Part shown: positions 1 to 64,000 of the stretch, one piece after another
Layout: each line of letters begins with the position of its first letter
How positions within the stretch are numbered: the stretch's first letter is position 1
NCBI GenBank assembly: GCA_963742815.1
Contig: CAVUNJ010000008.1
Coordinates: 84,925-148,924, forward strand
Length of the DNA stretch: 64,000 nt
Direction of reading: 5' to 3'
Origin: an uncultured Actinomycetota bacterium
GTDB taxonomy: Bacteria > Actinomycetota > Actinomycetes > Propionibacteriales > Nocardioidaceae
Translations under genes and position numbers: made by a program
The notes under the pieces: model-generated
Told to the model about the DNA's origin: nothing
What the model saw: only the letters and a program-made list of their open reading frames with translations
Database searches by the model: none

Positions 1-823
1 GGGCACGGCCAACCCCTACGCCGGTCAGGACGTGTCCAGCCCGTGGCCGGCCGTGGGCATCGGCCGCGAGGCCGAGCTCCGCCGACGGGCCGCGGAGCTC
101 GTGCGCGCGACCGACCCCGAAGCCGATGACGGGGGCCTCGACCTCGTCGAGACCGCCCGCGTGGGGGACTGGGACGCGGAGCTCGACCGGCTCCTGGCAG
201 AAGCACGCGCGGATCGATCGGGCACGGTCGAGGTGCCGCTTCCCACAAGCCTCTCGGCGACTGCGATGGCCCGCCTGCGTGACGACCCCGAGCAGCTCGC
301 GAGCGAACTGGCACGACCGATGCCGCGCAAGCCGTCGCCGGCGGCCCGGTTCGGGACCCGGTTCCACGCCTGGGTCGAGGCGCGTTTCGGGCAGCAGGCG
401 CTGCTCGACCCCGACGACCTGCCGGGCCGGGGCGACCTTGGCATCGACGACGAGGACGAGCTGAAGGAGCTGATCGCCCGGTTCGAGGCCGGCCCCTTCG
501 CCGAGCTGGTTCCCGTCGCGGTGGAGCCGCCGTTCGCGCTCGTCCTGGCGGGCCAGGTGGTGCGGGGCCGGATCGACGCGGTGTACGCCGAACCGGACGG
601 TGGCTGGCTGGTCGTGGACTGGAAGACGAACAAGCAGCAGACGGCCGACGCCCTCCAGCTGGCGATCTACCGGGTCGCGTGGGCCGACCTGATGGGCGTG
701 CCCCTCGAGCGGGTTCGTGCCGCGTTCCACTACGTGCGCTCGGGCGAGACCATCGCGATCGACGATCTGGCCGATCGTCAAGGGTTGGAGCAAATCCTGC
801 GGTTATCGACCCCTCCGGTGTAG
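1..823 (+). CDS. adnB: 3' part of AdnB-like ATP-dependent helicase/nuclease (RecB-type PD-(D/E)XK nuclease domain); 5' end outside the window
   Basis: The frame is open from the window edge. RGRIDAVY...VVDWKT...QLAIY is a RecB-family nuclease motif, with no Fe-S cysteines. Its position upstream of nudC matches the actinobacterial adnA-adnB-nudC order. Confidence 0.7.
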   Translation, partial: GTANPYAGQDVSSPWPAVGIGREAELRRRAAELVRATDPEADDGGLDLVETARVGDWDAELDRLLAEARADRSGTVEVPLPTSLSATAMARLRDDPEQLASELARPMPRKPSPAARFGTRFHAWVEARFGQQALLDPDDLPGRGDLGIDDEDELKELIARFEAGPFAELVPVAVEPPFALVLAGQVVRGRIDAVYAEPDGGWLVVDWKTNKQQTADALQLAIYRVAWADLMGVPLERVRAAFHYVRSGETIAIDDLADRQGLEQILRLSTPPV

Positions 824-925
824 ACCAGCAACGGGCATTAGGCCGCTTACCTGTCTAAATGGGATGTACCGGGCAAAGATTGCTCTTGTGACACGGCCAC
901 AAGGCGGTGCGAGGGGGAAACCAAG

Positions 926-1186
926 ATGTTCGGATCCACGATGATGTTGACGATCGGCCAGGCACTCGACCGTGCCAAGGCCGAAGGCATGAACGTCCGG
1001 ATGCGCGTCGAGGGCGAGTGGATCACCGGCCAGATCATCAACAGCGACGGCCACGGTGTGGCCGTGCTGGAGAACAACGGCGACATCTGCGTCATCCGTC
1101 AGGACGCGATCAACCTCGTGCGACTGCCTTCCCGCGCCAGCGGCCCGAACGTGCCCTCCCAGCAGACCGTCTTCGAGCACGCCTGA
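926..1186 (+). CDS. 86-aa small protein with an Sm/Hfq-like sequence pattern
   Basis: ATG preceded by GAGGGGGAA. The pattern helix + V-x-V...G..ITGQI...D...VL....VIRQDAINLV aligns by eye with the Hfq Sm1/Sm2 motifs. Confidence 0.6.
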   Translation: MFGSTMMLTIGQALDRAKAEGMNVRMRVEGEWITGQIINSDGHGVAVLENNGDICVIRQDAINLVRLPSRASGPNVPSQQTVFEHA

Positions 1187-1191
1187 GCGGA

Positions 1192-1914
1192 TCAGCCCAG
1201 GTCCGCCTCAGCAAGCGCGGCGGTGAGCGCGATGTCGACCATCGGGCCGAACGTCTGCTCCCGCTCCTGAGAGGTGGTCTCCTCGCCGGTGACGATCTGG
1301 TCACTCACGGTGCAGATCGCCAGCGCCTGACGGCCGTACGACGCAGCCAGCGTGTAGAGCCCGCAGGCCTCCATCTCCACGGCGAGCACCCCATGCTCGA
1401 CCAACGGCTTGATCAGCTCCGGACGCGGTGAGTAGAACGAGTCGGTCGAGAAGATCAGCCCTACGTGTGTGGTGATGTCGTCTCGTGCGGTGGCTGCCTC
1501 ATGGGCGGCTCGCAGCAGGCCGAAGTCGGCCACCGCCGCGTAGTCGAACCCGTGGAACCGGAGCCGGTTCGTGCTCGCATCCGTGCAGGCACCCGAGGCG
1601 ATCACCACGTCCCGCAACGCAAGGCGCTCGGTGAGCGCCCCGCAGGAGCCGACCCGCACGACACGGCGTACGTCGTAGTCCTGGAACAGCTCGTTGACGT
1701 AGATCGACATCGAGGGCTGGCCCATGCCGGATCCCTGGACCGAAACCGGGTGCCCGTGCCAGGAGCCGGTGAAGCCGTACATCCCCCGGACCTCGCTGTA
1801 GCAGGTCGCGTCGTCGAGGAAGTTCTCGGCGATCCATCTGGCCCGCAGCGGGTCTCCCGGGAGCAGCACGGTGGGTGCGATCTTGCCCGGCTGGGCGCCG
1901 ATGTGGGTGCTCAT
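1192..1914 (-). CDS. deoD: Purine nucleoside phosphorylase DeoD
   Basis: VLLPGDPLRA, GSGMGQPS, RVGSCGAL, VEMEA, ICTVSD motifs. Confidence 0.95.
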   Translation of the reverse strand: MSTHIGAQPGKIAPTVLLPGDPLRARWIAENFLDDATCYSEVRGMYGFTGSWHGHPVSVQGSGMGQPSMSIYVNELFQDYDVRRVVRVGSCGALTERLALRDVVIASGACTDASTNRLRFHGFDYAAVADFGLLRAAHEAATARDDITTHVGLIFSTDSFYSPRPELIKPLVEHGVLAVEMEACGLYTLAASYGRQALAICTVSDQIVTGEETTSQEREQTFGPMVDIALTAALAEADLG

Positions 1915-2024
1915 GCCGCATCACACTAGGGGGTGATCGACGCAGACCCCTGCGAGCTAACGGAGATCACCCCTAGGACTAACCTCGCGAGCATGGACCC
2001 GAGTAACACCCCCCACGAGGAGCG

Positions 2025-2954
2025 ATGAGCTCCGGGGGAAGCAGGGTGCTCCCGCACGTCGCGCTGTCCCAGCACGCACACGACCGCCACGGGCTGCACC
2101 GCACGGACGAGGCCTGGCTCGAGGAACGCTGGGCCGATCCGTCGACGAGGGTGCTGGTCATCGCAGGCTCTCGCCTGCGTCCTGTTGCCGGGCGAGTCAC
2201 CTGGGTCTCGCCCGACGAGGCACCTCAGGGCCTGCGCGTGCTGCTCGGTGAGCGAGACGGAGTCCAGCACTTCGCCGTCATCGTCGATCCCGCCGAGGCC
2301 CCAGGTGAGCGCGACGACTGGGTGGTGCTCCGCGCCGTCGTGCAGTCGCTCGCCGACCAGGACCTCGCTGACGCCCCGCTGGTGCTGCACGCCATCGGGC
2401 TCGCGGAGTGGCACTGGGTGACCCGACACTGTCCCCGGTGCGGAGGCCGGCTCGAGTCGCAGCAGGCAGGGCATCTCCTCAGCTGCCTGGACTGCGGCCG
2501 CGGCCAGTTCCCGCGGTCGGACCCCGCCGTGATCATGGTGGTCACGGACGGCGAGCCCGGTAGTCCCGACGAGCGCGCACTGCTGGGTCGCAGCCCAGCG
2601 TGGCCGCCGGGCCGCTACTCCACGCTGGCCGGGTTCGTCGAGCCGGGCGAGACGATGGAAGATGCCGTACGCCGTGAGGTCCAGGAGGAGACCGGGGTGG
2701 TCGTCGGGGAGGTTTCCTACTTCGGCAGCCAGCCGTGGCCACTGCCCGCCAGTCTGATGGTCGGCTTCACCGCGCGTGCGATCGAGACCGCCATCGACGT
2801 CGACGGTTCGGAGATCGAGGACGCGCAGTGGTTCACCCGCGAGGAGATGCGCACCGGGGCCGAGACCGGGGCTCTGGTGCTGCCCGGAGGCGTCTCGATC
2901 TCGCGCTCGCTCGTCGAGAGCTGGTACGGCGGGCCGCTGCCCGGTAGCTGGTGA
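2025..2954 (+). CDS. nudC: NAD(+)/NADH diphosphatase NudC
   Basis: Zinc ribbon HCPRCG...CLDCG, FPRSDPAVI, Nudix box GFVEPGETMEDAVRREVQEETGV, SQPWPLPASLM. Confidence 0.95.
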   Translation: MSSGGSRVLPHVALSQHAHDRHGLHRTDEAWLEERWADPSTRVLVIAGSRLRPVAGRVTWVSPDEAPQGLRVLLGERDGVQHFAVIVDPAEAPGERDDWVVLRAVVQSLADQDLADAPLVLHAIGLAEWHWVTRHCPRCGGRLESQQAGHLLSCLDCGRGQFPRSDPAVIMVVTDGEPGSPDERALLGRSPAWPPGRYSTLAGFVEPGETMEDAVRREVQEETGVVVGEVSYFGSQPWPLPASLMVGFTARAIETAIDVDGSEIEDAQWFTREEMRTGAETGALVLPGGVSISRSLVESWYGGPLPGSW

Positions 2955-2961
2955 GGCCACC

Positions 2962-3360
2962 GTGCAGCTGGTGATCGAGGGCTGGAACCTCCCGGGCCGC
3001 AGCTGCGGCTCCTACCGCGACATCCACGTGGGGACACAGCTCCGCCGAGATCCGGCGGACCTTGTCCCGGGCGATGCCGCAACTGCTCGGTGGGTGGTCG
3101 ACGTCGAGGTACTCGAGCGAGACGGTGAGCGCGACTTCCGCGGCCCCGCTGTCCAGGGCAGACGTGGCGAACGGTTCGTCTACCTGACCTGGGGCGAGCT
3201 CAGGGGCGGAACCTTCACGATGTTCCGGCGGGCGAAGCTGATGCTGCTCGACGTACCCGATCCCGATCGGCCGAGCGTCACGGCCCGGGTCGACCTGACC
3301 GACGAGTGCGGAATGCCACGCTGCGCGCGACTCCGGGCACCCGCGCTTGCCTGGCCCTGA
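2962..3360 (+). CDS. DUF5990-like hypothetical protein
   Basis: GTG at 2962; DFRGPAVQGRRGERFVYLTWG and MFRRAKL resemble this actinobacterial family. Confidence 0.65.
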   Translation: MQLVIEGWNLPGRSCGSYRDIHVGTQLRRDPADLVPGDAATARWVVDVEVLERDGERDFRGPAVQGRRGERFVYLTWGELRGGTFTMFRRAKLMLLDVPDPDRPSVTARVDLTDECGMPRCARLRAPALAWP

Positions 3361-3380
3361 TGCGGGTGCGGTTCAGGGGC

Positions 3381-3464
3381 TGGTGTTCACAGGCAGGTGT
3401 TCACAGGCAGGTGTTCACAGGCGGGTGGTCACAGGCTGGTGGTCACAGGCTGGTGTTCACAGGC
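3381..3464. repeat. Six tandem copies of a 14-bp unit, NGGTG(T/G)TCACAGGC
   Basis: Units start at 3381, 3395, 3409, 3423, 3437 and 3451; the last contains the mrx1 stop codon. Confidence 0.95.
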
Positions 3465-3753
3465 GGGCGAGCTTGCCCTTGACCTGCGCCATCGAGGGGT
3501 TGGTGTGCGCGCTGCCGTCGCTGAAGACCAGGGTCGGCACAGTCTGGTTGCCGTTGTTGGCCGCCATCACGACCTCGACACCCGACGGGTCGCGCTCGAT
3601 GTCGACGACGTCGTAGTCGATGCCCTCCCGGTCCAACTGGCTCCGGAGCCGGTGGCAGTATCCGCACCAGGGGGTGGTGTACATCGTGAAGCTGGTCCCG
3701 GAACTTGCACTGGGGGTTGCTGGGGGTGCCACGGCTGTGGACTCCTGGGTCAC
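3457..3753 (-). CDS. mrx1: Mycoredoxin (glutaredoxin-like)
   Basis: MYTTPWCGYC active site, NGNQTVPT; divergent from uvrD2 as in mycobacteria. Confidence 0.9.
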   Translation of the reverse strand: MTQESTAVAPPATPSASSGTSFTMYTTPWCGYCHRLRSQLDREGIDYDVVDIERDPSGVEVVMAANNGNQTVPTLVFSDGSAHTNPSMAQVKGKLARL

Positions 3754-3818
3754 TGACTGTCCTCTCTCGCGTCTAGGCTCGACACCGGCCCAACACAGGA
3801 GGGACGAAGAACATTCCG

Positions 3819-5972
3819 ATGCACGCCGATGAGCTGCTGAGCGCGCTCGACCCGGAGCAGCGCGAGGTTGCGCTGGCCCTCCGCGGCCCGGTCCGGGTGC
3901 TCGCCGGTGCAGGCACGGGCAAGACCCGTGCCATCACCCACCGGATCGCCTACGGCGTGGCCTCGGGCGTCTACAACCCGATGGAAGTGCTGGCTGTGAC
4001 CTTCACCACTCGCGCCGCAGGGGAGATGCGCACCCGGTTGCGCTCGATGGGCGCCTCGGCCGTGCAGGCACGCACCTTCCACTCCGCTGCCCTGCGCCAG
4101 GTGCGCTACTTCTGGCCAAAGGTCTACGGCGGCCAGCCTCCTGAGCTCACCGCATCGAAGATCCCGATCGTGGCCGGTGCCGCGCGCCGCAACCGGGTCG
4201 AGGTCAACCAGGCGACGTTGCGCGACGTGGCCAGCGAGATCGAGTGGGCCAAGGTGAGCAACGTCCGCCCCGACGACTACGAGCGCCTCGCGCCCCGACG
4301 TGGCCGCGAGGTCAGTGGTCTCGACGCAGCCACCGTCGCCCACGTCTTCGGGAGCTACGAGGAGCTCAAGCGCGACCAGGGGCGGATGGACATGGAGGAC
4401 GTGCTGCTCATCGGCGCTGCGCTGCTCAGCGAGGACGAGCGCGTCGCCGCGGAGGTGCGGCGCCAATACAAGTGGTTCACGGTTGATGAGTTCCAGGACG
4501 TAAGCCCGATCCAGTCGGCGCTGCTCGACCTGTGGCTCGGGGGACGCGACGAGATCTGCGTGGTCGGTGACCCCGCCCAGACCATCTACTCCTTCGCCGG
4601 TGCGCGAGCCAACTACCTGACCGAGTTCCCGGCCAAGTTCGACGGCACGACGAGCGTCGAGCTGGTGCGCAACTACCGATCCACGCCGCAGGTCATCGGG
4701 GCGGCCAACGCGCTTCTGAAGGGCTCCGGTTCCTCCAGCGTGCTGCTCCGCTCCCAGCTCGGGGCCGGCGCCGAGGTCACCTGGCGCGAAGCACCCGACG
4801 AAGTGGCCGAGGCCGAGGCCGTGGCCGGCGAGATCAAGCGACTGCAGCAGCAGGGCGTGCCGTTGCGCGAGATGGCGGTGCTGTTCCGCATCAACGCGCA
4901 GTCGGAGTCCTTCGAGGAGGCCCTGACTGCTCGGGGCATCGCGTACGTCGTTCGTGGCGCCGCGCGGTTCTTCGAGCGCCAGGAGGTGCGTCAGGCCCTG
5001 GCCCTGATGCGTGGCCAGCTGCGCGCTGGCCCAGGAATCGGTGCAGGAATCGGTGCAGGAATCGGTGCAGGAATCGGTGCAGGAATCGGTGCAGAAAATG
5101 CCGTAGACGGAGGTGTGGAGGAGGCTGACGAGCTCGTCGACCAGGTCCGCGCGGTGCTGAGCGGCATGGGCTGGTCAGCTGATGCCCCGACCACCCGCGG
5201 CCAGGCCCGCGACCGATGGGAGTCCTTGCAGGCGCTGGTCTCCCAGGCCACTGACCACACGGCGACGGAGGTGGCCGCCGAACGGACACCCACGCTGGCC
5301 GGCTTCGTTGCCGAGCTCGACCGCCGCGCGCACGAGCAGCATGCGCCGGTCGCAGAGGGGGTGACGCTGGCGACGTTGCATGCCGCCAAGGGCCTCGAGT
5401 GGGATGCGGTCTTCCTGTGCGGCGTGCAGGAGGGGTCGATGCCGATCACCTACGCCGACACTCCGGCAGCCGTCGAGGAGGAGCGTCGCCTGCTCTACGT
5501 CGGAGTGACGCGCGCGCGAGAGCACCTCTGGGTCTCGTGGGCCCTGGCCCGCAACCCGGGCGGTCAGGCCCGCCGCCGTCCGTCGCGCTTCCTGGCCGGC
5601 CTCCGACCCGAGTCGGCCACCGATCGTGTCGACGCGGCCGGTCCTGCCCGAGGCGCCCGCCGCCGCGGCAAGAAGGCCGCCGTGTGCAAGCAGTGCCAGA
5701 AGCCGCTCGCGAGCTCGCGCGAGCGCAACCGCGGCTACTGTCAGGACTGCCCGGTGCCCTACGACGAGGACCTGTTCGAGTTGCTGCGGTCCTGGCGCAA
5801 GGAGCAGGCCGAGGCGCAGAGTGTCCCCGCATTCGTGGTGTTCTCCGATGCGACTCTCGAGGCGCTCGCCGAGGTCAAGCCGACAGACCGCCGTGGCCTG
5901 CAGTCGATCAGCGGCATCGGCAAGGCCAAGCTGGACAAGTACGCCGACGAGCTGCTCTCCCTGCTCACCTGA
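3819..5972 (+). CDS. uvrD2: ATP-dependent DNA helicase UvrD2
   Basis: AGAGTGKT Walker A, VDEFQD, RNYRST, TLHAAKGLEW, EERRLLYVGVTRAR, tetracysteine CKQC...CQDC module, C-terminal HRDC domain. Confidence 0.95.
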   Translation: MHADELLSALDPEQREVALALRGPVRVLAGAGTGKTRAITHRIAYGVASGVYNPMEVLAVTFTTRAAGEMRTRLRSMGASAVQARTFHSAALRQVRYFWPKVYGGQPPELTASKIPIVAGAARRNRVEVNQATLRDVASEIEWAKVSNVRPDDYERLAPRRGREVSGLDAATVAHVFGSYEELKRDQGRMDMEDVLLIGAALLSEDERVAAEVRRQYKWFTVDEFQDVSPIQSALLDLWLGGRDEICVVGDPAQTIYSFAGARANYLTEFPAKFDGTTSVELVRNYRSTPQVIGAANALLKGSGSSSVLLRSQLGAGAEVTWREAPDEVAEAEAVAGEIKRLQQQGVPLREMAVLFRINAQSESFEEALTARGIAYVVRGAARFFERQEVRQALALMRGQLRAGPGIGAGIGAGIGAGIGAGIGAENAVDGGVEEADELVDQVRAVLSGMGWSADAPTTRGQARDRWESLQALVSQATDHTATEVAAERTPTLAGFVAELDRRAHEQHAPVAEGVTLATLHAAKGLEWDAVFLCGVQEGSMPITYADTPAAVEEERRLLYVGVTRAREHLWVSWALARNPGGQARRRPSRFLAGLRPESATDRVDAAGPARGARRRGKKAAVCKQCQKPLASSRERNRGYCQDCPVPYDEDLFELLRSWRKEQAEAQSVPAFVVFSDATLEALAEVKPTDRRGLQSISGIGKAKLDKYADELLSLLT
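5034..5093 (+). repeat. In-frame 12-bp tandem repeat (GGAATCGGTGCA) x5 encoding (GIGA)5 inside uvrD2
   Basis: Five perfect copies at 5034, 5046, 5058, 5070 and 5082. Confidence 0.97.
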
Positions 5973-6049
5973 GCGGCATCCGAAGATCTCGGCCAACCAC
6001 CTGATTCCTGCCCGCCACCGGCGAGTTTCCGCCGTTTCGAAGTAGTTGC

Positions 6050-6089
6050 AAATAAATCAATTGCGCCCCCGATCTGCGGCGGCGTACCG
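6050..6089 (+). promoter_or_regulatory. whiB7 promoter with AT-rich WhiB7-binding patch
   Basis: AAATAAATCAA (6050-6060) directly abuts -35 TTGCGC (6061-6066); 17-bp spacer; -10 TACCGT (6084-6089). This is the autoregulated whiB7/wblC architecture. Confidence 0.8.
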
Positions 6090-6147
6090 TGCTTCACACC
6101 CGCCCAGTGCGCCACACGGGCCACGGCACTCACGAAGGAGGTGCGAC

Positions 6148-6345
6148 ATGGATATGAACATCAACGCCAACGCGGCCGCGCAGCGGTCTGCCTTCGTCGC
6201 GCCCACCATCGGTGGTGCCAAGGGTGGACTCTGCCCGCAGACCGGCTTCCGCCGCGTGGACGCGTACACCCAGGTCACCTTCCAGGCCGTCGGCGACGCC
6301 GGCATGGCCACGGGTCACCGCTCCTGGAGACATCTGATCACCTGA
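6148..6345 (+). CDS. whiB7 leader peptide (uORF, 65 aa)
   Basis: Strong SD AAGGAGGTG before ATG 6148. The ORF lies between the promoter and the attenuator hairpin and has an Ala-rich N-terminus. It is not called from this start in the ORF track. Confidence 0.8.
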   Translation: MDMNINANAAAQRSAFVAPTIGGAKGGLCPQTGFRRVDAYTQVTFQAVGDAGMATGHRSWRHLIT

Positions 6346-6373
6346 GCTCACCGCTCACACGTCAGCAGCCTCC

Positions 6374-6414
6374 AGGCCGCGGAACCCGACAAGGGATCCG
6401 CGGCCTTTGTGTTT
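6374..6414 (+). terminator. Intrinsic terminator/attenuator upstream of whiB7
   Basis: Stem AGGCCGCGGA(6374-6383)...TCCGCGGCCT(6397-6406) followed by TTGTGTTT. CCTGGAG (6323-6329) in the uORF can pair with CTCCAGG (6370-6376), which overlaps the 5' arm. Confidence 0.8.
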
Positions 6415-6472
6415 CCCACATGACCCCAGACGAACTTCAGAGCAGGACAGAGAACACAGGAGGTGAACCCGG

Positions 6473-6799
6473 ATGCGCACCAGCGCTGACCACCGGGCGG
6501 GTATCGACGAGGCGGAGCTGCCATGCCGGAGAGAGGATCCGGAGCTGTACTTCGCCGAGTCGCCCAGCGACGTGGAGCTCGCAAAGGCGATCTGCCAGGC
6601 ATGCCCGGTCCGGGCCGAGTGCCTGGCTGGCGCCCTCGAGCGGCGCGAGCCGTGGGGCGTGTGGGGTGGTGAGCTGTTCCTCTCCGGAGTAGTGATCCCC
6701 CGCAAACGTCCACGCGGCCGGCCGCGGAAGAACGAGGGCCTGGAAACCGCCTCGGCAGTTCCCATGGCAACTCCTCGCGCAGCCGTCTCGGCTGCCTGA
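6473..6799 (+). CDS. whiB7: WhiB7/WblC transcriptional activator
   Basis: Four Cys (LPC, CQAC, EC), GVWGGELF turn, C-terminal AT-hook RKRPRGRPRK; downstream of uvrD2. Confidence 0.95.
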   Translation: MRTSADHRAGIDEAELPCRREDPELYFAESPSDVELAKAICQACPVRAECLAGALERREPWGVWGGELFLSGVVIPRKRPRGRPRKNEGLETASAVPMATPRAAVSAA

Positions 6800-6844
6800 G
6801 GGCCAAAGTCATGACCACCACACATTTCAGAACGGAGAACGACG

Positions 6845-7051
6845 ATGAGCAACACCACCTTCGAGCTGGCACGCGTCTACCACGACGCTCGACTGGCCGA
6901 GGCGGAGCAGGGTCGTCTCGCCAGGCGCGCCGTAGCCGCTCGTCGGTTGCAGCGCAGGGCAGCGCGACTGTCCAGGAAAGCCGAGCGGGTTTCCCGCAGG
7001 GCCGACCGGGCAGCCACCCAGGCGCGACACTTCGTCGCCCGCGCCGTCTAG
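6845..7051 (+). CDS. 68-aa Arg/Ala-rich helical hypothetical protein
   Basis: GGAG SD before ATG; GC-typical codons; lies before the strong hairpin at 7081, so probably co-transcribed with whiB7. Confidence 0.6.
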   Translation: MSNTTFELARVYHDARLAEAEQGRLARRAVAARRLQRRAARLSRKAERVSRRADRAATQARHFVARAV

Positions 7052-7080
7052 ACCCGCGACCCGCGACCGCTACCGGGATC

Positions 7081-7114
7081 TGAGCCCCGGGAACCTAGGA
7101 GTTCCCGGGGCTCA
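7081..7114. terminator. Perfect 14-bp-stem hairpin between convergent genes
   Basis: TGAGCCCCGGGAAC-CTAGGA-GTTCCCGGGGCTCA. Confidence 0.8.
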
Positions 7115-7148
7115 GTCATGCCCAGAACATGTCCGGACCGGCCAGCGA

Positions 7149-7736
7149 TCAGGGTGATGATGATGCGACCGCTTCGACGATGTCCAGAGCGGCGGCCTTG
7201 AGCCGGTCGCCTTGCCCTGCACGGAAGAGCTCGACGACGACCGGGCTGGCGAACGTCCCCATGAAGAGCAGCTGCGCCTGCAGTTCGGCGTCGACGATGC
7301 CGGGCCGCAGCTCGCGGAGAAGTTCGGCGATGTGCCGGTACCAGAATGCGTGGAAGTCCTCAGCGCGGGGGTCGGGTGCCGTGGTGGAGTACGCCGCGTA
7401 CAGCTCGAAGTTGTCGATGGCGAAGTCGGCCCACGCGGCGAAGAAGGCGAGCAGCCGCTCTCGTGCGGGCGCACCGGGCCCGAGCGGAGGTTCACCGGAG
7501 ATGACCCCGCGGCGCAGCGTCTCGGCGCGGTTCATAACCAGCTCGCGCAGCAGCCCGGTGCGGCTGCCGAATCGGTGGAACACGGTGCCCTTGCCGACGC
7601 CGGCGGCCGCCGCGATCTGTTCGATCGACACGCTGTCGGCGCGACGTTCGGCCAGTAGTTTCGCGGTGGCGTCAAGGATCGCCCGGCGATTGCGTGCGGC
7701 GTCGACCCGTTCGGTTCGCGGGTGGTCGGCAGTCAC
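7149..7736 (-). CDS. TetR/AcrR family regulator
   Basis: GTG at 7736 with SD AAGGAGGG; DAARNRRAILDA...SIEQIAAAAGVGKGTVFHRFGSR helix-turn-helix. Confidence 0.9.
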   Translation of the reverse strand: MTADHPRTERVDAARNRRAILDATAKLLAERRADSVSIEQIAAAAGVGKGTVFHRFGSRTGLLRELVMNRAETLRRGVISGEPPLGPGAPARERLLAFFAAWADFAIDNFELYAAYSTTAPDPRAEDFHAFWYRHIAELLRELRPGIVDAELQAQLLFMGTFASPVVVELFRAGQGDRLKAAALDIVEAVASSSP

Positions 7737-7769
7737 CGCGCCCTCCTTGGTTCCTCGTTCGCCAACAAC

Positions 7770-7820
7770 TTGACCTCCGGTCCACATTGTCTCACACTGA
7801 TTACTGGACCAGCGGTCCAG
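7770..7820. promoter_or_regulatory. Two probable TetR operators
   Basis: Perfect CTGGACC-AGC-GGTCCAG (7804-7820) and near-copy TTGACC-TCC-GGTCCA (7770-7784) in the divergent intergenic region. Confidence 0.65.
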
Positions 7821-7870
7821 ATAGTTGACACGGACCCAGACACCTTTCGATCTCAGGGAGGAAGAGTGGA

Positions 7871-9391
7871 ATGCGGGACAGCGTGACGGTGGTGAAGCCC
7901 GGTGATCCGCGATACCGGGACCTGCAGCTACGGGGGAAGAACCGACGCTTCGTCGGCTCACCGGACAGCGTGCTCGTCGTGCGTGACACAGGCGATGTGG
8001 TGGCTGCGGTCGAAACCGCAGTCGCTGACGGAGGGAAGCTCGCGGTGCGCAGCGGTGGGCACTGCATGGAAGGACTTGTCGACGATCCCGCGATCGAGTG
8101 CGTGATCGATCTCGCCCAGCTGGATTCGGTGTACTACGACGCGGAACGGCGCGCGTTCGCGGTGGGGGCCGGCGCCACGTTCGGCCGGGTGTATCAAGCC
8201 CTCGACATGGGTTGGGGGGTGACCCTTCCTGGCAGCACCTGTCCCAGTGTCGGCGTGGGCGGCCACGTCACCGGCGGCGGGTTCGGGGCATTGTCACGGA
8301 CGCACGGCTGCGTGGCCGATCACCTGTACGCGGTGGAAGCAGTGGTTGTGACCGCCGACGGCCAGGTGAAAAAGGTGATCGCGACCCGTGACGAGGGAGA
8401 CCCAAATCGTGACCTGTGGTGGGCGCACACGGGAGGCGGAGGCGGGAACTTCGGCGTCGCCACGAAGTTCTGGTTCCGGAGCCGTGATGCAGAGACTGAG
8501 GATCCCGCGCTGTTGTTGCCGAAACGGCCTTCGGGGTACACCGCGGCCTCCGTTGCCTGGAAATCTGCGGACCTGAACGAGGATGCATTCACCACCCTCG
8601 CCGACAACTTCACCGGCTGGTGCGAACGAAACAGTTCCCCGGGTAGTCCCGGGGCGGCCATCTGGGGGACGTTGATCGCGTTCCGCAAGGAGTTCGGTGT
8701 CCTCATGCTGACCGGCCAGATCGACCCGGGGCAGCCGCACAGCCGCGAATCGCTCGACACGTACTTCGCCGAGGTGACCGCGAACGTCCCGAACGGAACC
8801 AGGACGACCCGAAACGACGAGCCGTGGCTCTACAACACGGTCAACCTCCCGGACACGTCCGATGTCCTGGGACTGCCGGCGACGCAGCTGCGTTCGAAGG
8901 TCAAAGGCGCATACTTGCGCTCGCCGCTGGACGCGGCGCAGACCGGGACAGCCTTCGACTACCTGACCAACGACGGCTACGACTGGCGCGGCGGAGTCAT
9001 GGGGCTCGCCACCTGGGGCGGACAGATCAACGCACTGGACCCGCAGGACACTGCATTCCCGCACCGAGACTCCACCGTCATGTTGTCGGTCGGAAGTTTC
9101 TGGGACAAACCGGATGAAGACGACAAGCATCTCAACTGGGTCCGAAGCTTCTACCGCGACTTGTTCGCCACCACCGGTGGCGTGCCCGTACCGAACGACC
9201 GGACGAGCGGGTGCTACGTCAGCTGGCCCGACCCCGATCTCAAGGACGAGAAATGGAACCGGTCAACGACGCCTTGGTCGGAGTTGTACTACCGGGCGAA
9301 CTACCCAAAGCTCCAGGAGACAAAGCGCCGGTGGGATCCCGGCGACATCTTCACCCATGCGCTGTCGATCGATCCTGGGACCGGTCGATGA
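7871..9391 (+). CDS. FAD-linked oxidoreductase, berberine-bridge-enzyme/AknOx-like family
   Basis: RSGGHC flavinylation motif, TCPSVGVGGHVTGGGFG, C-terminal YVSWPD...LYYRANYPKLQETKRRWDPGDIF BBE domain. Confidence 0.9.
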   Translation: MRDSVTVVKPGDPRYRDLQLRGKNRRFVGSPDSVLVVRDTGDVVAAVETAVADGGKLAVRSGGHCMEGLVDDPAIECVIDLAQLDSVYYDAERRAFAVGAGATFGRVYQALDMGWGVTLPGSTCPSVGVGGHVTGGGFGALSRTHGCVADHLYAVEAVVVTADGQVKKVIATRDEGDPNRDLWWAHTGGGGGNFGVATKFWFRSRDAETEDPALLLPKRPSGYTAASVAWKSADLNEDAFTTLADNFTGWCERNSSPGSPGAAIWGTLIAFRKEFGVLMLTGQIDPGQPHSRESLDTYFAEVTANVPNGTRTTRNDEPWLYNTVNLPDTSDVLGLPATQLRSKVKGAYLRSPLDAAQTGTAFDYLTNDGYDWRGGVMGLATWGGQINALDPQDTAFPHRDSTVMLSVGSFWDKPDEDDKHLNWVRSFYRDLFATTGGVPVPNDRTSGCYVSWPDPDLKDEKWNRSTTPWSELYYRANYPKLQETKRRWDPGDIFTHALSIDPGTGR

Positions 9392-9663
9392 ACGCATTCG
9401 CGGAAACGCTCACCGTTTGGCAAGCCCTCGACCTCACCTTGGCGTTGCGTAATGCTGCCTCCGCCGCTGAGCACCTGGAAACCTCGGACCAGCCCCCCGT
9501 GGTTCTGACCTCGGTCAACTGTGGAGACCGGTCACTGAACGTGGGAATAGCACGATCCAGTGAGACAGGCGAGGTCGTCGTGCACATCAGCCACGGACCT
9601 GCCCACCCCACCCCTGCAGCGCCCAACACCGGCGGTGACCGTGCGCGTGACGGAGCAGACTGA
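9388..9663 (+). CDS. 91-aa hypothetical protein translationally coupled to the oxidase
   Basis: ATGA overlap with the oxidase stop; no recognisable motif. Confidence 0.45.
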   Translation: MNAFAETLTVWQALDLTLALRNAASAAEHLETSDQPPVVLTSVNCGDRSLNVGIARSSETGEVVVHISHGPAHPTPAAPNTGGDRARDGAD

Positions 9664-9719
9664 GCAGCGAAACCCTTCCCTCAGCTGTTGACCGGCGGGA
9701 CCGGCCTATCGTGGGGGGC

Positions 9720-9881
9720 GTGGTCACCTGTTCGTTCTGCGGAGCCTCAGCCGGGTCGGAGCCGCCCCCGATCACCTGGACGTCCGCGTTCGAGAACGGT
9801 GAGCAGCGGTGGTACTGCGACGACTGCTCACGCACCCACTTGCGCGCCATCGAGAGCAAGCTCGACCCCGAGTACTGGTGA
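9720..9881 (+). CDS. 53-aa CxxC...CxxC zinc-binding miniprotein (Rv3196A-like)
   Basis: Manually translated MVTCSFCGASAGSEPPPITWTSAFENGEQRWYCDDCSRTHLRAIESKLDPEYW; below the ORF-track cut-off; convergent on the ABC1 kinase gene. Confidence 0.8.
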   Translation: MVTCSFCGASAGSEPPPITWTSAFENGEQRWYCDDCSRTHLRAIESKLDPEYW

Positions 9882-9893
9882 GCCCGCGCGGCA

Positions 9894-11225
9894 CTAGTCG
9901 GCGAACCCCGGCAACGATTCCAGCATCACCTGGCGGAACGGGACCCGGGCCTCGAGCTGGCTCAAGACGCCGATGCCACCCGCGAAGGTGCGGTGGATCA
10001 GCATGTACGCCGGGGGCAGGTTCAGTCGCAACATCACCGGATAGGCGTCTCCACGCGGATCGTTGAGCCGGCGGAACTGCTCCTGCATCCAGGTTCGAGA
10101 GAAGTGGAACTCCTCGGAGCTCGCCGGCTCGATGAACGGACCCAGGTAGGCGCGGAGCTGATCGGCGTCGATGTGGATCCGCTCGCGGATGAAACCCTCG
10201 TCGCGCAAGGCGGTCACGAGCTGCTCGTAGTCCTCCATGGTCGCGATCCGGATCAAGGCGCCGAGGGATCGCGGCAGCTGCCGGTCGGGCAGGCGCGCCA
10301 CGGCGCCGAAGTCGAGGACGCCGAGCCTGCCGGGGCTGCCGTCCTCGGCGGGCAGGAGCCGGAAGTTTCCCGGGTGGGGGTCGGCGTGCAGCATCGCGGT
10401 CCGGAGCGGTGCCTCGAACATGAAGCGCAGGAAGAGGTAGCCGTAGTGGTCCCGCTCGGCCTGGGTGCCCGTGCGGATCGTGCGCGCCAGGGAGTCGGGG
10501 CTCTGCATCCACTCGGTGACCAGCACCGTTCCGGCTGCAGCCACCACGTCAGGGACGACGATGTCCGGGTCATCACGGAACTCGAGGGCGAACGCCCGCT
10601 GGGCCTCCGCCTCGAGCTGGTAGTCGAGCTCCTCGACCGCGCGCGCCTGCAGCTCGGCGATCAGCGGCTTGATGTCCAGACCAGGCACCAAGGGACCCAG
10701 CCCTCTTGCCACCCGGGCAAGCTGACGCAGGTCGGAGGTCAGCGCCTCGGCGGAGCCGGGGTACTGCACCTTGACCGCCACCTCGCGGCCGTCCGCCCAC
10801 CTTCCCCTGTGCACCTGGCCGATGGAGGCCGCGGCGGCCGGGACCGGGTCCAGCTCGACCAGGTGGTCCTTCCAGTCCGCTCCCAGCTCGCGGCTCAGGA
10901 TCTCGCGCACCGTCATGGTCGGCATCGGTGGCGCGGAGTCCTGCAGTCTGGTCAGCTGCTCGCGGTACGGCGCGGCCAGCTCGTCGGGCAGCGCCGCTTC
11001 GAAGATCGACATCGCCTGGCCGAACTTCATCGCTCCACCCTTGAGATCGCCGAGCGTGCGGAAGAGCTGCTCGGCGGTGCGCTGCTGGACCTCCGTGAGC
11101 ACGGCCTCGGCCGAGGCGCCGCCCATTCGCTTGCCGAACCCGAGCGCCGTGCGACCGGCGTACCCCAGCGGCAGCGCAGCCAGCTTGGCTGTGCGTGCGG
11201 CTGCCTTCCGGGGGAGCTCGCTCAC
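9894..11225 (-). CDS. ABC1/AarF/UbiB-family atypical kinase (Rv3197-like)
   Basis: LKGGAMKFGQ, AAASIGQVHRG, VAVKVQYPG, HADPHPGNF, LDFG; start GTG 11225 (MSELPRK). Confidence 0.92.
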   Translation of the reverse strand: MSELPRKAAARTAKLAALPLGYAGRTALGFGKRMGGASAEAVLTEVQQRTAEQLFRTLGDLKGGAMKFGQAMSIFEAALPDELAAPYREQLTRLQDSAPPMPTMTVREILSRELGADWKDHLVELDPVPAAAASIGQVHRGRWADGREVAVKVQYPGSAEALTSDLRQLARVARGLGPLVPGLDIKPLIAELQARAVEELDYQLEAEAQRAFALEFRDDPDIVVPDVVAAAGTVLVTEWMQSPDSLARTIRTGTQAERDHYGYLFLRFMFEAPLRTAMLHADPHPGNFRLLPAEDGSPGRLGVLDFGAVARLPDRQLPRSLGALIRIATMEDYEQLVTALRDEGFIRERIHIDADQLRAYLGPFIEPASSEEFHFSRTWMQEQFRRLNDPRGDAYPVMLRLNLPPAYMLIHRTFAGGIGVLSQLEARVPFRQVMLESLPGFAD

Positions 11226-11310
11226 GCGAGACCCCGGCATGATGGGCGGGTCATGCCTCCATGGTGCCCGACGGTCGGGAAATACCCGACCAAATCCCCT
11301 GCGTGCGCGT

Positions 11311-14300
11311 TCAGTGCAGCACCACGCTGAAGCTGACCCCGCGGATCGAGAAGGAGTTCGCGATGGCGGTGAGCCCACCGACATTCCCCGAGACGGGTCC
11401 GTTGCTGTCGACCAGCAGCCCCGACATGTGTCCCGACCCAGTGTGCGACAGGGTGTTGCGCACCATCTGTCCGCCAGGAGCAGTCCAGCCGCTCGTGGCG
11501 GAGGACTCGTCGGCCCAGTAGGTCACCAGCCAGTTGCTGCCAGCGGGTGCGGTCACCGGAGGTGAGGTGTGCGCGGTTCCTCCCGCATCCTGCCCGGAGG
11601 CCGAGGCGGCAACAGGAGTGGTGGCGTCCGTGCCCCGGTAGGCCGCGACAGTGATCTGGGACTTGGCGAAGCCGGACGACGTGACCCGAACAGTCGCGCC
11701 CGCGGCGGCGTCGGTAGTGGTCGCCACCTTGGAGTAGGCCCGACCTGCCGTGCCACCCCCACTGGTGCTTCCGATCTGGGTCCACCCGGCGGGGCCCGTA
11801 TAGGTGGGGTTCGTCGTGTTGGCCGCGAAGAACACCACCAGGACGTCGCCAGCCTCGACCGGCGCGGGGATCGGCACGATGTGGTTCTCGCGGTTGCCGA
11901 CCGTGCTGGCCGAGTCGATGAAGGAGATCGGGCTGGTGACGTCACTCGGACTGATGGTCTGCGAGAACTCGTCGGTCTCGCCTTCGTCGTCGGTCACGGT
12001 GAGTGTCACGATGCGTTGCCCGGCACCGGCGTAGGTGTGGGTGGCGTTCTCCCCTGAGATCGAGTCGGTCTCGCCGTCACCGAAGTCCCAGACGTAGGCC
12101 TCGATGTCGCCGTCTGGATCGTCCGACGCGGTCCCGTCGTACGAGCACTCGAGCAGGTTGCACGTGATCGTGGCCTGAGCCGTCGGCGGCTGGTTGGGCG
12201 GGACCGCCGGGTCGATGTTCCGGGTGGTGGTGCCGGTCGCCCCCTGACCGTCAGTGACGGTGAGTGTCACGATGCGCGGCCCCGGGCCAGGGTAGGTGTG
12301 CGTGGTGGTCGCTCCAGTGCCGGTTTCGCCCGGGTCGCCGAAGTCCCATGCGTAGGCGTTGATGTCGTTCTCCGGGTCGGTGGACGCGGTGCCGTTGAAG
12401 GTGCACGTCAGGCCGGTGCAGGTGACCGTGGCGGCTGCGGTGGGAGGCAGGTTCTGCGGGTTGATCGACCGCATGGTGGTGCCGGTCTCGCCCACACCGT
12501 CGGTGACGGTGAGGGTCACCGTGCGCGGCCCTGAGCTGGGATAGGTGTGGGTGGTGGTCGCTCCAGTGCCGGTCGCTCCCGGGTCGCCGAAGTCCCAGGC
12601 GTAGGAGTCGATGTCGTTCTCCGGATCGCTGGATGCGGTGCCGTTGAAGGTGCAGGTCAGGCCGGTGCAGGTGACGGTCGCTGCTGCCGTGGGGGGTTGG
12701 TTCTGCGGGTTGATCAGCCGCGTGGTGGTGTCGGTCTCGCCACCTCCGTCGGTGACCGTGAGGGTCACGGTGCGTGGGCCCTCGGATGGGTAGGTGTGGG
12801 TGGTGGTCGCTCCCGTTCCGGTCTGGCCCGGGTCGCCGAAGGTCCAGGCGTAGGAGTCGATGTCGTTCTCCGGGTCGGTGGACGCGGTGCCGTTGAAGGT
12901 GCAGGTCAGGCCGGTGCAGGTGACGGTCGCAGAGGCGGTGGGGGGCTCGTTCTCCGTTGGGATGGCCTCGCCGGCGTACACGAACATCGACCGCGAGGCC
13001 CAGTTCTGCGTGTCCCGGCCCGGCCCGGAGACCTGCACCGACGTACCGGCGACCGGAGAGCGGCCGGACCAGTCCGCTCGGAACAGCTGGCCAGTGGTGT
13101 TGGAGTAGTAGAACTTGTCGTTCGCGACGAACGCCCCGCGGATGGTGGAGTAGTTGATGCCGCTCACCGCTGCGATGGTGAAGCGCTGCTGGCCGACGAT
13201 GTCACTCTCCGGCTCGAAACCTCGCCTGAACATCGTCGTCTGCCCGGACCTGGTGAAGAAGATCTCGCCGTTGTAGTAGAAGAGGCTCGTCAGGGTGGGC
13301 ACATCGGTGTTGTGCCAGTCGGTCTGGTTGACGAGCTGGTCCGCGGTGTTGACCGGGGATGCGGTGCCGTCCTCGATGCCGTCGAAGGTCCGCTTGGTCA
13401 CCAGCCCGTTGCTGGCCGCGGTGTAGAGCACCCCGTTGGACATGAACGCCCCGACGGTCGTGCCCCACGACACCGATGGAGGAAGCGTGATCACCGGCGT
13501 CGGCGTGGTGGCTGTCGTGCCGGTGAATTCTCTTCGGTTCAGCACTGCGCCGCCACTGCTGACGGAGTACACCGTCGCGGGCAGCGTCGGGTTGCTCATG
13601 ATCGGCAGGGTCTCGCCGCCCGCGAGGGGGAGCAGGGCGATCCGGGCGTGGTACTCGTAGGCGCCGATCCGGTCGGTGTCGGAACCGACCCAGAGGCCCT
13701 GGCTGGTGGCGAGCATGTCCTGGACGCCGACGCCGCGGGTGCGGGTCGGGTTCCAGGACCACGGCATCCCGTTGACCGCGTTGAGTCCGCCGATGCCGGG
13801 GCGGGAGACCGCGCCCTGGTTGGCGACGTTCGCCCCGATCGGGTTGTTCTGCCAGCTCTGGTGACCGCCGACGTACACGACGTTGTCGGTGACCTCGACG
13901 GTCCAGGTCGAGTCACCGCCGGTGTAGGCGGTCCAGGTCGCCCTGGACGCCGAGGAGGTGCTGCTGCTCTCGAACCTTGCCACCACGTCGCAGCCGTTGC
14001 CACCGGTGGCGCTGCTCATGCCGCCCCATGCAGCGGTCGTCGAGACGACGAAGAACTGGCCGTTCGGCGAGTACTCCACGTCGGTCATGATGGTGTCGAA
14101 GTTGGGTGAGCACGACGACGTGAACAAGGTGGTGTACCAGGGCGCCAGGGCGTAGGAGCTTGCGCCGGAGATGTCGATCTGCGCGATCTGGGAGCGGGCC
14201 TGCCCGTTCACGCTGGTGAAGTTGCCCACGGCGACGAGCTGGGTGTTGGTCCGGTTGCTCGAGATCTGCAGGACATTGGTGCGGTCCCCGGTGTAGACGG

Positions 14301-14979
14301 CGGGGTTGCGGTGCGTGCCCGCCAGTACGCCGGTGAAGAAGTTGTTGTACTTCCCATCGTCGGCGTTGATGGTGCCGAGCGCCCGCTGTGCGACGCCGCC
14401 GATGTGGGTGAACTTGCCAGCAACCCAGAGCCGGTCTCCGATGACCTCCAGGTCACGGATGTCCCCGCTGAACGTCGACGGCCGGAAGAGGGGGTCGCGT
14501 GTCCCGGCGGCCACGTGGGCCTTGAACAGGCGGCTGGGCATGGACACGCCGTACGCGGAGCTGAAACGGCCACCGACGTAGACCGACTGCCCGTCCTCGG
14601 CCGCCTGGACCTTGTAGACGGTGCTGTTCGGGTCGGGCACGAACGTGGTGCTGATAGCACCAGAGGTGGCGTTGAACGCGAAGATGTTGCGGCGCGTCAG
14701 GATGGCGCCTCCGTTGGCGGGCTGGACCTGGCTGAAACTGCCGCCGACCACGATCATGTTGCCGACCTGGACGATCGAGTAGACGGTGCCCTGCAGGATG
14801 TGTGGCGTGAAGCCCGCCGGGTTGTCACTCACGATCATCCCGGTCTGCGGGTGCGAGTTGCCGGCCGTCGCCGCATTGCCAGGCGGGGAGAAGATGACTC
14901 CGAGCAGAAGGCTCGCCAAAGCGAAGGAGAGGACTCCCCGGATCTTTCGCACCACTACCCCCGGCAACGCGTTAGGCAC
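11311..14979 (-). CDS. Large secreted PKD-repeat surface protein
   Basis: N-terminal signal peptide, beta-rich propeller-like region, four PKD domains (NxPPTA...YAWDFGD...HTY...VTLTVTD), beta-rich C-terminal domain. Confidence 0.85.
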   Translation of the reverse strand: MPNALPGVVVRKIRGVLSFALASLLLGVIFSPPGNAATAGNSHPQTGMIVSDNPAGFTPHILQGTVYSIVQVGNMIVVGGSFSQVQPANGGAILTRRNIFAFNATSGAISTTFVPDPNSTVYKVQAAEDGQSVYVGGRFSSAYGVSMPSRLFKAHVAAGTRDPLFRPSTFSGDIRDLEVIGDRLWVAGKFTHIGGVAQRALGTINADDGKYNNFFTGVLAGTHRNPAVYTGDRTNVLQISSNRTNTQLVAVGNFTSVNGQARSQIAQIDISGASSYALAPWYTTLFTSSCSPNFDTIMTDVEYSPNGQFFVVSTTAAWGGMSSATGGNGCDVVARFESSSTSSASRATWTAYTGGDSTWTVEVTDNVVYVGGHQSWQNNPIGANVANQGAVSRPGIGGLNAVNGMPWSWNPTRTRGVGVQDMLATSQGLWVGSDTDRIGAYEYHARIALLPLAGGETLPIMSNPTLPATVYSVSSGGAVLNRREFTGTTATTPTPVITLPPSVSWGTTVGAFMSNGVLYTAASNGLVTKRTFDGIEDGTASPVNTADQLVNQTDWHNTDVPTLTSLFYYNGEIFFTRSGQTTMFRRGFEPESDIVGQQRFTIAAVSGINYSTIRGAFVANDKFYYSNTTGQLFRADWSGRSPVAGTSVQVSGPGRDTQNWASRSMFVYAGEAIPTENEPPTASATVTCTGLTCTFNGTASTDPENDIDSYAWTFGDPGQTGTGATTTHTYPSEGPRTVTLTVTDGGGETDTTTRLINPQNQPPTAAATVTCTGLTCTFNGTASSDPENDIDSYAWDFGDPGATGTGATTTHTYPSSGPRTVTLTVTDGVGETGTTMRSINPQNLPPTAAATVTCTGLTCTFNGTASTDPENDINAYAWDFGDPGETGTGATTTHTYPGPGPRIVTLTVTDGQGATGTTTRNIDPAVPPNQPPTAQATITCNLLECSYDGTASDDPDGDIEAYVWDFGDGETDSISGENATHTYAGAGQRIVTLTVTDDEGETDEFSQTISPSDVTSPISFIDSASTVGNRENHIVPIPAPVEAGDVLVVFFAANTTNPTYTGPAGWTQIGSTSGGGTAGRAYSKVATTTDAAAGATVRVTSSGFAKSQITVAAYRGTDATTPVAASASGQDAGGTAHTSPPVTAPAGSNWLVTYWADESSATSGWTAPGGQMVRNTLSHTGSGHMSGLLVDSNGPVSGNVGGLTAIANSFSIRGVSFSVVLH
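12200..12950 (-). repeat. Three near-identical 249-bp PKD-encoding repeats
   Basis: TAGG(A/C)GT(C/T)GATGTCGTTCTCCGG recurs at 12353, 12602 and 12851. Confidence 0.85.
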
Positions 14980-15125
14980 GGTCGAGTCGCCCGAGGACCG
15001 CTGCGATGATTATGGGTACGCCGTAATCCAGTTGAAAGCGAAATCTCGTGCCAGGGATGTAATCAGGCAGATGCGCCCTGACTGGTCTAGGCATCGACCG
15101 CCCCAAAAGGGGATGTGTCGGACAA

Positions 15126-15932
15126 TCAGCAGTCGGCCAGATCTTGAGTCGGCCAGCTGCAGCCACATCGGGGGTGCCGCAACCACGCATGCTCGCTCCG
15201 CTGCACCGGCTCCGCGGCCAGCTGGACGGTGCGGGACCAGGTCGAGGGCTCACGTCCGTCGAGGTGGGCCACGACGTCTCGCACCGCCCACGAGAGGGCG
15301 ACCGAGGTCAGTGCCGGGTCCAGGTCGGGGACCCCGTCAGGTCGTGCGCACTCAGTGGCCCGGACATAGCGAGCCGTCACCGCGACGTGGTCGGGGTCGA
15401 GCACGCTCTGGTGCGCGTCGATGCAGCGCAGGCACGCGGTCACGCCTGGCACCACGAAAGGGCCGAGGACGGCACCGCCGTCGACCATGCGTACGACGAG
15501 ATGGCTGGCCCTGCTGCGGATCAGGGGGTCGAGGCGATCTCGGTCGATCTCGCCGGGACTCAGCACCAGAACCACGTCTGCACGGAAGGTCGACGACGTG
15601 ATCGCGACATCGGCGGTTGCCAGGAGCTCGCCAACGTCCGGGAGGCCAGGGATCTCGAACTGGCCGAGGACGGCCACGGCTCGGCGGCCTATGCGGGCCG
15701 GACGCTCCCATGCCAGGCACCCGTTTCGGTCGAGCTCGTCGAGTGCGGCGGCGCCGGCCGGGTCAGCATCAGTCGTGAGGACTCCACGCTCGAGGAGCAT
15801 TGCGATGGCGTGCGTGACGCCCTCGGTCCGGGGGAGCAGCACCCGGCGGCCGTCGTACAGCCCGACCTGCAGGTGGTCGCGCCCGCGCCTGACCACGCGC
15901 AGTCCGGGGGCAAGGTGCGGACGGGAGTCCAT
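15126..15932 (-). CDS. ThiF-like / TOMM leader-binding-domain protein (Rv3196-like)
   Basis: HLVVRM...LGPFVVPGVTACLRC...HPRCGC zinc motifs; conserved position near the ABC1 kinase. Confidence 0.8.
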   Translation of the reverse strand: MDSRPHLAPGLRVVRRGRDHLQVGLYDGRRVLLPRTEGVTHAIAMLLERGVLTTDADPAGAAALDELDRNGCLAWERPARIGRRAVAVLGQFEIPGLPDVGELLATADVAITSSTFRADVVLVLSPGEIDRDRLDPLIRSRASHLVVRMVDGGAVLGPFVVPGVTACLRCIDAHQSVLDPDHVAVTARYVRATECARPDGVPDLDPALTSVALSWAVRDVVAHLDGREPSTWSRTVQLAAEPVQRSEHAWLRHPRCGCSWPTQDLADC

Positions 15933-16083
15933 GCCGGGACGCTAGGCGGCGTCAGCACAGGTGCGAAATGCCAATCCACAGGCGCAGGATCACAGGCAGG
16001 GGCCACAGGAACGACGACGGCGGGTCCCTCGAAGAGAGGGAGCCCGCCGTGCCTGGTGGCCACTAGTCGGATCGAAGCTTGGA

Positions 16084-16242
16084 TCAGGCCTTGCCGAGGA
16101 TGCGGTTCAGGTTCGTGCCGCAGACCGGGCAGACACCCTTGGCCATCCGGGTGCCCTTGTCGTTGACCCTGACCTCGCCCTCAGCTTCGCGCTTGGCCTT
16201 GCACTTCACGCAGTAGAACTCGCCGCTCCAGGTTTCCGCCAT
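16084..16242 (-). CDS. DUF5679-type zinc-ribbon miniprotein (52 aa)
   Basis: Manually translated MAETWSGEFYCVKCKAKREAEGEVRVNDKGTRMAKGVCPVCGTNLNRILGKA; SD GAGGAGG. Confidence 0.85.
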   Translation of the reverse strand: MAETWSGEFYCVKCKAKREAEGEVRVNDKGTRMAKGVCPVCGTNLNRILGKA

Positions 16243-16404
16243 GGCGGCCTCCTCATCATTCATCTGGTCGTCTCAGCGGGAGCGTCCGGGGAAACCCGCC
16301 GGGGTTCGTGCTCGAACCTCGTTTGACCCTAGACCACGCTCAGGCTCAATCCACGCAGGGAGGGCCCGGGCGCCAAGCGTGTCCCGCGGCGGTAATCTCC
16401 GCGC

Positions 16405-17220
16405 ATGGCAGCGAATCCGGACCCGAAACGAAGCCTGCAACACCTACGCCTCGAGCGCCCGGCGGAGGGCGTGGCCCGGTTGGTTCTCGACAACCCCTCG
16501 CAGCGCAACGCCATGTCGGACCAGATGACAGCGTCCTGGGTGGCTGCCGTCGAAGAGCTGTCCGCGGACCGCTCGGTGCGCGTCGTGGTGGTCACGGGAG
16601 AGGGCACCGCCTTCTGCTCCGGCGGCAACACCGGCTGGATTGCGAGCGAGCCCGAGGCCGAGGTCGACTACCTCCGCACCCGGATGATGGCGTTCTACCG
16701 GGCCTGGCTGTCGATCCGCGAGCTCGAGGTGCCCACCATCGCCGCGGTCAACGGCCATGCGATCGGAGCCGGCCTGTGCGTGGCACTGGCCTGCGACATC
16801 CGGTACGCCGCCTCGGGGGCCAAGCTCGGCGCGCCCTTCGTCAAGCTCGGGATGCACCCCGGGATGGCCGCGACCTACCTGCTGCCCGACGCGGTCGGCG
16901 AGGCGAACGCGCGCGAGCTGTTGTTGACGGGACGCACCGTGGAGGCGGAGGAAGCGCGTCAGCTGGGGCTGGTCTCACAGGTCTTCGACGCGGCCGACTT
17001 CGGCACCAGGGTCGACGAGATCGCTGCAGGAATCGCTGCCACCGCCCCGATCCCGAGCCGTTACACCAAGGTCGCGCTTCGCGACGGCGGCCACCGGAAC
17101 ATCGAGTCGAGCGTGCAGTGGGAGGCACTGGCTCAGCCGGTCACCCTGGCCACCGCCGACCTCCAGGAAGGCATCGCCGCCGCCGGTGAGAAGCGGGCCC
17201 CGCAGTTCCGAGGTCGCTAG
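16405..17220 (+). CDS. Enoyl-CoA hydratase/isomerase family protein
   Basis: AFCSGG, PTIAAVNGHAIGAG, ACDIRYA, GMHPG crotonase motifs. Confidence 0.92.
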   Translation: MAANPDPKRSLQHLRLERPAEGVARLVLDNPSQRNAMSDQMTASWVAAVEELSADRSVRVVVVTGEGTAFCSGGNTGWIASEPEAEVDYLRTRMMAFYRAWLSIRELEVPTIAAVNGHAIGAGLCVALACDIRYAASGAKLGAPFVKLGMHPGMAATYLLPDAVGEANARELLLTGRTVEAEEARQLGLVSQVFDAADFGTRVDEIAAGIAATAPIPSRYTKVALRDGGHRNIESSVQWEALAQPVTLATADLQEGIAAAGEKRAPQFRGR

Positions 17221-17249
17221 TGGTCATCGACGAACTCCGTCGATGACCA

Positions 17250-17654
17250 CTAGTCAACAACGGGTGTCGGGCCTCGCAGGCTCTCGAAAATGCTCTCGAG
17301 GCGCGGGATCAGGCTCTTCACCAGGTCTGACTTCTCCAGATAGCCGTGTGCGCCGGCGTCGAGGGCTCCCCTGCCGGCCGTCGCGAACGGGTAGCCGGAC
17401 AGCATCACGACCACGGCATCCGGGGCGGCTGCACGGATGAGCGGCAGCGCCTGCATCCCGTCCATGACCGGCATTGCGATGTCGAGCAGCACGAGATCGG
17501 GCTGGCTCGTCCGGGCCACGGCGACCGCCTCCTGGCCCTCGGCGGCGGTGGCGACCACCTGCCAACCACCGGGGTGTCGGTCGATGACCATGCTGATCAA
17601 GGTCCTCAAGTCGGCGGAATCGTCCACGACCAGCACGAGGAGGTTGTCCGTCAT
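17250..17654 (-). CDS. Stand-alone response-regulator receiver
   Basis: VLVVDD, PDLVLLDIAMPVMDG, VVMLS, GYLEK; no output domain. Confidence 0.9.
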   Translation of the reverse strand: MTDNLLVLVVDDSADLRTLISMVIDRHPGGWQVVATAAEGQEAVAVARTSQPDLVLLDIAMPVMDGMQALPLIRAAAPDAVVVMLSGYPFATAGRGALDAGAHGYLEKSDLVKSLIPRLESIFESLRGPTPVVD

Positions 17655-18421
17655 GGGTCCTCGGGTTCAGATCTGGCGGGGGCGTCGCGCAGTGCCGTGC
17701 CGGGCTGGACCTGGTGGTCGACGGCCAGTACGCCGATCCAGCGCCGTGCCTTGCTCGAGGTGCTGGCGATCGCTCTCCGGGCGTCCTCGTAGCGCTCCAG
17801 GTCGAGCGCCATCTCCGCAGTCACGAGGCCCTGCACGATGGTGTCGTTGACCTCGCGGGCGACCCTCCGCCGCTCGGCCCGCGCGAAGCCTTCGACCACC
17901 TGGTGCTCGGCTTGCTTCTGCATTGTCAGGTCTGTGAAGACCAGGCACCGGACGAGCACTCCTTCGAGGTCGATGGCTGTGGCCGCGACCAGCACCGGGA
18001 CGTCGCTGTTGTCAGTTGCCACGAGCGTGAACTCGGCTCGTCGCGTCTCGGTCGCTTTCGTCTCGAGCAGTGACGCGAGAGCGGCTTGCTGCTCCTGGTC
18101 GATGTACGTCGTGAGGTCGCGCCCGATCATGGTGTCGCGTTCGATGCCGAGGAACTGGGCGAGACGAGGGTTGGCGAACAGGATGACTCCACGCTCGGAG
18201 ACGGTCGCGGCGCCTTCTCCCATCTTCTCGACGATCACCCGGTACGGCCGGTCCGCGTTCGTGAGCGTGTAGACCTGTTCGTTCTCCGGCGCACCCATTA
18301 CGACTGCGTCGACGCCACCACTCCTGATGGCGGCCAAGGCCTCCTTGAGGTAGGCGATCTGCTCGACGAGCTCCTCGAGGTCCGACTCTGGGGAGTCGGG
18401 CAGGGTTTCTGCATTCGTCAT
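17651..18421 (-). CDS. PAS-domain sensor with a degenerate HisKA_3-like helix and no HATPase domain
   Basis: RPYRVIVEKMGEGAATVS...ILFANPR PAS; AREVNDTIVQGL has Asn where the H-box His is expected; the ORF ends soon after. Confidence 0.8.
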   Translation of the reverse strand: MTNAETLPDSPESDLEELVEQIAYLKEALAAIRSGGVDAVVMGAPENEQVYTLTNADRPYRVIVEKMGEGAATVSERGVILFANPRLAQFLGIERDTMIGRDLTTYIDQEQQAALASLLETKATETRRAEFTLVATDNSDVPVLVAATAIDLEGVLVRCLVFTDLTMQKQAEHQVVEGFARAERRRVAREVNDTIVQGLVTAEMALDLERYEDARRAIASTSSKARRWIGVLAVDHQVQPGTALRDAPARSEPEDP

Positions 18422-18780
18422 GCCGTCCCCGCTTCGGCGGACGGTGCCCCGTCCACTTGTGCTCCGTCGACGTGTGCTCCGTCGGCTTGTGCTGGGCGGA
18501 GGTCGAGAGCCGCCCGGACGCGCGCCAGATCAGTGAGGTTGCCCACGAGATGCCGGAGCGGCCCAGGGGTGTGCTTCACCAACGTCGGCAGGGCCAGGAT
18601 GTTGTCCCTCTTCACCAGTGCCGGATGCTCGGCCGCGTTGACCACCTCGAGGTCGACCCTGCCGGCCAGGTCCTCGTCGCACAGACGGCGTACCGCATCG
18701 ATGGCCTCGAGGGAGCGCGGTGACGCGCCACTGACGTAGAGGGTCAACGCCCACCTCGGCTCTGCGAATTCCTCGGTCAC
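18418..18780 (-). CDS. kaiB: KaiB-family protein
   Basis: [12 protein letters not shown]...LEVV...[29 protein letters not shown]. Confidence 0.9.
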
Positions 18781-18959
18781 GACGGCGGCTCGCGGTGCGT
18801 TCGAACCAGGAGACCGACGAGCACCCGGTCGGTGTCGGAATGGTCACCGATGATCTTGCGGATCGGCTCGGGAAGCTTGCGAACGAGCGTGGGTACGGCG
18901 TAGACCTCGGGGTCACTGCCCAGGTCAGGCGTCCCGATGCCAGCTGCGTCAGTGCTCAT
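18777..18959 (-). pseudogene. kaiB: Second kaiB with an in-frame internal deletion (60 aa)
   Basis: [20 protein letters not shown] joins directly to [30 protein letters not shown]; the usual central L-x-LY-V-AG...DQI segment (about 50 aa) is missing. Confidence 0.8.
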
Positions 18960-20718
18960 GTGAAGGTCGCGTCTGAGTGACTTCCGGCAGGTCTCCGGAG
19001 CGCTCGCGTCCCTGCGAGAGGCGGACTGCGACGCCGGAGGCCCTGCCTTCCGCCTCGGAGGCAACGAACCGCTCGAACTCGGCCGTCTCTGCGGTCAGCT
19101 GGGCCTGCAGGGCGGCGATCTGGGCTTCGAACGCCGCGGACCGTTGCACCAGTTCCTGTCGACGCCGCTCGGTCTCGTCTGCACGGGTCGCCTGGGCGAG
19201 GCGCTCCCATGAGACCTGCTCCACCCGCTCGGAACCGGTCAGCACACCGTTCGGCCCGACGTACACGTCGAGCAGGTCCGCACCCTGGTCCGACAGCACG
19301 AACTCGCGCACCTGGTTGGAGTGCGCCGAACCGCGGCTCTTGATCACGAACATCAACCTGTTGCGTTCTCCGTTGCTCTCGTCGTTGCGCACGAGCAGCC
19401 AGGTGTCGACGAGGGACGACACGTCGACCTCGCTCGACTCGTGGCTCAACCCGTGGGTCAGGGTGGTCATCACCGTGGTGATCCCGCGGCCCTTGAGCAG
19501 GTCGAGGTCACGTGAGATGGCGGACGTCGTCTCGCTTCGGGCGCCCGCATGGGTGAGGCTGGCGACCGCGTCGAGCACGACGAGCTGCGGTTCGGACTCG
19601 TCCAGGAGTCGGTGCAGCATGGCCAGGTGCTCCTCGAAGCCGAACGCCGTCGGCCGGACGGCTTCGAGCTGCAACAGTCCGGCGTCGACCCACCGCTGCA
19701 GGTCCATGCCGATCGAGCGCATGTTGCGCACCAGCTGGTTCGGCGACTCCTCGAAGGAGAAGAACAGGGCGCGCTCGCCCCGTGCGCAGGCCGCGTCGAC
19801 CATGATGGCGCCCAGGCTGGTCTTTCCGGTGCCGGCGGTGCCACTGATCATCACCGACGACCCGCGGTAGACGCCACCCATGAGCATCTCGTCCAGCCGC
19901 GGAACCCCGGTGGAGACGCGCTCGTCCGACGCCTCGTAGGTCAGGCCGACGGAGGTGATCGGCACGACTACCAGCCCCTGCTCGGTGATCAGGAAGGGGT
20001 ACTCGTTAGTGCCGTGCAACGATCCGCGGTACTTGACCACGCGCAGCCGCCGGGTGGAGATCTCGTCGTGGACGCGGTGGTCCAGGGTGACCACGCAGTC
20101 GGAGACGTACTCCTCGATGCCGAAGCGCGTCAGGTCCCCCAGCTTGCCTCGCTCGCCGGTGATCACGGTTGTCAGCCCGCGGTCCTTGAGCCATCGGAAC
20201 AGCCGACCCAGCTCGCCACGGATGATCGCCTCGTTGGGCAGTGCGCTGAACAGCAGCTCGATCGTGTCGAGCACCACCCGCTTGGCGCCCACGGACTCCA
20301 CGGCGTGCGCCAGCCGGATGAACAGCCCCTCGAGGTCGAAGGCGCCGGTCTCGACGATCTCGGCGGGATCGAGACGGAAGGCGTCGATCGCTAGGAGGCC
20401 GTCGCGCTCGAGCTGGTCGAGGTCGAATCCGAGGGACGCAACGTTGATGCCGAGGTCGCTCTGGGCCTCCTCGAAGGCGATCAGGACGCCGGGCTCACCG
20501 AAGTCACGGGCACCTCGGACCAGGAACTCGATCCCGAACAGGGTCTTGCCCGAGCCTGCTGCTCCGGTCAACAGCGTCGGCCGGCCGCGCGGCAGGCCGC
20601 CGCCGGTGATCTCGTCGAACCCGTTGATCCCCGTCGGAACCTTCTCCGGGCCGATCAGGATTCGGGGCTCACCGGGGCCTGGGTCGCTCGCGTCGATGAT
20701 GCGCTCGTCGAGGTCCAC
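18949..20718 (-). CDS. kaiC: Double-domain KaiC ATPase/autokinase with coiled-coil tail
   Basis: Two P-loops ([16 protein letters not shown]), FEE catalytic motifs, KYRGS/KSRGS arginine fingers, phosphosite region [16 protein letters not shown] followed by a coiled coil. Confidence 0.95.
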
Positions 20719-20871
20719 ACTCCGCAGTCTCCCCTTGCGGCCGCGCTTTCGTGGCCCTTCGCACAGAAGGTTGGAACTGCGCCGGACATAAGGGGAAAAC
20801 AGGGCCCTCGATGAGAACTCCTGCGCTTGCCTTCCCCTTGCGAACGCATGAGCGGCTCATCGAGGGCCCCT

Positions 20872-21003
20872 TGTGGACGGCAACGCTAGTGAGCCAACCC
20901 ACAGCGGTCAATGCGTGGAGCAGACCGACGCCCATGGGTTACGCACCGGCTGTGGAAAACCCTGTGGACAACTTGTGGAAGACCGGCCCTGTGCTGTGGA
21001 TCA
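20872..21003. promoter_or_regulatory. Cluster of co-oriented DnaA-box-like 9-mers
   Basis: TGTGGACGG 20872, TGTGGAAAA 20951, TGTGGACAA 20963 (perfect actinobacterial TTGTCCACA), TGTGGAAGA 20974, TGTGGATCA 20995. Confidence 0.7.
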
Positions 21004-21027
21004 CAGTGGGGCCGACAGAATGGGACC

Positions 21028-22089
21028 GTGACGGGAGCAGACGACTACACAGGAGGTCCGGTCGGCGCCCTGCGGCGGATTGCGTTCCTCCTCGAGAGGA
21101 GCCGGGCGGAGACCTACAAGGTCAAGGCGTTCCGCGCTGCGGCGGAGACCATCCTGCCGTTGGGTGAGGAGGTCGCGGAGCGGGTGCGTCAAGGGACCCT
21201 GCGCGAGCTTCCCGGCATCGGCGCCTCCACCGCGGAGGTCATCGAGGCCGCAGTCGAGGGCCGTACGCCGGACCGACTCGCCCGTCTCGAGCGGGAGACC
21301 GCCGGGCCGCTCGTCGCGGGTGGTGAGGCGATTCGCAGCCGGCTCCGGGGCGACCTGCACTCGCACAGCGACTGGTCCGACGGCGGTTCCCCGATCGAGG
21401 AGATGGCGTTCACCGCCATCGAGCTCGGCCACGAGTACCTCGTGCTCACCGACCACTCGCCCCGGCTGACAGTGGCGAACGGGCTCTCGGTGGCCCGCCT
21501 GACCCGACAGATCGGGGTCGTCGAAGCGGTCAACGAGCACCTCGGAACCGGACCCGATGGTCAGGCCAGTGGCGGCTTCCGCCTGCTCAAGGGCATCGAG
21601 GTGGACATCCTCGATGACGGCTCGCTCGACCAGACTGACGAGATGCTCGGGCGGCTCGACGTACGCGTCGCATCCGTGCACTCCAAGCTGGCCATGGACC
21701 GCGACGCGATGACTCGACGGATGGTTGCGGCTGTGCACAACCCGTTCGCCAACGTGCTGGGGCACTGCACCGGCCGCCTGGTCACCGGCAACCGGGGCAT
21801 GCGCAAGCAGTCGGAGTTCGACGCCGAGGCGGTCTTCGGCGCCTGCCTGGAGGCCGGCACTGCCGTCGAGATCAACTCCCGCCCCGAGCGCCGCGACCCG
21901 CCTACGCAGCTGTTGCGGCAGGCCATCGACATGGGCTGCCTGTTCTCGATCGACAGTGACGCGCACGCACCCGGTCAGCTCGACTTCCTCTCCTACGGCA
22001 GCGCCCGGGCCGAGGAGCTCGGCCTGGACCCGGACCGGATCGTGAACACCTGGCCGGTCGACCGTTTGCTCGAGTGGGCCCGCCCCTGA
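21028..22089 (+). CDS. PolX-related HhH + PHP protein lacking the polymerase core
   Basis: YKVKAFR, LPGIGAST helix-hairpin-helix, DLHSHSDWSDG, LTDHS, GIEVDI, LGHCTGR, DSDAH. Confidence 0.9.
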   Translation: MTGADDYTGGPVGALRRIAFLLERSRAETYKVKAFRAAAETILPLGEEVAERVRQGTLRELPGIGASTAEVIEAAVEGRTPDRLARLERETAGPLVAGGEAIRSRLRGDLHSHSDWSDGGSPIEEMAFTAIELGHEYLVLTDHSPRLTVANGLSVARLTRQIGVVEAVNEHLGTGPDGQASGGFRLLKGIEVDILDDGSLDQTDEMLGRLDVRVASVHSKLAMDRDAMTRRMVAAVHNPFANVLGHCTGRLVTGNRGMRKQSEFDAEAVFGACLEAGTAVEINSRPERRDPPTQLLRQAIDMGCLFSIDSDAHAPGQLDFLSYGSARAEELGLDPDRIVNTWPVDRLLEWARP

Positions 22090-22108
22090 CGCGTCCCTGA
22101 CCAGTCCT

Positions 22109-22150
22109 TGTGGTGCTGGCACCACAACGACCTCGGGTGCTGGCGCCACA
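22109..22150. promoter_or_regulatory. Palindromic operator pair upstream of the MMPL gene
   Basis: Perfect TGTGGTGC-TG-GCACCACA (22109-22126) and an imperfect copy 24 bp later (22133-22150). Confidence 0.6.
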
Positions 22151-22211
22151 GACGTGGGGCCTGGCGCTCGCGACGATCGAAGGACACTTCGATCGCTCGC
22201 CAGGAGATGCC

Positions 22212-24404
22212 ATGTCCATCAGCAGCACCCGCCGCAATCCGCTCACCGCGATCCCCCTCCGGGCTGCACGCTGGAGCGCCACCCATCCCTGGCGGGCGAT
22301 CCTCGCGTGGCTCGCCTTCGTCCTGATGGCGGTCGGCTTGGCCGTGGCGGTGCCGACGGTGGAGACCAAGGATGCCGACTACCGGCTCGGTGAGTCGGGA
22401 CGAGCCGACGCGATGGTGGACGCCTCCGGCCTGGGCGAGGCGACGACCGAGAACGTGTTGGTCAACCCGCGTGGCGACGCCGTACTCGACCAGGGCGAAG
22501 CGACAGCAGCCGCGAACCAGATCCGCGCCGGGATGCGGGTCCTGGAGGGCGTCGAGACGGTCGCCGAGACGCAGTGGAACCACGATCGTTCGGCGCTGCT
22601 GGTCGCAGTCCAGCTCGCGCGGGACCAGGAGGACGCCACAGCACTGCAGCACGTGACCGAACGCGTCCAGGCAGAGCACCCCGAGCTGCAGATCCGGCAG
22701 GCGGGTGACCTGTCGATCGATGCCGGCATCGACGACCGGGTTGCCGACGACCTTTCCGCCGCCGAGGGGATCAGCCTGCCGGTCACCCTGATCCTGATGC
22801 TGCTGGCGTTCGGCGCCCTGATCGCGGCAGGGATCCCGGTGTTGCTCGCGGCTACGAGCGTGGCCGCGACGATCGGGATCATCGCGCCGCTGTCGCACCT
22901 GGTCCACGCCGAGGGAACCGTCAGCAGCATGATCGTGCTGATCGGGATGGCGGTCGGTGTCGACTACTCGCTGTTCTACCTCAAGCGCGAGCGGGAGGAG
23001 CGGGCCGCCGGACGCAGCACGCTCGACGCAGTCGAGATCGCTGCCCAGACCTCCGGGCACTCCATCATCGTGTCCGGCGGCGCCGTCATCGCCTCGATGG
23101 CCGGCCTGTTCGTGATCGCCGACGCGACGTTCAACTCCCTCGCCACCGGCGCGATCGTCGTCGTGGCGGTCGCCGTGCTCGGGTCGATCACGGTCCTGCC
23201 CGCCCTGCTGGTCAAGCTCGGACGCTGGGTCGACCGGCCGCGGGTTCCGCTGCTGTGGCGACTCAACCGCCGCATCGGACGTGGCGGGATCAGCAGCCGC
23301 ATCCTCGCTCCCGTCGTACGCCGCCCGGTGGTCGCACTGATGGTCTCCGGTGTCGCGGTACTGCTCCTTGCCTTGCCTGCCCTGGGCATGAAGATCCACT
23401 CGGGGAACCTCCAGACCCTGCCCGACTCGATCCCCGAGGTGCAGACCTTCCAGCGGTTGACCGAGGAGTTCCCGGTCGAGGGCACGACGGCGTTGCTCGT
23501 CGTCAAGGCACCGGCCGGCGACCGAGCGCAGGTCGCCGACGCCCTGGCAGGGGTTGACCGCGCGGCGTTGCGCACCTCCTCCTTCGTCGAGTCGGGCCGC
23601 GACCCCGTCCGGGTCTCCGAGGACGGGACCACGTCGGTGCTGCAGCTGGCCATCCCGTACGACGAGTCGGACCCGAAGGTCGACCGCGCCATCGAGTCGC
23701 TCAGGACTGACATCGCTCCGGCGGAGCTCGACGGGCTGGATGCGGAGTACGCCGTGGGCGGCGGTGCCGCCGAGTCCCTGGACTTCGCGAAGACGCAGGA
23801 CGACGGCCTGCCGATCGTGATCGGAGTGGTGCTCCTGTTGACGCTGCTGATGATGGCGTTCGCCTTCCGCAGCCTGCCGATCGCGTTGATCTCGACCGTG
23901 CTGAACCTGATCTCCGTCGGGGTTGCGTTCGGGATCCTGACGCTGGTCTTCCAGCACGGATGGGGCGCCGGTTCGCTGGACTTCACGAGTCCGGGCTTCG
24001 TGATCGACTGGATCCCGCTGTTCGTGATGGTGGTGCTGGTCGGGCTGTCGATGGACTACCACGTGTTCGTGCTCAGCCGCGTGCGCGAGCAGGTCCAGAA
24101 CGGGCTCCCGGCGCGGCTGGCGGTGGAGCAGGGGATCCGGGACACGGCCGGAGTGGTGACCAGCGCGGCGGCCGTCATGGTGTCGGTGTTCGCGATCTTC
24201 GCCACCCTGTCGATGATGGAGATGAAGATGATGGGCGTCGGGCTGTCGGCCGCGATCCTCGTCGACGCGACCGTGATCCGGCTGGTGATGCTGCCCGCGA
24301 TCCTCGTACTTCTCGGGGATCGTGCCTGGTGGCCGTCTCGGCCGACGGCGTCCCCGGTCGAGGAGGTCCAGGAGACCGAGGCGACGTACGCGCTGAGCCG
24401 GTGA
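22212..24404 (+). CDS. MMPL (RND superfamily) transporter
   Basis: ATG 22212 after CAGGAG; GMAVGVDYSLFYLKR and GLSMDYHVFVLSRVRE motifs; two TM repeats. Confidence 0.92.
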   Translation: MSISSTRRNPLTAIPLRAARWSATHPWRAILAWLAFVLMAVGLAVAVPTVETKDADYRLGESGRADAMVDASGLGEATTENVLVNPRGDAVLDQGEATAAANQIRAGMRVLEGVETVAETQWNHDRSALLVAVQLARDQEDATALQHVTERVQAEHPELQIRQAGDLSIDAGIDDRVADDLSAAEGISLPVTLILMLLAFGALIAAGIPVLLAATSVAATIGIIAPLSHLVHAEGTVSSMIVLIGMAVGVDYSLFYLKREREERAAGRSTLDAVEIAAQTSGHSIIVSGGAVIASMAGLFVIADATFNSLATGAIVVVAVAVLGSITVLPALLVKLGRWVDRPRVPLLWRLNRRIGRGGISSRILAPVVRRPVVALMVSGVAVLLLALPALGMKIHSGNLQTLPDSIPEVQTFQRLTEEFPVEGTTALLVVKAPAGDRAQVADALAGVDRAALRTSSFVESGRDPVRVSEDGTTSVLQLAIPYDESDPKVDRAIESLRTDIAPAELDGLDAEYAVGGGAAESLDFAKTQDDGLPIVIGVVLLLTLLMMAFAFRSLPIALISTVLNLISVGVAFGILTLVFQHGWGAGSLDFTSPGFVIDWIPLFVMVVLVGLSMDYHVFVLSRVREQVQNGLPARLAVEQGIRDTAGVVTSAAAVMVSVFAIFATLSMMEMKMMGVGLSAAILVDATVIRLVMLPAILVLLGDRAWWPSRPTASPVEEVQETEATYALSR

Positions 24405-24446
24405 CCAATCACGGGTCTTGTCGGTTCGCCGGGCTACTTTTCTTCC

Positions 24447-25007
24447 ATGCGCAATCCAGTGGACGCCGAGGTCGACGGGCATGCTGTCGAAGTACGGCGC
24501 TCACGTCGGCGCAAGCGCACCGTGTCGGCCTATCGCCGCGACGGCAAGGTCATCGTGATGATCCCCGACAGGTTCACCCGCGCCGAGGAGGCCGAGTGGG
24601 TGACCGCGATGCTCGAACGGCTCGAGCGGTCGGAGAAGCGGCGCAGGCGCACCGACGACCAGCTGATGCGGCGTGCCGGCGAGCTGTCTCGCGACTACCT
24701 CCACGACAAGGTGGAGCCGACGTCCGTGCGCTGGGTGGGGAACATGACCACCCGCTGGGGGTCCTGCACCTGCTCGACGGGCGAGATCCGGCTCTCCGAC
24801 AGGTTGCAGCCCATGCCGCCGTGGGTGGTCGACTACGTGCTGCTCCATGAGCTCGCGCACCTGCTCGAGTCGAGCCACAACAAGCGGTTCTGGCACTGGG
24901 TGGACCGATTCCCCAAGGCAGAGCGGGCCAAGGGCTATCTCGAGGGGGTCGCCCACACCACAGCGATGAACCTCGAACCGTGCCCCGAGGTGCCCGACGC
25001 CGGCTAG
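24447..25007 (+). CDS. M48/DUF45 (YgjP-like) metal-dependent hydrolase
   Basis: RWGSCT...IRLSDRL...DYVLLHELAHL. Confidence 0.88.
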   Translation: MRNPVDAEVDGHAVEVRRSRRRKRTVSAYRRDGKVIVMIPDRFTRAEEAEWVTAMLERLERSEKRRRRTDDQLMRRAGELSRDYLHDKVEPTSVRWVGNMTTRWGSCTCSTGEIRLSDRLQPMPPWVVDYVLLHELAHLLESSHNKRFWHWVDRFPKAERAKGYLEGVAHTTAMNLEPCPEVPDAG

Positions 25008-25020
25008 CGACGCCGGCTAG
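24995..25020 (+). repeat. 13-bp duplication CGACGCCGGCTAG x2 spanning a stop codon
   Basis: Copies at 24995-25007 and 25008-25020 at a convergent gene junction. Confidence 0.85.
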
Positions 25021-25553
25021 CGACTTAGGGCGAGCCCGATCATCTCCACCATGTCGGGCTCGTTGGTCGGCAGCTCGTCCACCGGCCACCAGCGCACGTC
25101 GAGGGACTCCGAGCTGACGACCGGATCGACGTCGGATCCGAGCTGCGCCAGGAACCGGACGTCGAGGTGGTGCACGGTCCCGCGAGGGTCGCAGAACTCC
25201 ACCGCGTGCCGCGAGAGGTGGAGCGGCGCGGCGGCCACCACCAGCCCGCCGAGGCCGGACTCCTCGGTGCCCTCGCGCTGGGCAGCGCCGGCGAGCGTCA
25301 CGTCCGCGGGTTCGAGATGCCCGCCGAAGTGGAACCAGCGCCCGGCCTTGCGGTGCAGGTTGAGCAGCACCTGCTGCCGGTCATGGCTGAGCACCAGGGC
25401 GCCGGCCGTCAGGTGGGCGGGGAAGCACGAACGCCAGTGTCCGTCGTCGTGCTCGACGAGGTGCTCGGCGTACGACGCACGGAGGCGGTCCTGCTCAGCG
25501 CTCGGCGCCTGCCAGTGGGTGAGTACGTCGAGCGCGTCGGCGTGCAGGCTCAC
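25017..25553 (-). CDS. Nudix hydrolase
   Basis: HLTAGALV...W...GGHLEPAD...AAQREGTEESGL Nudix box. Confidence 0.88.
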   Translation of the reverse strand: MSLHADALDVLTHWQAPSAEQDRLRASYAEHLVEHDDGHWRSCFPAHLTAGALVLSHDRQQVLLNLHRKAGRWFHFGGHLEPADVTLAGAAQREGTEESGLGGLVVAAAPLHLSRHAVEFCDPRGTVHHLDVRFLAQLGSDVDPVVSSESLDVRWWPVDELPTNEPDMVEMIGLALSR

Positions 25554-26932
25554 TCCTTGTCGCCGGGCTCCTTGCCTGGATTTGGGCCGGAATCTGGCCC
25601 GGATTCTGGGCCGGAAGCTGGGCCGGATTCTGGGCCATCACCGGACTCGGTGTCCAGCAGCTGGCCGATGGCCTTGTCGAAGTCCTCGTCACTGAGCTCC
25701 TTGAGCTCGGGGAGGTCCTCACGGAAACCCAGCGGGTCGTCGAGATCGGCGGCGGTCGGCAGCAGGTCGGGGTGGGCCCAGACGGCGTCGCGCGCCTCCT
25801 TGCCCTGACGCGAGCGGAGCGAGCCCCACAGCGCCGAGGCATCGCGCAGCCGGCGCGGCCGCAGCTCCAGCCCGACGAGCGCGGCGAAGGTCTCCTCGGC
25901 AGGTCCTCCTGCGGCGCGACGGCGCCGGATCGCTTCTTGCATCTTGGTCGCCGCCGGCATCCGCTCGGCGGTGGCCTGTCCGACCACCTCGTCGACCCAG
26001 CCCTCGACCAGGGCGAGCGTGGTCTCCAGCCGAGTAAGGGCGGACTTCTGCTCGGGGGTCTGCTGCGGCTCGAACAGCCCGCCCTGCAGGGCTTCCTGGA
26101 TCGCCTCCATGTTGGTCGGGTCGAGCTGTGACATGGCCTGCTCGATGCCGGAGACGTCGATGGTGACGCCTCGCCCGAAGTCCTCGACCGAGGAGATCAG
26201 GTGCTGGCGCAGCCACGGAACGTGCCCGAACAGCCGCTGGTGGGCCGCCTCGCGGAGGCAGAGGTAGAGGAGTACGTCGTCGGCGGAGACGTCGAGCCCG
26301 TCGGCGAACTCGGCGATGTTGTGCGGGAGCAGGGCCGCCTTGCCGGCAGGCCCCAGGGGCAGGCCCACGTCGCTGGCGGTGAGCACCTCGCCGGCCAGCC
26401 CACCGAGTGCGGCACCGACCTGGCTGCCGAACATCGCGCCGCCGGCCTTTCCGAGCATGCCGATCAGGGGTCCGGCCATGGCACGGGCCTCCTCTGGCAT
26501 CGCCTTGCCCATGGCCCCCACGACGTGCTCGGCCACCGGCTCGACGAGCACACGCCATACCTCGGTGGTCTGCTCGATCCACTCCGCCCGGCTCCAGGCG
26601 GCCGTGGTGGTCACCCCGGACGGGAGCACGGTCGCGCCGTCCAGCCAGTGGTCGGCCAGCCGCATCGCGTCTGCGACGCGGGTCTGGTCGTTGCGGTCCG
26701 GGCTGGGGTCAGGCTCCTGCGCCGAGGTTCGGCGGGCGATGTCCGTCGCGAGGGTCCAGTTCACCGGCCCGTCGTACGGCGCCATCATGGCCTGCATCTG
26801 GCCCATCAATCCCGAGAGGTCGGGCATGCCTGCGCCACCCTGGCCCCCGAGGCCGCCCGATCCGCCCAGCGCGTTGAAGATCTGCTCGAATGGGGTCCCC
26901 TTGAAGGGGTTGTCGTCCGGTCGGTCGTCCAT
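25550..26932 (-). CDS. Zinc-dependent metalloprotease-like DUF2342 protein (Rv3195-like)
   Basis: PVNW.LA, AWSRAEW, LREAAHQRLF, LALVEGWV, RRRRAAGGPAE, W.HPDLLP; C-terminal 12-bp repeats; start ATG 26932. Confidence 0.88.
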   Translation of the reverse strand: MDDRPDDNPFKGTPFEQIFNALGGSGGLGGQGGAGMPDLSGLMGQMQAMMAPYDGPVNWTLATDIARRTSAQEPDPSPDRNDQTRVADAMRLADHWLDGATVLPSGVTTTAAWSRAEWIEQTTEVWRVLVEPVAEHVVGAMGKAMPEEARAMAGPLIGMLGKAGGAMFGSQVGAALGGLAGEVLTASDVGLPLGPAGKAALLPHNIAEFADGLDVSADDVLLYLCLREAAHQRLFGHVPWLRQHLISSVEDFGRGVTIDVSGIEQAMSQLDPTNMEAIQEALQGGLFEPQQTPEQKSALTRLETTLALVEGWVDEVVGQATAERMPAATKMQEAIRRRRAAGGPAEETFAALVGLELRPRRLRDASALWGSLRSRQGKEARDAVWAHPDLLPTAADLDDPLGFREDLPELKELSDEDFDKAIGQLLDTESGDGPESGPASGPESGPDSGPNPGKEPGDKE

Positions 26933-27001
26933 GCCCACCAAATTACCCGTGACCGCCAATGAGGTGTCTTGCGCCCCGTGCGCGGCACGTAGGCTCGCCG
27001 G

Positions 27002-27451
27002 GTGAGTTCGAGACCAACCCCCGGGCTGCCGCCCGCGATCAGGCTCCTCGACCTGCGCGAGGTCGCGCTCGATCCGGCCGAGGTTCTGGCGGTGGTCGAC
27101 GACCCCGCTGCTGGTGGGGTGAACCTGTTCGTCGGCGTGGTCCGGGACCACGACCGCGGCGAGTCGGTCGACCATCTCGACTACACCGCGCACCCGACTG
27201 CGCTGAAGCGGCTCGAGGAGGTCGCCACGGGCGTGAGCGAGGAGTTCGAGGTGATCGCACTCGCAGCGGTTCACCGGACCGGCCGCCTCGAGATCGGCGA
27301 CATCGCCGTGGTGGTGGCAGTCTCGGCCGCCCACCGCGGCCAGGCGTACGACGCGTCGCGTGCGCTCATCGACCGCCTGAAGGCCACCCTCCCGGTGTGG
27401 AAGCACCAGGTCTTCGGCGACGGCCGCGAGGAGTGGGTCAACTCTCCGTAG
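27002..27451 (+). CDS. moaE: Molybdopterin synthase catalytic subunit
   Basis: FVGVVRDH, L.Y.AHP.A, VHRTGRLEIG, SAAHRGQA, LKATLPVWKHQ. Confidence 0.92.
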   Translation: MSSRPTPGLPPAIRLLDLREVALDPAEVLAVVDDPAAGGVNLFVGVVRDHDRGESVDHLDYTAHPTALKRLEEVATGVSEEFEVIALAAVHRTGRLEIGDIAVVVAVSAAHRGQAYDASRALIDRLKATLPVWKHQVFGDGREEWVNSP

Positions 27452-27570
27452 GAAGCGGAGGCGGTCGAACTAACAACCCGCTTTGTGGAGTCCTACCCGC
27501 ACCAGGTGCATGCAGGACTCCACTGATCGGGCTTGGGGGTCGCGTGCGGTACGCCGCCTGGGAAGGGACC

Positions 27571-27683
27571 GCCGAGACGGCGCGTGTGTCCCGGAAACGA
27601 TCGCCCAGACGGCTGCAATGTTCATCCGCCCCGTGCATCCCAGCAGTCACGGCGCGTCTGAGTGGGACACGGGCGCCGTCTCG
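27571..27683. repeat. Inverted pair of REP-like repeats (same family as 36915-37095)
   Basis: GCCGAGACGGCGCGTGTGTCCCG (27571-27593) and GGGACACGGGCGCCGTCTCG (27664-27683). Confidence 0.85.
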
Positions 27684-27710
27684 ACGGGTCGGGTCACAGC
27701 CAGCGGACGG

Positions 27711-28202
27711 CTACCGCGGGTCGGGGACGTAGATGTTGTCGTGCTTGGAGAAGAACGCGTCCTTCTCCGCGGGGGTCATCTGCTTGATCTCGAGCAGGCC
27801 CTCGAAGTACTGCTCACGCGGGGCGCCGGGCGCGAACAGGATCAGCATCGAGGCCGCCTCATCGGTGTCGTTCTGAAACGCGTGCAGGCCACCCGGCGGG
27901 ACATAGAGGTAGTCGCCGGAGCTTGCCGACACCGTGCGGGCACCGTCGGAGAGAGCCACGGTCCCGGAGAGTACGAAGAACGACTCGCTGAACGTCCGGT
28001 GGAAGTGCAGCGCTGGTCCGCCGGGGCCGGGCGCCATGTTCCAGCGGTAGAGACCGAAGCCCATACCGGTGGTGTCGCCGGTCGCGAGATAGTCGACGGT
28101 CGTGCCGTTGGGGTAGGCGATGTCCGCTGGTGCGTCCGTGGGCCGCAGCCGGGCCGAGATCTCACCGGAGTCGCCGTGGTAGATGGGGTCTGGGTAGCTC
28201 AT
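27711..28202 (-). CDS. Cupin-domain protein
   Basis: PALHFHRTFSESFFVLSG...YVPPGGLHAF cupin motifs; start ATG 28202. Confidence 0.88.
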   Translation of the reverse strand: MSYPDPIYHGDSGEISARLRPTDAPADIAYPNGTTVDYLATGDTTGMGFGLYRWNMAPGPGGPALHFHRTFSESFFVLSGTVALSDGARTVSASSGDYLYVPPGGLHAFQNDTDEAASMLILFAPGAPREQYFEGLLEIKQMTPAEKDAFFSKHDNIYVPDPR

Positions 28203-28300
28203 ACCGGTCGATGATGCACCCATGTAGACGACCGGTGCCGGTACCCGGTGGCGGCGTGTTGTGGCCGCCACGGCCGCTGCGTGTCGGCATCATGTGACCC

Positions 28301-28594
28301 GTGGAGATCCTGTTCTGGTGGCTGCCGCCTGCGGTCGTGACCCTGGTCGCGATGCTGTGGGTCAGCTGGCTGGGCCGAGCCCGCGACGTGAGCCCCGACC
28401 GGTCCGACGCCGCGCAGGAACGCTTCGCGGCGGCGATCATGCGAGACCTGCCCAGCGAGGTCACCAACCGAGTGAGTGCGCCCCGCCCGATGCGCGAGCG
28501 CAGCACCGGAATCGCCGTACGCCCCTCCCAGAAGCCGCCTGCAACGGGTGAGCGCACGCCAGAGCCGGGCGACGGCTCCCGTCGCTCCGCCTGA
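28301..28594 (+). CDS. Small N-terminally membrane-anchored hypothetical protein
   Basis: Hydrophobic N-terminus ILFWWLPPAVVTLVAMLWVSWL; co-oriented with the downstream operon. Confidence 0.6.
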   Translation: MEILFWWLPPAVVTLVAMLWVSWLGRARDVSPDRSDAAQERFAAAIMRDLPSEVTNRVSAPRPMRERSTGIAVRPSQKPPATGERTPEPGDGSRRSA

Positions 28595-28649
28595 CGAATC
28601 GCACCGGGGCCGCCCTCGTTCGGTTGTCGCCCAGTGAGAGGCTTGCGTC

Positions 28650-29744
28650 ATGCCCGGGCCCGCAGACTTTCGCCTGAGTCGCGGCACCAAGGCCGGACTG
28701 CTCGCGGTCGTGCTCGTGGTCGTGCTCTCGGCCATCGCTCTGCGCCAGCCGGTGCCGTACGTGACGTTCTCGCCCGGTCCGACGGTCAACGTGCTCGGCA
28801 AGTACGAGAAGAAGGACATCATCAGCGTCTCGGGCCGTGCGTCCTACCGCGATGACGGCGGCCTTCGGCTCACCACCGTCATACCGAGTGGGCCGGACAA
28901 GTCCAAGGACAAGGTGAGCATCCCCCAAGTGATCAGGGCCTGGCTCGATCCCGACACTGCGGTCTATCCCCGTGAGGCGATCTACCCCGACACCGCAACG
29001 AAGGAGAGTGTCCGCGAGGAGTCCACAGCCCAGATGGACTCCTCCCAGGACGACGCAGTGGCGGCTGCCCTGCGAGCGCTGGACATCTCCTTCAAGACCG
29101 GGGTGCGGGTCGCTCAGGTGGAGAAGGGTGGTCCCGCCGACGGCAAGCTCGAAGCGGGCGACGTCGTGCTCGCTGTCGACGACAGCAAGGTGCAGACCCT
29201 CGAGGCGTTGACCCGGCTCATCCGGGCCCGGCCCATCGGGTCCGAGGTCAAGCTCGAGGTGAGACGGAAGAGCAAGGTGCTGAAACGGACGCTCACGACC
29301 ACCCGCTCGAGTGTGGACGCGAAGGACAGCGCCGTGCGGATTGGTGTCGAACCCTGTTGCTATGAGTTTCCCTTCGACGTCGACCTGAACCTCGACGAGA
29401 GCATCGGTGGACCCTCGGGCGGGCTGATGTTCGCCCTGGGCATCTACGACGTACTGACGCCCGGCTCTCTCACGCAGGGCAAGGTCATCGCAGGGACCGG
29501 TGAGATCGACGCGCAGGGCAACGTCGGCGGGATCGGCGGGATCCAGCAGAAGCTCGTCGGTGCGAACGCCGACGGGGCCAAGTTGTTCCTGGTGCCGTCG
29601 GCCAACTGCGCCGAGGTCCTGGACGCGCAGAACGACCCCGAGGAGATGCGGCTCGTGAAGGTGACCACGCTCGAGGAGGCGATCGGGGACGTGCAGGCCT
29701 GGGCGAAGGACCCTGACGCGAAGATGGCGAGGTGCACGAAGTGA
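28650..29744 (+). CDS. PDZ-domain Lon-like (S16, YlbL) protease
   Basis: N-terminal TM, SPGPT, PDZ region, IGGPSGGLMFAL (catalytic Ser), GGIQQK (catalytic Lys). Confidence 0.92.
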   Translation: MPGPADFRLSRGTKAGLLAVVLVVVLSAIALRQPVPYVTFSPGPTVNVLGKYEKKDIISVSGRASYRDDGGLRLTTVIPSGPDKSKDKVSIPQVIRAWLDPDTAVYPREAIYPDTATKESVREESTAQMDSSQDDAVAAALRALDISFKTGVRVAQVEKGGPADGKLEAGDVVLAVDDSKVQTLEALTRLIRARPIGSEVKLEVRRKSKVLKRTLTTTRSSVDAKDSAVRIGVEPCCYEFPFDVDLNLDESIGGPSGGLMFALGIYDVLTPGSLTQGKVIAGTGEIDAQGNVGGIGGIQQKLVGANADGAKLFLVPSANCAEVLDAQNDPEEMRLVKVTTLEEAIGDVQAWAKDPDAKMARCTK

Positions 29745-30289
29745 GCCCGATACAGGATCCTTCGGCTGCGCTCGCCGACGCGGTGCGGGAGGTGGAGGCG
29801 CACGCCTCGCGCTCGGGATGGGACCAACCGGCGCAGCTCTTCGCGTTGGTGGAGACCTCAGACCTCGTGCAGCGCGAGCCGCACCTCGCCGAGCTGCTGG
29901 GAGTGCAGGCGCAGGACCACGGCCTGACCCCGGTGGAGCAGGAGACCACCTCGGAGAGCCTCGAGGAGCTGCTCGCGAGCATCCTGTGGCCGCCGGAGGT
30001 GGCGGGTTGTGCCGTGGTCCTGGAGGCGATGACTGTGCCGCCGGACGCGAGCCAGCTTCCGCCGGAGGCCGAGGCTGCGGCGGAGTACGCCGCGGCCCAT
30101 CCCGACCGTGAGGAAGCACGCATCGTCGCGGGAGCCCTGCGCACCGGAGAGGGGTTCTGCGCGATCCGGCAGCGAGCGCACGACGACGACGACATGGTGC
30201 TTGCTGGGCCAGATCTTGTACCTGCCCTTCTAGAGTTGCTGTACACCACCCTCGAACCAGATGTCGGAGACCCCCGAGACAATGAGTGA
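29741..30289 (+). CDS. PPA1309-family protein
   Basis: GWDQPAQLFALV, I.WPPEVAGCA, HPDREEAR, GPDLVPAL; conserved position between the PDZ protease and UPF0182. Confidence 0.8.
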   Translation: MSPIQDPSAALADAVREVEAHASRSGWDQPAQLFALVETSDLVQREPHLAELLGVQAQDHGLTPVEQETTSESLEELLASILWPPEVAGCAVVLEAMTVPPDASQLPPEAEAAAEYAAAHPDREEARIVAGALRTGEGFCAIRQRAHDDDDMVLAGPDLVPALLELLYTTLEPDVGDPRDNE

Positions 30290-33248
30290 CTTCTTCGCAC
30301 AAGAGCCAGCGGGTGCGCCCGCCGGTGGCGAACCCGGAGGTCGGCCTCCCGGCCGGGTCCCGCGCGGACCTCGTCGCCCCAGGCCGCTGTTGCTCACCGT
30401 CATCGTCGTCGGGCTGGTGGTCATCGGGTTCTCGCTGTTCGCGGGCATCTGGACCGACAAGCTGTGGTTCGGCAGCATCGGCTACAGCGAGGTGTTCTCG
30501 AAGCTGATCTGGACGCGCGTGCTGCTCTTCGCCGCATTCGGCGGGTTCATGGCCCTGGTGGTGGGGCTGAACCTGTTCCTCGCCTTCCGGCTCCGTCCGA
30601 TGTTCCGGCCACACTCGCCCGAGCAGGCCAACCTGGAGCGCTACCGCGAGGTCGTCACCCCGATGCGCCGACTGCTGCTGGTCGGCGTGAGCGTGATCTT
30701 CGGGATCTTCGCCGGAGTCTCGGCCACCGGCAAGTGGCGCACGTTCCTGCTCTGGACCAACCGCGAGGAGTTCGGCAAGGCCGACCCGTACTTCCACAAG
30801 GACATCGGCTTCTACGTCTTCAGTCTTCCCTGGCTGCACTTCCTCATCGATTTCGCGATGACCGCAGTCTTCACCGCCCTGCTGCTCGCGGCGGTCGTGC
30901 ACTACCTCTACGGCGGCATCCGGCTGCAGTCCGCGACGGACAAGGTCTCCGGCGCTGCGCAGGCGCAGCTCTCTGCGCTGTTCGGGGTGTTCCTGCTGCT
31001 CAAGGGCCTCGACTACTGGCTGGACCGGTTCGACCTGACCTCACAGACCGGCGGCATCGTCACCGGCATGACCTACACCCGTGACCATGCGGTGCTCCCG
31101 TCGAAGAACATCTTGATGTTCATCGCGGTGATCTGCGCGGTGCTGTTCTTTGCGAACATCCTGCGGCGCACCTGGTTGCTGCCCGGCGTCGGGCTGGCCT
31201 TGTTCGCTGTCTCGGCCGTCCTGCTCGGAGCAGTGTGGCCGGGCCTGATGCAGCGGTTCCAGGTCAAGCCCGACGAGCCGGACAAGGAAGCGCCGTACAT
31301 CAGCAAGAACATCCAGGCCACCAGATCCGCGTTCGGCCTCGAGGACACCACGGTCAGGAACTACGACGCCCAGACCAAGCTGTCGCAGGCGCAGCTCAGC
31401 ACCGACGCCGCCTCGCTTCCGGGCATCCGGCTGGTCGACCCCCAGCTGGTCTCGCGCACGTTCGAACAGCTCCAGCAGGTGCGCGGCTACTACAGCGTCC
31501 CGGGTGTGCTGGACGTCGACCGCTACCCGGTCAACGGCCAGGAGCGCGACGTCGTCATCGCGGCGCGCGAGATGCACCTCGAAGGCCTTCCCGACGGACA
31601 GAAGAAGTGGGCGAACGAGAAGACCGTCTACACCCACGGCTTCGGCCTGATCGCTGCCTTCGGCAACCAGCGCAACACTGGAGACCAGCCGGTTGGCAAC
31701 GACGGCGAGCCGGTGTGGGCCGAGGAGGACCTGCCGCCCCGGGGCGCGATCAGCGACTCGCAGGGCGATGACGGATACCGGCCGCAGATCTACTTCGGTG
31801 AGCAGAGCCCGCCGTACTCGATCGTCGGCAAGGCGCCCGGCGGCAACGACATCGAGCTCGACATCCCGCAGGGAGACGGCGATCCCGGCCAGTCCAAGAC
31901 CAACACCTACGAGGGCAAGGACGGCGTCGGTGTCGGCAACATCTTCCGCAAGCTGCTCTATGCCGTGCATTTCGGCGACGCCAACATCGTGCTGTCCTCG
32001 CGAGTCAACGAGAACAGCAAGATCCTCTACGACCGCTCGCCGCGCGAGCGGGTGCAGAAGGTCGCGCCCTGGCTGACCATGGACTCCGACGCACTGCCGG
32101 CAGTGGTCGACGGCAAGATCGTGTGGATCCTCGACGGCTACACCACCAGCGACAAGTACCCGCTGGCGGAGAAGGACTCGCTACAGGAGATGACCTCCGA
32201 CGCGGTCAACCCGCGTTCGGCGTACGCCACCTTGCCGACCGACCAGATCAACTACATGCGCAACGCGGTCAAGGCCACGGTCGATGCCTACGACGGCACT
32301 GTGAAGCTCTACGAGTGGGACACCAGCGACCCGATCCTGAAGGTCTGGAAGAAGGCGTTCCCGGGTGTCGTGGAGAGCAAGAGCGAGATTCCCGAGGCAC
32401 TGCTCGAGCACATGCGCTACCCCGAGGACCTGTTCAAGGTGCAGCGGGAGATGCTGGCGGCCTACCACGTGCTCGACCCGAAGACGTTCTACGAGGGCAA
32501 CGACCAGTGGGACGTTCCGCAGGACACCTCGGCCTCGACCCGCAAGCAGCCGCCGTACCGTCTCTCGGTCGCGACCACGTCGGGCGACGAGCCGGAGTTC
32601 TCGCTGACCAGTGTCTATGTCCCGCAGAAGAAGCAGAACCTCGCCTCCTACATGTCGGTGGGAGCCGACGCCGCCAAGCCGGACACCTACGGGAAGTTCC
32701 AGATCCTGCGGCTACCCGACAACACCCAGGTACCGGGGCCGGGTCAGATCGCCAACCAGTTCCAGCGTGACGACAAGGTGGCGCAGCAGCTGCTCGCCTT
32801 CAAGCGCGCGGACGTCACCGCCGAGTACGGCAACCTGCTCACCCTGCCGGTCGGCAGCGGGCTGCTCTACGTCCAGCCGCTGTACACCGTGCGCGAGGGG
32901 GGTGCCGGTAACTACCCGGGCCTGACCTTCGTCCTCGTCTCCTTCGGCAAGGAGGTCGGGATCGGGCCAACGCTCGCGGCCGCGCTGCAGGACGTGGTCT
33001 CACGTGCGGCCGGCACTGGCTCCACGCCGATCGACTCCGGCGGCGACCCGGACCCCGAGCCCGACTCTGGCGGAGACACGCAGAATCTTCCGGTTGCCGC
33101 GCTCAGGCTCCTGCAGCAGGCCGACCGCAAGTTCACCGAGGCCGACACTGCCCTGAAGGCAGGGGACCTGGAGGGCTACGCCAAGGCCGTCGACGAGGCC
33201 AGGGCCCTGGTGCAGCGGGCGCTCACCGCCAAGCCTCCGGCTCCCTAA
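30282..33248 (+). CDS. UPF0182 family membrane protein
   Basis: WTDKLWF, DP.FHKDIGFYVF.LP, YTHGFG, RVQKVAPWL..D, NYMRNAVKATVDAYDG, YPEDLFKVQR. Confidence 0.95.
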   Translation: MSDFFAQEPAGAPAGGEPGGRPPGRVPRGPRRPRPLLLTVIVVGLVVIGFSLFAGIWTDKLWFGSIGYSEVFSKLIWTRVLLFAAFGGFMALVVGLNLFLAFRLRPMFRPHSPEQANLERYREVVTPMRRLLLVGVSVIFGIFAGVSATGKWRTFLLWTNREEFGKADPYFHKDIGFYVFSLPWLHFLIDFAMTAVFTALLLAAVVHYLYGGIRLQSATDKVSGAAQAQLSALFGVFLLLKGLDYWLDRFDLTSQTGGIVTGMTYTRDHAVLPSKNILMFIAVICAVLFFANILRRTWLLPGVGLALFAVSAVLLGAVWPGLMQRFQVKPDEPDKEAPYISKNIQATRSAFGLEDTTVRNYDAQTKLSQAQLSTDAASLPGIRLVDPQLVSRTFEQLQQVRGYYSVPGVLDVDRYPVNGQERDVVIAAREMHLEGLPDGQKKWANEKTVYTHGFGLIAAFGNQRNTGDQPVGNDGEPVWAEEDLPPRGAISDSQGDDGYRPQIYFGEQSPPYSIVGKAPGGNDIELDIPQGDGDPGQSKTNTYEGKDGVGVGNIFRKLLYAVHFGDANIVLSSRVNENSKILYDRSPRERVQKVAPWLTMDSDALPAVVDGKIVWILDGYTTSDKYPLAEKDSLQEMTSDAVNPRSAYATLPTDQINYMRNAVKATVDAYDGTVKLYEWDTSDPILKVWKKAFPGVVESKSEIPEALLEHMRYPEDLFKVQREMLAAYHVLDPKTFYEGNDQWDVPQDTSASTRKQPPYRLSVATTSGDEPEFSLTSVYVPQKKQNLASYMSVGADAAKPDTYGKFQILRLPDNTQVPGPGQIANQFQRDDKVAQQLLAFKRADVTAEYGNLLTLPVGSGLLYVQPLYTVREGGAGNYPGLTFVLVSFGKEVGIGPTLAAALQDVVSRAAGTGSTPIDSGGDPDPEPDSGGDTQNLPVAALRLLQQADRKFTEADTALKAGDLEGYAKAVDEARALVQRALTAKPPAP

Positions 33249-34662
33249 GGTCGGGTCCCTGGCCCGCCTGACGCTGTCGCGCGAGCTCGGCGAGCCTTGC
33301 GAGTGCCTTCGGGAAGATCTCGGCGGGGGGCGTGACCAGCCCGGCACCTACCTGACCCACTCCCGCCAGGCGGCCGGCCATGCCGGTGTTGATCTGCGGG
33401 AGGATCCCGGTGCGGCACACGCGAGTGACGTCGATGCCACTCGGCACGCCCTGGAACTCCAGGGCCGGCACCGACCAGCGCGGGTTCTCACCGAGGGTGA
33501 TCTCGTGCATCCTCCGAGTGGTGGCGAGTGCGTCGGGAACCGAGCCACCGACCAGCCGGACGATCGCCGGCGCGGTGGCCATCGCGAACCCGCCGATCCC
33601 GGCGGTTTCGGTGATTGCCGAGTCGCCGATGTCCGGGTTGGCGTCGTCCGGCCCGTAGTCACCGAGGTAGAGGCCGTCGGCCACCTGGGCCGGTCCGGTG
33701 AACCACTCGTCGCCCGTGCCGGCGGTCTGGATGCCGAACTCGGTGCCGTTGCGTGACATCGCCACGACCATCGTCGAGCCCGGGGTGCCGCGGGCGGCGT
33801 CCAGCGCGAGCTTGCAGGCCGGCATCGCGAGGTTCAGGAAGAAGTGGTCGTTGCCGCCGACGAAGCGCAGACCGGCGGCGACGTCAGCCGCGTCCATCCC
33901 GCTGGTGACCATCGCGGGCGCGAGGTCGCGCAGGAGCATCAAGGTGCCCGCCCGGTTGCGGTTGTGCGCCTCGTCGCCCATCTGCAGCATCTGGGTGAGG
34001 ATGCCCGTCACGTCGACAGGTCCGCCATCCTCCACCGTCGTACGGACCGCTCGCTGCAGGAGCGGTCCGAGGACGTCGTTCATCCAGTGCAACCGGGTGA
34101 GCACCTCGGGGCCGTACGCGCCGTACCGCAGCACCTTGCCCAGGCCCTCGTTGAGTGAGCAGTGCGTACGACGCCCGGTGGTCGGGTCCTCGAGAACGAA
34201 CATCCACATGCTCGGCGTCACGACCCCGGCCATCGGTCCGACTGTGCTGCGGTGGTGGCAGGGCTCGAGCGAGACAGACGTACCCGCCTCGAAGAGAGCG
34301 ACAGCGTCCTCCGGGTCGGCGACGAGGCCTTCGAGGGCAGCCGATCCCATCAGGGCTCCCCGAAGCGGGCCAGAGGCCGTCGCCCAGCTGATCGGGGGCC
34401 CTGCATGCAGGAACTCTCCGGGCTGCAGATTGAGTACGTCGGATGCGGGCGCGACGTCGACCAGCTGGGCTGTCGTGCGGAGCAGGGCGGAGAGTGCACT
34501 CGAGTTCGCATCGCGGCGCAGCGGGTCGGCCGCCAGGGTGGCGAGGTCACGCTCGGTTCCCGGCATCGGGGGGCGCCAGTCGACCCTGGTGACGCCGACG
34601 GCCTGGGCGGAGACCGCGTCGGCGAAGAGGTCGGCGCCCACGTTGACGACATGTGCGGTCAT
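33223..34662 (-). CDS. DUF1116 protein, YlbE/AllG-like carbamoyltransferase subunit
   Basis: LHAGPPI, PCHH...VGPMAGV, LNEGLGKVLRYGA, MGDEAHNRN, FFLNLAM, NGTEFGI, PDIGDSAITE, PQINTG. Confidence 0.9.
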   Translation of the reverse strand: MTAHVVNVGADLFADAVSAQAVGVTRVDWRPPMPGTERDLATLAADPLRRDANSSALSALLRTTAQLVDVAPASDVLNLQPGEFLHAGPPISWATASGPLRGALMGSAALEGLVADPEDAVALFEAGTSVSLEPCHHRSTVGPMAGVVTPSMWMFVLEDPTTGRRTHCSLNEGLGKVLRYGAYGPEVLTRLHWMNDVLGPLLQRAVRTTVEDGGPVDVTGILTQMLQMGDEAHNRNRAGTLMLLRDLAPAMVTSGMDAADVAAGLRFVGGNDHFFLNLAMPACKLALDAARGTPGSTMVVAMSRNGTEFGIQTAGTGDEWFTGPAQVADGLYLGDYGPDDANPDIGDSAITETAGIGGFAMATAPAIVRLVGGSVPDALATTRRMHEITLGENPRWSVPALEFQGVPSGIDVTRVCRTGILPQINTGMAGRLAGVGQVGAGLVTPPAEIFPKALARLAELARQRQAGQGPDLREPEAWR

Positions 34663-36158
34663 GACGGCTGCCCCATCAGCTCAAGTGCTCGCCGGGTTGC
34701 CCCAGCATTGGAGAGGTGCACCTCGGCGCCGGCGTCGACCAGTAGCCCCACCTGGCGGACCAGGTCCTGCGGGTCGGCCCGGGTGCCGACCACCGTGACG
34801 ACAACCGGCTGACGGATCGACTCGATCGCCACGGCAAGCGTGGACGCCGGATCTGGCTCGGCGCCGTGGCCCAGCACGACGTCGAGCAGGATCACCGCAG
34901 TCTCGTCGTCGTACGCCACCTGGGCCAGGTGCTCCAGCCGCAGGCTGGGGTCGATCATCGGATGCGCCCGCCCCGCGGTCAGCGCGTCGTCGCCGAAATC
35001 GACCATGGTGTGGTGCGCCGGAGCCGGCTTGTGTGGGTCGAGCGTGAGGCCGCGGTCCAGGGGGATGTTGCTGTGGACCGGGCCGAGCTCGGCCGACGCG
35101 ATCAGCATCGCCTCGTCACACAGCGTGCCACCGACGAACAGGCCACGCAGCCAGCGACCCGATGAGTGAGCCGAGGCCGCCGTCAGCGGGGTGGCCGGTG
35201 CGCGCACCGGCCAGTCCGGTACTCCACGGCCGAGACTGGCCAGGACCGACTCGGCCGTGGCGGTGAGGTCGGGTTGGCCCGGCCCGAGCAGGGCGAGCCT
35301 GACAGGCGTCGAGAGCCCGGACGCCCGGGACCGGACTGCGTCGGCGACTTTCTCGTCGGGGGGCTTGGAGACCATCACGATGAGCTCCACATCGGGATCG
35401 GCGTCCAGCCGCTCCAGCGCTGCCAAGGTTGAGGCTCCGCCAATTTCCGCGGACAGGTCGCGCCCGCCCACGCCGAGTGCGGACTTCACGCCCACCTCGG
35501 CGTGGTCCAGCAGGGCGAGCAGCTGCTGGCAGCCGGTGCCGGAGGCGGCGACGATGCCCACCGGTCCGGGCTGCACGATGTTGGCGAAGCCGAGGCCGAT
35601 GCCGTCCACCACAGCGGTACCGCAGTCGGGGCCCATGACCAACAGCCCACGCTCGGACGCGACGCGCTTGAGCTCCACCTCCTGCTCGACCGGCACGTTG
35701 TCGCTGAAGATCATCACGTCACAACCGGCGTCGAGGGCATCCATCGCCTCCACCATCGCGTGAGCCCCGGGCACGGACACCAGCACGAGCCCGTCGGTGA
35801 CCCCCCGCAGCGCCGTGGCAGTCGTACGCGGCAGGGCCTGGTCGCGGGGTCCTTCCGCCGGGCTCTTCATGTCCTGCAGTGCGGCGTCGACGCCGGCCAG
35901 GGCGCGGTCGAGGGCCTCGGGGTCCTCCAGGCTTAAGGCGACGACCATGTCGTTGGGAGTGGCCTCCGGCGGGACGACGAAGCCCATCTGGCCGAGGACC
36001 TCGAGGTTGAGGGTGGTCGCCATCGCCACCTGCGCAGCGGCGACCCCGGCGATCCCCTGTACGACCCTGCTGACCTGGAGCAGCCTGACCGAGTCGGCGT
36101 ACGCACCCGGGCGCAGCTCGACGTGGACGAGCCCGTCTCCGCTCACGCTGGCACTCAC
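34659..36158 (-). CDS. fdrA: FdrA/AllF-like subunit (acyl-CoA synthetase fold)
   Basis: YADSV, LVSVPG, VMIFSDNV, MGPDCGT, AASGTG, SKPP, GLFVGGTLCDEA, DFGDD.LT.GRAHPMIDP; GTG 36158 overlaps the upstream stop. Confidence 0.9.
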   Translation of the reverse strand: MSASVSGDGLVHVELRPGAYADSVRLLQVSRVVQGIAGVAAAQVAMATTLNLEVLGQMGFVVPPEATPNDMVVALSLEDPEALDRALAGVDAALQDMKSPAEGPRDQALPRTTATALRGVTDGLVLVSVPGAHAMVEAMDALDAGCDVMIFSDNVPVEQEVELKRVASERGLLVMGPDCGTAVVDGIGLGFANIVQPGPVGIVAASGTGCQQLLALLDHAEVGVKSALGVGGRDLSAEIGGASTLAALERLDADPDVELIVMVSKPPDEKVADAVRSRASGLSTPVRLALLGPGQPDLTATAESVLASLGRGVPDWPVRAPATPLTAASAHSSGRWLRGLFVGGTLCDEAMLIASAELGPVHSNIPLDRGLTLDPHKPAPAHHTMVDFGDDALTAGRAHPMIDPSLRLEHLAQVAYDDETAVILLDVVLGHGAEPDPASTLAVAIESIRQPVVVTVVGTRADPQDLVRQVGLLVDAGAEVHLSNAGATRRALELMGQPS

Positions 36159-36853
36159 GCGGTAGCCCCGAGCGATGTGTCGATCTCCGAAGTGGCCCAG
36201 CGAGCACCCTCGAGCAGCCCGGCGCCGGTCGAGTGTCCGACCGCCAGCAAGTCTCTCTCGGCAGCGGTCTGTGCGGCCGAACCGATCGCCGTGATGTAGG
36301 TCGCGAACTGGGGGATCACCTCGCCGTACATGGCGCATTCGAGCAGGGTCGCGGACAGCACCGTGGTGTGCTCGCTCCTCGTCCGGATCGCCTCGTCGAC
36401 GTCGGGGGTGGGGATACCGGCCGCGCGGTGCAGGGCCAGCCAGCCGCAGAGCACGTCGTCACCCCGGGGTGTCAGCCCATCGCCGGCACCGACCAGGCGC
36501 CCGACAGTGCGGGTGTCCAGCGCGGCCACAGGCATGGGGTGGTGGGCGGGTCGCCGCGGGCGCCAGGCTGGTACGCCGACGTACCGCATCCTGCCGATCA
36601 CGAGCGGGACTCCCGAAAGGTGCAGCACGCCGGCCCGGATGTACGCCGGACCGGCTCCGAGCGCCGCCAGGTCGTCGGTGCGAGCGCCGAGTGCGCAAGG
36701 GACCTCGACGGCGTGCTGGTCGACGACCCCGACGCACCAGCCGCCCACGTCGACGTACACCGCGTGGGCGCCGCGGTGGAGGACCCGGACAGGCCCCGAT
36801 GGTGCTCTGCGCAACCGGGCGAAGACCCGGGGCGGGGCGCTGACTGGGACCAC
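36155..36853 (-). CDS. DUF2877 protein, YlbF/AllH-like
   Basis: LVGAGDGLTPRGDDVLCG, TTVLSATLL, VGHSTG. Confidence 0.82.
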   Translation of the reverse strand: MVPVSAPPRVFARLRRAPSGPVRVLHRGAHAVYVDVGGWCVGVVDQHAVEVPCALGARTDDLAALGAGPAYIRAGVLHLSGVPLVIGRMRYVGVPAWRPRRPAHHPMPVAALDTRTVGRLVGAGDGLTPRGDDVLCGWLALHRAAGIPTPDVDEAIRTRSEHTTVLSATLLECAMYGEVIPQFATYITAIGSAAQTAAERDLLAVGHSTGAGLLEGARWATSEIDTSLGATA

Positions 36854-36867
36854 GTCACCTCACGCTA

Positions 36868-37131
36868 GACCTGTGGACCCGGTATGCACCACGCCGTCCC
36901 CGTCACCCAATTACGCCGAGACGGCGCCAATGTCTCACCAGAACTCGGCGAGACGGCGCCAATGTCCCACCAGCGCGGGGACACAGGCGCCGTCTCGGCG
37001 GTCTATCGCGGGACACAAGCGCCGTCTCGGCGGTCTATCGCGGGACACAGGCGCCGTCTCGGTGGCGTATCGCGGGACACAAGCGCCGTCTCGGCATGTG
37101 CGTGGACCTGTGGACCCGGTATGCACCACGC
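36868..37131. repeat. REP/BIME-like array (2 + 4 inverted units, 32-bp period) bracketed by an exact 27-bp direct repeat
   Basis: GACCTGTGGACCCGGTATGCACCACGC at 36868-36894 and 37105-37131; units (G)CGAGACGGCGCCAATGTC at 36915 and 36947; CGCGGGACACA(G/A)GCGCCGTCTCGG at 36974, 37007, 37039 and 37071. Confidence 0.92.
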
Positions 37132-37221
37132 GGCGTTCCTGCGACATCCATCGCCCGCGACGCGGTGTCATGGATGACTAGGTTGTGGTTTCTCGGAACC
37201 ACCGAGTGAGGAGGAACTGCC

Positions 37222-38598
37222 ATGGCATCGATCTTCAAGTGGGACGTGGTCCATCCGGAGCCCGGTGAGGCGGTCGCGCCGCACCAGCGCCTGACCTGGG
37301 GACGAACAGCCGGGCTCGGCGCTCAGCACGTCGTAGCGATGTTCGGGGCGACGTTCGTCTTCCCGATCGTCATGGGTCTCGACCCCAACCTCGCGATCAT
37401 GTTCTCCGGCATCTGCACGATCCTGTTCCTGCTGATCTGCAGCAACAAGGTGCCCAGCTACCTCGGCACCAGCGCCTCCTTCGTGGCGAGCGTTGCCGCG
37501 ATCCGGTCCCAGGGAGGTGACTCCTCCGATGTCACCGGGGCGATCATGGTCGCCGGCATCGTCTTGATGCTGGTTGGCGTGCTCGTGCACTTCTCTGGCT
37601 CCGGGCTGATCCACAAGGTCCTGCCACCCGCTGTCACCGGAGCCGTGGTCATGCTGATCGGGTTCAACCTCGCTCCCGTGGTCGCCCAGATCTACTGGCC
37701 GCAGGACCAGTGGGTCGCCCTGCTGACCGCCGCCTTCATGGTCTGTGCCGCCGTGCTGTTCCCGGGATTCTGGTCGCGGATCGCGGTGTTCCTGGCGCTG
37801 ATCTTCGGCTACCTGCTGTCCTGGCTCCTCGACCTGGTCGCCGGCAGCATCAACTCGCCGAACTCGTTGAACAACTTCGAGGTGGAGGACCACGACCGCA
37901 TCACCTGGGGACTCGTGAAATCGGCAGACTGGATCGGCTTCCCCAGCGGCACCCTCGGAGACGGCGTCTCCGCCGTGCATGGACCGAGCTTCTCGATGAC
38001 CTTCATCCTGCTGGTCCTGCCCGGCGTGATCGCCCTCATCGCGGAGAACACCGGACACGTCAAGGCAGTCGCGGAGATGACCGGCAACGACCTCGACCCC
38101 TACATGGGCAGGGCCATCGGCGCGGACGGCTTCGCGACCGCGCTCGCGTCGGCGTTCGGCGGCTCGCCGACCACGACGTACGCCGAGAACATCGGCGTCA
38201 TGGGCGCCACCCGCGTCTACTCCACCGCTGCCTACTACGTGGCCGCAGGCGTGGCCATCCTGCTGGGGTTGTGCCCGAAGTTCGGGGCGATCGTCAGCGC
38301 CACCCCTGGTGGTGTACTCGGCGGGATCACCGTTGTGCTGTACGGCATGATCGGGCTGGTGGGCGCCAAGATCTGGGTCGAGAACCGGGTGGACTTCGGC
38401 AACCCGGTCAACCTGGTCGGGCTGGCCGCGGGTCTGGTTGCCGGAATCGGCGGCGTCACCTTGAAGATCACCGACGACTTCGAGCTCACCGGCATCGCCC
38501 TGGGGACGATCCTGGTGATCGTGTTCTACCACCTCGTGGCTCCGCGTCATTCCCCCGGCAGCGAGCGCGGCGCCGATGAGGTGACCAAGGCCCTGTGA
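37222..38598 (+). CDS. NCS2 (UraA-like) uracil/xanthine permease
   Basis: QHVVAMFG, PSYLGTS.SF, AENTGH, TTYAENIGV signature. Confidence 0.93.
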   Translation: MASIFKWDVVHPEPGEAVAPHQRLTWGRTAGLGAQHVVAMFGATFVFPIVMGLDPNLAIMFSGICTILFLLICSNKVPSYLGTSASFVASVAAIRSQGGDSSDVTGAIMVAGIVLMLVGVLVHFSGSGLIHKVLPPAVTGAVVMLIGFNLAPVVAQIYWPQDQWVALLTAAFMVCAAVLFPGFWSRIAVFLALIFGYLLSWLLDLVAGSINSPNSLNNFEVEDHDRITWGLVKSADWIGFPSGTLGDGVSAVHGPSFSMTFILLVLPGVIALIAENTGHVKAVAEMTGNDLDPYMGRAIGADGFATALASAFGGSPTTTYAENIGVMGATRVYSTAAYYVAAGVAILLGLCPKFGAIVSATPGGVLGGITVVLYGMIGLVGAKIWVENRVDFGNPVNLVGLAAGLVAGIGGVTLKITDDFELTGIALGTILVIVFYHLVAPRHSPGSERGADEVTKAL

Positions 38599-39461
38599 AG
38601 CCAGCACCGTTCGACTATCTCCGGCCCGGGTCGCTCGCCGATGCCACAGCGGCCCTGGCCGGGGAGCCGAACGCGAAGGTGCTGGCCGGTGGCCAGAGCC
38701 TGGTCCCGCTGCTGTCGATGCGGCTCGCAGCGCCCAGCATGCTCGTTGACATCAACGGGCTGCCTGGCCTGTCCGGCATCGTGGTGACTGATCAGGGCGT
38801 GCGGATCGGCGCCCTGGCCCGGCACGCGGACGTCCTGGCCTCGGCCGACGTACGCCGGGTCCAGCCGCTTGTGTCGATGGCGCTGGCACGCGTGGCACAC
38901 GCCACGATCCGCAACCGGGGCACCACGGTCGGCTCGATCGTGCACGCTGACGCCGCTGCCGAGATGCCGGTCGTGCTCTCGCTGCTCGGTGGCTCGGTCG
39001 ACGTCGAGTCCAGCGCTGGAACGCGCGCCATCGATGCCGCCGAGCTCTTCGTCGGTCCGTTGGAGACCTCGCTGCATCACGACGAGATCGCGGTCTCGGC
39101 CTTCTTCCCCGCCCTCGAGGTCGGGGCCGGCGTCGCGTTCGACGAGGTCGCGCGTCGGCACGGGGACTACGCGCTCTGCGGCGTCGCGGCGAAGGTGCGC
39201 CTTGAGGATGATGCCGTTGTCGAGGCCAGGGTGGGCTACCTCTCGGTCAACGAGGTCCCGACCGTGGTGGACCTGACTGCTGCTCTCGAGCAGGGCATGG
39301 ACGACTCGACGCTCGCCGAGGCCGGCGAGCGGGCGCTGTCGTCGCTCGACCCGGCGGCCGACATCCACGCGACGGCTGCCTACCGCGCACAGCTCGTGCG
39401 CGTGCTGACGGCGAGAGTGCTGCGTTCGGCGTACGACGATGCGCTGCGGAGGTCGCGATGA
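38595..39461 (+). CDS. Molybdenum hydroxylase FAD subunit (CoxM/XdhB-like)
   Basis: MKPAPFDY, AGGQSLVP, IRNRGT.VGS, RRHGDYAL. Confidence 0.93.
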   Translation: MKPAPFDYLRPGSLADATAALAGEPNAKVLAGGQSLVPLLSMRLAAPSMLVDINGLPGLSGIVVTDQGVRIGALARHADVLASADVRRVQPLVSMALARVAHATIRNRGTTVGSIVHADAAAEMPVVLSLLGGSVDVESSAGTRAIDAAELFVGPLETSLHHDEIAVSAFFPALEVGAGVAFDEVARRHGDYALCGVAAKVRLEDDAVVEARVGYLSVNEVPTVVDLTAALEQGMDDSTLAEAGERALSSLDPAADIHATAAYRAQLVRVLTARVLRSAYDDALRRSR

Positions 39462-39949
39462 GTGAGCACCTGCACGACGTACGCCTGGTCGTCAACGGCG
39501 CGGCCCACGACATCGCGGTGCCTGCACGCCGGTTGCTCTCCGACGCGCTGCGCCACGACCTGGGACTCACCGGCACGCACGTCGGCTGTGAGCACGGAGT
39601 GTGCGGCGCATGCACGGTCCTGGTAGACGGTCGACCCGCGCGGTCGTGCCTGATGTTCGCGGTCTCCGCCGTCGACACGGAGATCACCACCGTCGAGGGC
39701 CTGACGGAGGATGACGGGGCGCTCGGTCCGGTCCAGCAGGCGTTCCTCGAGTGCCACGGACTCCAGTGCGGCTTCTGCACCCCCGGCTTCCTGACCACGA
39801 TCACCGCCGGGCTGCGGGAGAACCCGCGGCCGACGCGCGAGGACGCGAAGGACATGATCGCCGGGAACCTGTGCCGGTGCACGGGCTACCAGAACATCGT
39901 GGCGGCCGTCGTACGGGCGGCCGAGCTGGCTGACGGTGAAAGCACATGA
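39458..39949 (+). CDS. Molybdenum hydroxylase 2Fe-2S subunit (CoxS/XdhC-like)
   Basis: GCEHGVCGAC, QCGFCTPG, GNLCRCTGY. Confidence 0.95.
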   Translation: MSEHLHDVRLVVNGAAHDIAVPARRLLSDALRHDLGLTGTHVGCEHGVCGACTVLVDGRPARSCLMFAVSAVDTEITTVEGLTEDDGALGPVQQAFLECHGLQCGFCTPGFLTTITAGLRENPRPTREDAKDMIAGNLCRCTGYQNIVAAVVRAAELADGEST

Positions 39950-42333
39950 CCACGAAGCTCTTCGGAACTCGGGTCCAGCGGGTCGAGGACCATCGCTTCC
40001 TGCGTGGCGGGGGCCGCTACGCAGACGACATCGCCGTCTCGCCGGACACGCTGCACGCCGCTGTTCTGCGGTCTCCCCACGCGCATGCGCGCATCGTCGA
40101 CATCGACGTGGAGGAGGTGCTCGACCTCGATGGCGTGCACGCCGTGTGGACGTACGACGACCTCACCGGCCCCATGGCCGAGCCGCTTCCCATGCTGATC
40201 CCGCACCCGGCCCTGACCCACGGCCGCACGCAGTACGCCCTGGCCAAGGACGAGGTCAACCATGTCGGCGAGGCCGTCGCGTTCGTCGTGGCGGACGACC
40301 GCTATGTCGCGGAGGACGCCGTCGACCGGATCAAGGTGACCTATGAATTCCTCGAACCCGTGGTGGGAATCGCCAACGCGCGCGCGGCTGCGAGACTCGT
40401 CCACGAGGACGTCCCGGGCAACATCGGGGCCCGGATGGAGCAGCACGTCGGTGACGCACCGGCGGCCGTCGCTGCCGCCCCGCACCGCCTCGAGCTCGAC
40501 CTGACCATCGAACGCAGTGCCTCGATGCCGCTCGAGGGACGTGGCACAGTCGCCCGCTGGGACTCCGACATCAACCGTCTCCAGGTGTGGACCTCGACTC
40601 AGACCTCGACCGGTGTCCGCGCCGTGGTCGCGGTCAAGCTGGACCTCGACCTGGCCCAGGTCGACGTGATCACCCCGGACGTCGGTGGCGGCTTCGGGGT
40701 CAAGATCAACCACCCGTGGCCGGAGGAGCTCCTCGTTCCGCTCGCGGCTCGAGCGCTCGGCCGGACGGTGAAGTTCACCGAGGACCGGCGCGAGCACTTC
40801 ATCTCCTCCGCCCACGAACGCGGGCAGGTGCACCACGTCGAGGTCGGGTTCGACGACGAGGGCCGGTTGCTCGGCCTGGACGTGCAGTTCTGGCATGACC
40901 ACGGCGCCTACACGCCGTACGGCCTGATCGTGCCGATCATCACCTCGACGCAGCTGCTCGGCCCCTACAAGCCCAGCAACTACCGCGTTGCCTTCGAGTC
41001 GCTCTACACCAACACCGTGATGGTCACTCCCTACAGAGGGGCCGGACGGCCGCAGGGCTGCTTCGTCATGGAGCGCACGCTGGACGCCATCGCGGCCTTC
41101 CTCGGCAAGGATCGCGCCGAGGTCCGGTCGGTCAACTTCATCCAGCCCGACGAGTTTCCCTACGACCACGGCCTGGTGTTCCAGGACGGCCGTGAGCTGG
41201 AGTACGACTCCGGTGACTATCCGGCGCTGCTGGAGATGATCAAGACCCTCGTCGGCTGGGACGAGTTCCCGGCCTTCCGTGCCGAGATGGAAGCGCAAGG
41301 GCGACGAGTCGGGATCGGCCTGGCCTGCTACGTCGAGGGCACCGGTGTCGGTCCCTACGAGGGTGCGCACGTGCACATCGAAACCTCAGGCAAGGTCAAG
41401 GTTGCGACCGGGCTGACCACCCAGGGACAGAGCCACGCCACCGTCTTCGCGCAGCTGGTGGCCGACGAGCTCGGGTGCCGTTTCGAGGACGTCGAGGTGG
41501 TCACCGGGGACACCCGCCGGATGCCGTACGCCGTGGGTACGTTCGCCTCGCGCGCCGCGGTGATGAGCGGCTCCGCGGTTCACCTGGCGGCCAGGCGGGC
41601 GAAGGAAAAGGTGCTCAGGATCGCCTCCGAGGCACTCGAGGCCGACGTCGGCGACCTGCAGATCGTCGACGGCGTGGTCTCGGTGAAGGGTGCGCCAGGG
41701 GTCGAGCTCGACCTGGGCACGGTGTCGGTGCTCTCGAACCCTCTCCGCTATGCCTTCGACGAAGCCTCCAGGGCGGCGACCCAGTTCTCGGTCGGTGACC
41801 CCGGCAAGCCTCCGGTGGCCGAGGACGACGAACCCGGTCTCGAGGGTCGCGACTTCTACTCGCCGGAGCGGGCCACCTTCGCCGCAGGGATGCACGCAGC
41901 CATCATCGAGACCGACCCGGAGACAGCCGAGATCACGATCCTGAAGTACGCCGTTGTCCACGACTGCGGTCGCGTGATCAATCCGATGGTCGTCGAAGGC
42001 CAGATCCACGGCGGTGTCGCCCAGGGTGTGGGCGGCGCCCTCTACGAACGGATGGCGTACGACGAGAACGGGCAGCTGCAGAACGCCTCGTTCATGGACT
42101 TTCTGATGCCCTACGTCACCGAGGTCCCGGACACGATCGAGATCGACCACCTCGAAACACCGTCGCCCCTCAACCCGCTGGGCATCAAGGGTGTCGGCGA
42201 GGCTGGGGTGATCCCGGCGTCGGCGATGTTCGCCGCCGCGATCGAGGACGCCGAGGGGTTCCAGATCACCACCATGCCGATCTCACCCTCCGACCTGTTC
42301 GAGCTGCGGGCCCAGCACCAAGAGGAGACCTGA
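39946..42333 (+). CDS. Molybdenum hydroxylase large subunit (candidate uracil/thymine dehydrogenase)
   Basis: GGGFG.K, AHERGQ, PYRGAGRPQ, GTFASR, GQIHGG..QG, KGVGE; lacks the CODH AYxCSFR loop. Confidence 0.85.
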   Translation: MTTKLFGTRVQRVEDHRFLRGGGRYADDIAVSPDTLHAAVLRSPHAHARIVDIDVEEVLDLDGVHAVWTYDDLTGPMAEPLPMLIPHPALTHGRTQYALAKDEVNHVGEAVAFVVADDRYVAEDAVDRIKVTYEFLEPVVGIANARAAARLVHEDVPGNIGARMEQHVGDAPAAVAAAPHRLELDLTIERSASMPLEGRGTVARWDSDINRLQVWTSTQTSTGVRAVVAVKLDLDLAQVDVITPDVGGGFGVKINHPWPEELLVPLAARALGRTVKFTEDRREHFISSAHERGQVHHVEVGFDDEGRLLGLDVQFWHDHGAYTPYGLIVPIITSTQLLGPYKPSNYRVAFESLYTNTVMVTPYRGAGRPQGCFVMERTLDAIAAFLGKDRAEVRSVNFIQPDEFPYDHGLVFQDGRELEYDSGDYPALLEMIKTLVGWDEFPAFRAEMEAQGRRVGIGLACYVEGTGVGPYEGAHVHIETSGKVKVATGLTTQGQSHATVFAQLVADELGCRFEDVEVVTGDTRRMPYAVGTFASRAAVMSGSAVHLAARRAKEKVLRIASEALEADVGDLQIVDGVVSVKGAPGVELDLGTVSVLSNPLRYAFDEASRAATQFSVGDPGKPPVAEDDEPGLEGRDFYSPERATFAAGMHAAIIETDPETAEITILKYAVVHDCGRVINPMVVEGQIHGGVAQGVGGALYERMAYDENGQLQNASFMDFLMPYVTEVPDTIEIDHLETPSPLNPLGIKGVGEAGVIPASAMFAAAIEDAEGFQITTMPISPSDLFELRAQHQEET

Positions 42334-42959
42334 TGAGGTTCACCGGCGAATCCGTCCTGCACGCATCCATCGACCAGGTGTGGGATGCCCTGCTCGACCC
42401 CGCCGTCCTGGTCCGCACGATTCCGGGCTGCGAGCGGCTCGAGTCGGCCGGTCAGGACGCCTACTCGATGACCGTCACGGCCGGGGTGGCCGCGATCCGG
42501 GGTACCTACTCGGGATCCTGTGTCCTCTCCGACCTCGAGCGACACGAGTCGCTGCTGATGAAGCTCCAGGGATCCGGTGCGCCCGGCACGGTCGGTGCCG
42601 AGGTGAAGGTCGCCTTCCGCGACGGTGGTGACGACACCACCGTCGTCGCCTACGAGGCCGATGCCATCGTCGGCGGCATGGTTGGTGGGGTTGGCCAGAG
42701 GATGCTCACCAGCGTTTCCCGCCGGATGGCCGGCGAGTTCTTCGGCAACGTCGACGCGGTCCTGACGGGGACCGAGAAGAGGCCCGAAGTCGGGGTCTCG
42801 TCGCGCGCGTCCGGCGAAGGACAGGTCTTCACCGCGCCGGCCCCCGCGGCCGGCCAGGCACCCGTCAGCCCGGACTTCCTGAAGGGAGTTGCCGTGGGTG
42901 CCGGACTGGTGCTGCTCGGCGTCGCCGCGGGAGTCGCGCTGGGAGGGCGACGCCGGTGA
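42333..42959 (+). CDS. CoxG/SRPBCC-family accessory protein
   Basis: VWDALLDP.VL...IPGC, VGGMVGGVGQRML, C-terminal TM. Confidence 0.88.
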   Translation: MRFTGESVLHASIDQVWDALLDPAVLVRTIPGCERLESAGQDAYSMTVTAGVAAIRGTYSGSCVLSDLERHESLLMKLQGSGAPGTVGAEVKVAFRDGGDDTTVVAYEADAIVGGMVGGVGQRMLTSVSRRMAGEFFGNVDAVLTGTEKRPEVGVSSRASGEGQVFTAPAPAAGQAPVSPDFLKGVAVGAGLVLLGVAAGVALGGRRR

Positions 42960-44353
42960 CTGGCGCCAACCTCACGGTCGAGTCGACCGCCCACGAGATG
43001 GCGCGGGCGGTTCGCGAGCGCCAGATCTCCGCGCGGGAGCTGCTCGACCTCCATCTGACCCGGATCGAAGAGCGCAACGGCGAGGTCAACGCCATCGTCT
43101 CGCTGGACACCGACCGGGCTCGCGCCTCTGCGGCGGCCGTCGACGAGGCAACGGTCTCCGGCGGCCCGTTGGGCCCGCTGCACGGCCTGCCGTTCGCAGT
43201 GAAGGACACGCATCTGGTGGCCGGCTGGCGCACCACCTTCGGCTCGCCCCTCCATGCCGACAACGTCTCGGACGCCGACTCGCTGGCCGTCGAGCGGATC
43301 AGGGGCGCGGGCGTCGTACTGCTCGGCAGGACGAACGTGCCGGAGTTCGCGGCCGGGTCCCACACCTTCAACACGATCTTCGGGACCACGCGCAACCCGG
43401 CCGACCTGGGCCGGTCCGCGGGTGGGTCCAGCGGGGGAGCGGCGGCGGCCCTGGCCGCAGGCATGGTGCCGCTGGCAGACGGTTCGGACATGGGCGGCTC
43501 GTTGCGCAACCCTGCTTCGTTCTGCGGGGTAGTCGGACTGCGGCCATCGTTGGGACGCGTCCCGGACTGGCCTGCCCTCAACCACTGGGAGACGCTCGGG
43601 GTCACCGGACCGATGGCGCGCAACGTGGGTGACCTGGCGCTGCTGCTCTCGGTGATGGCGGGGCCAGATCCACGTGCGCCTCAGGCACTCGGCGACCCCG
43701 GCGCCACCTTCGCCACACCCGAAGCAGCCTCCCTGCAGGGGCTGCGTGTTGCCTCGTCGGTCGATCTCGGCGGTGCCTTCGAGGTCGACCACGAGGTGGA
43801 AGCTCTGCACGAGGTCGCCGCCAAGGTCTTCAGCAGCCACGGCGCGCGACTGTCCGCGGCGTACCCGGACCTCGTCGAGGCCGAGGACACCTTCCGAACC
43901 CTGCGCGCCTGGAACTTCTGGGCTGTGCACGGGCCGGCGCTGGCAGCGAACCCGGACGCCTTCAAGCCCTCCCTCGCGGAGAACATCCGGGCGGGGGAGT
44001 CGCTGACCGGTGCGGATGTCGCCCGCGCCTACCGGAAGCGCACCGCACTGTCGCATCGGATGCGCGAGTTCTTCACGTCGTACGACGTGCTGGTCCTGCC
44101 GGTGTCGCAGGTGCCTCCGTTCCCGGCCGACCAGGAGTACCCCACCGAGATCAACGGTCGGCCGATGAGCTCCTACCTTGACTGGATGCGCTCGGCGTAC
44201 TTCATCTCCGCGACCGGGTGCCCGGCGATCTCGTTGCCTGCCGGTCACACGAGCGACGGACTGCCGGTCGGTGTGCAGATCGTCGGGCCGCACGGCTCGG
44301 ACCTGCGGTTGCTCGAGATCGCTGCCGGCTTCGAGGCCGCGGTGGCCACATGA
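42956..44353 (+). CDS. Amidase-signature family amidase
   Basis: GPLHGLPFAVKD (Lys), GGSSGG, GSDMGGSLRNPAS (Ser-cisSer-Lys triad). Confidence 0.93.
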   Translation: MTGANLTVESTAHEMARAVRERQISARELLDLHLTRIEERNGEVNAIVSLDTDRARASAAAVDEATVSGGPLGPLHGLPFAVKDTHLVAGWRTTFGSPLHADNVSDADSLAVERIRGAGVVLLGRTNVPEFAAGSHTFNTIFGTTRNPADLGRSAGGSSGGAAAALAAGMVPLADGSDMGGSLRNPASFCGVVGLRPSLGRVPDWPALNHWETLGVTGPMARNVGDLALLLSVMAGPDPRAPQALGDPGATFATPEAASLQGLRVASSVDLGGAFEVDHEVEALHEVAAKVFSSHGARLSAAYPDLVEAEDTFRTLRAWNFWAVHGPALAANPDAFKPSLAENIRAGESLTGADVARAYRKRTALSHRMREFFTSYDVLVLPVSQVPPFPADQEYPTEINGRPMSSYLDWMRSAYFISATGCPAISLPAGHTSDGLPVGVQIVGPHGSDLRLLEIAAGFEAAVAT

Positions 44354-46437
44354 TGAGCATCAGGATCGGCATCGACACCGGCGGCACCTTCACCGACGTC
44401 GTCGCCTTCGACGAGGTGTCGGGCGAGATCGTGACGACCAAGACCCCGTCCACGCCGGACAACCCGGCTGACGGGTTCCTGGCCGGCATCGACAAGGTCC
44501 TCGGTCTCCTCGGGGCCGACGCGAGCGCAATCGAGGCTGTCTGCCACGGCACCACGGTGGCGACCAACCAGCTGCTCGAGGGGAAGGTCGAGCGGCTCGG
44601 CTTCATCACCACCGCTGGTTACGAGGCGATGCTCGAGATCGCACGTCAGTCAGTGCCCGACGGCTACGGCAACTCCTACTTCTGGGTCAAGCCCAGTCGC
44701 ATCGTCCCGCGCGACCTGGTCAAGGGCGTCGGTGGCCGGCTCGACTTCACCGGGGCGGAGGTGCGTAGCTTCGACGAGGTCTCTGCCCGCAACGCGGCCC
44801 GCTGGTTCCGGGACCAGGGCATCACCACCCTCGGGGTCTGTTTCCTGCACTCCTACGCCAACCCCGCTCACGAGGAGCGGATGCGAGAGGTGCTCGCCGA
44901 GGAGCACCCGGAGGCGGTGGTCTCGCTCAGCAGCGAGGTGCTCCGCGAGTATCGCGAGTACGAGCGGGCGATGACGACGCTGGTCGACGCGGCGGTCAAG
45001 CCGCGGCTCTCGGCGTACGTCACGAACATCAAGCGCCGGCTCGGATCTCTCGACGACCGCACGATCCCGTTCTACGTGATGAAGTCCAACGGCGGTGTGC
45101 TCTCGGCGGACGAGGTGGTGCACCAGCCGATCACCACGGTGCTCTCGGGACCGGCAGCGGGAGCCCTCGGCGCCGCGCTGATCGCCAAGGTCGCCGGTTT
45201 CGACAAGGTGCTGACCAGTGACGGCGGGGGCACCTCGACCGATGTCTCGGTCGTCATCGACGGCGAGCCCACCCTGACGACGGAGGGCACCGTCGGTGCC
45301 TTCCCGTCCAAGATCCCGATGATCGACGTGGTCACCGTCGGCGCGGGCGGGGGCTCCATCGCCTGGCTCTCACCAGAGGGCACCCTCAAGGTAGGACCCC
45401 ACTCTGCCGGTGCCGACCCCGGGCCGCTCTGCTACGCGAAGGGTGGCACTGATGTCACCATCACGGACGCACACGTCTTCCTCGGCCGGATCCCGCCGCA
45501 CCTGCTGGGTGGCGAAATCCCCCTCGACGTCGACGCCGGGCGCAACGGCATCGAGGCGCTGGCTGAGAAGCTCGGGTTCGCGCCAGAGGCGTGTGCGGCC
45601 GGCGTACTGGAGATCTCGGCCTGGAACCAGGCCAACGCGCTGCGCCAGGTCACCGTGAAGCGCGGTCTCGACGTCCGCGACTTCACGCTGACCACCTTCG
45701 GTGGCTCCGGCTCGCTGTTGCTGTGCCGCCTGATGGACGTGCTCGGCATCAGGTCCGTGCTGGTGCCGCCGAACCCCGGCAACGTCTCCGCCTTCGGCCT
45801 GCTGACTGTCGACGTCAAGAACGACTACGTCCGCACCCACGTCGCGCTGGACGAGACACTCGAGCCGGCCGCGGTCGTCTCGATCTACGACGCGCTCACC
45901 GACCAGGCGCGGGCCGCGCTCACCCAGGAGGGCTTCGCGGACACCGACCACGAGTTCGTGCGTACCGCCGACCTGCGCTACTTCGGCCAGGCCTTCGAGG
46001 TCCGGGTCGCCGTACCCGAGGACACCGTTGACGACCAGGTGCTCAGGGCGGTCGCCGGCAGGTTCCACGCCGAGCACCGCGCGCTCTACGGCTACGACTT
46101 CGCCGAGGACCCCACCCAGCAGGTCGAGTGGGTGAACCTCCGTGTCTCCGGCATCGGCCCGATCCGGCGCCCGGAGATCCAGAAGCAGGCGACCGCTGGG
46201 TCAACCGCAGCCACCACGACCGGCAAGCGACCGGTCTGCTTCGACCCTGAGTCGGGGTACGTCGAGACCCCGGTGCTGTGGCGGCCCGACCTGGTGCCCG
46301 GGGCGGTCGTGACCGGCCCCGCGATCATCGAGGAGTTCGGCTCCACCGTCCCGCTGCACCCCGGCTTCACCGCCCGGATCGACGACTACCTGAACATCAT
46401 CGTCGCGAGGGAGCCCAGAGGACGGGGGAGCGCATGA
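44350..46437 (+). CDS. Hydantoinase/oxoprolinase A subunit (HyuA-like)
   Basis: GIDTGGTFTD, HGTTVATN, SGPAAG, DGGGTSTD, GAGGGSIA, SAGADPGP; ATG 44350 overlaps the amidase stop. Confidence 0.93.
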   Translation: MMSIRIGIDTGGTFTDVVAFDEVSGEIVTTKTPSTPDNPADGFLAGIDKVLGLLGADASAIEAVCHGTTVATNQLLEGKVERLGFITTAGYEAMLEIARQSVPDGYGNSYFWVKPSRIVPRDLVKGVGGRLDFTGAEVRSFDEVSARNAARWFRDQGITTLGVCFLHSYANPAHEERMREVLAEEHPEAVVSLSSEVLREYREYERAMTTLVDAAVKPRLSAYVTNIKRRLGSLDDRTIPFYVMKSNGGVLSADEVVHQPITTVLSGPAAGALGAALIAKVAGFDKVLTSDGGGTSTDVSVVIDGEPTLTTEGTVGAFPSKIPMIDVVTVGAGGGSIAWLSPEGTLKVGPHSAGADPGPLCYAKGGTDVTITDAHVFLGRIPPHLLGGEIPLDVDAGRNGIEALAEKLGFAPEACAAGVLEISAWNQANALRQVTVKRGLDVRDFTLTTFGGSGSLLLCRLMDVLGIRSVLVPPNPGNVSAFGLLTVDVKNDYVRTHVALDETLEPAAVVSIYDALTDQARAALTQEGFADTDHEFVRTADLRYFGQAFEVRVAVPEDTVDDQVLRAVAGRFHAEHRALYGYDFAEDPTQQVEWVNLRVSGIGPIRRPEIQKQATAGSTAATTTGKRPVCFDPESGYVETPVLWRPDLVPGAVVTGPAIIEEFGSTVPLHPGFTARIDDYLNIIVAREPRGRGSA

Positions 46438-48364
46438 GCGAGAGCCGAAGGGCGCCCGACGCAGTTCCCGTTCGGCATGCTGACGGCGGATGCCGGCGCA
46501 GGTGCCGACCCCGTGCTCGTCGAGATCGTCCAGGGTTCCCTGGCCTCGGTCGAGATGGAGGTCGAGACCGCGATCGGACGTACGTCGCGCAGCCCGATGA
46601 TCCGCGACGCCCACGACTTCCGGGCCGGGATCCACGACCGGCTGCTGCGCAAGCTGACCGGGCGGTCCTACTCGGCGTTGGTGCACCCGGTCGCGCGCGA
46701 CTTCCCCATCGAGGAGATGCAGGAGGGAGACGTCTTCTTCCACAACGACGTCTACCGCTCCGAGGGCGGCATCGGCCACCTCCCGGACCTCTGTGTCACA
46801 GTTCCGGTCCTCGCCGGACCGTCGACTGAGCGTCGCGTGGTGGCCTTCGTGCAGGCGTTCGGCCACCACGACGACATCGGCGGCGCGGTCCCCGGGTCGA
46901 TGCCCTCCCACGCGACCAGCGTGTTCGAGGAAGGCCTGATGGTTCCGCCGATCCGGCTCTGGGACGCCGGCGTACCCAACAAGGCCGCTCTGGCCATCAT
47001 GACCCGCAACTCCCGGATGCCGGAGAGCCTTGCGGCCGACCTCGACGCCGAGTGCTCGGCCTGCCTGATGGGTGCCCGCCGCCTCGGCGAGCTGTTCGAC
47101 CGCTACGGCGTGGACACGGTCGAGTCCTGCTTCGACGCGATCATCGACCGTACGACGACGACCTACCGTCGCGAGATCCTCTCCCAGATTCCCGTGGGGG
47201 AGTGGGTGTGGGAGGACTACGCCGAGCACGACGGTGTCGAGGTGCCGAAGCTGCACACCCAGCGGATCTCGATGACCCGTACGCCGGCCGATGATCCGGA
47301 CGGCGAGCGGCTGATCCTCGACTTCGCGGGCACCGGCCCGCAGGCCAGGGGCCCGATCAACCACTGCGGCAACTACAGCGACGGGGTGTTCCTGAAGAAG
47401 TGGCTCGCTCCGATCCTGCGCAATCTCGCCGAGAGCCCGGAGCGGATGGCCGAGCTCGACGTCAACGAGGGGATCGTGCCGCTGATCGAGATGCGGTTCC
47501 CACCGCCGGGGACGCTGCTCACGCCGGTCTTCCCGGCGCCCACCAACGCGCGCACGTTCGTGATCCTGCGACTGCTCGGGGTGCTGGCGGGTGTCGTGGC
47601 GAAAGCCGTCGACGGGCGGATGCCGGCCGACCAGGAGACGATCCGCTACACCGGCGTCTACGGGGAGGACCTGGACGGACGCCCCTACCTGATGCGCGAG
47701 GTGCTCGGTGGCGGATCCGGTGGGCGCTACTACGCCGACGGCGAGGACACGATCCACGTCGTACCCGACTCCCGGAACCTGCCCAGCGAGTTCACCGAGT
47801 CGCGCTTCCCTTTGCGCGTGGAAAGCCTCGGCCTCGCGACGGACTCCGGCGGGGCCGGGCAGTTCCGCGGGGGCCTCGGCTACGAGAAGCACATCCGGAT
47901 GCTCAAGGACGGGCACTTCATGTCGATCGCCGACCGATCCATCCTGGCGTGCTGGGGCGTGAAGGGCGGGTTGGCGGGCAAGCCGTTCGAGGTTGTCATC
48001 GACCCGGGCGGGCCGAACGAGCGGGCGGTCGACGCGCTCGCGGACGACGAGCCGGTCAGGGCCGGCGAGGTGATCCGGATCCGGACGACCGGCGGCGGCG
48101 GCTGGGGCAACCCCCTCGAGCGCGATCCGCACCTCGTCGTCCGGGACGTGGTGTGGCGCAAGGTCTCGCCGGAGGCGGCGATTGACGGCGTACGGCGTCG
48201 TGCTCATCGGCTCGCTTGCGGACGACTCGCTCGGGTACGACGCGGACGCGACCGTGGCCGAGAGGGCCGCCAGACCGGCCGCCTCCGAGGCGTTCTTCGA
48301 CCGCGGACCGGGTTACGCGCGTCTCTCCGGCGGGGCGACGTACGCCGAGGTCGACCTGCCATGA
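46434..48364 (+). pseudogene. Hydantoinase B/oxoprolinase subunit (HyuB-like) with two apparent +1 insertions
   Basis: Core motifs RTSRSP.IRD, NDVY..GG.HLPD, H..DIGG..PGS, TTGGGGWG. Removing one C at 46455-46457 joins the coupled ATG 46434 to the core (MSESRRAPTQFPFG). Removing A48181 restores EAALTAYGVVL...DLP-stop at 48364. Confidence 0.75.
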
Positions 48365-49359
48365 GGGTCCTGTTCGCCCTGGGTGGCAACGCGATGACGA
48401 ACCCGGACGGCCGCGCGCGGCCCGAGGACCAGATCGCTGCGGCGAGGATCGCAGCCGAGTCGGTGGCCGAGGTCGTCGCGCAGGGCGTGGACGTGCTCAT
48501 CACGCATGGCAACGGACCGCAGGTCGGGAACCTGCTGGTGAAGAACGAGATCGCCGCCGCCGTCGTACCTCCGGTGCCGCTGGACTGGTGCGGCGCCCAG
48601 ACCCAGGCAACGCTGGGCTTCGTGCTGATGAACGCCCTGGACGACGCCCTGCGGGCACGGGGCGTCGAGCGGCCAACGGCCACCGTCGTCACGCGCACCC
48701 TCGTCGCCTTGGACGACCCGGGGTTCAGCCACCCGACGAAACCGATCGGCCGCCACCTGCCACAGGCCGAGGCGCAGGTGCTGGTCGAGCACGGTGAAAC
48801 CTGGGAGGACCGTGGCGAGAAGGGCTGGCGCCGGATGGTTGCGTCTCCCGAGCCGCTCGAGATCGTCGACGCCCCTGCAATCGGCGCGCTCGTCGACTCC
48901 GGATTTGTCGTGATCGCCAACGGCGGCGGCGGGATCCCGGTCGTGTTCCGTGAGGAAGGGTTCCTGGACGGCGTCGAGGCCGTGATCGACAAGGACCTCG
49001 GTGCGGCCCTGCTCGCGGACACGGTGGGGGTCGACGTGCTGGTGATCGTCACCGACGTACCGCAGGCGGTGCTGCACTTCGGCACACCCGACGCCACCCC
49101 GATCGGCCGGGTCACGGTGACCGAGCTCCGGAGGCTCGCCACCGAGGGGCACTTCGCCAGCGGGTCCATGGGGCCCAAGGTGGACGCGGCCTGCCGCTTC
49201 GTTGAACGCGGCGGAACCCGAGCCGTGATCACCAGCCTGAGCAACATCGTCGACGCGGTGCCCGGAAACCTCGGCACCGTCGTACTGCCTGAGCCACCCC
49301 CACCCTCCAACAACCCGCCATCGAGCCACCCAACAGAGACGACACCAGGAGTGCAGTGA
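48361..49359 (+). CDS. arcC: Carbamate kinase
   Basis: [57 protein letters not shown]; own ATG 48361 in an ATGA overlap. Confidence 0.92.
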
Positions 49360-49360
49360 C

Positions 49361-50464
49361 ATGCCAGACGCCATCGAAGTACGCAAGGTCCCGATCCATT
49401 CGGTCGCCGACGCCAGCGAGCTCGCCAAGCTGATCGACGACGGCGTGATGCACGCGGACCGGGTGATCGCCATCATCGGCAAGACCGAGGGCAACGGCGG
49501 CGTCAACGACTACACCCGGATCATCGCGGACCGTGCGTTCCGCGAGGTGCTCGTCGACAAGGGAGCTCCGGCCGAGCAGGTGAAGCAGATCCCGATCGTG
49601 TGGTCCGGAGGCACCGACGGGGTGATCAGCCCGCACGCCACGATCTTCGCGACGGTGGCACCGGAGGATGCCGTGGCGTCCGATGAGCCGCGGCTCACCG
49701 TGGGATTCGCGATGAGCGAGGTGCTGCTCCCCGAAGACATCGGGCGGGTGGCGATGATCGAGAAGGTCGCCGCGGCGACGAAGGACGCGATGGAGAAGGC
49801 AGGGATCACGGACCCGGCCGAGGTGCACTACGTCCAGACCAAGACGCCGCTGCTGACGGTGCACACCATCCGCGACGCCAAGTCCCGGGGCAAGACGGTG
49901 TGGACCGAGCACACCCACGAGTCGATGGACCTCTCCAACGGGACGACGGCTCTCGGGATCGGCGTCGCGCTGGGCGAGATCGAGATGCCGACCGACGCCG
50001 ACGTGATGCACGACCGCTCCCTGTTCTCGGCCGTGGCGTCCTGTTCGTCGGGTGTGGAGCTCGACCAGGCTCAGGTGGTCGTGGTCGGCAACGCGCCCGG
50101 TGTCGGCGGGCGTTACCGGATCGGGCACTCGGTGATGAAGGACGCGCTCGACGCGGACGGCATCTGGGCGGCGATCAAGGACGCGGGTCTGGACCTCCCG
50201 GAGCGACCGCACACCTCCGATCTCGAAGACCGGCTGGTGAACGTCTTCCTCAAGTGCGAGGTCTCGCAGGATGGCGTCGTCCGCGGGCGGCGTAACGCGA
50301 TGCTCGACGACTCCGACGTGCACTGGCACCGCCAGATCAAGGCAGCCGTGGGCGGCGTCACGGCCGCCGTGACCGGCGACCCCGCCGTCTTCGTCTCGGT
50401 CTCGGCGGCGCACCAGGGTCCCGACGGCGGCGGCCCGGTTGCCGCGATCGTCGACCTCGGCTGA
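49361..50464 (+). CDS. bar: Barbiturase (AtzD/barbiturase cyclic amide hydrolase family)
   Basis: [39 protein letters not shown]-terminal [10 protein letters not shown] (barbiturase type, versus SGGxEHQGP in cyanuric acid hydrolases). Confidence 0.92.
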
Positions 50465-50477
50465 TTCTCCTCCGACG

Positions 50478-52016
50478 TCAATCCCGGGGGACCGCCAGGA
50501 CGGTTTCCGTGTTGCGCCCGCGCAGAGTGACCGTGTCGTGGCGCTTCCAGTGGCTCGCTTCGTCCTCGCCGGCCGCCTGCACGGACTCCCAGCCGGCCAG
50601 CAGGCGGCCGTCTACTTCCTTGGCGAGCTCGGTGAGCCGGGCCGCCGCGTTCACGGCGTCGCCGATCACGGTGTACTCGAAGCGCGATTCGTCACCCACG
50701 TTGCCGGCGACCGCCTCCCCGGTGGCGACGCCGATCCCGGCCGTGAGCTCGGGAACCTCTTCGGCGAGGCGCTTCGCCATCGCCCGGGCAGCGCCCAGCG
50801 CCTGGCTCGCGTGGTCCGTGAGCTCGACCGGCGCCCCGAAGATCGCGAGGACGGCGTCGCCGATGAACTTGTTGACCAGCCCGTGGTGCCGGTCGACCTC
50901 CTCGACGACCACGGCGAAGAACTTGTTGAGCAACTCGACCACCTCGGCCGGGTCGTGCTCGGCCGCCAGTTCGGTGGAGCCGATGAGGTCGACGAACAGC
51001 ACTGATACGACGCGGGTCTCGCCGCCCAGCTCGACGTCGCCGAGCGCCGCTGCGTCGGCCACCTCCCGGCCGACGTGCCGGCCGAAGAGGTCACGGAGGT
51101 GCTCCCGTTCGCGGAGGCCGCGGACCATCTGGTTGAACCCGGCCTGCAGCTGGCCGAGCTCGGTGCCGTCGTACACCTGCACCTCGGTGTCGAGGTTGCC
51201 GTCCTCGACCTCCTGCATCGCGTTGCGGACGGCGATGATCGGTGCGACCACAGCCCGCGAGTTGAGCCAGGTGACGAGCAGCCCGAAGCAGAGCACGGCC
51301 CCGCCGAGGACGAGCACCACCACCGCCAGCTTGGTCAGCGAGACGTCGCCCAGCGTGAGTGTCAGGATCGCCACGACGATCAGGCCGGCGACCGGTGCTC
51401 CCGTGCCGAGTCCCCAGAAGAGCAGCACCCTTCGTCGTACGCCGAGCCCGCGGACGCGCAGCCGCTCCTCACCGGACAGCGCACGTGCGGCGACCGGGCG
51501 CAGTGCGAACTCGCTGAGCAGGAAGGCGATCGCGCAGACCATGAGCGACGCGATGCCGACCGTGAGCGCAGTAGTGAGGGCGCGCTCGGGTTGGAGCAGG
51601 GCGGCGAGGACCGTGAAGAGTGCCGTCGCGCCGAGCCAGAGGCCTGCCTGGATCCGAGTCAGGAACCAGGGGACGCCGAGCGCCTGGAGTCGTTCTGCGT
51701 CGACAGGGATCCGCTCCTCGAAGACCCACCGGTGCGCCCTCAGACCACCGGCCGTCCCCCAGGCCACGCCCACGAGGATCGCGACGCCGACGTAGACGGG
51801 CACCGCGATCTGCAACGCCAGCAGGGTGTCGTCATCCGGCGCCGGGCTCGGCATCACCAGAGTCGAGAGCACGAACACGATGCCCGCTCCGACGAGGTTC
51901 GTCCCGAGCAGCAGGACCGTGAGCAGCACCTGGATCCGCACTCGCAGGCGGTCGGCCGGCTGGTCCGCCGGACCGAGCAGGACCGAGCCGAAGGCGCCGG
52001 GTTCCCTGCGTGCCAC
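50478..52016 (-). CDS. Membrane-bound class III adenylate/guanylate cyclase with HAMP domain
   Basis: Six TM segments, ELGQLQAGFNQM HAMP, VLFVDLIGST, NKFIGDA, YTVIGDAVNAAARL. Confidence 0.92.
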   Translation of the reverse strand: MARREPGAFGSVLLGPADQPADRLRVRIQVLLTVLLLGTNLVGAGIVFVLSTLVMPSPAPDDDTLLALQIAVPVYVGVAILVGVAWGTAGGLRAHRWVFEERIPVDAERLQALGVPWFLTRIQAGLWLGATALFTVLAALLQPERALTTALTVGIASLMVCAIAFLLSEFALRPVAARALSGEERLRVRGLGVRRRVLLFWGLGTGAPVAGLIVVAILTLTLGDVSLTKLAVVVLVLGGAVLCFGLLVTWLNSRAVVAPIIAVRNAMQEVEDGNLDTEVQVYDGTELGQLQAGFNQMVRGLREREHLRDLFGRHVGREVADAAALGDVELGGETRVVSVLFVDLIGSTELAAEHDPAEVVELLNKFFAVVVEEVDRHHGLVNKFIGDAVLAIFGAPVELTDHASQALGAARAMAKRLAEEVPELTAGIGVATGEAVAGNVGDESRFEYTVIGDAVNAAARLTELAKEVDGRLLAGWESVQAAGEDEASHWKRHDTVTLRGRNTETVLAVPRD

Positions 52017-52103
52017 CTGACCTGCTCCCGTCGTCGCCGTGCTCGAGCTCGGGCGGAGCCAAGCCTAGGGCTCGCGTCGGAGCGGGTTTACCTGTGGAAC
52101 GGC

Positions 52104-52733
52104 TCAGTCAGCGAGCACGAGCGGCATCAGGCCGTTCACCTGGGTGACCAGGTCGGTCAGGGCCGTGGGGCTGCCGGAGACGTGGCCGAGCAGTGCCTGC
52201 TGGAACACGCCGTCGAACACGCCGTACGCCGCTGCCGGGGTCATTGCGACGGGGCGGCCGCTGAGCTCGGCGTAGCGGGTGACGATCCGCCAGACCATGT
52301 CCTCGAGGGTCTTGTCGATCATCGTGACCGCCTCGCGAAGCGGCTCCTCGAACATGCTCCGGGTGCGGACGTCGTACCAGAGGCGGTGCATCGGCGCCTC
52401 CTCCTGCAGCGTCTCGACCAGCTTGGCCGCGAAGGCGTCGAGCAGTTCCTCGGGACTCGTGGAGTCTGCGACCACGGAGTCGTAGCGGGCCACGCACTGC
52501 GCCTTGTAGTAGCGCACGCAGTAGACGATCAGCTCCAGCTTGTCCTTGAAGTAGTAGTGCACGACGCCGTGGCTGAACTCGGAGTTGTGAGCGATCTCCC
52601 GCAGGCTGGCTCCGGCATATCCGAGCTCGCCCAGGGTCTGCAGCGCCGACTCGGCGAGCTGGTTGCGCCGTTCGTCGTACCTGTCGGCCGGGGCGCGTCT
52701 GGGCCTCTTCCTCGTGACTGCAGCAATGCCCAT
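52104..52733 (-). CDS. TetR family regulator
   Basis: ATG 52733 with SD AAGGAGGTG; LGYAGASLREIA...SHGVVHYYFKDK HTH. Confidence 0.9.
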   Translation of the reverse strand: MGIAAVTRKRPRRAPADRYDERRNQLAESALQTLGELGYAGASLREIAHNSEFSHGVVHYYFKDKLELIVYCVRYYKAQCVARYDSVVADSTSPEELLDAFAAKLVETLQEEAPMHRLWYDVRTRSMFEEPLREAVTMIDKTLEDMVWRIVTRYAELSGRPVAMTPAAAYGVFDGVFQQALLGHVSGSPTALTDLVTQVNGLMPLVLAD

Positions 52734-52824
52734 GCGCACCTCCTTGAGTCGTCCGTGGCTCAGCTGAATCGAGTGTGGAGCGACTACCCGGAAATGGGGG
52801 ATTCCCGGGTAGCCGCCCGTTGTG

Positions 52825-52862
52825 CTTGACAAGTGTCCAGAAATTCCTTGACAAGCGTCAAG
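52825..52862. promoter_or_regulatory. Tandem TetR-type operators overlapping TTGACA -35 hexamers
   Basis: CTTGAC-AAGT-GTCCAG (52825-52840) and perfect CTTGAC-AAGC-GTCAAG (52847-52862). Confidence 0.7.
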
Positions 52863-52869
52863 ACCCAAC

Positions 52870-53202
52870 ATCCTGAGCACCGCACTGGGTCTCAAGCATC
52901 GACAAGGGCGGCAGCGTCATCAACATCTCCTCGGTCGCCGCCACGATCGCGTTCCCCGGAATACTGGTGTACGCCGCCACCAAGTCAGCGATCGACCGGC
53001 TGACCCGTGTCTCGGCGATGGCAACCGGAAAGCTCAGGTACGGCGTACGGGTGGTGAACTGCGTCTGTCCTGGCCTAGTGCCAACAGCCATCGGCGCGGG
53101 CCGCGCGACCGACATGGCCGACGCCGTCGTCTTCTCGCCTCGGATGCCTCACGCTTCGTCAACGGCTTCGGCCTGCCGGTCGACGGCGGGATGGGGATGT
53201 GA
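52870..53202 (+). pseudogene. Short-chain dehydrogenase/reductase remnant
   Basis: GGSVINISSVA, YAATK (YxxxK), NCVCPG, then after a frame change ASRFVNGFGLPVDGG-stop; the N-terminal Rossmann fold is missing. Confidence 0.8.
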
Positions 53203-53269
53203 GCACCGGGACTGACGTCCGCCCCGATTTGGAGGAGCCGCGAGCAGTCGCGTAACCTGATCTCACCGA

Positions 53270-53343
53270 CGCGGGGTGGAGCAGCTCGGTAGCTCGCTGG
53301 GCTCATAACCCAGAGGTCGCAGGTTCAAATCCTGCCCCCGCTA
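53270..53343 (+). tRNA. Initiator tRNA-fMet (CAT)
   Basis: CGCGGGG acceptor with unpaired position 1:72, three G-C pairs in the anticodon stem, CAT at 53304-53306, GTTCAAAT T-loop; CCA not encoded. Confidence 0.97.
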
Positions 53344-53364
53344 CAAAGTAGAAGTGCAGGTCAG

Positions 53365-53405
53365 AGGCGGTTTCCGGAGAACTCCGGGAGCCGCCTTTGG
53401 TGTTT
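53365..53405 (+). terminator. Intrinsic terminator after the tRNA
   Basis: AGGCGGTTTCCGGAG / CTCCGGGAGCCGCCT stem followed by TTGGTGTTT. Confidence 0.75.
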
Positions 53406-53694
53406 CTCGACCGCTGGTTGTCCGCATCTGTAAGCAGTCGGCGCACGGCTCTGGTCACGGCCTTAGCCACTACGGCTGTCGAGATCGCGTACACGATCTG
53501 GATGAGCAGGGACATCCGGGGACGAGCTGAGCCCTGTGTGGACGTCGTTCTGGCGACATCTGGGCCCTGACCTCTGGGTCAATGGCAAACAACATGGCGG
53601 ATGCCGCGCCGATCTAAGTCGTCAATCATGTGCAGCGTAGGGAGGACCATCGGCACGCTCTCCAGAGTTGCGCCGTGTCTACGGCGCAACCGGC

Positions 53695-54494
53695 TCAGCC
53701 GCGCCCGGATGCCCTGCTCGGGGCCCGGTCGATGCGCTCGAGCCGGGTCCGGCCGATCCAACCGCGCTCCTCCAGCAGCTGCAGCAGCCTCGCGGCAATG
53801 GGCACGGTGTCGAGGAATACTTGGTCGAGAAGTGCGACCAGACCGTCGTCGAGCGCGAACTCGTCTGTCTCTTCAAAGTCCTCCCAGCCCTCCGTCGACC
53901 GCTCGATCAGGGACACCAGCCGGTCGGCGAACGCCGGCAGCCGCGGGTCGTCTCAATCCCAGTCGGCCGGCTCGACCAGTTCGAGGTACAGGGCCCTGAC
54001 GGCGGGAGTCTCGACCTCGGCGCTCTTCAGGGACATGAGCGCCGGCATCTGATCGTGGAGCTGGGCGGCAACCAGGATCCAGGCATCGCGCTCCAGGTCG
54101 ACCGCCCGCTGCGGGATGCCGAGCTCACGCAGCCGGGCAAGCTACGCGACGGCCTCCGGCGGCAGCGCCGGGCGGTCACCCGCCGCGAGCTGGCGACCCG
54201 CTCGCGGTGCCGTTGTCGCTCCCGGATCTCGGCACGGAGGCGGCGGTCGATGTCCGCGACCGAAGCCGAGAACTCCGCTTCGTCAGCACCCAAGAGCTCC
54301 TGCACCCGAGAGAGCGGCACTCCGGCATCGGCCAGCGTCCTGATCCGGATCAGTTCTACGACCGCCGCGGCGTCGTAGCGCCGATACCCGGAGTGGTCGC
54401 GCTTGGGCTCGGGCAGCAGCCCCTTGGCGTGGTAGTGCCGGACCGCCCGCACAGTCAAGCCGGCGTAGGCCGCGAGCTGGCTGATCGTCAGCAT
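53695..54494 (-). pseudogene. MerR-family regulator pseudogene
   Basis: MLTISQLAAYAGLTVRAVRHYH...SGYRRY MerR HTH; frameshift near 54195, in-frame TAG near 54142 and TGA near 53953. Confidence 0.85.
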
Positions 54495-54546
54495 GTCCCT
54501 CCTTCGTCGAGTCCGATCTTGCCGCGAAAGCGCGGAAGGGTTCTGG

Positions 54547-55309
54547 CTAGGCGAGCTTTCGCTGGGACGCCGCCATCGCGAAGCCGTACGCGACGACAAG
54601 GGGGCCGACGCACCAGACCAGCGCGAGCCACCCGTCGTTGCCGAGCGGCTGCTCGGCGTACCGATTGCGCAGCGTGTCCACGATCGAGGTGACCGGCTGG
54701 TGCTCGGCGAATCACCGCACCGGGCCAGGCATGCCCTCGGTCGGTACGAAGGCCGAGCTGAGGAACGGCAGGAAGAGCAGCGGGTAGGCGAAGCCGCCCG
54801 CCCTGTCGGTGGACTTCGCGGCCAGGCCGGCGACCACCGCCAACCAGGTCAGCGCCAGCGTGAACAGCACGAGGATGCCCACCACCCCGAGCCATGCGAG
54901 CACGCCCGCGCCCGAGCGGAAGCCCATCGCCAACGCGACGAGCACGACCAGCGCGAGCGAGATCAGGTTGGCCACCAGCGAGGTCAGCACATGGCCCCAC
55001 AGCGTCGCCACCGCGCTATCGGCATCGACTGGAACCGCTCGAAGATCCCACTCTGCAAGTCGAGGAACAGCCGGTACGACGTGTAGGCGACGCCAGAGGC
55101 GACCGTGATCAGCAGGATCCCGGGCAGCAGATAGTTCACGTACCTGCCGCCCTCGCCCGTCTCGATCGCGCTGCCGAATACGTACACGAACAACAGCATC
55201 ATGGCGACCGACGTGATGGCCGTCGTGATGATGGTGTCGGGCTGCGCAGGATGTGGCGCAGGGAGCGCCCGGTCAGAGTGACTGTGTCGGCGAAGAGGTG
55301 CTTGTTCAT
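54547..55309 (-). pseudogene. ABC-2 (DrrB-like) permease pseudogene
   Basis: MNKHLFADT...LRSP / YLLPGIL...GIFERFQSMPIAR / FLSSAFVP...PVR-TGA-FAEHQPVT; frameshifts near 55240 and 55015, nonsense codon at 54712. Confidence 0.85.
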
Positions 55310-55319
55310 CGTCGTTCCC

Positions 55320-56120
55320 TTACAGGTCGGTCTGGGCCGTGGCGGCCTGGTCGGTGTCGGCGTGGGTGTCAGCCGGGGCGTTGTCACCGACGAGGGCGAG
55401 GAAGACCTCCTCGAGGCTGGGCTGCTTCTCGACGTACTCAACCTTGGCGGGCGGGAGCAGCGCCTTGAGCTCGGCAAGGGTGTCGTTCACGATGATGCGG
55501 CCGCGGTGGAGGATGGCGATCCGATCGGCCAGCTGCTCTGCCTCCTCGAGGTACTGCGTGGTGAGCAGCACCGTGGTGCCTCCACGGGCGAGCTTCCGGA
55601 CGGCGCCCGAGACCTCGATGCGGCCCTGCGGGTCGAGGCCGGTCGTCGGCTCGTCGAGGAAGACGACGGGCGGGCTTCCGATGAGGCTCATCGCGGTGTC
55701 GAGCCGTCGACGCATGCCGCCGGAGTACGTCGCGACTCGTCGCCCCCCTGCCTCTGTGAGCGAGAACCGGGCGAGCAGGTCGTCCGCGATGCGACCCGGG
55801 TCTTCGAGGTGGCGCAGTTTGGCGACGAGGACGAGGTTCTCGCGTCCGGTCAGGATCTCGTCGACGGCGGTGAACTGGCCGGTGAGGCTGATCGACTCCC
55901 GCACCCGAGCGGCGTTCGCGGCGACGTCGAAGCCGTGCACGGTCGCAGTGCCGCCGTCTGCCTTCAGTAGCGTGGACAGGATCCGCACGAGGGTGGTCTT
56001 GCCGGCTCCGTTGGAGCCGAGTAGGGCGAGGATGCTGCCCTGGGCGACGTCGAAGTCGACGCCCCAGAGCACCGAGTCTTCGCCGTACGACTTGGTGATT
56101 CCGGCGATGTGGATGGCTGG
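55320..56120 (-). CDS. DrrA-like ABC transporter ATPase (native start codon apparently lost)
   Basis: GSNGAGKTT, YSGGMRRR, FLDEPTTGLDP, TTQYLEEA; no ATG/GTG at the expected N-terminus. Confidence 0.8.
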   Translation of the reverse strand, partial: PAIHIAGITKSYGEDSVLWGVDFDVAQGSILALLGSNGAGKTTLVRILSTLLKADGGTATVHGFDVAANAARVRESISLTGQFTAVDEILTGRENLVLVAKLRHLEDPGRIADDLLARFSLTEAGGRRVATYSGGMRRRLDTAMSLIGSPPVVFLDEPTTGLDPQGRIEVSGAVRKLARGGTTVLLTTQYLEEAEQLADRIAILHRGRIIVNDTLAELKALLPPAKVEYVEKQPSLEEVFLALVGDNAPADTHADTDQAATAQTDL

Positions 56121-56138
56121 TGTCGGTGAGATGGGAAT

Positions 56139-56170
56139 ACTGTGCAAACCTGACGCCGGGTCAAGGTCAA
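56139..56170 (-). promoter_or_regulatory. MerR-type promoter for the ABC module
   Basis: On the minus strand: TTGACC, then a long spacer containing the imperfect dyad TTGAC-CCGGC-GTCAGGT, then CACAGT. Confidence 0.5.
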
Positions 56171-56184
56171 GCAGTCCGCTCTCG

Positions 56185-57186
56185 CTATCCCGCCATCGGC
56201 GGCTGGAACCGCTCGAGGTCGCCTGACTCTCCGCCACGCAGGCCTCGAAGTGCTCGGGTACGACGCGCCGACATCCGCGCCCAGACCACCTCTTGGACTG
56301 CCAGGGTGAGCCAGCCCGCGATCGCCATCCCGGTGAGGTTCACCACCAACTGCAGGGCGCTGCCCCAGATCTCGTGACCGACGCCGAAGGCGAGTCCCAG
56401 CGCCACGTTTCCTGCCGCCGGGACGGTGGTCACCGATATGAATACGCCCGAAAGGCCGCCGACCTTGGCCGAGGTCAGGGACAGCACGCCGGCCGCGGCC
56501 GCGATGACCGCGACGATGAAGGACCATTTGTCCGGGGTATAGATGAACGCGGTTTCCGGTCGCGGGCCGGTGATGTCGTCCTCGACAATCCACCCCAGGG
56601 CACGGGCGGCGAGTGCGGCCAGGGCGGTGATGCCGATCGCCACGAGAAACCCGACGATGAGCGTGCGTGCGGCGAGGAACAAGAGCGAGTGCCGGGCGCG
56701 CACCAGCCCGAGCCCGAGTGCCGCAATAGCCACGAACTCCGGGCCGAGCACCATCGCGCCGATGACCAGGATCTGGGAGTCGAGCACGATCGCGATTCCT
56801 GCGATCACGGTGGCCATGGTCATGAACGACAGGTACGTCCAGTTGAGCTCCGACTCCTCGTACGCCCTCTGGGTGACGTCGGCCCACACGACGGCGTCCG
56901 CGCTGCTCCCGGGTGTCCGGCGCTCGGCGTCGAAGCCCGAGCGGGAGATCCATGTCCGCACCGGTTCGAGGTGCACGCTCCCGTCGCGGTGAACGCCGAG
57001 TTCGCGCAGATGATCGATGATCTCGTTCGCCGCCTCACGAGGCAGGTCCGCCATGATCAGGTCGCCTTCTGGCTTCACCGCAGCGCCGGGTACGACGACG
57101 AGCGCGCTGACCGCGGGGTCACTCTGCAGGTGCTCGACGACGGCATCGGTCAGGGACGGCGGCGAGGTGAGGCGCAACTGGAGCAT
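56185..57186 (-). CDS. DUF389 membrane protein
   Basis: VVWADV, DSQILVIGAMVLGPEF, GVFISVTTVPAA; start ATG 57186. Confidence 0.85.
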   Translation of the reverse strand: MLQLRLTSPPSLTDAVVEHLQSDPAVSALVVVPGAAVKPEGDLIMADLPREAANEIIDHLRELGVHRDGSVHLEPVRTWISRSGFDAERRTPGSSADAVVWADVTQRAYEESELNWTYLSFMTMATVIAGIAIVLDSQILVIGAMVLGPEFVAIAALGLGLVRARHSLLFLAARTLIVGFLVAIGITALAALAARALGWIVEDDITGPRPETAFIYTPDKWSFIVAVIAAAAGVLSLTSAKVGGLSGVFISVTTVPAAGNVALGLAFGVGHEIWGSALQLVVNLTGMAIAGWLTLAVQEVVWARMSARRTRALRGLRGGESGDLERFQPPMAG

Positions 57187-57203
57187 CGGGTCAACTCTTG
57201 TCC

Positions 57204-57881
57204 TCAGGGCATGAAGCGGTATCCCATGCCGGGTTCGGTCAGGAGGTATCTGGGGCGGGTGGGGTCGGGTTCGAGTTTCTTGCGGAGCTGAGCCATGTAC
57301 TGGCGCAAGTAGTGGGTCTCGTTGAGGTAGGTAGGTCCCCACACGTCTTGGAGCAGCTGACGTTGGCTGATGAGCTTTCCAGGGTTGCGCACCAGCATGG
57401 CGAGGAGCTCCCACTCGGTCTTGGTGAGGTGCACCAGTTCACCATCAACACTGCGAACCGCCTTCTCGGCGAGGTCGACGGTAAGGCCGCCGAGCTGAAC
57501 CGGCTCGTCCTCGACGGTCTCGGGGCGGAGGCGGCGACTGACCGCCTTGATGCGGGCGAGGAGTTCCTCGATGTTGAACGGCTTGGTGACGTAGTCGTCG
57601 GCTCCGAGGTTCAGGGCAACGATCTTGTCGCTGCTGCCGGCTCGGCCGGACAGGACGATGATGGGCACATCGGTCCAGGTCCGCAGTGAGCGGATCACGT
57701 CGACGCCGTCGGCGTCGGGGAGACCTAGGTCGAGGATCAACAGGTCGGGTCGCTGGGTCTTGGCGGCGTCGAGGGCGGTGGCGCCATCGGCGGCGGTGAT
57801 GACCTCGAACTGCCGAGCGTTCAAGTTGATCCGCAGGGCACGAAGGATCTGCGGCTCGTCGTCGACGACGAGGACACGCAT
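57204..57881 (-). CDS. kdpE: KdpE response regulator
   Basis: Receiver plus OmpR wHTH, GADDYVTKPF, HYLRQYMAQLRKKLE.DP..P. Confidence 0.93.
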   Translation of the reverse strand: MRVLVVDDEPQILRALRINLNARQFEVITAADGATALDAAKTQRPDLLILDLGLPDADGVDVIRSLRTWTDVPIIVLSGRAGSSDKIVALNLGADDYVTKPFNIEELLARIKAVSRRLRPETVEDEPVQLGGLTVDLAEKAVRSVDGELVHLTKTEWELLAMLVRNPGKLISQRQLLQDVWGPTYLNETHYLRQYMAQLRKKLEPDPTRPRYLLTEPGMGYRFMP

Positions 57882-60454
57882 CAGGTGATCGCCTCCTCGG
57901 CTCGCTCCGGGGCAGGCTCGCGCATCGGCGCCGTGGTGAGCGCGAGGTCCATGGTCAGGCCACCTCCCGGGGTGTCCTCGGCTTCGAGCGAGCCGCCCAT
58001 GGCCTCGGCCAGGCCACGGGACAAGGCGAGCCCGAGCCCGATGCCGGGGGGTCCGTGCGTGTCGCCCGAGCGCTGGAACGGGAGGAATACCCGGTCTCGT
58101 TCGTCGGCGGCGAGCCCGGGACCATGGTCGATCACCCGGATGTGTACCCGGTCAGCGTGGGCGCTGGCGGCGACGGTGGGGGGCGAGCCGGGTGGGGAGT
58201 ACTTCAGGGCGTTGGACAGGAGGTTGGCGAGGATCCGTTGGAGCAGGGCCGGGTCGGCCATCGCCTCGGGGAGGTCGTCGGAGAGTCGGATCTGGACGGC
58301 GTTGGCGGTCCTGCCGAGTTCGTCGAAGGCGAGCGGGATGACCTCGGCGACGCTCGTGGATTGCGGGTGTACGCCGAGTGCTCCGGCCTGCAGGCGGCTC
58401 ATGTCGAGCAGGTTTTCGACGAGACGGGTGAGCAGGTCCAATGACTCGTCGGCGGTGGCCAGGAGCTCCTGCCTGTCACGTTCGTCGAAGACCACATCGG
58501 GTATGCGTAGGCCCTGCACGGCCGCCTTGGCGGAGGCCAGGGGTGTGCGCAGGTCGTGGCTGACGGCGCGCAGGAGTGCGGTGCGCAGCTTGTCGGCCTC
58601 GGCGATGGGGATCGCGGCGGCGGCCTGTTCGGCGAGGCGTAGCTGTCGCAGGGCGAGGGCTGACTGGACGGCGAAGGCTTCAACGACCCGCTGGTCCGAC
58701 GCGTCGAGCGGCCTTCCCTTGAGCACCAGCGTGAGGTTGTCGTCGACGGGCACCTCGACGTCACCTTCGCGGGGCGCGGCGCAGGGAGGCGAGCCGACGC
58801 TTTCAGCGACCGTCCACCTGCTGGTGTCGCGCCGTTCGGTGGGCGACCCGGGGCTATCGGAGTTCCGCTCCAGCAGGGTGACGGACTCCAGGGCGAATGA
58901 CTCCCGCAGCTGCTCGAGGAGCGCCGGCAGTGGGCGGGACCCGCGCAGGACGCTGCCAGCGACCACGGCCAGCGCGTTCGCCTCCCGGCGTGCGCGTGCG
59001 GCCTGCTGGGTGCGGCGGAAAGCGAGGTTGACCGTGGCGCTGATCGTGAGCGCGACGAGCAGGAACACCACCAGGGCCAGGACATTCTGGGTCTCGGAGA
59101 TGGTCCAGGTGTAGATGGGTGGAGTGAAGTAGTAGTTGAGCAGCAGCGAGCCGACGAGTGCGGCGGCGAAGGCCGCCCAGAGTCGGCCAACGAGCGAGAT
59201 CACGACGACGGCGACGAGGAAGATCAGGATCACGCTGGACAGCGACAGGTCGTTGCGGAACTGGGTAAGCACGATCGTGAGCGCCGGCATCAGCACCGCG
59301 GTCAGGGTGAGGCCGAGAAGCAGGCGCCCGAGGGGTTCCTCGCGTCGCCATGGCCAGCGCAGCCGGGGGCGCCTGGTTTCCTCGTGGGTGACCAGGTGGA
59401 CGTCGATGGGTCCGGATTCGGCGACGGTGGTGACCCCGATGCTGCGGGAGAACAGTTGGGCGAAGGGGCCGCGTCTGCTGGCTCCGAGGACGAGCTGGGT
59501 CGCGTTGACTCCCCGGGCGTAGGAGAGCAGGGCTTGGGGGATGTCGTCGCCGACTACCTGGTGGTACGTGCCGCCAATGCTTTCGATCAGGGTTCGCTGA
59601 CGGGCGAGGTGGGCGGGGTCAGGGCCGCTGAGTCCTTCGGTGTGGACCACGTGGACGGCGAGTAGGTCGGCGCCCCGGGCGCGTTCGGCGATGCGTGCGG
59701 CGCGCCGGATCAGCGTGTCTCCTTCGGGGCCGCCGGTGAGGGCGACCACCACGCGTTCCCGGGCTTCCCAGGTGCCCTCGATGCCGTGGTCGCGGCGGTA
59801 CCGGTCGAGCTGGTCGTCGACCTTGTCGGCCAGCCACAGCAGAGCGAGCTCGCGCAGGGCGGTGAGGTTGCCGACCCGGAAGTAGTTGCCGAGGGCGGCG
59901 TCGACCTTGTCGGGCTTGTAGATATTGCCGTGCGCCATCCGGCGGCGCAGCGCTTCGGCGGTCATGTCGACCAGCTCGATCTGTTCCGCGGCACGGACGA
60001 CGGCATCGGGCAAGGTCTCCTGCTGGGTGATGCCGGTGATCTGCTCGACGACGTCGTTGAGCGACTCCAGGTGCTGGATGTTGACCGTGGTGATGACGTC
60101 GATGCCGGCGTCGAGGAGGGCGTCGATGTCCTGCCAGCGCTTCTCGTGGCGGCTGCCGGGCACGTTGGTGTGGGCCATCTCGTCGACGAGCGCAACCTTG
60201 GGCCGTCGGGCGAGCACGGCCTCGAGGTCCATCTCGCTGAACTCGGCGCCCCGGTAGGTCAGCTGGCGGCGCGGAACAGCCTCCAGTCCTTCGGCCATCG
60301 CGACGGTCAGGGGACGGTCGTGCGGTTCGAGGTATCCGATGACGACGTCGGTGCCTCGTGAGCTGCGGCGCTGACCTTCCTCGAGCATCCGGTAGGTCTT
60401 GCCGACCCCGGGTGCCGCGCCGAGGTAGACGCGGAGCTTGCCTCGTGGGGTCAT
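57881..60454 (-). CDS. kdpD: KdpD sensor histidine kinase
   Basis: LGAAPGVGKT, LVDEMAH.N.PGSRH.KRWQD, USP domain, four TM, SHDLRTPL, G.GLGL. Confidence 0.95.
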   Translation of the reverse strand: MTPRGKLRVYLGAAPGVGKTYRMLEEGQRRSSRGTDVVIGYLEPHDRPLTVAMAEGLEAVPRRQLTYRGAEFSEMDLEAVLARRPKVALVDEMAHTNVPGSRHEKRWQDIDALLDAGIDVITTVNIQHLESLNDVVEQITGITQQETLPDAVVRAAEQIELVDMTAEALRRRMAHGNIYKPDKVDAALGNYFRVGNLTALRELALLWLADKVDDQLDRYRRDHGIEGTWEARERVVVALTGGPEGDTLIRRAARIAERARGADLLAVHVVHTEGLSGPDPAHLARQRTLIESIGGTYHQVVGDDIPQALLSYARGVNATQLVLGASRRGPFAQLFSRSIGVTTVAESGPIDVHLVTHEETRRPRLRWPWRREEPLGRLLLGLTLTAVLMPALTIVLTQFRNDLSLSSVILIFLVAVVVISLVGRLWAAFAAALVGSLLLNYYFTPPIYTWTISETQNVLALVVFLLVALTISATVNLAFRRTQQAARARREANALAVVAGSVLRGSRPLPALLEQLRESFALESVTLLERNSDSPGSPTERRDTSRWTVAESVGSPPCAAPREGDVEVPVDDNLTLVLKGRPLDASDQRVVEAFAVQSALALRQLRLAEQAAAAIPIAEADKLRTALLRAVSHDLRTPLASAKAAVQGLRIPDVVFDERDRQELLATADESLDLLTRLVENLLDMSRLQAGALGVHPQSTSVAEVIPLAFDELGRTANAVQIRLSDDLPEAMADPALLQRILANLLSNALKYSPPGSPPTVAASAHADRVHIRVIDHGPGLAADERDRVFLPFQRSGDTHGPPGIGLGLALSRGLAEAMGGSLEAEDTPGGGLTMDLALTTAPMREPAPERAEEAIT

Positions 60455-60489
60455 CGCCAGATCCTCCTTCGATTCTCAGTGCACCGCGG

Positions 60490-61347
60490 TCATGGCTGGG
60501 GGTGGCGCTGGTCGAGCGCCAGGTTCAGCTCCAGCACGTTCACGCCCGCTTGCCCGAGCAGGGCCAGGGTGCGACCGTGCGTGAAGTCGTCGATCAACGA
60601 TTGCACCTCCGCGGCTTCGATGCGGCGTTCGCGGGCGACACGGGCAACTTGGAGGTGGGCGTACGCGAGGGAGATGTCGGGGTCCAGACCCGACGCGCTG
60701 GCCGCGACCGCGTCCGCCGGCACGACAGGGGCGGAAGGCGCGTCGCCGCGCATCGGAACGATCACCGCGCCCGCATAGTCGGCGCCGGGCATGGCGAGCT
60801 CGACCGGCACACCCCGGTACTGGCCCAGGAACGGGGTCTCGGAGGTCTGGTTGAGACTGACCACCCGCACGACGTCACCGGTCAGGCCGTCGGAGTAGTA
60901 GACGCCGAGGACCGCCCCGACTCCGTTGTCGGTGCAATACGGTCGGCGGCCATCGACGCCTTCGAGTTCGCCGACGGCCAGACTTCGGGCGCACACCTGG
61001 GTGAGCAGGCTAGGCCGGTCCGGGGTGTCGACGATGTCCTCGGGCCCCAGGTTGCTCGCCGAGGTTGCGGTCGGGTCGTAGCCGTCGCCGGCCGCTGAGG
61101 GGCGGGACTGGAAGTACGCCGGGAGTGGGTTGCCGTCGGCGTCAGCGAAGGACTGTCCGATGAGCCGGCTGCCCACCACCTGGTCGCCGTCGCTGACCAG
61201 TGAACCGTCGGCTCGAGCGTCAAGACCGGGAAGCTGGGCGATGGCGACCATGGCGAGCGGGTAGCCGAGGCCGAGCAGGAGGGTGAACACGATCAGGGCG
61301 CGCGCGGCGGCGAGGTGGCGGGCCACGAAGGGGTTGGAGGTACGCAT
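60490..61347 (-). CDS. kdpC: KdpC subunit (long form)
   Basis: GSRLIGQSF, YFQSRPS, SASNLGP, SASGLDPDIS, VNVLELNLALD. Confidence 0.92.
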   Translation of the reverse strand: MRTSNPFVARHLAAARALIVFTLLLGLGYPLAMVAIAQLPGLDARADGSLVSDGDQVVGSRLIGQSFADADGNPLPAYFQSRPSAAGDGYDPTATSASNLGPEDIVDTPDRPSLLTQVCARSLAVGELEGVDGRRPYCTDNGVGAVLGVYYSDGLTGDVVRVVSLNQTSETPFLGQYRGVPVELAMPGADYAGAVIVPMRGDAPSAPVVPADAVAASASGLDPDISLAYAHLQVARVARERRIEAAEVQSLIDDFTHGRTLALLGQAGVNVLELNLALDQRHPQP

Positions 61348-63476
61348 CAGGACATCCCGGGCAGGAACTGGACCAGCAGGTCGATGAGTTTGATTCCGAC
61401 GAAGGGTGCGACCACGCCGCCGACGCCGTAGACCAGCAGGTTGCGCCGCAACAGGGCCGCGGCACCACCGGGCCGGTAGGAGACGCCACGCAAGGCGAGC
61501 GGAATCAGGGCGATGATCACCAGGGCGTTGAAGATCACCGCGGACAGGATCGCCGACTGCGGGCTGGCCAGGGCCATGACGTTGAGACGGTCCAGGCCCG
61601 GGTACACGCTGGCGAACATCGCGGGGATGATCGCGAAGTACTTCGCGATGTCGTTGGAGATCGAGAACGTGGTCAGGGCCCCGCGGGTGATCAGCAGCTG
61701 TTTGCCGATCTCGACGATCTCGATGAGCTTGGTGGGGTCGGAGTCCAGGTCGACCATGTTGCCGGCCTCCTTGGCGGCCGAGGTGCCGGTGTTCATTGCG
61801 ACTCCGACGTCGGCCTGGGCAAGGGCGGGTGCGTCGTTGGTGCCGTCTCCGGTCATCGCGACCAGCCGGCCTCCGGCCTGCTCCTTCTTGATCAGCTCCA
61901 TCTTGTCCTCGGGGGTGGCCTCGGCTAGGAAGTCGTCGACTCCGGCCTCCTCGGCGATGGCCTTCGCGGTGAGCGGGTTGTCGCCGGTGATCATCACGGT
62001 GCGGATTCCCATCTGGCGCATCTCGTCGAACCGTTCGCGCATGCCCTCCTTGACCACGTCCTTGAGGTGGATGACACCGAGGGCGCGGGCCGGCTGGTCG
62101 CCGTCCTTCTCCGCGACCACCAGCGGGGTGCCGCCGGCGGCACTGATCGCGTCGACGGTGGCGCCGACACTCTCCGTGGGGTGTCCGCCGTTGTCTCGGA
62201 CCCAGTGCATGACCGCAGCCGCGGCACCCTTGCGGACCTGTCGTACGTCCAGGTCGACACCGGACATGCGGGTCTGGGCGGTGAACGGCACCCAGATCGC
62301 GTGCGCCAGTTCGCCGGCCTGTCGCTCGCGCAGCCCATGAGCACGTTTGGCGTAAACCACGATCGAGCGACCTTCGGGGGTCTCATCTGCCAGGCTGGAC
62401 AGCTGGGCGGCGTTGGCCAATAGCGACGGGTCGACGCCGGCGACGGGCGCGAACTCCGAGGCCTGCCGGTTGCCCAGGGTGATGGTGCCGGTCTTGTCCA
62501 GCAGCAGGGTGTTCACGTCGCCGGCGGCCTCGACCGCTCGGCCGCTCATAGCCAGCACGTTGCGTTGCACCAGCCGGTCCATACCGGCGATGCCGATCGC
62601 AGACAGCAGCGCGCCGATCGTAGTGGGGATCAGACACACCAGCAACGCCACCAAGACAACGGAGGTGACGCCGTTGCCGTCGAGGGCGGCGGTGTCCGGT
62701 GCGGCGGCGTTGACGGTCTTGGCGTAGATCGCGAGCGGCTGGAGGGTGACGACGGCCATCAGGAAGATCAGCGTCAGCGCACCGAGGAGGATGTTGAGAG
62801 CGATCTCGTTGGGGGTCTTTTGCCGGTTGGCGCCTTCGACCAGAGAGATCATCCGGTCGATGAAGCTCTCGCCGGGGGTTTGGGTGATCTGGACGACGAT
62901 GCGGTCCGAGAGCACCTTGGTGCCGCCGGTGACCGCGCACCGGTCGCCGCCGGACTCGCGAATCACCGGGGCGGACTCGCCGGTGATCGCCGACTCATCG
63001 ATGCTGGCGATGCCCTCCACGACGTCGCCGTCGCCGGGGATGATGTCGCCGGCCTCGCACAAGACGATGTCGCCCTTGGCCAGGTTCGGGGCCGGGACGC
63101 TCTCCACGTCTGCCTCCGAGGTGACAGCGCCCGGTCGCCAGCCGGAGACGCGACGGGCGATGGTGCCCTGCCGGGTCTTGCGCAGGGTGTCGGCCTGTGC
63201 CTTGCCGCGGCCCTCGGCGACCGCTTCGGCCAGGTTGGCGAAGACCACGGTGGCCCACAGCCACCCGGTGATCAGCCACGAGAACCAGGAAGGGTCGGTG
63301 ACCGCGAGGACGGTGGTGAACGCGGCGCCGACCTCGACGATGAGCATCACCGGGTTGCGCCACATGATCCGTGGGTCGAGCTTGCGCAGCGCATCGGGCA
63401 GGGACCGGACCAGCTGCCGGGGGTCGAGCAGACCAGCGGCCACCCTGGATGAGGACTGGGGGGCGGGGGAGGTCAT
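61347..63476 (-). CDS. kdpB: KdpB P-type ATPase
   Basis: [38 protein letters not shown]; start ATG 63476. Confidence 0.96.
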
Positions 63477-64000
63477 CGGGCGAGTCCTTCCGCGAGCGGG
63501 CCGAGAGCGAGGGCCGGCAGGAACGTCAACGCGACCAGCACCACGGTCACTCCGATCAGCATGGAGACGAACAGGGGAGTGTGGGTCGGCATGGTCCCGG
63601 CCGACGCCGGAGCCGGGGCCTGCCGGGCGAGACTGCCGGCCAACGCGAGCACGAACACGATCGGCAGGAACCGGCCCAGCAACATGCACAGGCCGAGCGC
63701 CAGGTCGTACCACGCGGTGTTCACCGTGATGCCGGCGAACGCCGAGCCGTTGTTATTGCTGGCCGAGGTGAAGGCGTAGAGCACCTCGGAGAAGCCGTGG
63801 GTTCCGGTGTTGAGCATCGAGGCCCGCTGGTCCGCGCTCGCCATCGCCAGGGCCGTGCCGACCAGCACCAGGAACGGGGTTGTCAAGAAGAAGAGTGAGG
63901 CGAGCTTGATCTCACGGGCGCCGAGCTTCTTACCCAGATACTCCGGAGTCCGCCCGACCATGAGGCCGGCGACAAAGACCGTGATGATCGCCAGCACGAG
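63473..64000 (-). CDS. kdpA: KdpA subunit, 3' part (5' end outside the window)
   Basis: [52 protein letters not shown]. Confidence 0.95.

What the first reader, a model, noticed from the sequence alone, without database searches (positions are those of the whole stretch)
926..1186. Hfq/LSm-like small protein in a phylum considered to lack Hfq
Seen: by-eye alignment with E. coli Hfq ([30 protein letters not shown]...MVYKHAISTVVPSR) keeps the N-terminal helix, the first strand, G-x3-GQI-x3-D, the AI-x2-V Sm2 strand and even PSR. The YKH and aromatic RNA-binding residues are replaced (IRQD). Established: Actinobacteria generally lack canonical Hfq. Inference: a divergent Sm-fold ring protein, possibly nucleic-acid binding, inserted with deoD into the adnB-nudC block.
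Basis: partly seen in the sequence, partly recalled or inferred. Interest (0 to 1): 0.62.

Follow-up and report, generated by a model that had tools for sequence, protein, structure and literature searches.

The report
Divergent acidic Hfq-like protein, Marmoricola
A small unannotated gene just after the DNA-repair gene adnB in this soil actinobacterium encodes a real, strongly remodelled relative of the bacterial RNA chaperone Hfq, in a bacterial class said to have none, but its RNA-binding surfaces are changed and its function is untested.

Summary
The ORF at 926-1186 (+) is a real gene: GC3 is 0.90, median dN/dS is about 0.3, and one orthologue has an identical protein at dS 0.16. It has no Pfam or NCBIfam hit.

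**Fold and homology**
- Two independent AlphaFold2 models (the window protein and a relative about 30% identical) give a helix plus five strands. For each, the listed Foldseek PDB hits (top 50) are Hfq, apart from one RimP entry.
- Sequence profiles agree. 46 of 120 family members weakly hit Pfam Hfq. hhalign gives 91% probability against Hfq and 0.3% against archaeal Sm.
- The family is about as far from canonical Hfq as the accepted cyanobacterial Hfq is.

**What is kept and what is lost**
- The Sm1 glycines and aspartate are kept.
- YKH is replaced by R-x-[D/E], the rim arginines are gone, and every family core is acidic (pI about 5, against about 10 for Hfq).

**Distribution and context**
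- The family occurs in 113 of 301 genomes of its own family (Nocardioidaceae), often as tandem pairs, and is almost absent elsewhere.
- Canonical Hfq is absent from this genome and found in 5 of 401 Actinomycetota genomes.
- The gene and deoD vary independently; they were not inserted together.

**Reading**
It is probably a ring with a conserved proximal pocket and a specialised ligand, not a general sRNA matchmaker. Ring formation and RNA binding are untested.

The parts
926..1186 (+). Gene for the 86-aa Hfq-like Sm-fold protein (stop codon included)
   Evidence: ORF listing and sequence. GC3 is 0.90. Median dN/dS is about 0.3. Homologues found. AF2 and Foldseek point to Hfq.
911..918 (+). 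Shine-Dalgarno-like GAGGGGGA, 7 nt before the ATG
   Evidence: Read from the sequence. A G-rich stretch sits before the start codon in 8 aligned orthologous upstream regions. Translation start was not tested experimentally.
953..985 (+). N-terminal helix alpha1 (residues 10-20). It carries the near-invariant T9-x-G11-x-A13-L14-x-R16-A17 and lies on the predicted proximal face.
   Evidence: DSSP on the AF2 model, pLDDT about 94. Conservation in 164 family sequences. Aligned to the Hfq helix by hhalign.
992..1069 (+). Sm1 part: strands beta1-beta3 (residues 23-48) with G30, W32, G35 and D41
   Evidence: AF2 strands 23-28, 31-40 and 44-48. G30=G29, G35=G34 and D41=D40 of E. coli Hfq. W32 is present in 160 of 164 sequences.
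1046..1057 (+). Loop 3 motif D41-G42-H43-G44. H43 sits at the position of the Hfq uridine-stacking F/Y42.
   Evidence: hhalign register. Conservation: D in 160, G in 142, H in 96 and G in 153 of 164 sequences. The role in ligand binding is inferred.
1085..1123 (+). Sm2 part: strands beta4-beta5 (residues 54-66). In Hfq this edge pairs with the next subunit.
   Evidence: AF2 strands 54-58 and 62-66. Aligned with Hfq M53-V63. Subunit pairing is inferred from Hfq and was not tested.
1097..1105 (+). Loop 5 motif R58-Q59-D60, which replaces Hfq Y55-K56-H57
   Evidence: hhalign register. R is present in 151 of 164 sequences, and position 60 is E or D in 124 of 164. Synechocystis Hfq has R59 at the same place.
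1124..1183 (+). C-terminal tail (residues 67-86), predicted disordered. It contains LPSR and a V-P-x-Q motif typical of the adnB-linked clade.
   Evidence: pLDDT is below 50 for residues 71-86. VPxQ-like motif in 34 of 50 clade A proteins.
2..823 (+). 3' end of adnB (helicase-nuclease subunit), same direction, 102 nt upstream. This neighbour is constant for this clade.
   Evidence: ORF. An adnB end lies upstream of the Hfq-like gene in 11 relatives: within about 95-130 nt in ten, and about 1.9 kb away in G007. The adnB name rests on synteny with nudC, the glutaredoxin-like gene and uvrD2, and on my own knowledge of the mycobacterial locus.
1192..1914 (-). deoD-like purine nucleoside phosphorylase, convergent. 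Its presence varies independently of the Hfq-like gene.
   Evidence: ORF. Presence and absence patterns in relatives.

Best explanation
The gene encodes a previously unannotated, strongly diverged member of the Hfq branch of the Sm superfamily.

**Shown**
- It is a real gene under purifying selection.
- The predicted fold is one helix plus five bent strands. It superposes on Hfq crystal structures at about 1.1-1.4 A.
- Family profiles relate it specifically to Hfq. The distance is about the same as that of the accepted cyanobacterial Hfq.

**Inferred**
- Like all Hfq proteins, it assembles into a ring by beta4-beta5 edge pairing.
- The family's best-conserved residues fall in the helix, loop 3 and loop 5: T9, G11, R16, D41-G-H43-G, R58, [D/E]60 and R66. 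In Hfq these elements form the proximal face and pore. They therefore probably form one conserved pocket per subunit.
- My committed mechanism, at about 40%: this pocket holds a short single-stranded, pyrimidine-rich nucleic-acid end. RNA is most likely. H43 would stack on the base where Hfq uses F/Y42, and R58 would replace the Y55/K56 contacts.
- The rim arginine patch and K56/H57 are lost, and the core is acidic in every member. So it should not act as a general sRNA-mRNA matchmaker. It is more likely a specialised binder or adaptor.

I put the identity (Hfq-like Sm fold, homologous to Hfq) at about 0.85-0.9. The confidence given below covers the whole statement, mechanism included.
For: **Real gene:**

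**Fold**
- The AF2 core has pLDDT about 94, with H10-20 and five strands.
- The listed Foldseek PDB hits (top 50) are Hfq apart from one RimP entry at rank 41. For 3hfo_A, TM-score normalised to the target is 0.79 and rmsd is 1.2 A over 57 columns.
- A second model, of a relative 30% identical in alignment A8, has core pLDDT 96-98. It gives 99 hits at E<=1e-3, and the 50 listed are all Hfq.

**Sequence**
- The trimmed family profile hits Aquifex Hfq at E 9.6e-4, Synechocystis Hfq at 0.0045 and more than 30 distinct Hfq chains.
- 46 of 120 members hit Pfam Hfq PF17209 (best E 4.2e-5) and 14 hit Hfq_1. No other RNA-binding family ranks high.
- hhalign family against Hfq: 91.4%, E 9e-7, 54 columns.
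- hhalign family against cyanobacterial Hfq: 79.9%, E 1.4e-5.
- Yardstick, canonical against cyanobacterial Hfq: 94.9%, E 4.7e-8.
- JGI names one member 'sRNA-binding regulator protein Hfq'.

**Conserved positions** and their Hfq equivalents.

**Charge:** all 67 family cores are net negative, with median pI 4.9. The Hfq cores have pI 10.
Against: - No ring model could be made because only single chains can be folded here.
- The window protein itself has no Pfam hit to Hfq even at E<=10. All family hits are below Pfam's 27-bit cut-off.
- H43 is only moderately conserved (96 of 164), and position 59 (K56 in Hfq) is variable.
- An acidic ring is an unusual RNA binder. The closest structural relative, Synechocystis Hfq, works through a protein partner (PMC4390875) and, from my own knowledge, binds RNA weakly.
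- No conserved partner gene was found. Neighbours differ between clades.
Confidence: 0.55

Rival explanations
1. It is a protein-binding adaptor ring of the cyanobacterial-Hfq type. The ring forms, but its conserved face docks a protein partner, as Synechocystis Hfq docks PilB1. It has no direct, physiologically relevant nucleic-acid binding.
For: - Synechocystis Hfq (3hfo) is the top Foldseek hit for the window model and rank 3 for the second model.
- Both share R at the Y55 position and the V-R-x-x-A-I Sm2 form.
- Every family core is acidic, and the rim arginines and K56/H57 are lost.
- Cyanobacterial Hfq acts through the PilB1 C-terminus (PMC4390875).
- Tail motifs (VPxQ in clade A, PMPGP in part of clade B) look like short docking motifs.
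Against: - No conserved neighbour gene that could be the partner was found. Clade A sits after adnB, clade B between a dapD-side membrane protein and dapC/fdxA, and other copies lie elsewhere.
- The conserved pocket keeps His and two Arg at positions that contact RNA in Hfq.
Confidence: 0.28
2. It is a true functional Hfq equivalent. On this reading it is a general sRNA chaperone for Nocardioidaceae that has rebuilt its RNA-binding surfaces.
For: - It is homologous to Hfq in fold and profile.
- No canonical Hfq is present in the genome.
- The invariant W32 sits at the distal-face K31 position. Bona fide FKHAI-bearing Hfq domains of other Actinomycetota carry W at the same place.
Against: - The gene is present in only 113 of 301 genomes of its own family and is lost or gained between close relatives. 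That pattern is odd for a global regulator.
- The core is acidic, with no rim arginine patch and no K56/H57.
- The gene is not linked to miaA/hflX-type neighbours.
Confidence: 0.12
3. It is an Sm/SH3-like small barrel that resembles Hfq only by convergence. It could be a stand-alone WYL-like, RimP-C-like or Tudor-like domain. It would act as a monomer or dimer, for instance as an accessory of the AdnAB helicase-nuclease on single-stranded DNA.
For: - Weak Pfam hits also go to the MORC2 chromo-like domain (38 of 120), DUF6897 (17), Tudor_4 (14) and RimP_C (4).
- M. smegmatis RimP appears at rank 41 in Foldseek.
- Clade A lies downstream of adnB in the same direction in all 11 loci examined: within about 130 nt in ten, about 1.9 kb away in G007.
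- WYL domains are Sm folds common in Actinobacteria (PMC6789036).
Against: - Hfq is by far the most frequent and best-scoring family.
- No member hits WYL or LSM among the 25 commonest families.
- hhalign against archaeal Sm gives 0.3%, against 91% for Hfq.
- The N-terminal helix and the short beta3-beta4 loop are Hfq-like.
- The adnB link is confined to one clade in one genus. The larger clade B lies elsewhere.
Confidence: 0.05

Closest known systems
Cyanobacterial Hfq (Synechocystis Ssr3341, PDB 3HFO; Anabaena Asl2047, PDB 3HFN)
   Same: - It is a very divergent Hfq that standard searches miss.
- It gives the best or near-best structural match and the first PDB hit of the narrow family profile.
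- hhalign gives 79.9%.
- YKH is replaced, with R at the Y55 position in Synechocystis, and loop 3 is D-x-D-G-x-G-like.
- By my count on the 3hfo sequence, the protein is acidic.
   Different: - It belongs to a different phylum and is a separate sequence family. Neither a phmmer search with the window protein nor one with Synechocystis Hfq links the two families.
- This family has an invariant Trp on beta2 and a conserved T-x-G-x-A-L-x-R-A helix that the cyanobacterial proteins lack.
- No PilB1-type partner is evident.
Canonical bacterial Hfq (Pfam PF17209; E. coli, Aquifex 5SZD, S. aureus 1KQ1)
   Same: - It shares the fold and the helix-plus-five-strand order.
- It shares the Sm1 pattern G-x4-G-Q-I-x3-D and the Sm2 pattern A-I-x2-V.
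- The beta3-beta4 loop is short in both.
- hhalign gives 91.4%, E 9e-7.
   Different: - [YF]KH is replaced by R-x-[D/E].
- The aromatic at position 42 is replaced by His.
- The rim arginines are absent.
- Core pI is about 5 against about 10.
- All hits are below Pfam's cut-off.
- The gene is accessory and often occurs as a tandem duplicate.
Archaeal Sm-like proteins (AF-Sm1 1I4K, Mth SmAP1 1I81)
   Same: Both have the Sm fold. By eye, loop 3 reads D-x-H and loop 5 reads I-R-x-D, which resembles the Sm D-x-H-x-N and I-R-G-D uridine pocket.
   Different: The profile comparison gives no support: hhalign 0.3%. The long Sm beta3-beta4 hairpin is absent. The by-eye motif likeness is only a lead.
WYL domain of PafBC and other actinobacterial regulators (PMC6789036)
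   Same: It is an Sm-fold domain enriched in Actinobacteria. It has conserved arginines in the beta4-beta5 loop and a Trp-containing strand.
   Different: No family member hits Pfam WYL among the 25 commonest families. WYL domains are parts of larger HTH regulators, whereas this protein stands alone. All listed structure hits but one (RimP) are Hfq, and none is a WYL entry.
DUF3107, proposed in 2015 as the actinobacterial Hfq (bioRxiv 10.1101/026195)
   Same: Both address the same question, the 'missing' Hfq of Actinobacteria. Both were found through likeness to cyanobacterial Hfq.
   Different: It is a different family. DUF3107 lacks the helix-then-five-strand order according to that paper, and this protein has no DUF3107 hit. 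DUF3107 is reported from diverse actinobacterial genera, whereas this family is almost confined to Nocardioidaceae.

Membership tests
Hfq family (canonical, Pfam PF17209) | Sm fold: N-terminal helix followed by five strongly bent antiparallel strands | tested here: met
   AF2 gives H10-20 and strands 23-28, 31-40, 44-48, 54-58 and 62-66, with core pLDDT about 94. It matches Hfq crystal structures with TM-score (target) about 0.8 and rmsd 1.1-1.3 A. The result is repeated on a second family member. The structure is predicted, not solved.
Hfq family (canonical, Pfam PF17209) | Sequence match to the family model above its curated cut-off (27 bits) | tested here: not met
   The window protein has no PF17209 hit at E<=10. 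Relatives reach 14-22.6 bits, with best E 4.2e-5. Profile-profile comparison gives 91.4%, E 9e-7.
Hfq family (canonical, Pfam PF17209) | Sm1 motif: two glycines and the aspartate (G29, G34, D40 in E. coli) | tested here: met
   G30, G35 and D41 align to them. They are present in 154, 163 and 160 of 164 family sequences.
Hfq family (canonical, Pfam PF17209) | Hfq-type Sm2 motif [YF]-K-H-A-[IV] | tested here: not met
   The window has R58-Q59-D60-A61-I62. The family consensus is R-x-[E/D]-A-I.
Hfq family (canonical, Pfam PF17209) | Proximal uridine pocket Q8, F/Y42, K56, H57, and the rim patch R16/R17/R19 (residue roles are from my own knowledge of the Hfq literature) | tested here: not met
   H43 sits at position 42, Q59 at 56 and D60 at 57. 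K18, A19 and G21 sit at the rim positions, which are not conserved as basic. All family cores are net negative.
Hfq family (canonical, Pfam PF17209) | Homohexameric ring | not testable with these tools
   Only single chains can be folded here, and model coordinates are not returned.
Hfq family (canonical, Pfam PF17209) | Binds RNA and chaperones sRNA-mRNA pairing | not testable with these tools
Divergent Hfq of the cyanobacterial type (3HFO/3HFN) | Hfq fold with the YKH motif and RNA-contact residues replaced, detectable only by profiles or structure | tested here: met
   3hfo is the top Foldseek hit. hhalign gives 79.9%, E 1.4e-5. The canonical-against-cyanobacterial yardstick is 94.9%.
Divergent Hfq of the cyanobacterial type (3HFO/3HFN) | Same sequence family (orthology) and a PilB1-type partner | tested here: not met
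   A phmmer search with Synechocystis Hfq finds only 3hfo and 3hfn in the PDB. The exhaustive phmmer search with the window protein returned high-GC sequences with this family's own signature among those read, and the members traced to genomes or contigs sit in actinobacterial contexts. No pilus ATPase was seen next to any copy.
Archaeal/eukaryotic Sm-LSm (Pfam PF01423) | Profile similarity to Sm/LSm, with the long beta3-beta4 hairpin and the RG-containing Sm2 | tested here: not met
   hhalign against four archaeal Sm proteins gives 0.3%. LSM is not among the 25 commonest weak Pfam hits.
WYL domain (Pfam PF13280) | Match to the WYL model, within a larger regulator | tested here: not met
   WYL is not among the families hit by the 120 members. 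The protein is a stand-alone 86 aa.

The most novel reading that the evidence does not exclude
The Nocardioidaceae Hfq-like proteins may be working RNA-binding rings that use a rebuilt His/Arg proximal pocket and a Trp-lined distal face. Where two copies lie in tandem, they may assemble into mixed rings, as eukaryotic Sm proteins do. That would be the first Hfq-type riboregulation system in the class Actinomycetes and a second, independent remodelling of the Hfq RNA surfaces.
Probability: 0.15. Interest if true: 0.8.

Novelty: new variant of a known kind. Interest (0 to 1): 0.55.

Why it matters
Reviews and primary papers state that no Hfq homologue has been found in Actinobacteria (for example PMC6789036). 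The only earlier candidate I found, DUF3107, does not have the Hfq strand order.

Here there is a family with the full Hfq fold and detectable Hfq ancestry inside the class Actinomycetes. No Pfam or NCBIfam model covers it. It gives a concrete protein to test for RNA binding in cultivable soil genera (Marmoricola, Nocardioides).

With cyanobacterial Hfq, it is a second case showing how far the Hfq surfaces can drift. Its value is limited in two ways. It is confined to one family and missing from about 60% of that family's genomes, so it does not explain sRNA biology in Mycobacterium or Streptomyces. Its acidic surface also makes a classical chaperone role unlikely.

Tried and rejected
**Alternative identities tested and rejected**
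- Phage or plasmid origin: there were no significant PHROGs hits (E<0.001) for ten members and no tblastn hit in 72,556 plasmids. The contigs that carry relatives are ordinary chromosomal actinobacterial contexts.
- WYL domain and archaeal Sm: rejected by Pfam tallies and hhalign.
- My by-eye match of loop 3 and loop 5 to the archaeal Sm uridine pocket (D-x-H, I-R-x-D) has no profile support. I keep it only as a lead.

**Artefact hits set aside**
- The profile hits to designed 'Pizza' beta-propellers and to versicolorin reductase come from short repeated or local G-x-W-x-x-G-x-V..DG strings. No single stretch passes for Pizza.

**Searches that failed or were limited**
- The search for related loci with the wide alignments failed because there was no conserved 7-10-column stretch. 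It worked only for the narrow clade.
- The phylum-level genome search with the gappy alignment A2 scored few candidates and found almost nothing. The trimmed A4 model was used instead.
- Ten longer relatives (230-430 aa) have no Pfam domain in their extensions, so fusions give no functional clue.
- No sigma-70-like promoter or terminator was found around the gene. This is uninformative for a high-GC actinobacterium.

Full report
**1. The observation**

Window 926-1186 (+) holds an 86-codon ORF whose ATG is preceded by GAGGGGGA at 7 nt. Several lines show it is a gene.
- Third-codon-position GC is 0.90. The flanking genes have 0.86-0.89, and the overlapping ORFs in other frames have 0.55-0.81.
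- The word-indexed search found 46 clusters of relatives, 47-97% identical and all about 80-115 aa.
- The exhaustive phmmer search found 136 representatives at E<=1e-3.
- Among 28 orthologue pairs, median dN/dS is 0.30. One orthologue encodes the identical protein at dS 0.16.

The matches are G30/G29, G35-Q36-I37/G34-Q35-I36, D41/D40 and A61-I62..V65/A58-I59..V62, with I57-R58-Q59-D60 in place of V54-Y55-K56-H57. The 'PSR' likeness is one residue out of register and should be dropped.

**2. What it is: structure**

The protein has no hit in Pfam or NCBIfam.

AlphaFold2 on the 47-sequence alignment gives a confident core (pLDDT about 94 for residues 10-66). It has one helix (10-20) and five strands, followed by a disordered tail. 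Foldseek against the PDB returns Hfq entries for 49 of the 50 listed hits; rank 41 is M. smegmatis RimP. The Hfq hits come from Synechocystis, S. aureus, Listeria, Caulobacter, Aquifex, Bacillus, Thermotoga, Pseudomonas and E. coli. TM-score normalised to the target is about 0.7-0.8, and rmsd is 1.1-1.3 A over 55-57 residues.

I repeated this on a relative from another clade, P0185. It is 30% identical to the window protein in alignment A8 and is encoded on a metagenome contig. Core pLDDT is 96-98. There are 99 hits at E<=1e-3, and the 50 listed are all Hfq.

**3. What it is: sequence**

- The narrow family profile has Anabaena Hfq as its best PDB hit, at E 0.042.
- A trimmed 67-sequence domain profile (A4) hits Aquifex Hfq at 9.6e-4, Synechocystis Hfq at 0.0045 and B. 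subtilis Hfq at 0.011. In all it hits more than 30 distinct Hfq chains. The only better scores are designed repeat proteins with no single passing stretch.
- Scanning 120 members one by one against Pfam, Hfq is the commonest family (46 members, best E 4.2e-5) and Hfq_1 is fourth (14 members). WYL and LSM do not appear among the 25 commonest.
- Individual members reach 14-22.6 bits, against a cut-off of 27.
- JGI's pipeline named one member 'sRNA-binding regulator protein Hfq'.

hhalign results:

| Comparison | Probability | E-value |
|---|---|---|
| Family against a small Hfq alignment (54 columns) | 91.4% | 9e-7 |
| Family against the two cyanobacterial Hfq | 79.9% | 1.4e-5 |
| Family against archaeal Sm | 0.3% | 0.2 |
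| Yardstick: canonical against cyanobacterial Hfq | 94.9% | 4.7e-8 |
| Yardstick: Hfq against archaeal Sm | 34.8% | 4.1e-4 |

The E. coli, AF-Sm1, Mth SmAP1, Synechocystis and Anabaena sequences were each checked against PDB entries.

The family is therefore a branch of Hfq, roughly as remote as the accepted cyanobacterial Hfq. It is not a generic Sm or SH3 barrel.

**4. What has changed**

Residue roles in Hfq are taken from my own knowledge of the Hfq literature. In the hhalign register, with conservation counted over 164 sequences:
- The Sm1 glycines and aspartate are kept.
- The uridine-stacking F/Y42 is His43 (96 of 164).
- Y55 is Arg58 (151 of 164).
- K56 is variable.
- H57 is Asp or Glu (124 of 164).
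- The rim arginines R16, R17 and R19 correspond to K18, A19 and G21, which are not conserved as basic.
- K31 on the distal face is an almost invariant Trp32 (160 of 164).

Bona fide Hfq domains with FKHAI in other Actinomycetota also carry Trp at the K31 position.

All 67 family cores are net negative, with median pI 4.9. The window core has pI 5.1, whereas the E. coli core and an actinobacterial canonical Hfq core both have pI 10.0.

The best-conserved residues cluster in the helix, loop 3 and loop 5: T9, G11, R16, D41-G-H-G44, R58, D/E60 and R66. In Hfq these elements make up the proximal face and pore. I could not inspect coordinates, so this placement is inferred from the alignment.

**5. 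Distribution**

- Canonical Hfq (PF17209) is absent from the window's genome at E<=1, while the control genomes ring.
- In 401 sampled Actinomycetota genomes it passes the cut-off in 5. All five are small genomes outside this class.
- The new family is found in 20 of 37 genomes of the window's genus. It is found in none of 24 genomes from other families of the order with the narrow profile.
- With the trimmed profile it is found in 11 of 401 genomes in a class-wide sample. Besides the window's genome these are three full-length matches in the window's own family, four genomes of one other family (E 2e-7 to 7e-5), and three short partial matches in other families.
- It is found in 113 of 301 genomes of its own family, in 12 of 45 genera, and often as two copies about 450 bp apart.
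- Named records place the window's clade in Marmoricola, including the isolate Marmoricola sp. URHB0036, and in Danish soil MAGs.

**6. Context**

The window's clade (clade A, signature T-[IV]-G-[QH]-A-L-D-R-A) lies downstream of adnB, in the same direction, in all 11 loci examined. The gap is about 95-130 nt in ten of them and about 1.9 kb in G007.

Relatives without the gene show the other states of this site:
- adnB abuts deoD directly in G013, G017, G378 and G008.
- adnB abuts nudC directly in G014 and G367.
- G034 has the Hfq-like gene but no deoD.

So the two genes came and went independently in a variable spot. They were not inserted together.

The larger clade B lies elsewhere. In several genera it sits between a dapD-side membrane protein and dapC/fdxA. 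In another genus it is next to pgm. In some Marmoricola genomes it is next to a Sir2 gene and an EamA gene. No partner gene is shared by all clades.

**7. How it probably works**

Shown: a selected gene, a predicted Hfq fold and Hfq ancestry.

Inferred: ring assembly through the beta4-beta5 edges, and one conserved pocket per subunit on the proximal side.

I commit, at about 40%, to a pocket that holds a short single-stranded, pyrimidine-rich nucleic-acid end. His43 would stack on the base and Arg58 would contact it. The rim and the K56/H57 contacts that Hfq uses for sRNA-mRNA matchmaking are gone.

The main rival (about 28%) is a protein-docking ring like Synechocystis Hfq, which binds the PilB1 C-terminus (PMC4390875). 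A true general chaperone (about 12%) fits poorly with the patchy distribution and the acidic surface. Convergence from another small barrel (about 5%) is contradicted by the profile results.

**8. Novelty and earlier work**

Müller et al. state that no Hfq homologue has been identified in Actinobacteria, and they point to WYL domains as Sm folds there (PMC6789036). A 2015 preprint proposed DUF3107, a different family without the Hfq strand order (10.1101/026195). My literature searches found nothing on this family.

It agrees with what I found independently. Another note (e1-5260658) reports a different, tandem Sm-barrel protein that is widespread in actinomycetes. I did not test that one.

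**9. Limits**

- No multimer prediction was possible and no model coordinates are returned.
- All family-level Pfam hits are below the curated threshold.
- The function is inferred throughout.

Noticed in passing
window 5032-5094 (inside uvrD2, 3819-5972 +): A perfect 12-bp tandem repeat (CAGGAATCGGTG x 5.2) lies in frame and encodes (GIGA)5 in the middle of the UvrD2-like helicase. It may be a slippage-prone length-variable linker. I did not compare it with relatives.
   Followed up: partly
window 824-2024 and loci L030-L040, L056-L062: The adnB-nudC interval is a small variable spot. Between close relatives, the Hfq-like gene, deoD and a further stretch of about 2 kb between deoD and nudC are each present or absent independently.
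   Followed up: yes
L051, L052, L054 (small, low-GC Actinomycetota genomes outside the class): Canonical Hfq domains with FKHAI occur here as the C-terminal part of open frames of about 200 aa. The N-terminal region is Cys-rich (C-x2-C ... C-x2-C) with a Lys-rich linker. Trp sits at the E. coli K31 position. This may be a fused zinc-ribbon-Hfq architecture.
   Followed up: no
L063-L070, L078 and many places: Clade B genes often come as two diverged copies about 450 bp apart on the same strand. In several genera the position is conserved, between a dapD-side membrane protein and dapC/fdxA. This raises the possibility of mixed rings.
   Followed up: partly
C-terminal tails of family members (P0064, P0066-P0068, P0083, P0096 and others): A short P-M-P-G-P motif recurs near the end of otherwise unalignable tails in 15 of 140 clade B proteins. 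Clade A tails instead carry V-P-x-Q (34 of 50). These may be docking motifs.
   Followed up: partly
window 2955-3360 (+): A conserved ORF of about 133 aa lies between nudC and the glutaredoxin-like gene. It is present in most but not all relatives at 70-86% identity. I did not identify it.
   Followed up: no

Follow-up and report, generated by a model that had tools for sequence, protein, structure and literature searches.

The window, as we call the whole stretch of 64,000 nucleotides that was analysed, carries a cluster of two divergent gene groups between positions 33223 and 50464. On the minus strand lie allG, allF and allH, divergent from an 11-gene, translationally coupled plus-strand operon whose members include an NCS2 permease, a three-subunit Mo hydroxylase, CoxG, an amidase, HyuA, HyuB, carbamate kinase (CK) and barbiturase (gene bar). 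Pfam and NCBIfam profile searches located all of these genes, bearing out the inventory and the divergent arrangement that an earlier note had read from this DNA:

33223..34662, minus strand: allG-like, DUF1116 subunit of an AllFGH-type carbamoyltransferase, 479 aa (PF06545, 309 bits)
34659..36158, minus strand: allF-like (FdrA), CoA-ligase-fold subunit, about 499 aa from GTG 36158 (PF00549)
36155..36853, minus strand: allH-like, DUF2877 subunit, 232 aa (PF11392, 72 bits)
36854..37221, no strand: divergent promoter region between allH and the permease gene
37222..38598, plus strand: NCS2 nucleobase permease, RutG/uracil-permease-like (PF00860, 235 bits)
38595..42333, plus strand: three-subunit Mo hydroxylase, candidate uracil/thymine dehydrogenase (Pfam matches)
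38595-39461, plus strand: its FAD subunit
39458-39949, plus strand: its 2Fe-2S subunit
39946-42333, plus strand: its large subunit (NF040766, 1500 bits; motif PYRGAGR)
42333..42959, plus strand: CoxG-like SRPBCC protein (PF06240, 80.6 bits)
42956..44353, plus strand: amidase-signature (AS) amidase of the window type, proposed malonamidase (PF01425, 354 bits)
44350..46437, plus strand: hyuA, A subunit of an ATP-dependent hydantoinase/oxoprolinase (PF05378, PF01968, PF19278)
46477..48364, plus strand: hyuB, B subunit (PF02538, 441 bits)
48361..49359, plus strand: CK (NF009007, 308 bits, over the cut-off; TIGR00746, 337 bits)
49361..50464, plus strand: barbiturase (PF09663, 477 bits; TIGR02714, 587 bits)

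The plus-strand junctions are mostly ATGA or GTGA overlaps or at most 1 nt apart, the hyuA ATG at 44350 overlapping the amidase stop, and the exception is a 39-nt gap between HyuA and HyuB. GTG 36158 is the likely start of allF because it forms a GTGA overlap with the allH stop. The allF-like product scores 379.7 bits against NF004760, under the cut-off of 433, and the allH-like product is full length against its homologues in G012 and G009. The permease reaches 334 bits with TIGR03616 (RutG), under the cut-off of that model, and the amidase 479 bits with NF005686, over the cut-off. The nearest solved structure to HyuA is the N-methylhydantoinase 7hk5. Barbiturase scores 679 bits against the barbiturase structure PDB 5hwe versus at most 323 bits against cyanuric acid hydrolases. 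In the assembly, HyuB and CK are fused into one ORF of 960 aa by an extra A at about 48181 that shifts the frame. None of the relatives has this A, nor does a short-read soil contig of 99% identity, and in the frame analysis its removal restores the canonical tail of HyuB, whose TGA then overlaps the CK ATG. The extra A is probably an assembly error.

We propose that the cluster serves the oxidative catabolism of uracil, and probably also of thymine, via barbiturate, and that the ureido group would be removed phosphorolytically, not hydrolytically. Judged by homology to characterised enzymes, the permease would import the base, the Mo hydroxylase with CoxG would convert it to barbiturate, and barbiturase would open the ring to give ureidomalonate. 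The AllH-AllF-AllG complex, which apparently forms its own orthogroup within the family of the E. coli oxamate carbamoyltransferase, would then convert ureidomalonate and Pi to malonamate and carbamoyl phosphate. CK, translationally coupled to barbiturase, would use carbamoyl phosphate and ADP to form ATP, NH3 and CO2, and the window-type amidase would turn malonamate into malonate and NH3. Activation and decarboxylation of the malonate would fall to a CoA-transferase III and a carboxyltransferase, a pair found on another contig of the window's genome. The ring would give up both of its nitrogens as ammonia, with no urea formed. The earlier note had reported no urease in the cluster, which holds, and urease alpha was not found anywhere in the window's genome either. 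We consider the phosphorolytic route, with ATP formed by CK and malonate by the amidase, reasonably probable from the comparisons of sequence and gene content that follow.

The neighbourhood analysis proposed in that note, for the co-occurrence of barbiturase with AllFGH, came out positive. Across 401 Actinomycetes genomes (raw counts, kinship ignored), barbiturase and the AllG clade linked to it were found together in 86 genomes, barbiturase only in four, AllG only in five and neither in 306, so that the clade is present in 86 of the 90 barbiturase genomes and both are absent from 306 of the 311 others. Within the window's own family the 11 genomes with barbiturase are exactly the 11 with AllG, and ten have neither. 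CK directly adjoins bar in 81 of the 90 barbiturase genomes, the remaining nine (G146 and G112 among them) having no CK orthologue beside bar. In 80 related loci CK lies immediately upstream of bar 77 times, and the other three loci are cut at contig ends; all 40 genomes of this set have an AllG orthologue, placed on the contig of bar in about 37 of them at a distance of 10-48 kb, as read by eye from coordinate lists. Three genomes (G386, G400 and G077) carry CK-bar with no AllF or AllG match, a number that may be roughly what genome incompleteness predicts. Far from being an uncommon offshoot, the CK/AllFGH arrangement is the majority form in the sampled Actinomycetes. It shows no strong anticorrelation with urease, which occurs in 22 of the 86 genomes having both barbiturase and AllG.

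Physically, allHFG is tied to the permease/Mo-hydroxylase module and not to bar, and the two modules can be far apart (2.7 Mb in N. tweenelious, 68-130 kb in some families). In G186, allH-allF-allG-x-CK diverges from permease-bar, and no amidase was found in the 20 kb examined there. In G457, allH, allF, allG and a window-type amidase form one operon, with the amidase directly downstream of allG. The clusters of relatives also contain NmrA-like, cytidine-deaminase-like, CoA-transferase III and carboxyltransferase genes, and the latter two fit malonate as the pathway product.

The Rhodococcus family provides the contrasting case. R. erythropolis JCM 3132, as far as the work of Soong et al. (2001, 2002) is cited in PMC3758960, uses uracil/thymine dehydrogenase, barbiturase and ureidomalonase to form urea and malonate. 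Of 251 genomes sampled from this family, 12 have barbiturase; nine of these, all complete, lack both CK and AllG, and three have both. In four of the nine, bar matches the R. erythropolis barbiturase at 98-99% identity, and CK and AllFG are both missing genome-wide from these four. The R. erythropolis-group cluster otherwise resembles that of the window (barbiturase, compared in R. qingshengii, 84%, Mo large subunit 61%, HyuA 67% and HyuB 81% identical; CoxG-like protein homologous and kept 3' of the Mo large subunit in both cluster types, with and without CK). With the window's relatives it shares the NmrA-like protein, CoA-transferase III, carboxyltransferase and PucR regulators. Unlike the window, which has CK, AllHFG, another amidase type and no urease, it has a UPRTase gene upstream of bar and an amidase of a different orthogroup with an aminotransferase directly downstream.

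In R. qingshengii, G649 and G657, the three clusters without CK that were compared, this amidase lay directly 3' of bar. The two amidase orthogroups are 39-42% identical to each other, the window type being 55-87% identical internally. Among the clusters compared, the type directly after bar is confined to those without CK and AllFG; an amidase downstream of bar occurs in none of the 80 CK-bar loci, and the Rhodococcus type was not found in the window's genome. The different amidase after bar in the R. erythropolis group fits the urea-forming ureidomalonase described there, and we regard it as a candidate for this orphan enzyme, to which the literature searched seems to assign no gene. The premise of the earlier note that ureidomalonase has an isochorismatase fold found no support in that literature, and the comparative data favour an amidase-signature enzyme. 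The window amidase itself scores 82 bits against the characterised malonamidase E2, which is no specific similarity.

That CK and AllFGH, paired with barbiturase in this cluster, are gained and lost together across Actinomycetes points to an undescribed route in which ring nitrogen passes through carbamoyl phosphate and not urea. The central idea of the earlier note is supported in part, by the shared distribution of barbiturase and AllG and by CK and AllG going missing together in Rhodococcus; ureidomalonate as the substrate of the Bar-linked AllFGH trimer is inferred from genomic context.

The closest characterised system is AllFGH (FdrA-YlbE-YlbF) of E. coli, which phosphorolyses oxalurate and is paired with the catabolic carbamate kinase AllK (PMC11326118, PMC9843812). 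The same three protein families stand side by side in the window (AllF 38%, AllG/YlbE 45% and AllH 33% identical, the last over the C-terminal domain of E. coli AllH), the paired kinase AllK is 40% identical to the window CK, and the proposed chemistry is alike, an N-acylurea being split by phosphate into an amide and carbamoyl phosphate, from which ATP is then formed. Oxalurate is one CH2 shorter than the proposed ureidomalonate. The systems differ in gene order (allF-allG-allH-allK in E. coli, allH-allF-allG in the window), in about 40 residues that are at the C-terminus of E. coli AllF and at the N-terminus of AllG in the window, and in the window CK, which is 12 kb away and coupled to barbiturase. 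The hosts are an aerobic soil actinobacterium and an anaerobically growing enterobacterium, respectively.

Family membership and identities of 38-45% could also mean that the window enzyme keeps the E. coli specificity for oxalurate or acts on some other ureide unconnected with barbiturase, as a general salvage of ureide nitrogen co-regulated with pyrimidine breakdown, with the cluster amidase hydrolysing ureidomalonate. This would agree with allHFG staying with the permease/Mo-hydroxylase module in split clusters, with the allantoin genes (allB-, allE- and allC-like) in the genome, and with the 40% identity of the window amidase to the Rhodococcus bar-coupled amidase. We nevertheless find it fairly unlikely. 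Bar-linked AllGs, the window's included, form a clade of their own (support 98/96), apart from E. coli AllG and from the actinobacterial allFGK-operon paralogues, which some of the same genomes carry in addition. The allantoin genes are on other contigs and no homologue of allD, the oxalurate-forming dehydrogenase, was found in the window's genome, which has one AllFG and one CK as sole copies; the context of these is pyrimidine genes, not allantoin, and CK adjoins bar. The distribution over the 401 genomes and the joint loss in Rhodococcus would make little sense if the substrate did not depend on barbiturase, and hydrolysis would yield urea, yet the genome has no urease.

Uracil/thymine dehydrogenase also forms 5-methylbarbiturate. 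CK and AllFGH might then serve only a side branch, for example for thymine-derived ureido-methylmalonate or a further oxidised barbiturate derivative, with the main uracil flux hydrolysed by the amidase; HyuAB and the NmrA-like and cytidine-deaminase-like genes of relatives do suggest more than one substrate. We find this quite improbable, as in 81 of 90 genomes CK is coupled to barbiturase itself, the window amidase belongs to an orthogroup other than that found where urea formation was demonstrated, and the genome has no urease.

HyuAB-family enzymes phosphorylate amide or enol oxygens, and hyuA-hyuB-CK-bar is contiguous and coupled in the window. If HyuAB, and not AllFGH, were the source of carbamoyl phosphate, the ureido carbonyl would be phosphorylated with ATP and CK would regenerate the ATP. 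We hold this to be very unlikely, as the cycle would be ATP-neutral, the strict co-variation of AllFG and CK would be left unexplained, and HyuAB is kept in the clusters of the R. qingshengii/erythropolis group, of which four sampled genomes lack any CK. The proposed phosphorolytic scheme has no step for the conserved, ATP-consuming HyuAB, and its presence in the same operon makes a net ATP gain uncertain. The pathway had been called ATP-conserving; CK is indeed present and coupled to bar, but the consumption by HyuAB, which was ignored, could cancel the gain. A reading of the FdrA-like complex as an ADP-forming acyl-CoA synthetase (e.g. for malonate), with CK unrelated or anabolically trapping carbamate as carbamoyl phosphate, is most improbable: AllF has the CoA-ligase fold (PF00549), FdrA has long been annotated so and malonate must be activated somewhere, but the clusters already come with a dedicated CoA-transferase III / carboxyltransferase pair, the co-variation with CK is strict, and the only biochemical data on the family concern carbamoyl transfer (PMC11326118).

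Other systems also transfer a ureido or carbamoyl group to phosphate and harvest one ATP with CK, namely arginine deiminase (OTC), agmatine deiminase (putrescine transcarbamylase) and E. coli ygeW-yqeA. Their transcarbamylases have the ATCase/OTCase fold and act on N-carbamoyl amines, whereas the FdrA/DUF1116/DUF2877 complex of the window is unrelated and would act on an N-acylurea. In MAGs of comammox Nitrospira and ammonia-oxidising archaea, allFGHK is collocated with triuret/biuret genes, which the authors read as oxalurate degradation (PMC12625717). As in the window, AllFGH and CK there lack an allantoin context and neighbour genes that handle a different nitrogen compound of the acylurea type; unlike in the window, no ring-opening enzyme of the barbiturase or AtzD family was found in those MAGs (PMC12625717).

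Regarding regulation, no PucR-type gene lies between allH and the permease gene in the window or in G001, and in eight of the ten relatives compared a PucR-type regulator gene (GGDEF_2 and HTH_30) is present at this position. The divergent promoter region of the window contains a REP-like inverted array within a 27-bp direct duplication (36868-37131).

The host genome (4.5 Mb, 68% GC) is Nocardioides-like, and its nearest relatives are Nocardioides species and soil MAGs. Every gene that the earlier note had named in the cluster at 33223-50464 was found again with the Pfam and NCBIfam models. Three overlapping minus-strand genes (33223-36853; Pfam: PF00549, PF06545, PF11392) are separated by a gap of 368 bp from a plus-strand operon, which is given as eleven genes:

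33223-34662, minus strand, allG (DUF1116; Pfam: PF06545)
34659-36158, minus strand, allF (FdrA, CoA-ligase fold; Pfam: PF00549)
36155-36853, minus strand, allH (DUF2877; Pfam: PF11392)
Plus strand, operon with NCS2 permease, Mo-hydroxylase FAD, 2Fe-2S and large subunits, CoxG, amidase-signature (AS) amidase, HyuA, HyuB, carbamate kinase (CK) and barbiturase (Bar)

The genes at the operon junctions mostly overlap by 1-4 nt or lie at most 1 nt apart, with the exception of HyuA and HyuB (39 nt). The genes on either side of the cluster are unrelated to it: UPF0182 lies upstream, and an adenylate cyclase gene and a TetR regulator gene follow downstream.

As assembled, HyuB and CK form a single ORF of 960 amino acids, in which a 60-residue "linker" is Arg-rich and out of frame. 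In the other frame a canonical HyuB tail (…YGVVL…FFDRGPGY…) runs to a TGA overlapping the ATG of CK. All relatives lack the extra A responsible, at ~48181 in the 3' end of hyuB, as does a short-read soil contig that is 99% identical. It is most likely an assembly indel, probably of long-read origin, and HyuB and CK would thus be separate, coupled genes; we reject the 960-residue fusion protein. Open frames of ~690 amino acids in many genomes raised the possibility of a CK-barbiturase fusion, which was rejected as well: at the one such locus checked, in genome G172, CK and bar lie in different frames. These long frames look like the stop-free upstream sequence that is typical of high-GC DNA.

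Judged by sequence, the Bar protein of the window is a true barbiturase (EC 3.5.2.1; AtzD/TrzD 'Toblerone' fold). It scores 679 bits to the crystallised Rhodococcus erythropolis enzyme (PDB: 5hwe), whereas no cyanuric acid hydrolase exceeds 323 bits, and it is 84% identical to the barbiturase of R. qingshengii. The barbiturase of genus g73 (GC 74%) is only ~82% identical to 5hwe, and on this ground an equation of g73 with Rhodococcus was rejected. The three-subunit Mo hydroxylase, CoxG and Bar are homologous in the window and in R. erythropolis-type clusters. The large hydroxylase subunit (39946-42333), with the motif PYRGAGR, matches the NCBIfam model NF040766, named 'aerobic carbon-monoxide dehydrogenase large subunit' (group 5), with 1500 bits. 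The conserved place of the NF040766-matching family in barbiturase clusters suggests that its members act as uracil/thymine dehydrogenase and are misnamed as CO dehydrogenases; no experimental assignment of a uracil/thymine dehydrogenase gene was found in the searchable papers. CK reaches 308 bits with NF009007 (cut-off 266) and 337 bits with TIGR00746 (cut-off 358), and is 40% identical to E. coli AllK.

AllF, AllG and AllH of the window are 38%, 45% and 33% identical to their E. coli counterparts, and AllF scores 379.7 bits with the FdrA model NF004760, under its cut-off of 433. In the AllG tree the barbiturase-linked proteins form their own clade (support 98/96), which includes neither E. 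coli AllG nor the actinobacterial paralogues in allF-allG-CK arrangements; some genomes carry both kinds. From these identities, the score below the cut-off and the separate clade, the window trimer is assigned to the same family as the E. coli oxamate carbamoyltransferase (EC 2.1.3.5) and to a different orthogroup. The gene contexts differ too: the E. coli enzyme goes with CK and with allantoin and oxalurate-forming genes (allD), whereas CK of the window adjoins bar in the operon on the opposite strand, although it co-varies with AllG. AllFG is present once in the window's genome, and the allantoin genes lie elsewhere, on contigs C11 and C13; homologues of allD, which makes oxalurate, and of allA were not found in this genome. 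The nearest published observation is of allFGHK beside triuret/biuret genes in nitrifier MAGs, read by the authors as oxalurate degradation (PMC12625717). We also compared the AllF/AllG boundary of the window (33223-34662 and 34659-36158) with that of E. coli (L106:16681-19617). The N-terminus of the window AllG (VVNVGADLFADA…) aligns with ~40 residues that in E. coli belong to the C-terminus of AllF (VINIGLRSFALE…), with z ~4.5 against shuffles, and the gene boundary appears to be shifted between the two.

The earlier note had proposed checking barbiturase genes for co-occurrence with the AllFGH genes, and such co-occurrence is found across Actinomycetes. In an even sample of 401 genomes, with Bar orthologues taken at 67% identity or more and AllG of the Bar-linked clade at 58% or more (fragments counted), Bar is present in 90 and AllG in 91. 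Both occur together in 86 genomes, Bar only in four, AllG only in five and neither in 306 (Fisher P ~1e-75, without phylogenetic correction). In the window's own family Bar and AllG occur in exactly the same 11 genomes, and ten have neither. A CK orthologue directly adjoins bar in 81 of the 90 Bar-positive genomes. Three of the Bar-only genomes (G386, G400 and G077; completeness 75-97%) have CK-bar and neither AllF nor AllG; genome incompleteness alone would predict about four such misses. The fourth, G409, has its bar in an unrelated context without CK.

The arrangement is also conserved among related loci; the gene maps of the relatives are approximate, as some ORFs are merged or cut short by the crude GC3-based gene caller. 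In 77 of 80 loci CK is the gene immediately upstream of bar, the other three being cut at contig ends, and an AllG orthologue (62-94% identity) was present in all 40 genomes searched among them. By eye from the coordinate lists, ~37 of these 40 AllGs are on the contig of bar, on the same side and 10-48 kb away. The extended maps resolve two modules. The left one consists of allG-allF-allH, divergent from a permease, the Mo hydroxylase, CoxG and the amidase, with a PucR-type regulator before the permease; the right one of HyuA-HyuB, variable genes (NmrA-like, cytidine-deaminase-like, CoA-transferase III, carboxyltransferase, short-chain dehydrogenase (SDR) and aldehyde dehydrogenase) and CK-Bar. 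In N. tweenelious the modules are 2.7 Mb apart, allHFG with the permease and hydroxylase and CK with bar. Genome G186 has a very compact variant (L095, G186:C2:244000-263999), in which distant Mo-hydroxylase genes, bar (72% identical) and a permease are divergent from allH-allF-allG, a 140-residue ORF and CK; its AllG falls inside the Bar-linked clade. Neither HyuAB nor an amidase was found within the 20 kb examined.

In Intrasporangiaceae a CN-hydrolase takes the place of the AS amidase. It is a protein of 310 amino acids (nitrilase superfamily), encoded after CoxG in the slot of the Nocardioides AS amidase, in Janibacter (L083:1653-2585) and also in Humibacillus and Terrabacter. The step of amide hydrolysis seems to have undergone non-orthologous displacement here. 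In many relatives the barbiturase cluster includes a pair of CoA-transferase III and carboxyltransferase (AccD/AccA-like), which in the window's genome lies on another contig (C2:645682-648242). The pair is probably a module for malonate activation and decarboxylation, which fits with malonate as the carbon product.

The classical pathway, worked out in R. erythropolis, leads from uracil to barbiturate, ureidomalonate and finally urea and malonate (summarised in PMC3758960). We reached an R. erythropolis-type cluster through the barbiturase of R. qingshengii, which is 99% identical to 5hwe. Its gene order is PucR, carboxyltransferase, CoA-transferase III, PucR and UPRTase, followed by Bar, AS amidase, aminotransferase, permease, three Mo-hydroxylase subunits, CoxG-like, HyuA, HyuB and NmrA-like. 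Unlike the window, it has neither CK nor AllFG. Among 251 genomes sampled from the Rhodococcus family 12 have Bar. Nine of them, all 100% complete, lack AllG as well as CK, and in four of these nine the barbiturase shares 98-99% identity with that of R. erythropolis; the other three have both AllG and a bar-adjacent CK. CK and AllFG are thus gained or lost as a unit, and the urea-making organism belongs to the type that is without them.

The two cluster types also differ in their amidases. An AS amidase lies directly after bar in the three mapped clusters without CK and AllFG, those of R. qingshengii (L109:3891-5369), G649 and G657, whereas neither the window nor any of 80 CK-bar loci has an amidase downstream of bar. 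This bar-adjacent orthogroup is 78-82% identical internally and the window-type orthogroup 55-87%, with only 39-42% identity between the two. The window's genome has no Rhodococcus-type amidase; the best match is the window amidase itself, with 40%. G457, a genome of the Rhodococcus family with CK and AllFG, has an allH-allF-allG-amidase operon, in which a window-type amidase directly follows allG.

The window amidase is a clear member of the AS family (Pfam: PF01425, 354 bits). Its match to malonamidase E2 (MAE2) is distant and weak (82 bits), and GatA, urethanases and AtzE score higher; we propose on gene context that it is a malonamidase. The orphan ureidomalonase (EC 3.5.1.95) may be encoded by the gene of the bar-adjacent AS amidase of the CK-less clusters, which we propose as a candidate. 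The two amidase types fit two alternative fates of ureidomalonate, hydrolysis to urea and malonate in the Rhodococcus type versus carbamoyl removal followed by malonamate hydrolysis in the window type. The earlier note had assumed an isochorismatase fold for ureidomalonase. We found no support for this: searchable papers cite the enzyme only as an activity, and the genome comparison favours an AS amidase.

For the window, three steps are assigned by homology: uptake of the base, its hydroxylation to barbiturate, and opening of the ring to give ureidomalonate. AllHFG would then convert ureidomalonate and phosphate to malonamate and carbamoyl phosphate, and CK would form ATP, NH3 and CO2 from carbamoyl phosphate and ADP. 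The amidase would hydrolyse malonamate to malonate and NH3, and CoA-transferase III and carboxyltransferase would carry malonate through malonyl-CoA to acetyl-CoA. The proposed ureidomalonate chemistry is the one-carbon homologue of the oxalurate reaction of E. coli AllFGH (PMC11326118). We regard the whole phosphorolytic mechanism, with AllHFG, CK and amidase acting after barbiturase, as somewhat favoured.

HyuAB does not fit this scheme, as no step requires it. HyuA and HyuB have the Pfam A and B domains in the two-subunit architecture of the lactam-hydrolase branch. Their best solved relatives are ATP-dependent lactam hydrolases, N-methylhydantoinase (PDB: 7hk5 and 6yra), ahead of the acetone and acetophenone carboxylases. 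Both cluster types have HyuAB at their core, with high conservation (HyuB 76-96% identical), and since it persists where CK is absent, it is an unlikely source of carbamoyl phosphate. It may open 5-methylbarbiturate or another cyclic amide. The earlier note had called the branch ATP-conserving; the term may overstate the balance because HyuAB consumes ATP.

Urea-free release of nitrogen may be a more important benefit than ATP; urease, however, is present in 22 of the 86 genomes with Bar and AllG, versus 151 of 401 overall. An anticorrelation with urease, as reported for enterobacterial allFGH, was not seen. The pattern holds only for the window's genome, in which no urease alpha gene was found.

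Textbooks have described the oxidative pyrimidine pathway since the 1950s, and to our knowledge its genes beyond barbiturase are essentially unassigned. A full-text literature search, with subscription journals outside its coverage, found no published description of this cluster or of a ureidomalonate/malonamate carbamoyltransferase. The finding concerns a known pathway and a known enzyme family with a predicted new substrate. FdrA/DUF1116/DUF2877 proteins could be general N-acylurea phosphorylases, with the Bar-linked clade as ureidomalonate:phosphate (malonamate) carbamoyltransferase. The main oxidative pyrimidine route of Actinomycetes would then consist of this enzyme, CK and a dedicated malonamidase, the urea route being a minority variant of the R. 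erythropolis group with the bar-adjacent AS amidase as ureidomalonase (EC 3.5.1.95). To this joint reading we give even chances. The proposed CK/AllFGH-type route is present in ~95% of the barbiturase-bearing genomes sampled.

If it holds, most barbiturase-bearing actinobacteria would skip the textbook last step: phosphate would cut off the ureido group with a gain of ATP, and both ring nitrogens would leave as ammonia, so that neither urea nor urease, a nickel enzyme, would be involved. For the recently identified AllFGH family this would add another substrate and a much broader ecological role, in soil Actinomycetes that are abundant. Candidate genes are offered for two orphan activities, uracil/thymine dehydrogenase and ureidomalonase, and widespread annotations such as "CO dehydrogenase large subunit", "acyl-CoA synthetase FdrA" and "cyanuric acid amidohydrolase" would be corrected.

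The divergent promoter (36868-37131) contains a REP-like array of 32-nt units, of which two point one way and three to four the opposite way, enclosed by an exact 27-bp direct duplication, 237 bp apart. A truncation of allH by this REP-like insertion was rejected, as allH has full length compared with the relatives G012 and G009. At the position of the array, eight of ten relatives compared have a PucR-type regulator gene, which is missing in the window and in its closest relative (G001). No PucR orthologue was found elsewhere in the window's genome, where the best match (37%) lies beside purine genes on contig C11. At the other end of the cluster a HAMP and adenylate/guanylate cyclase gene (50478-52016) is located between bar and the TetR gene; in G001 the TetR gene directly follows bar.
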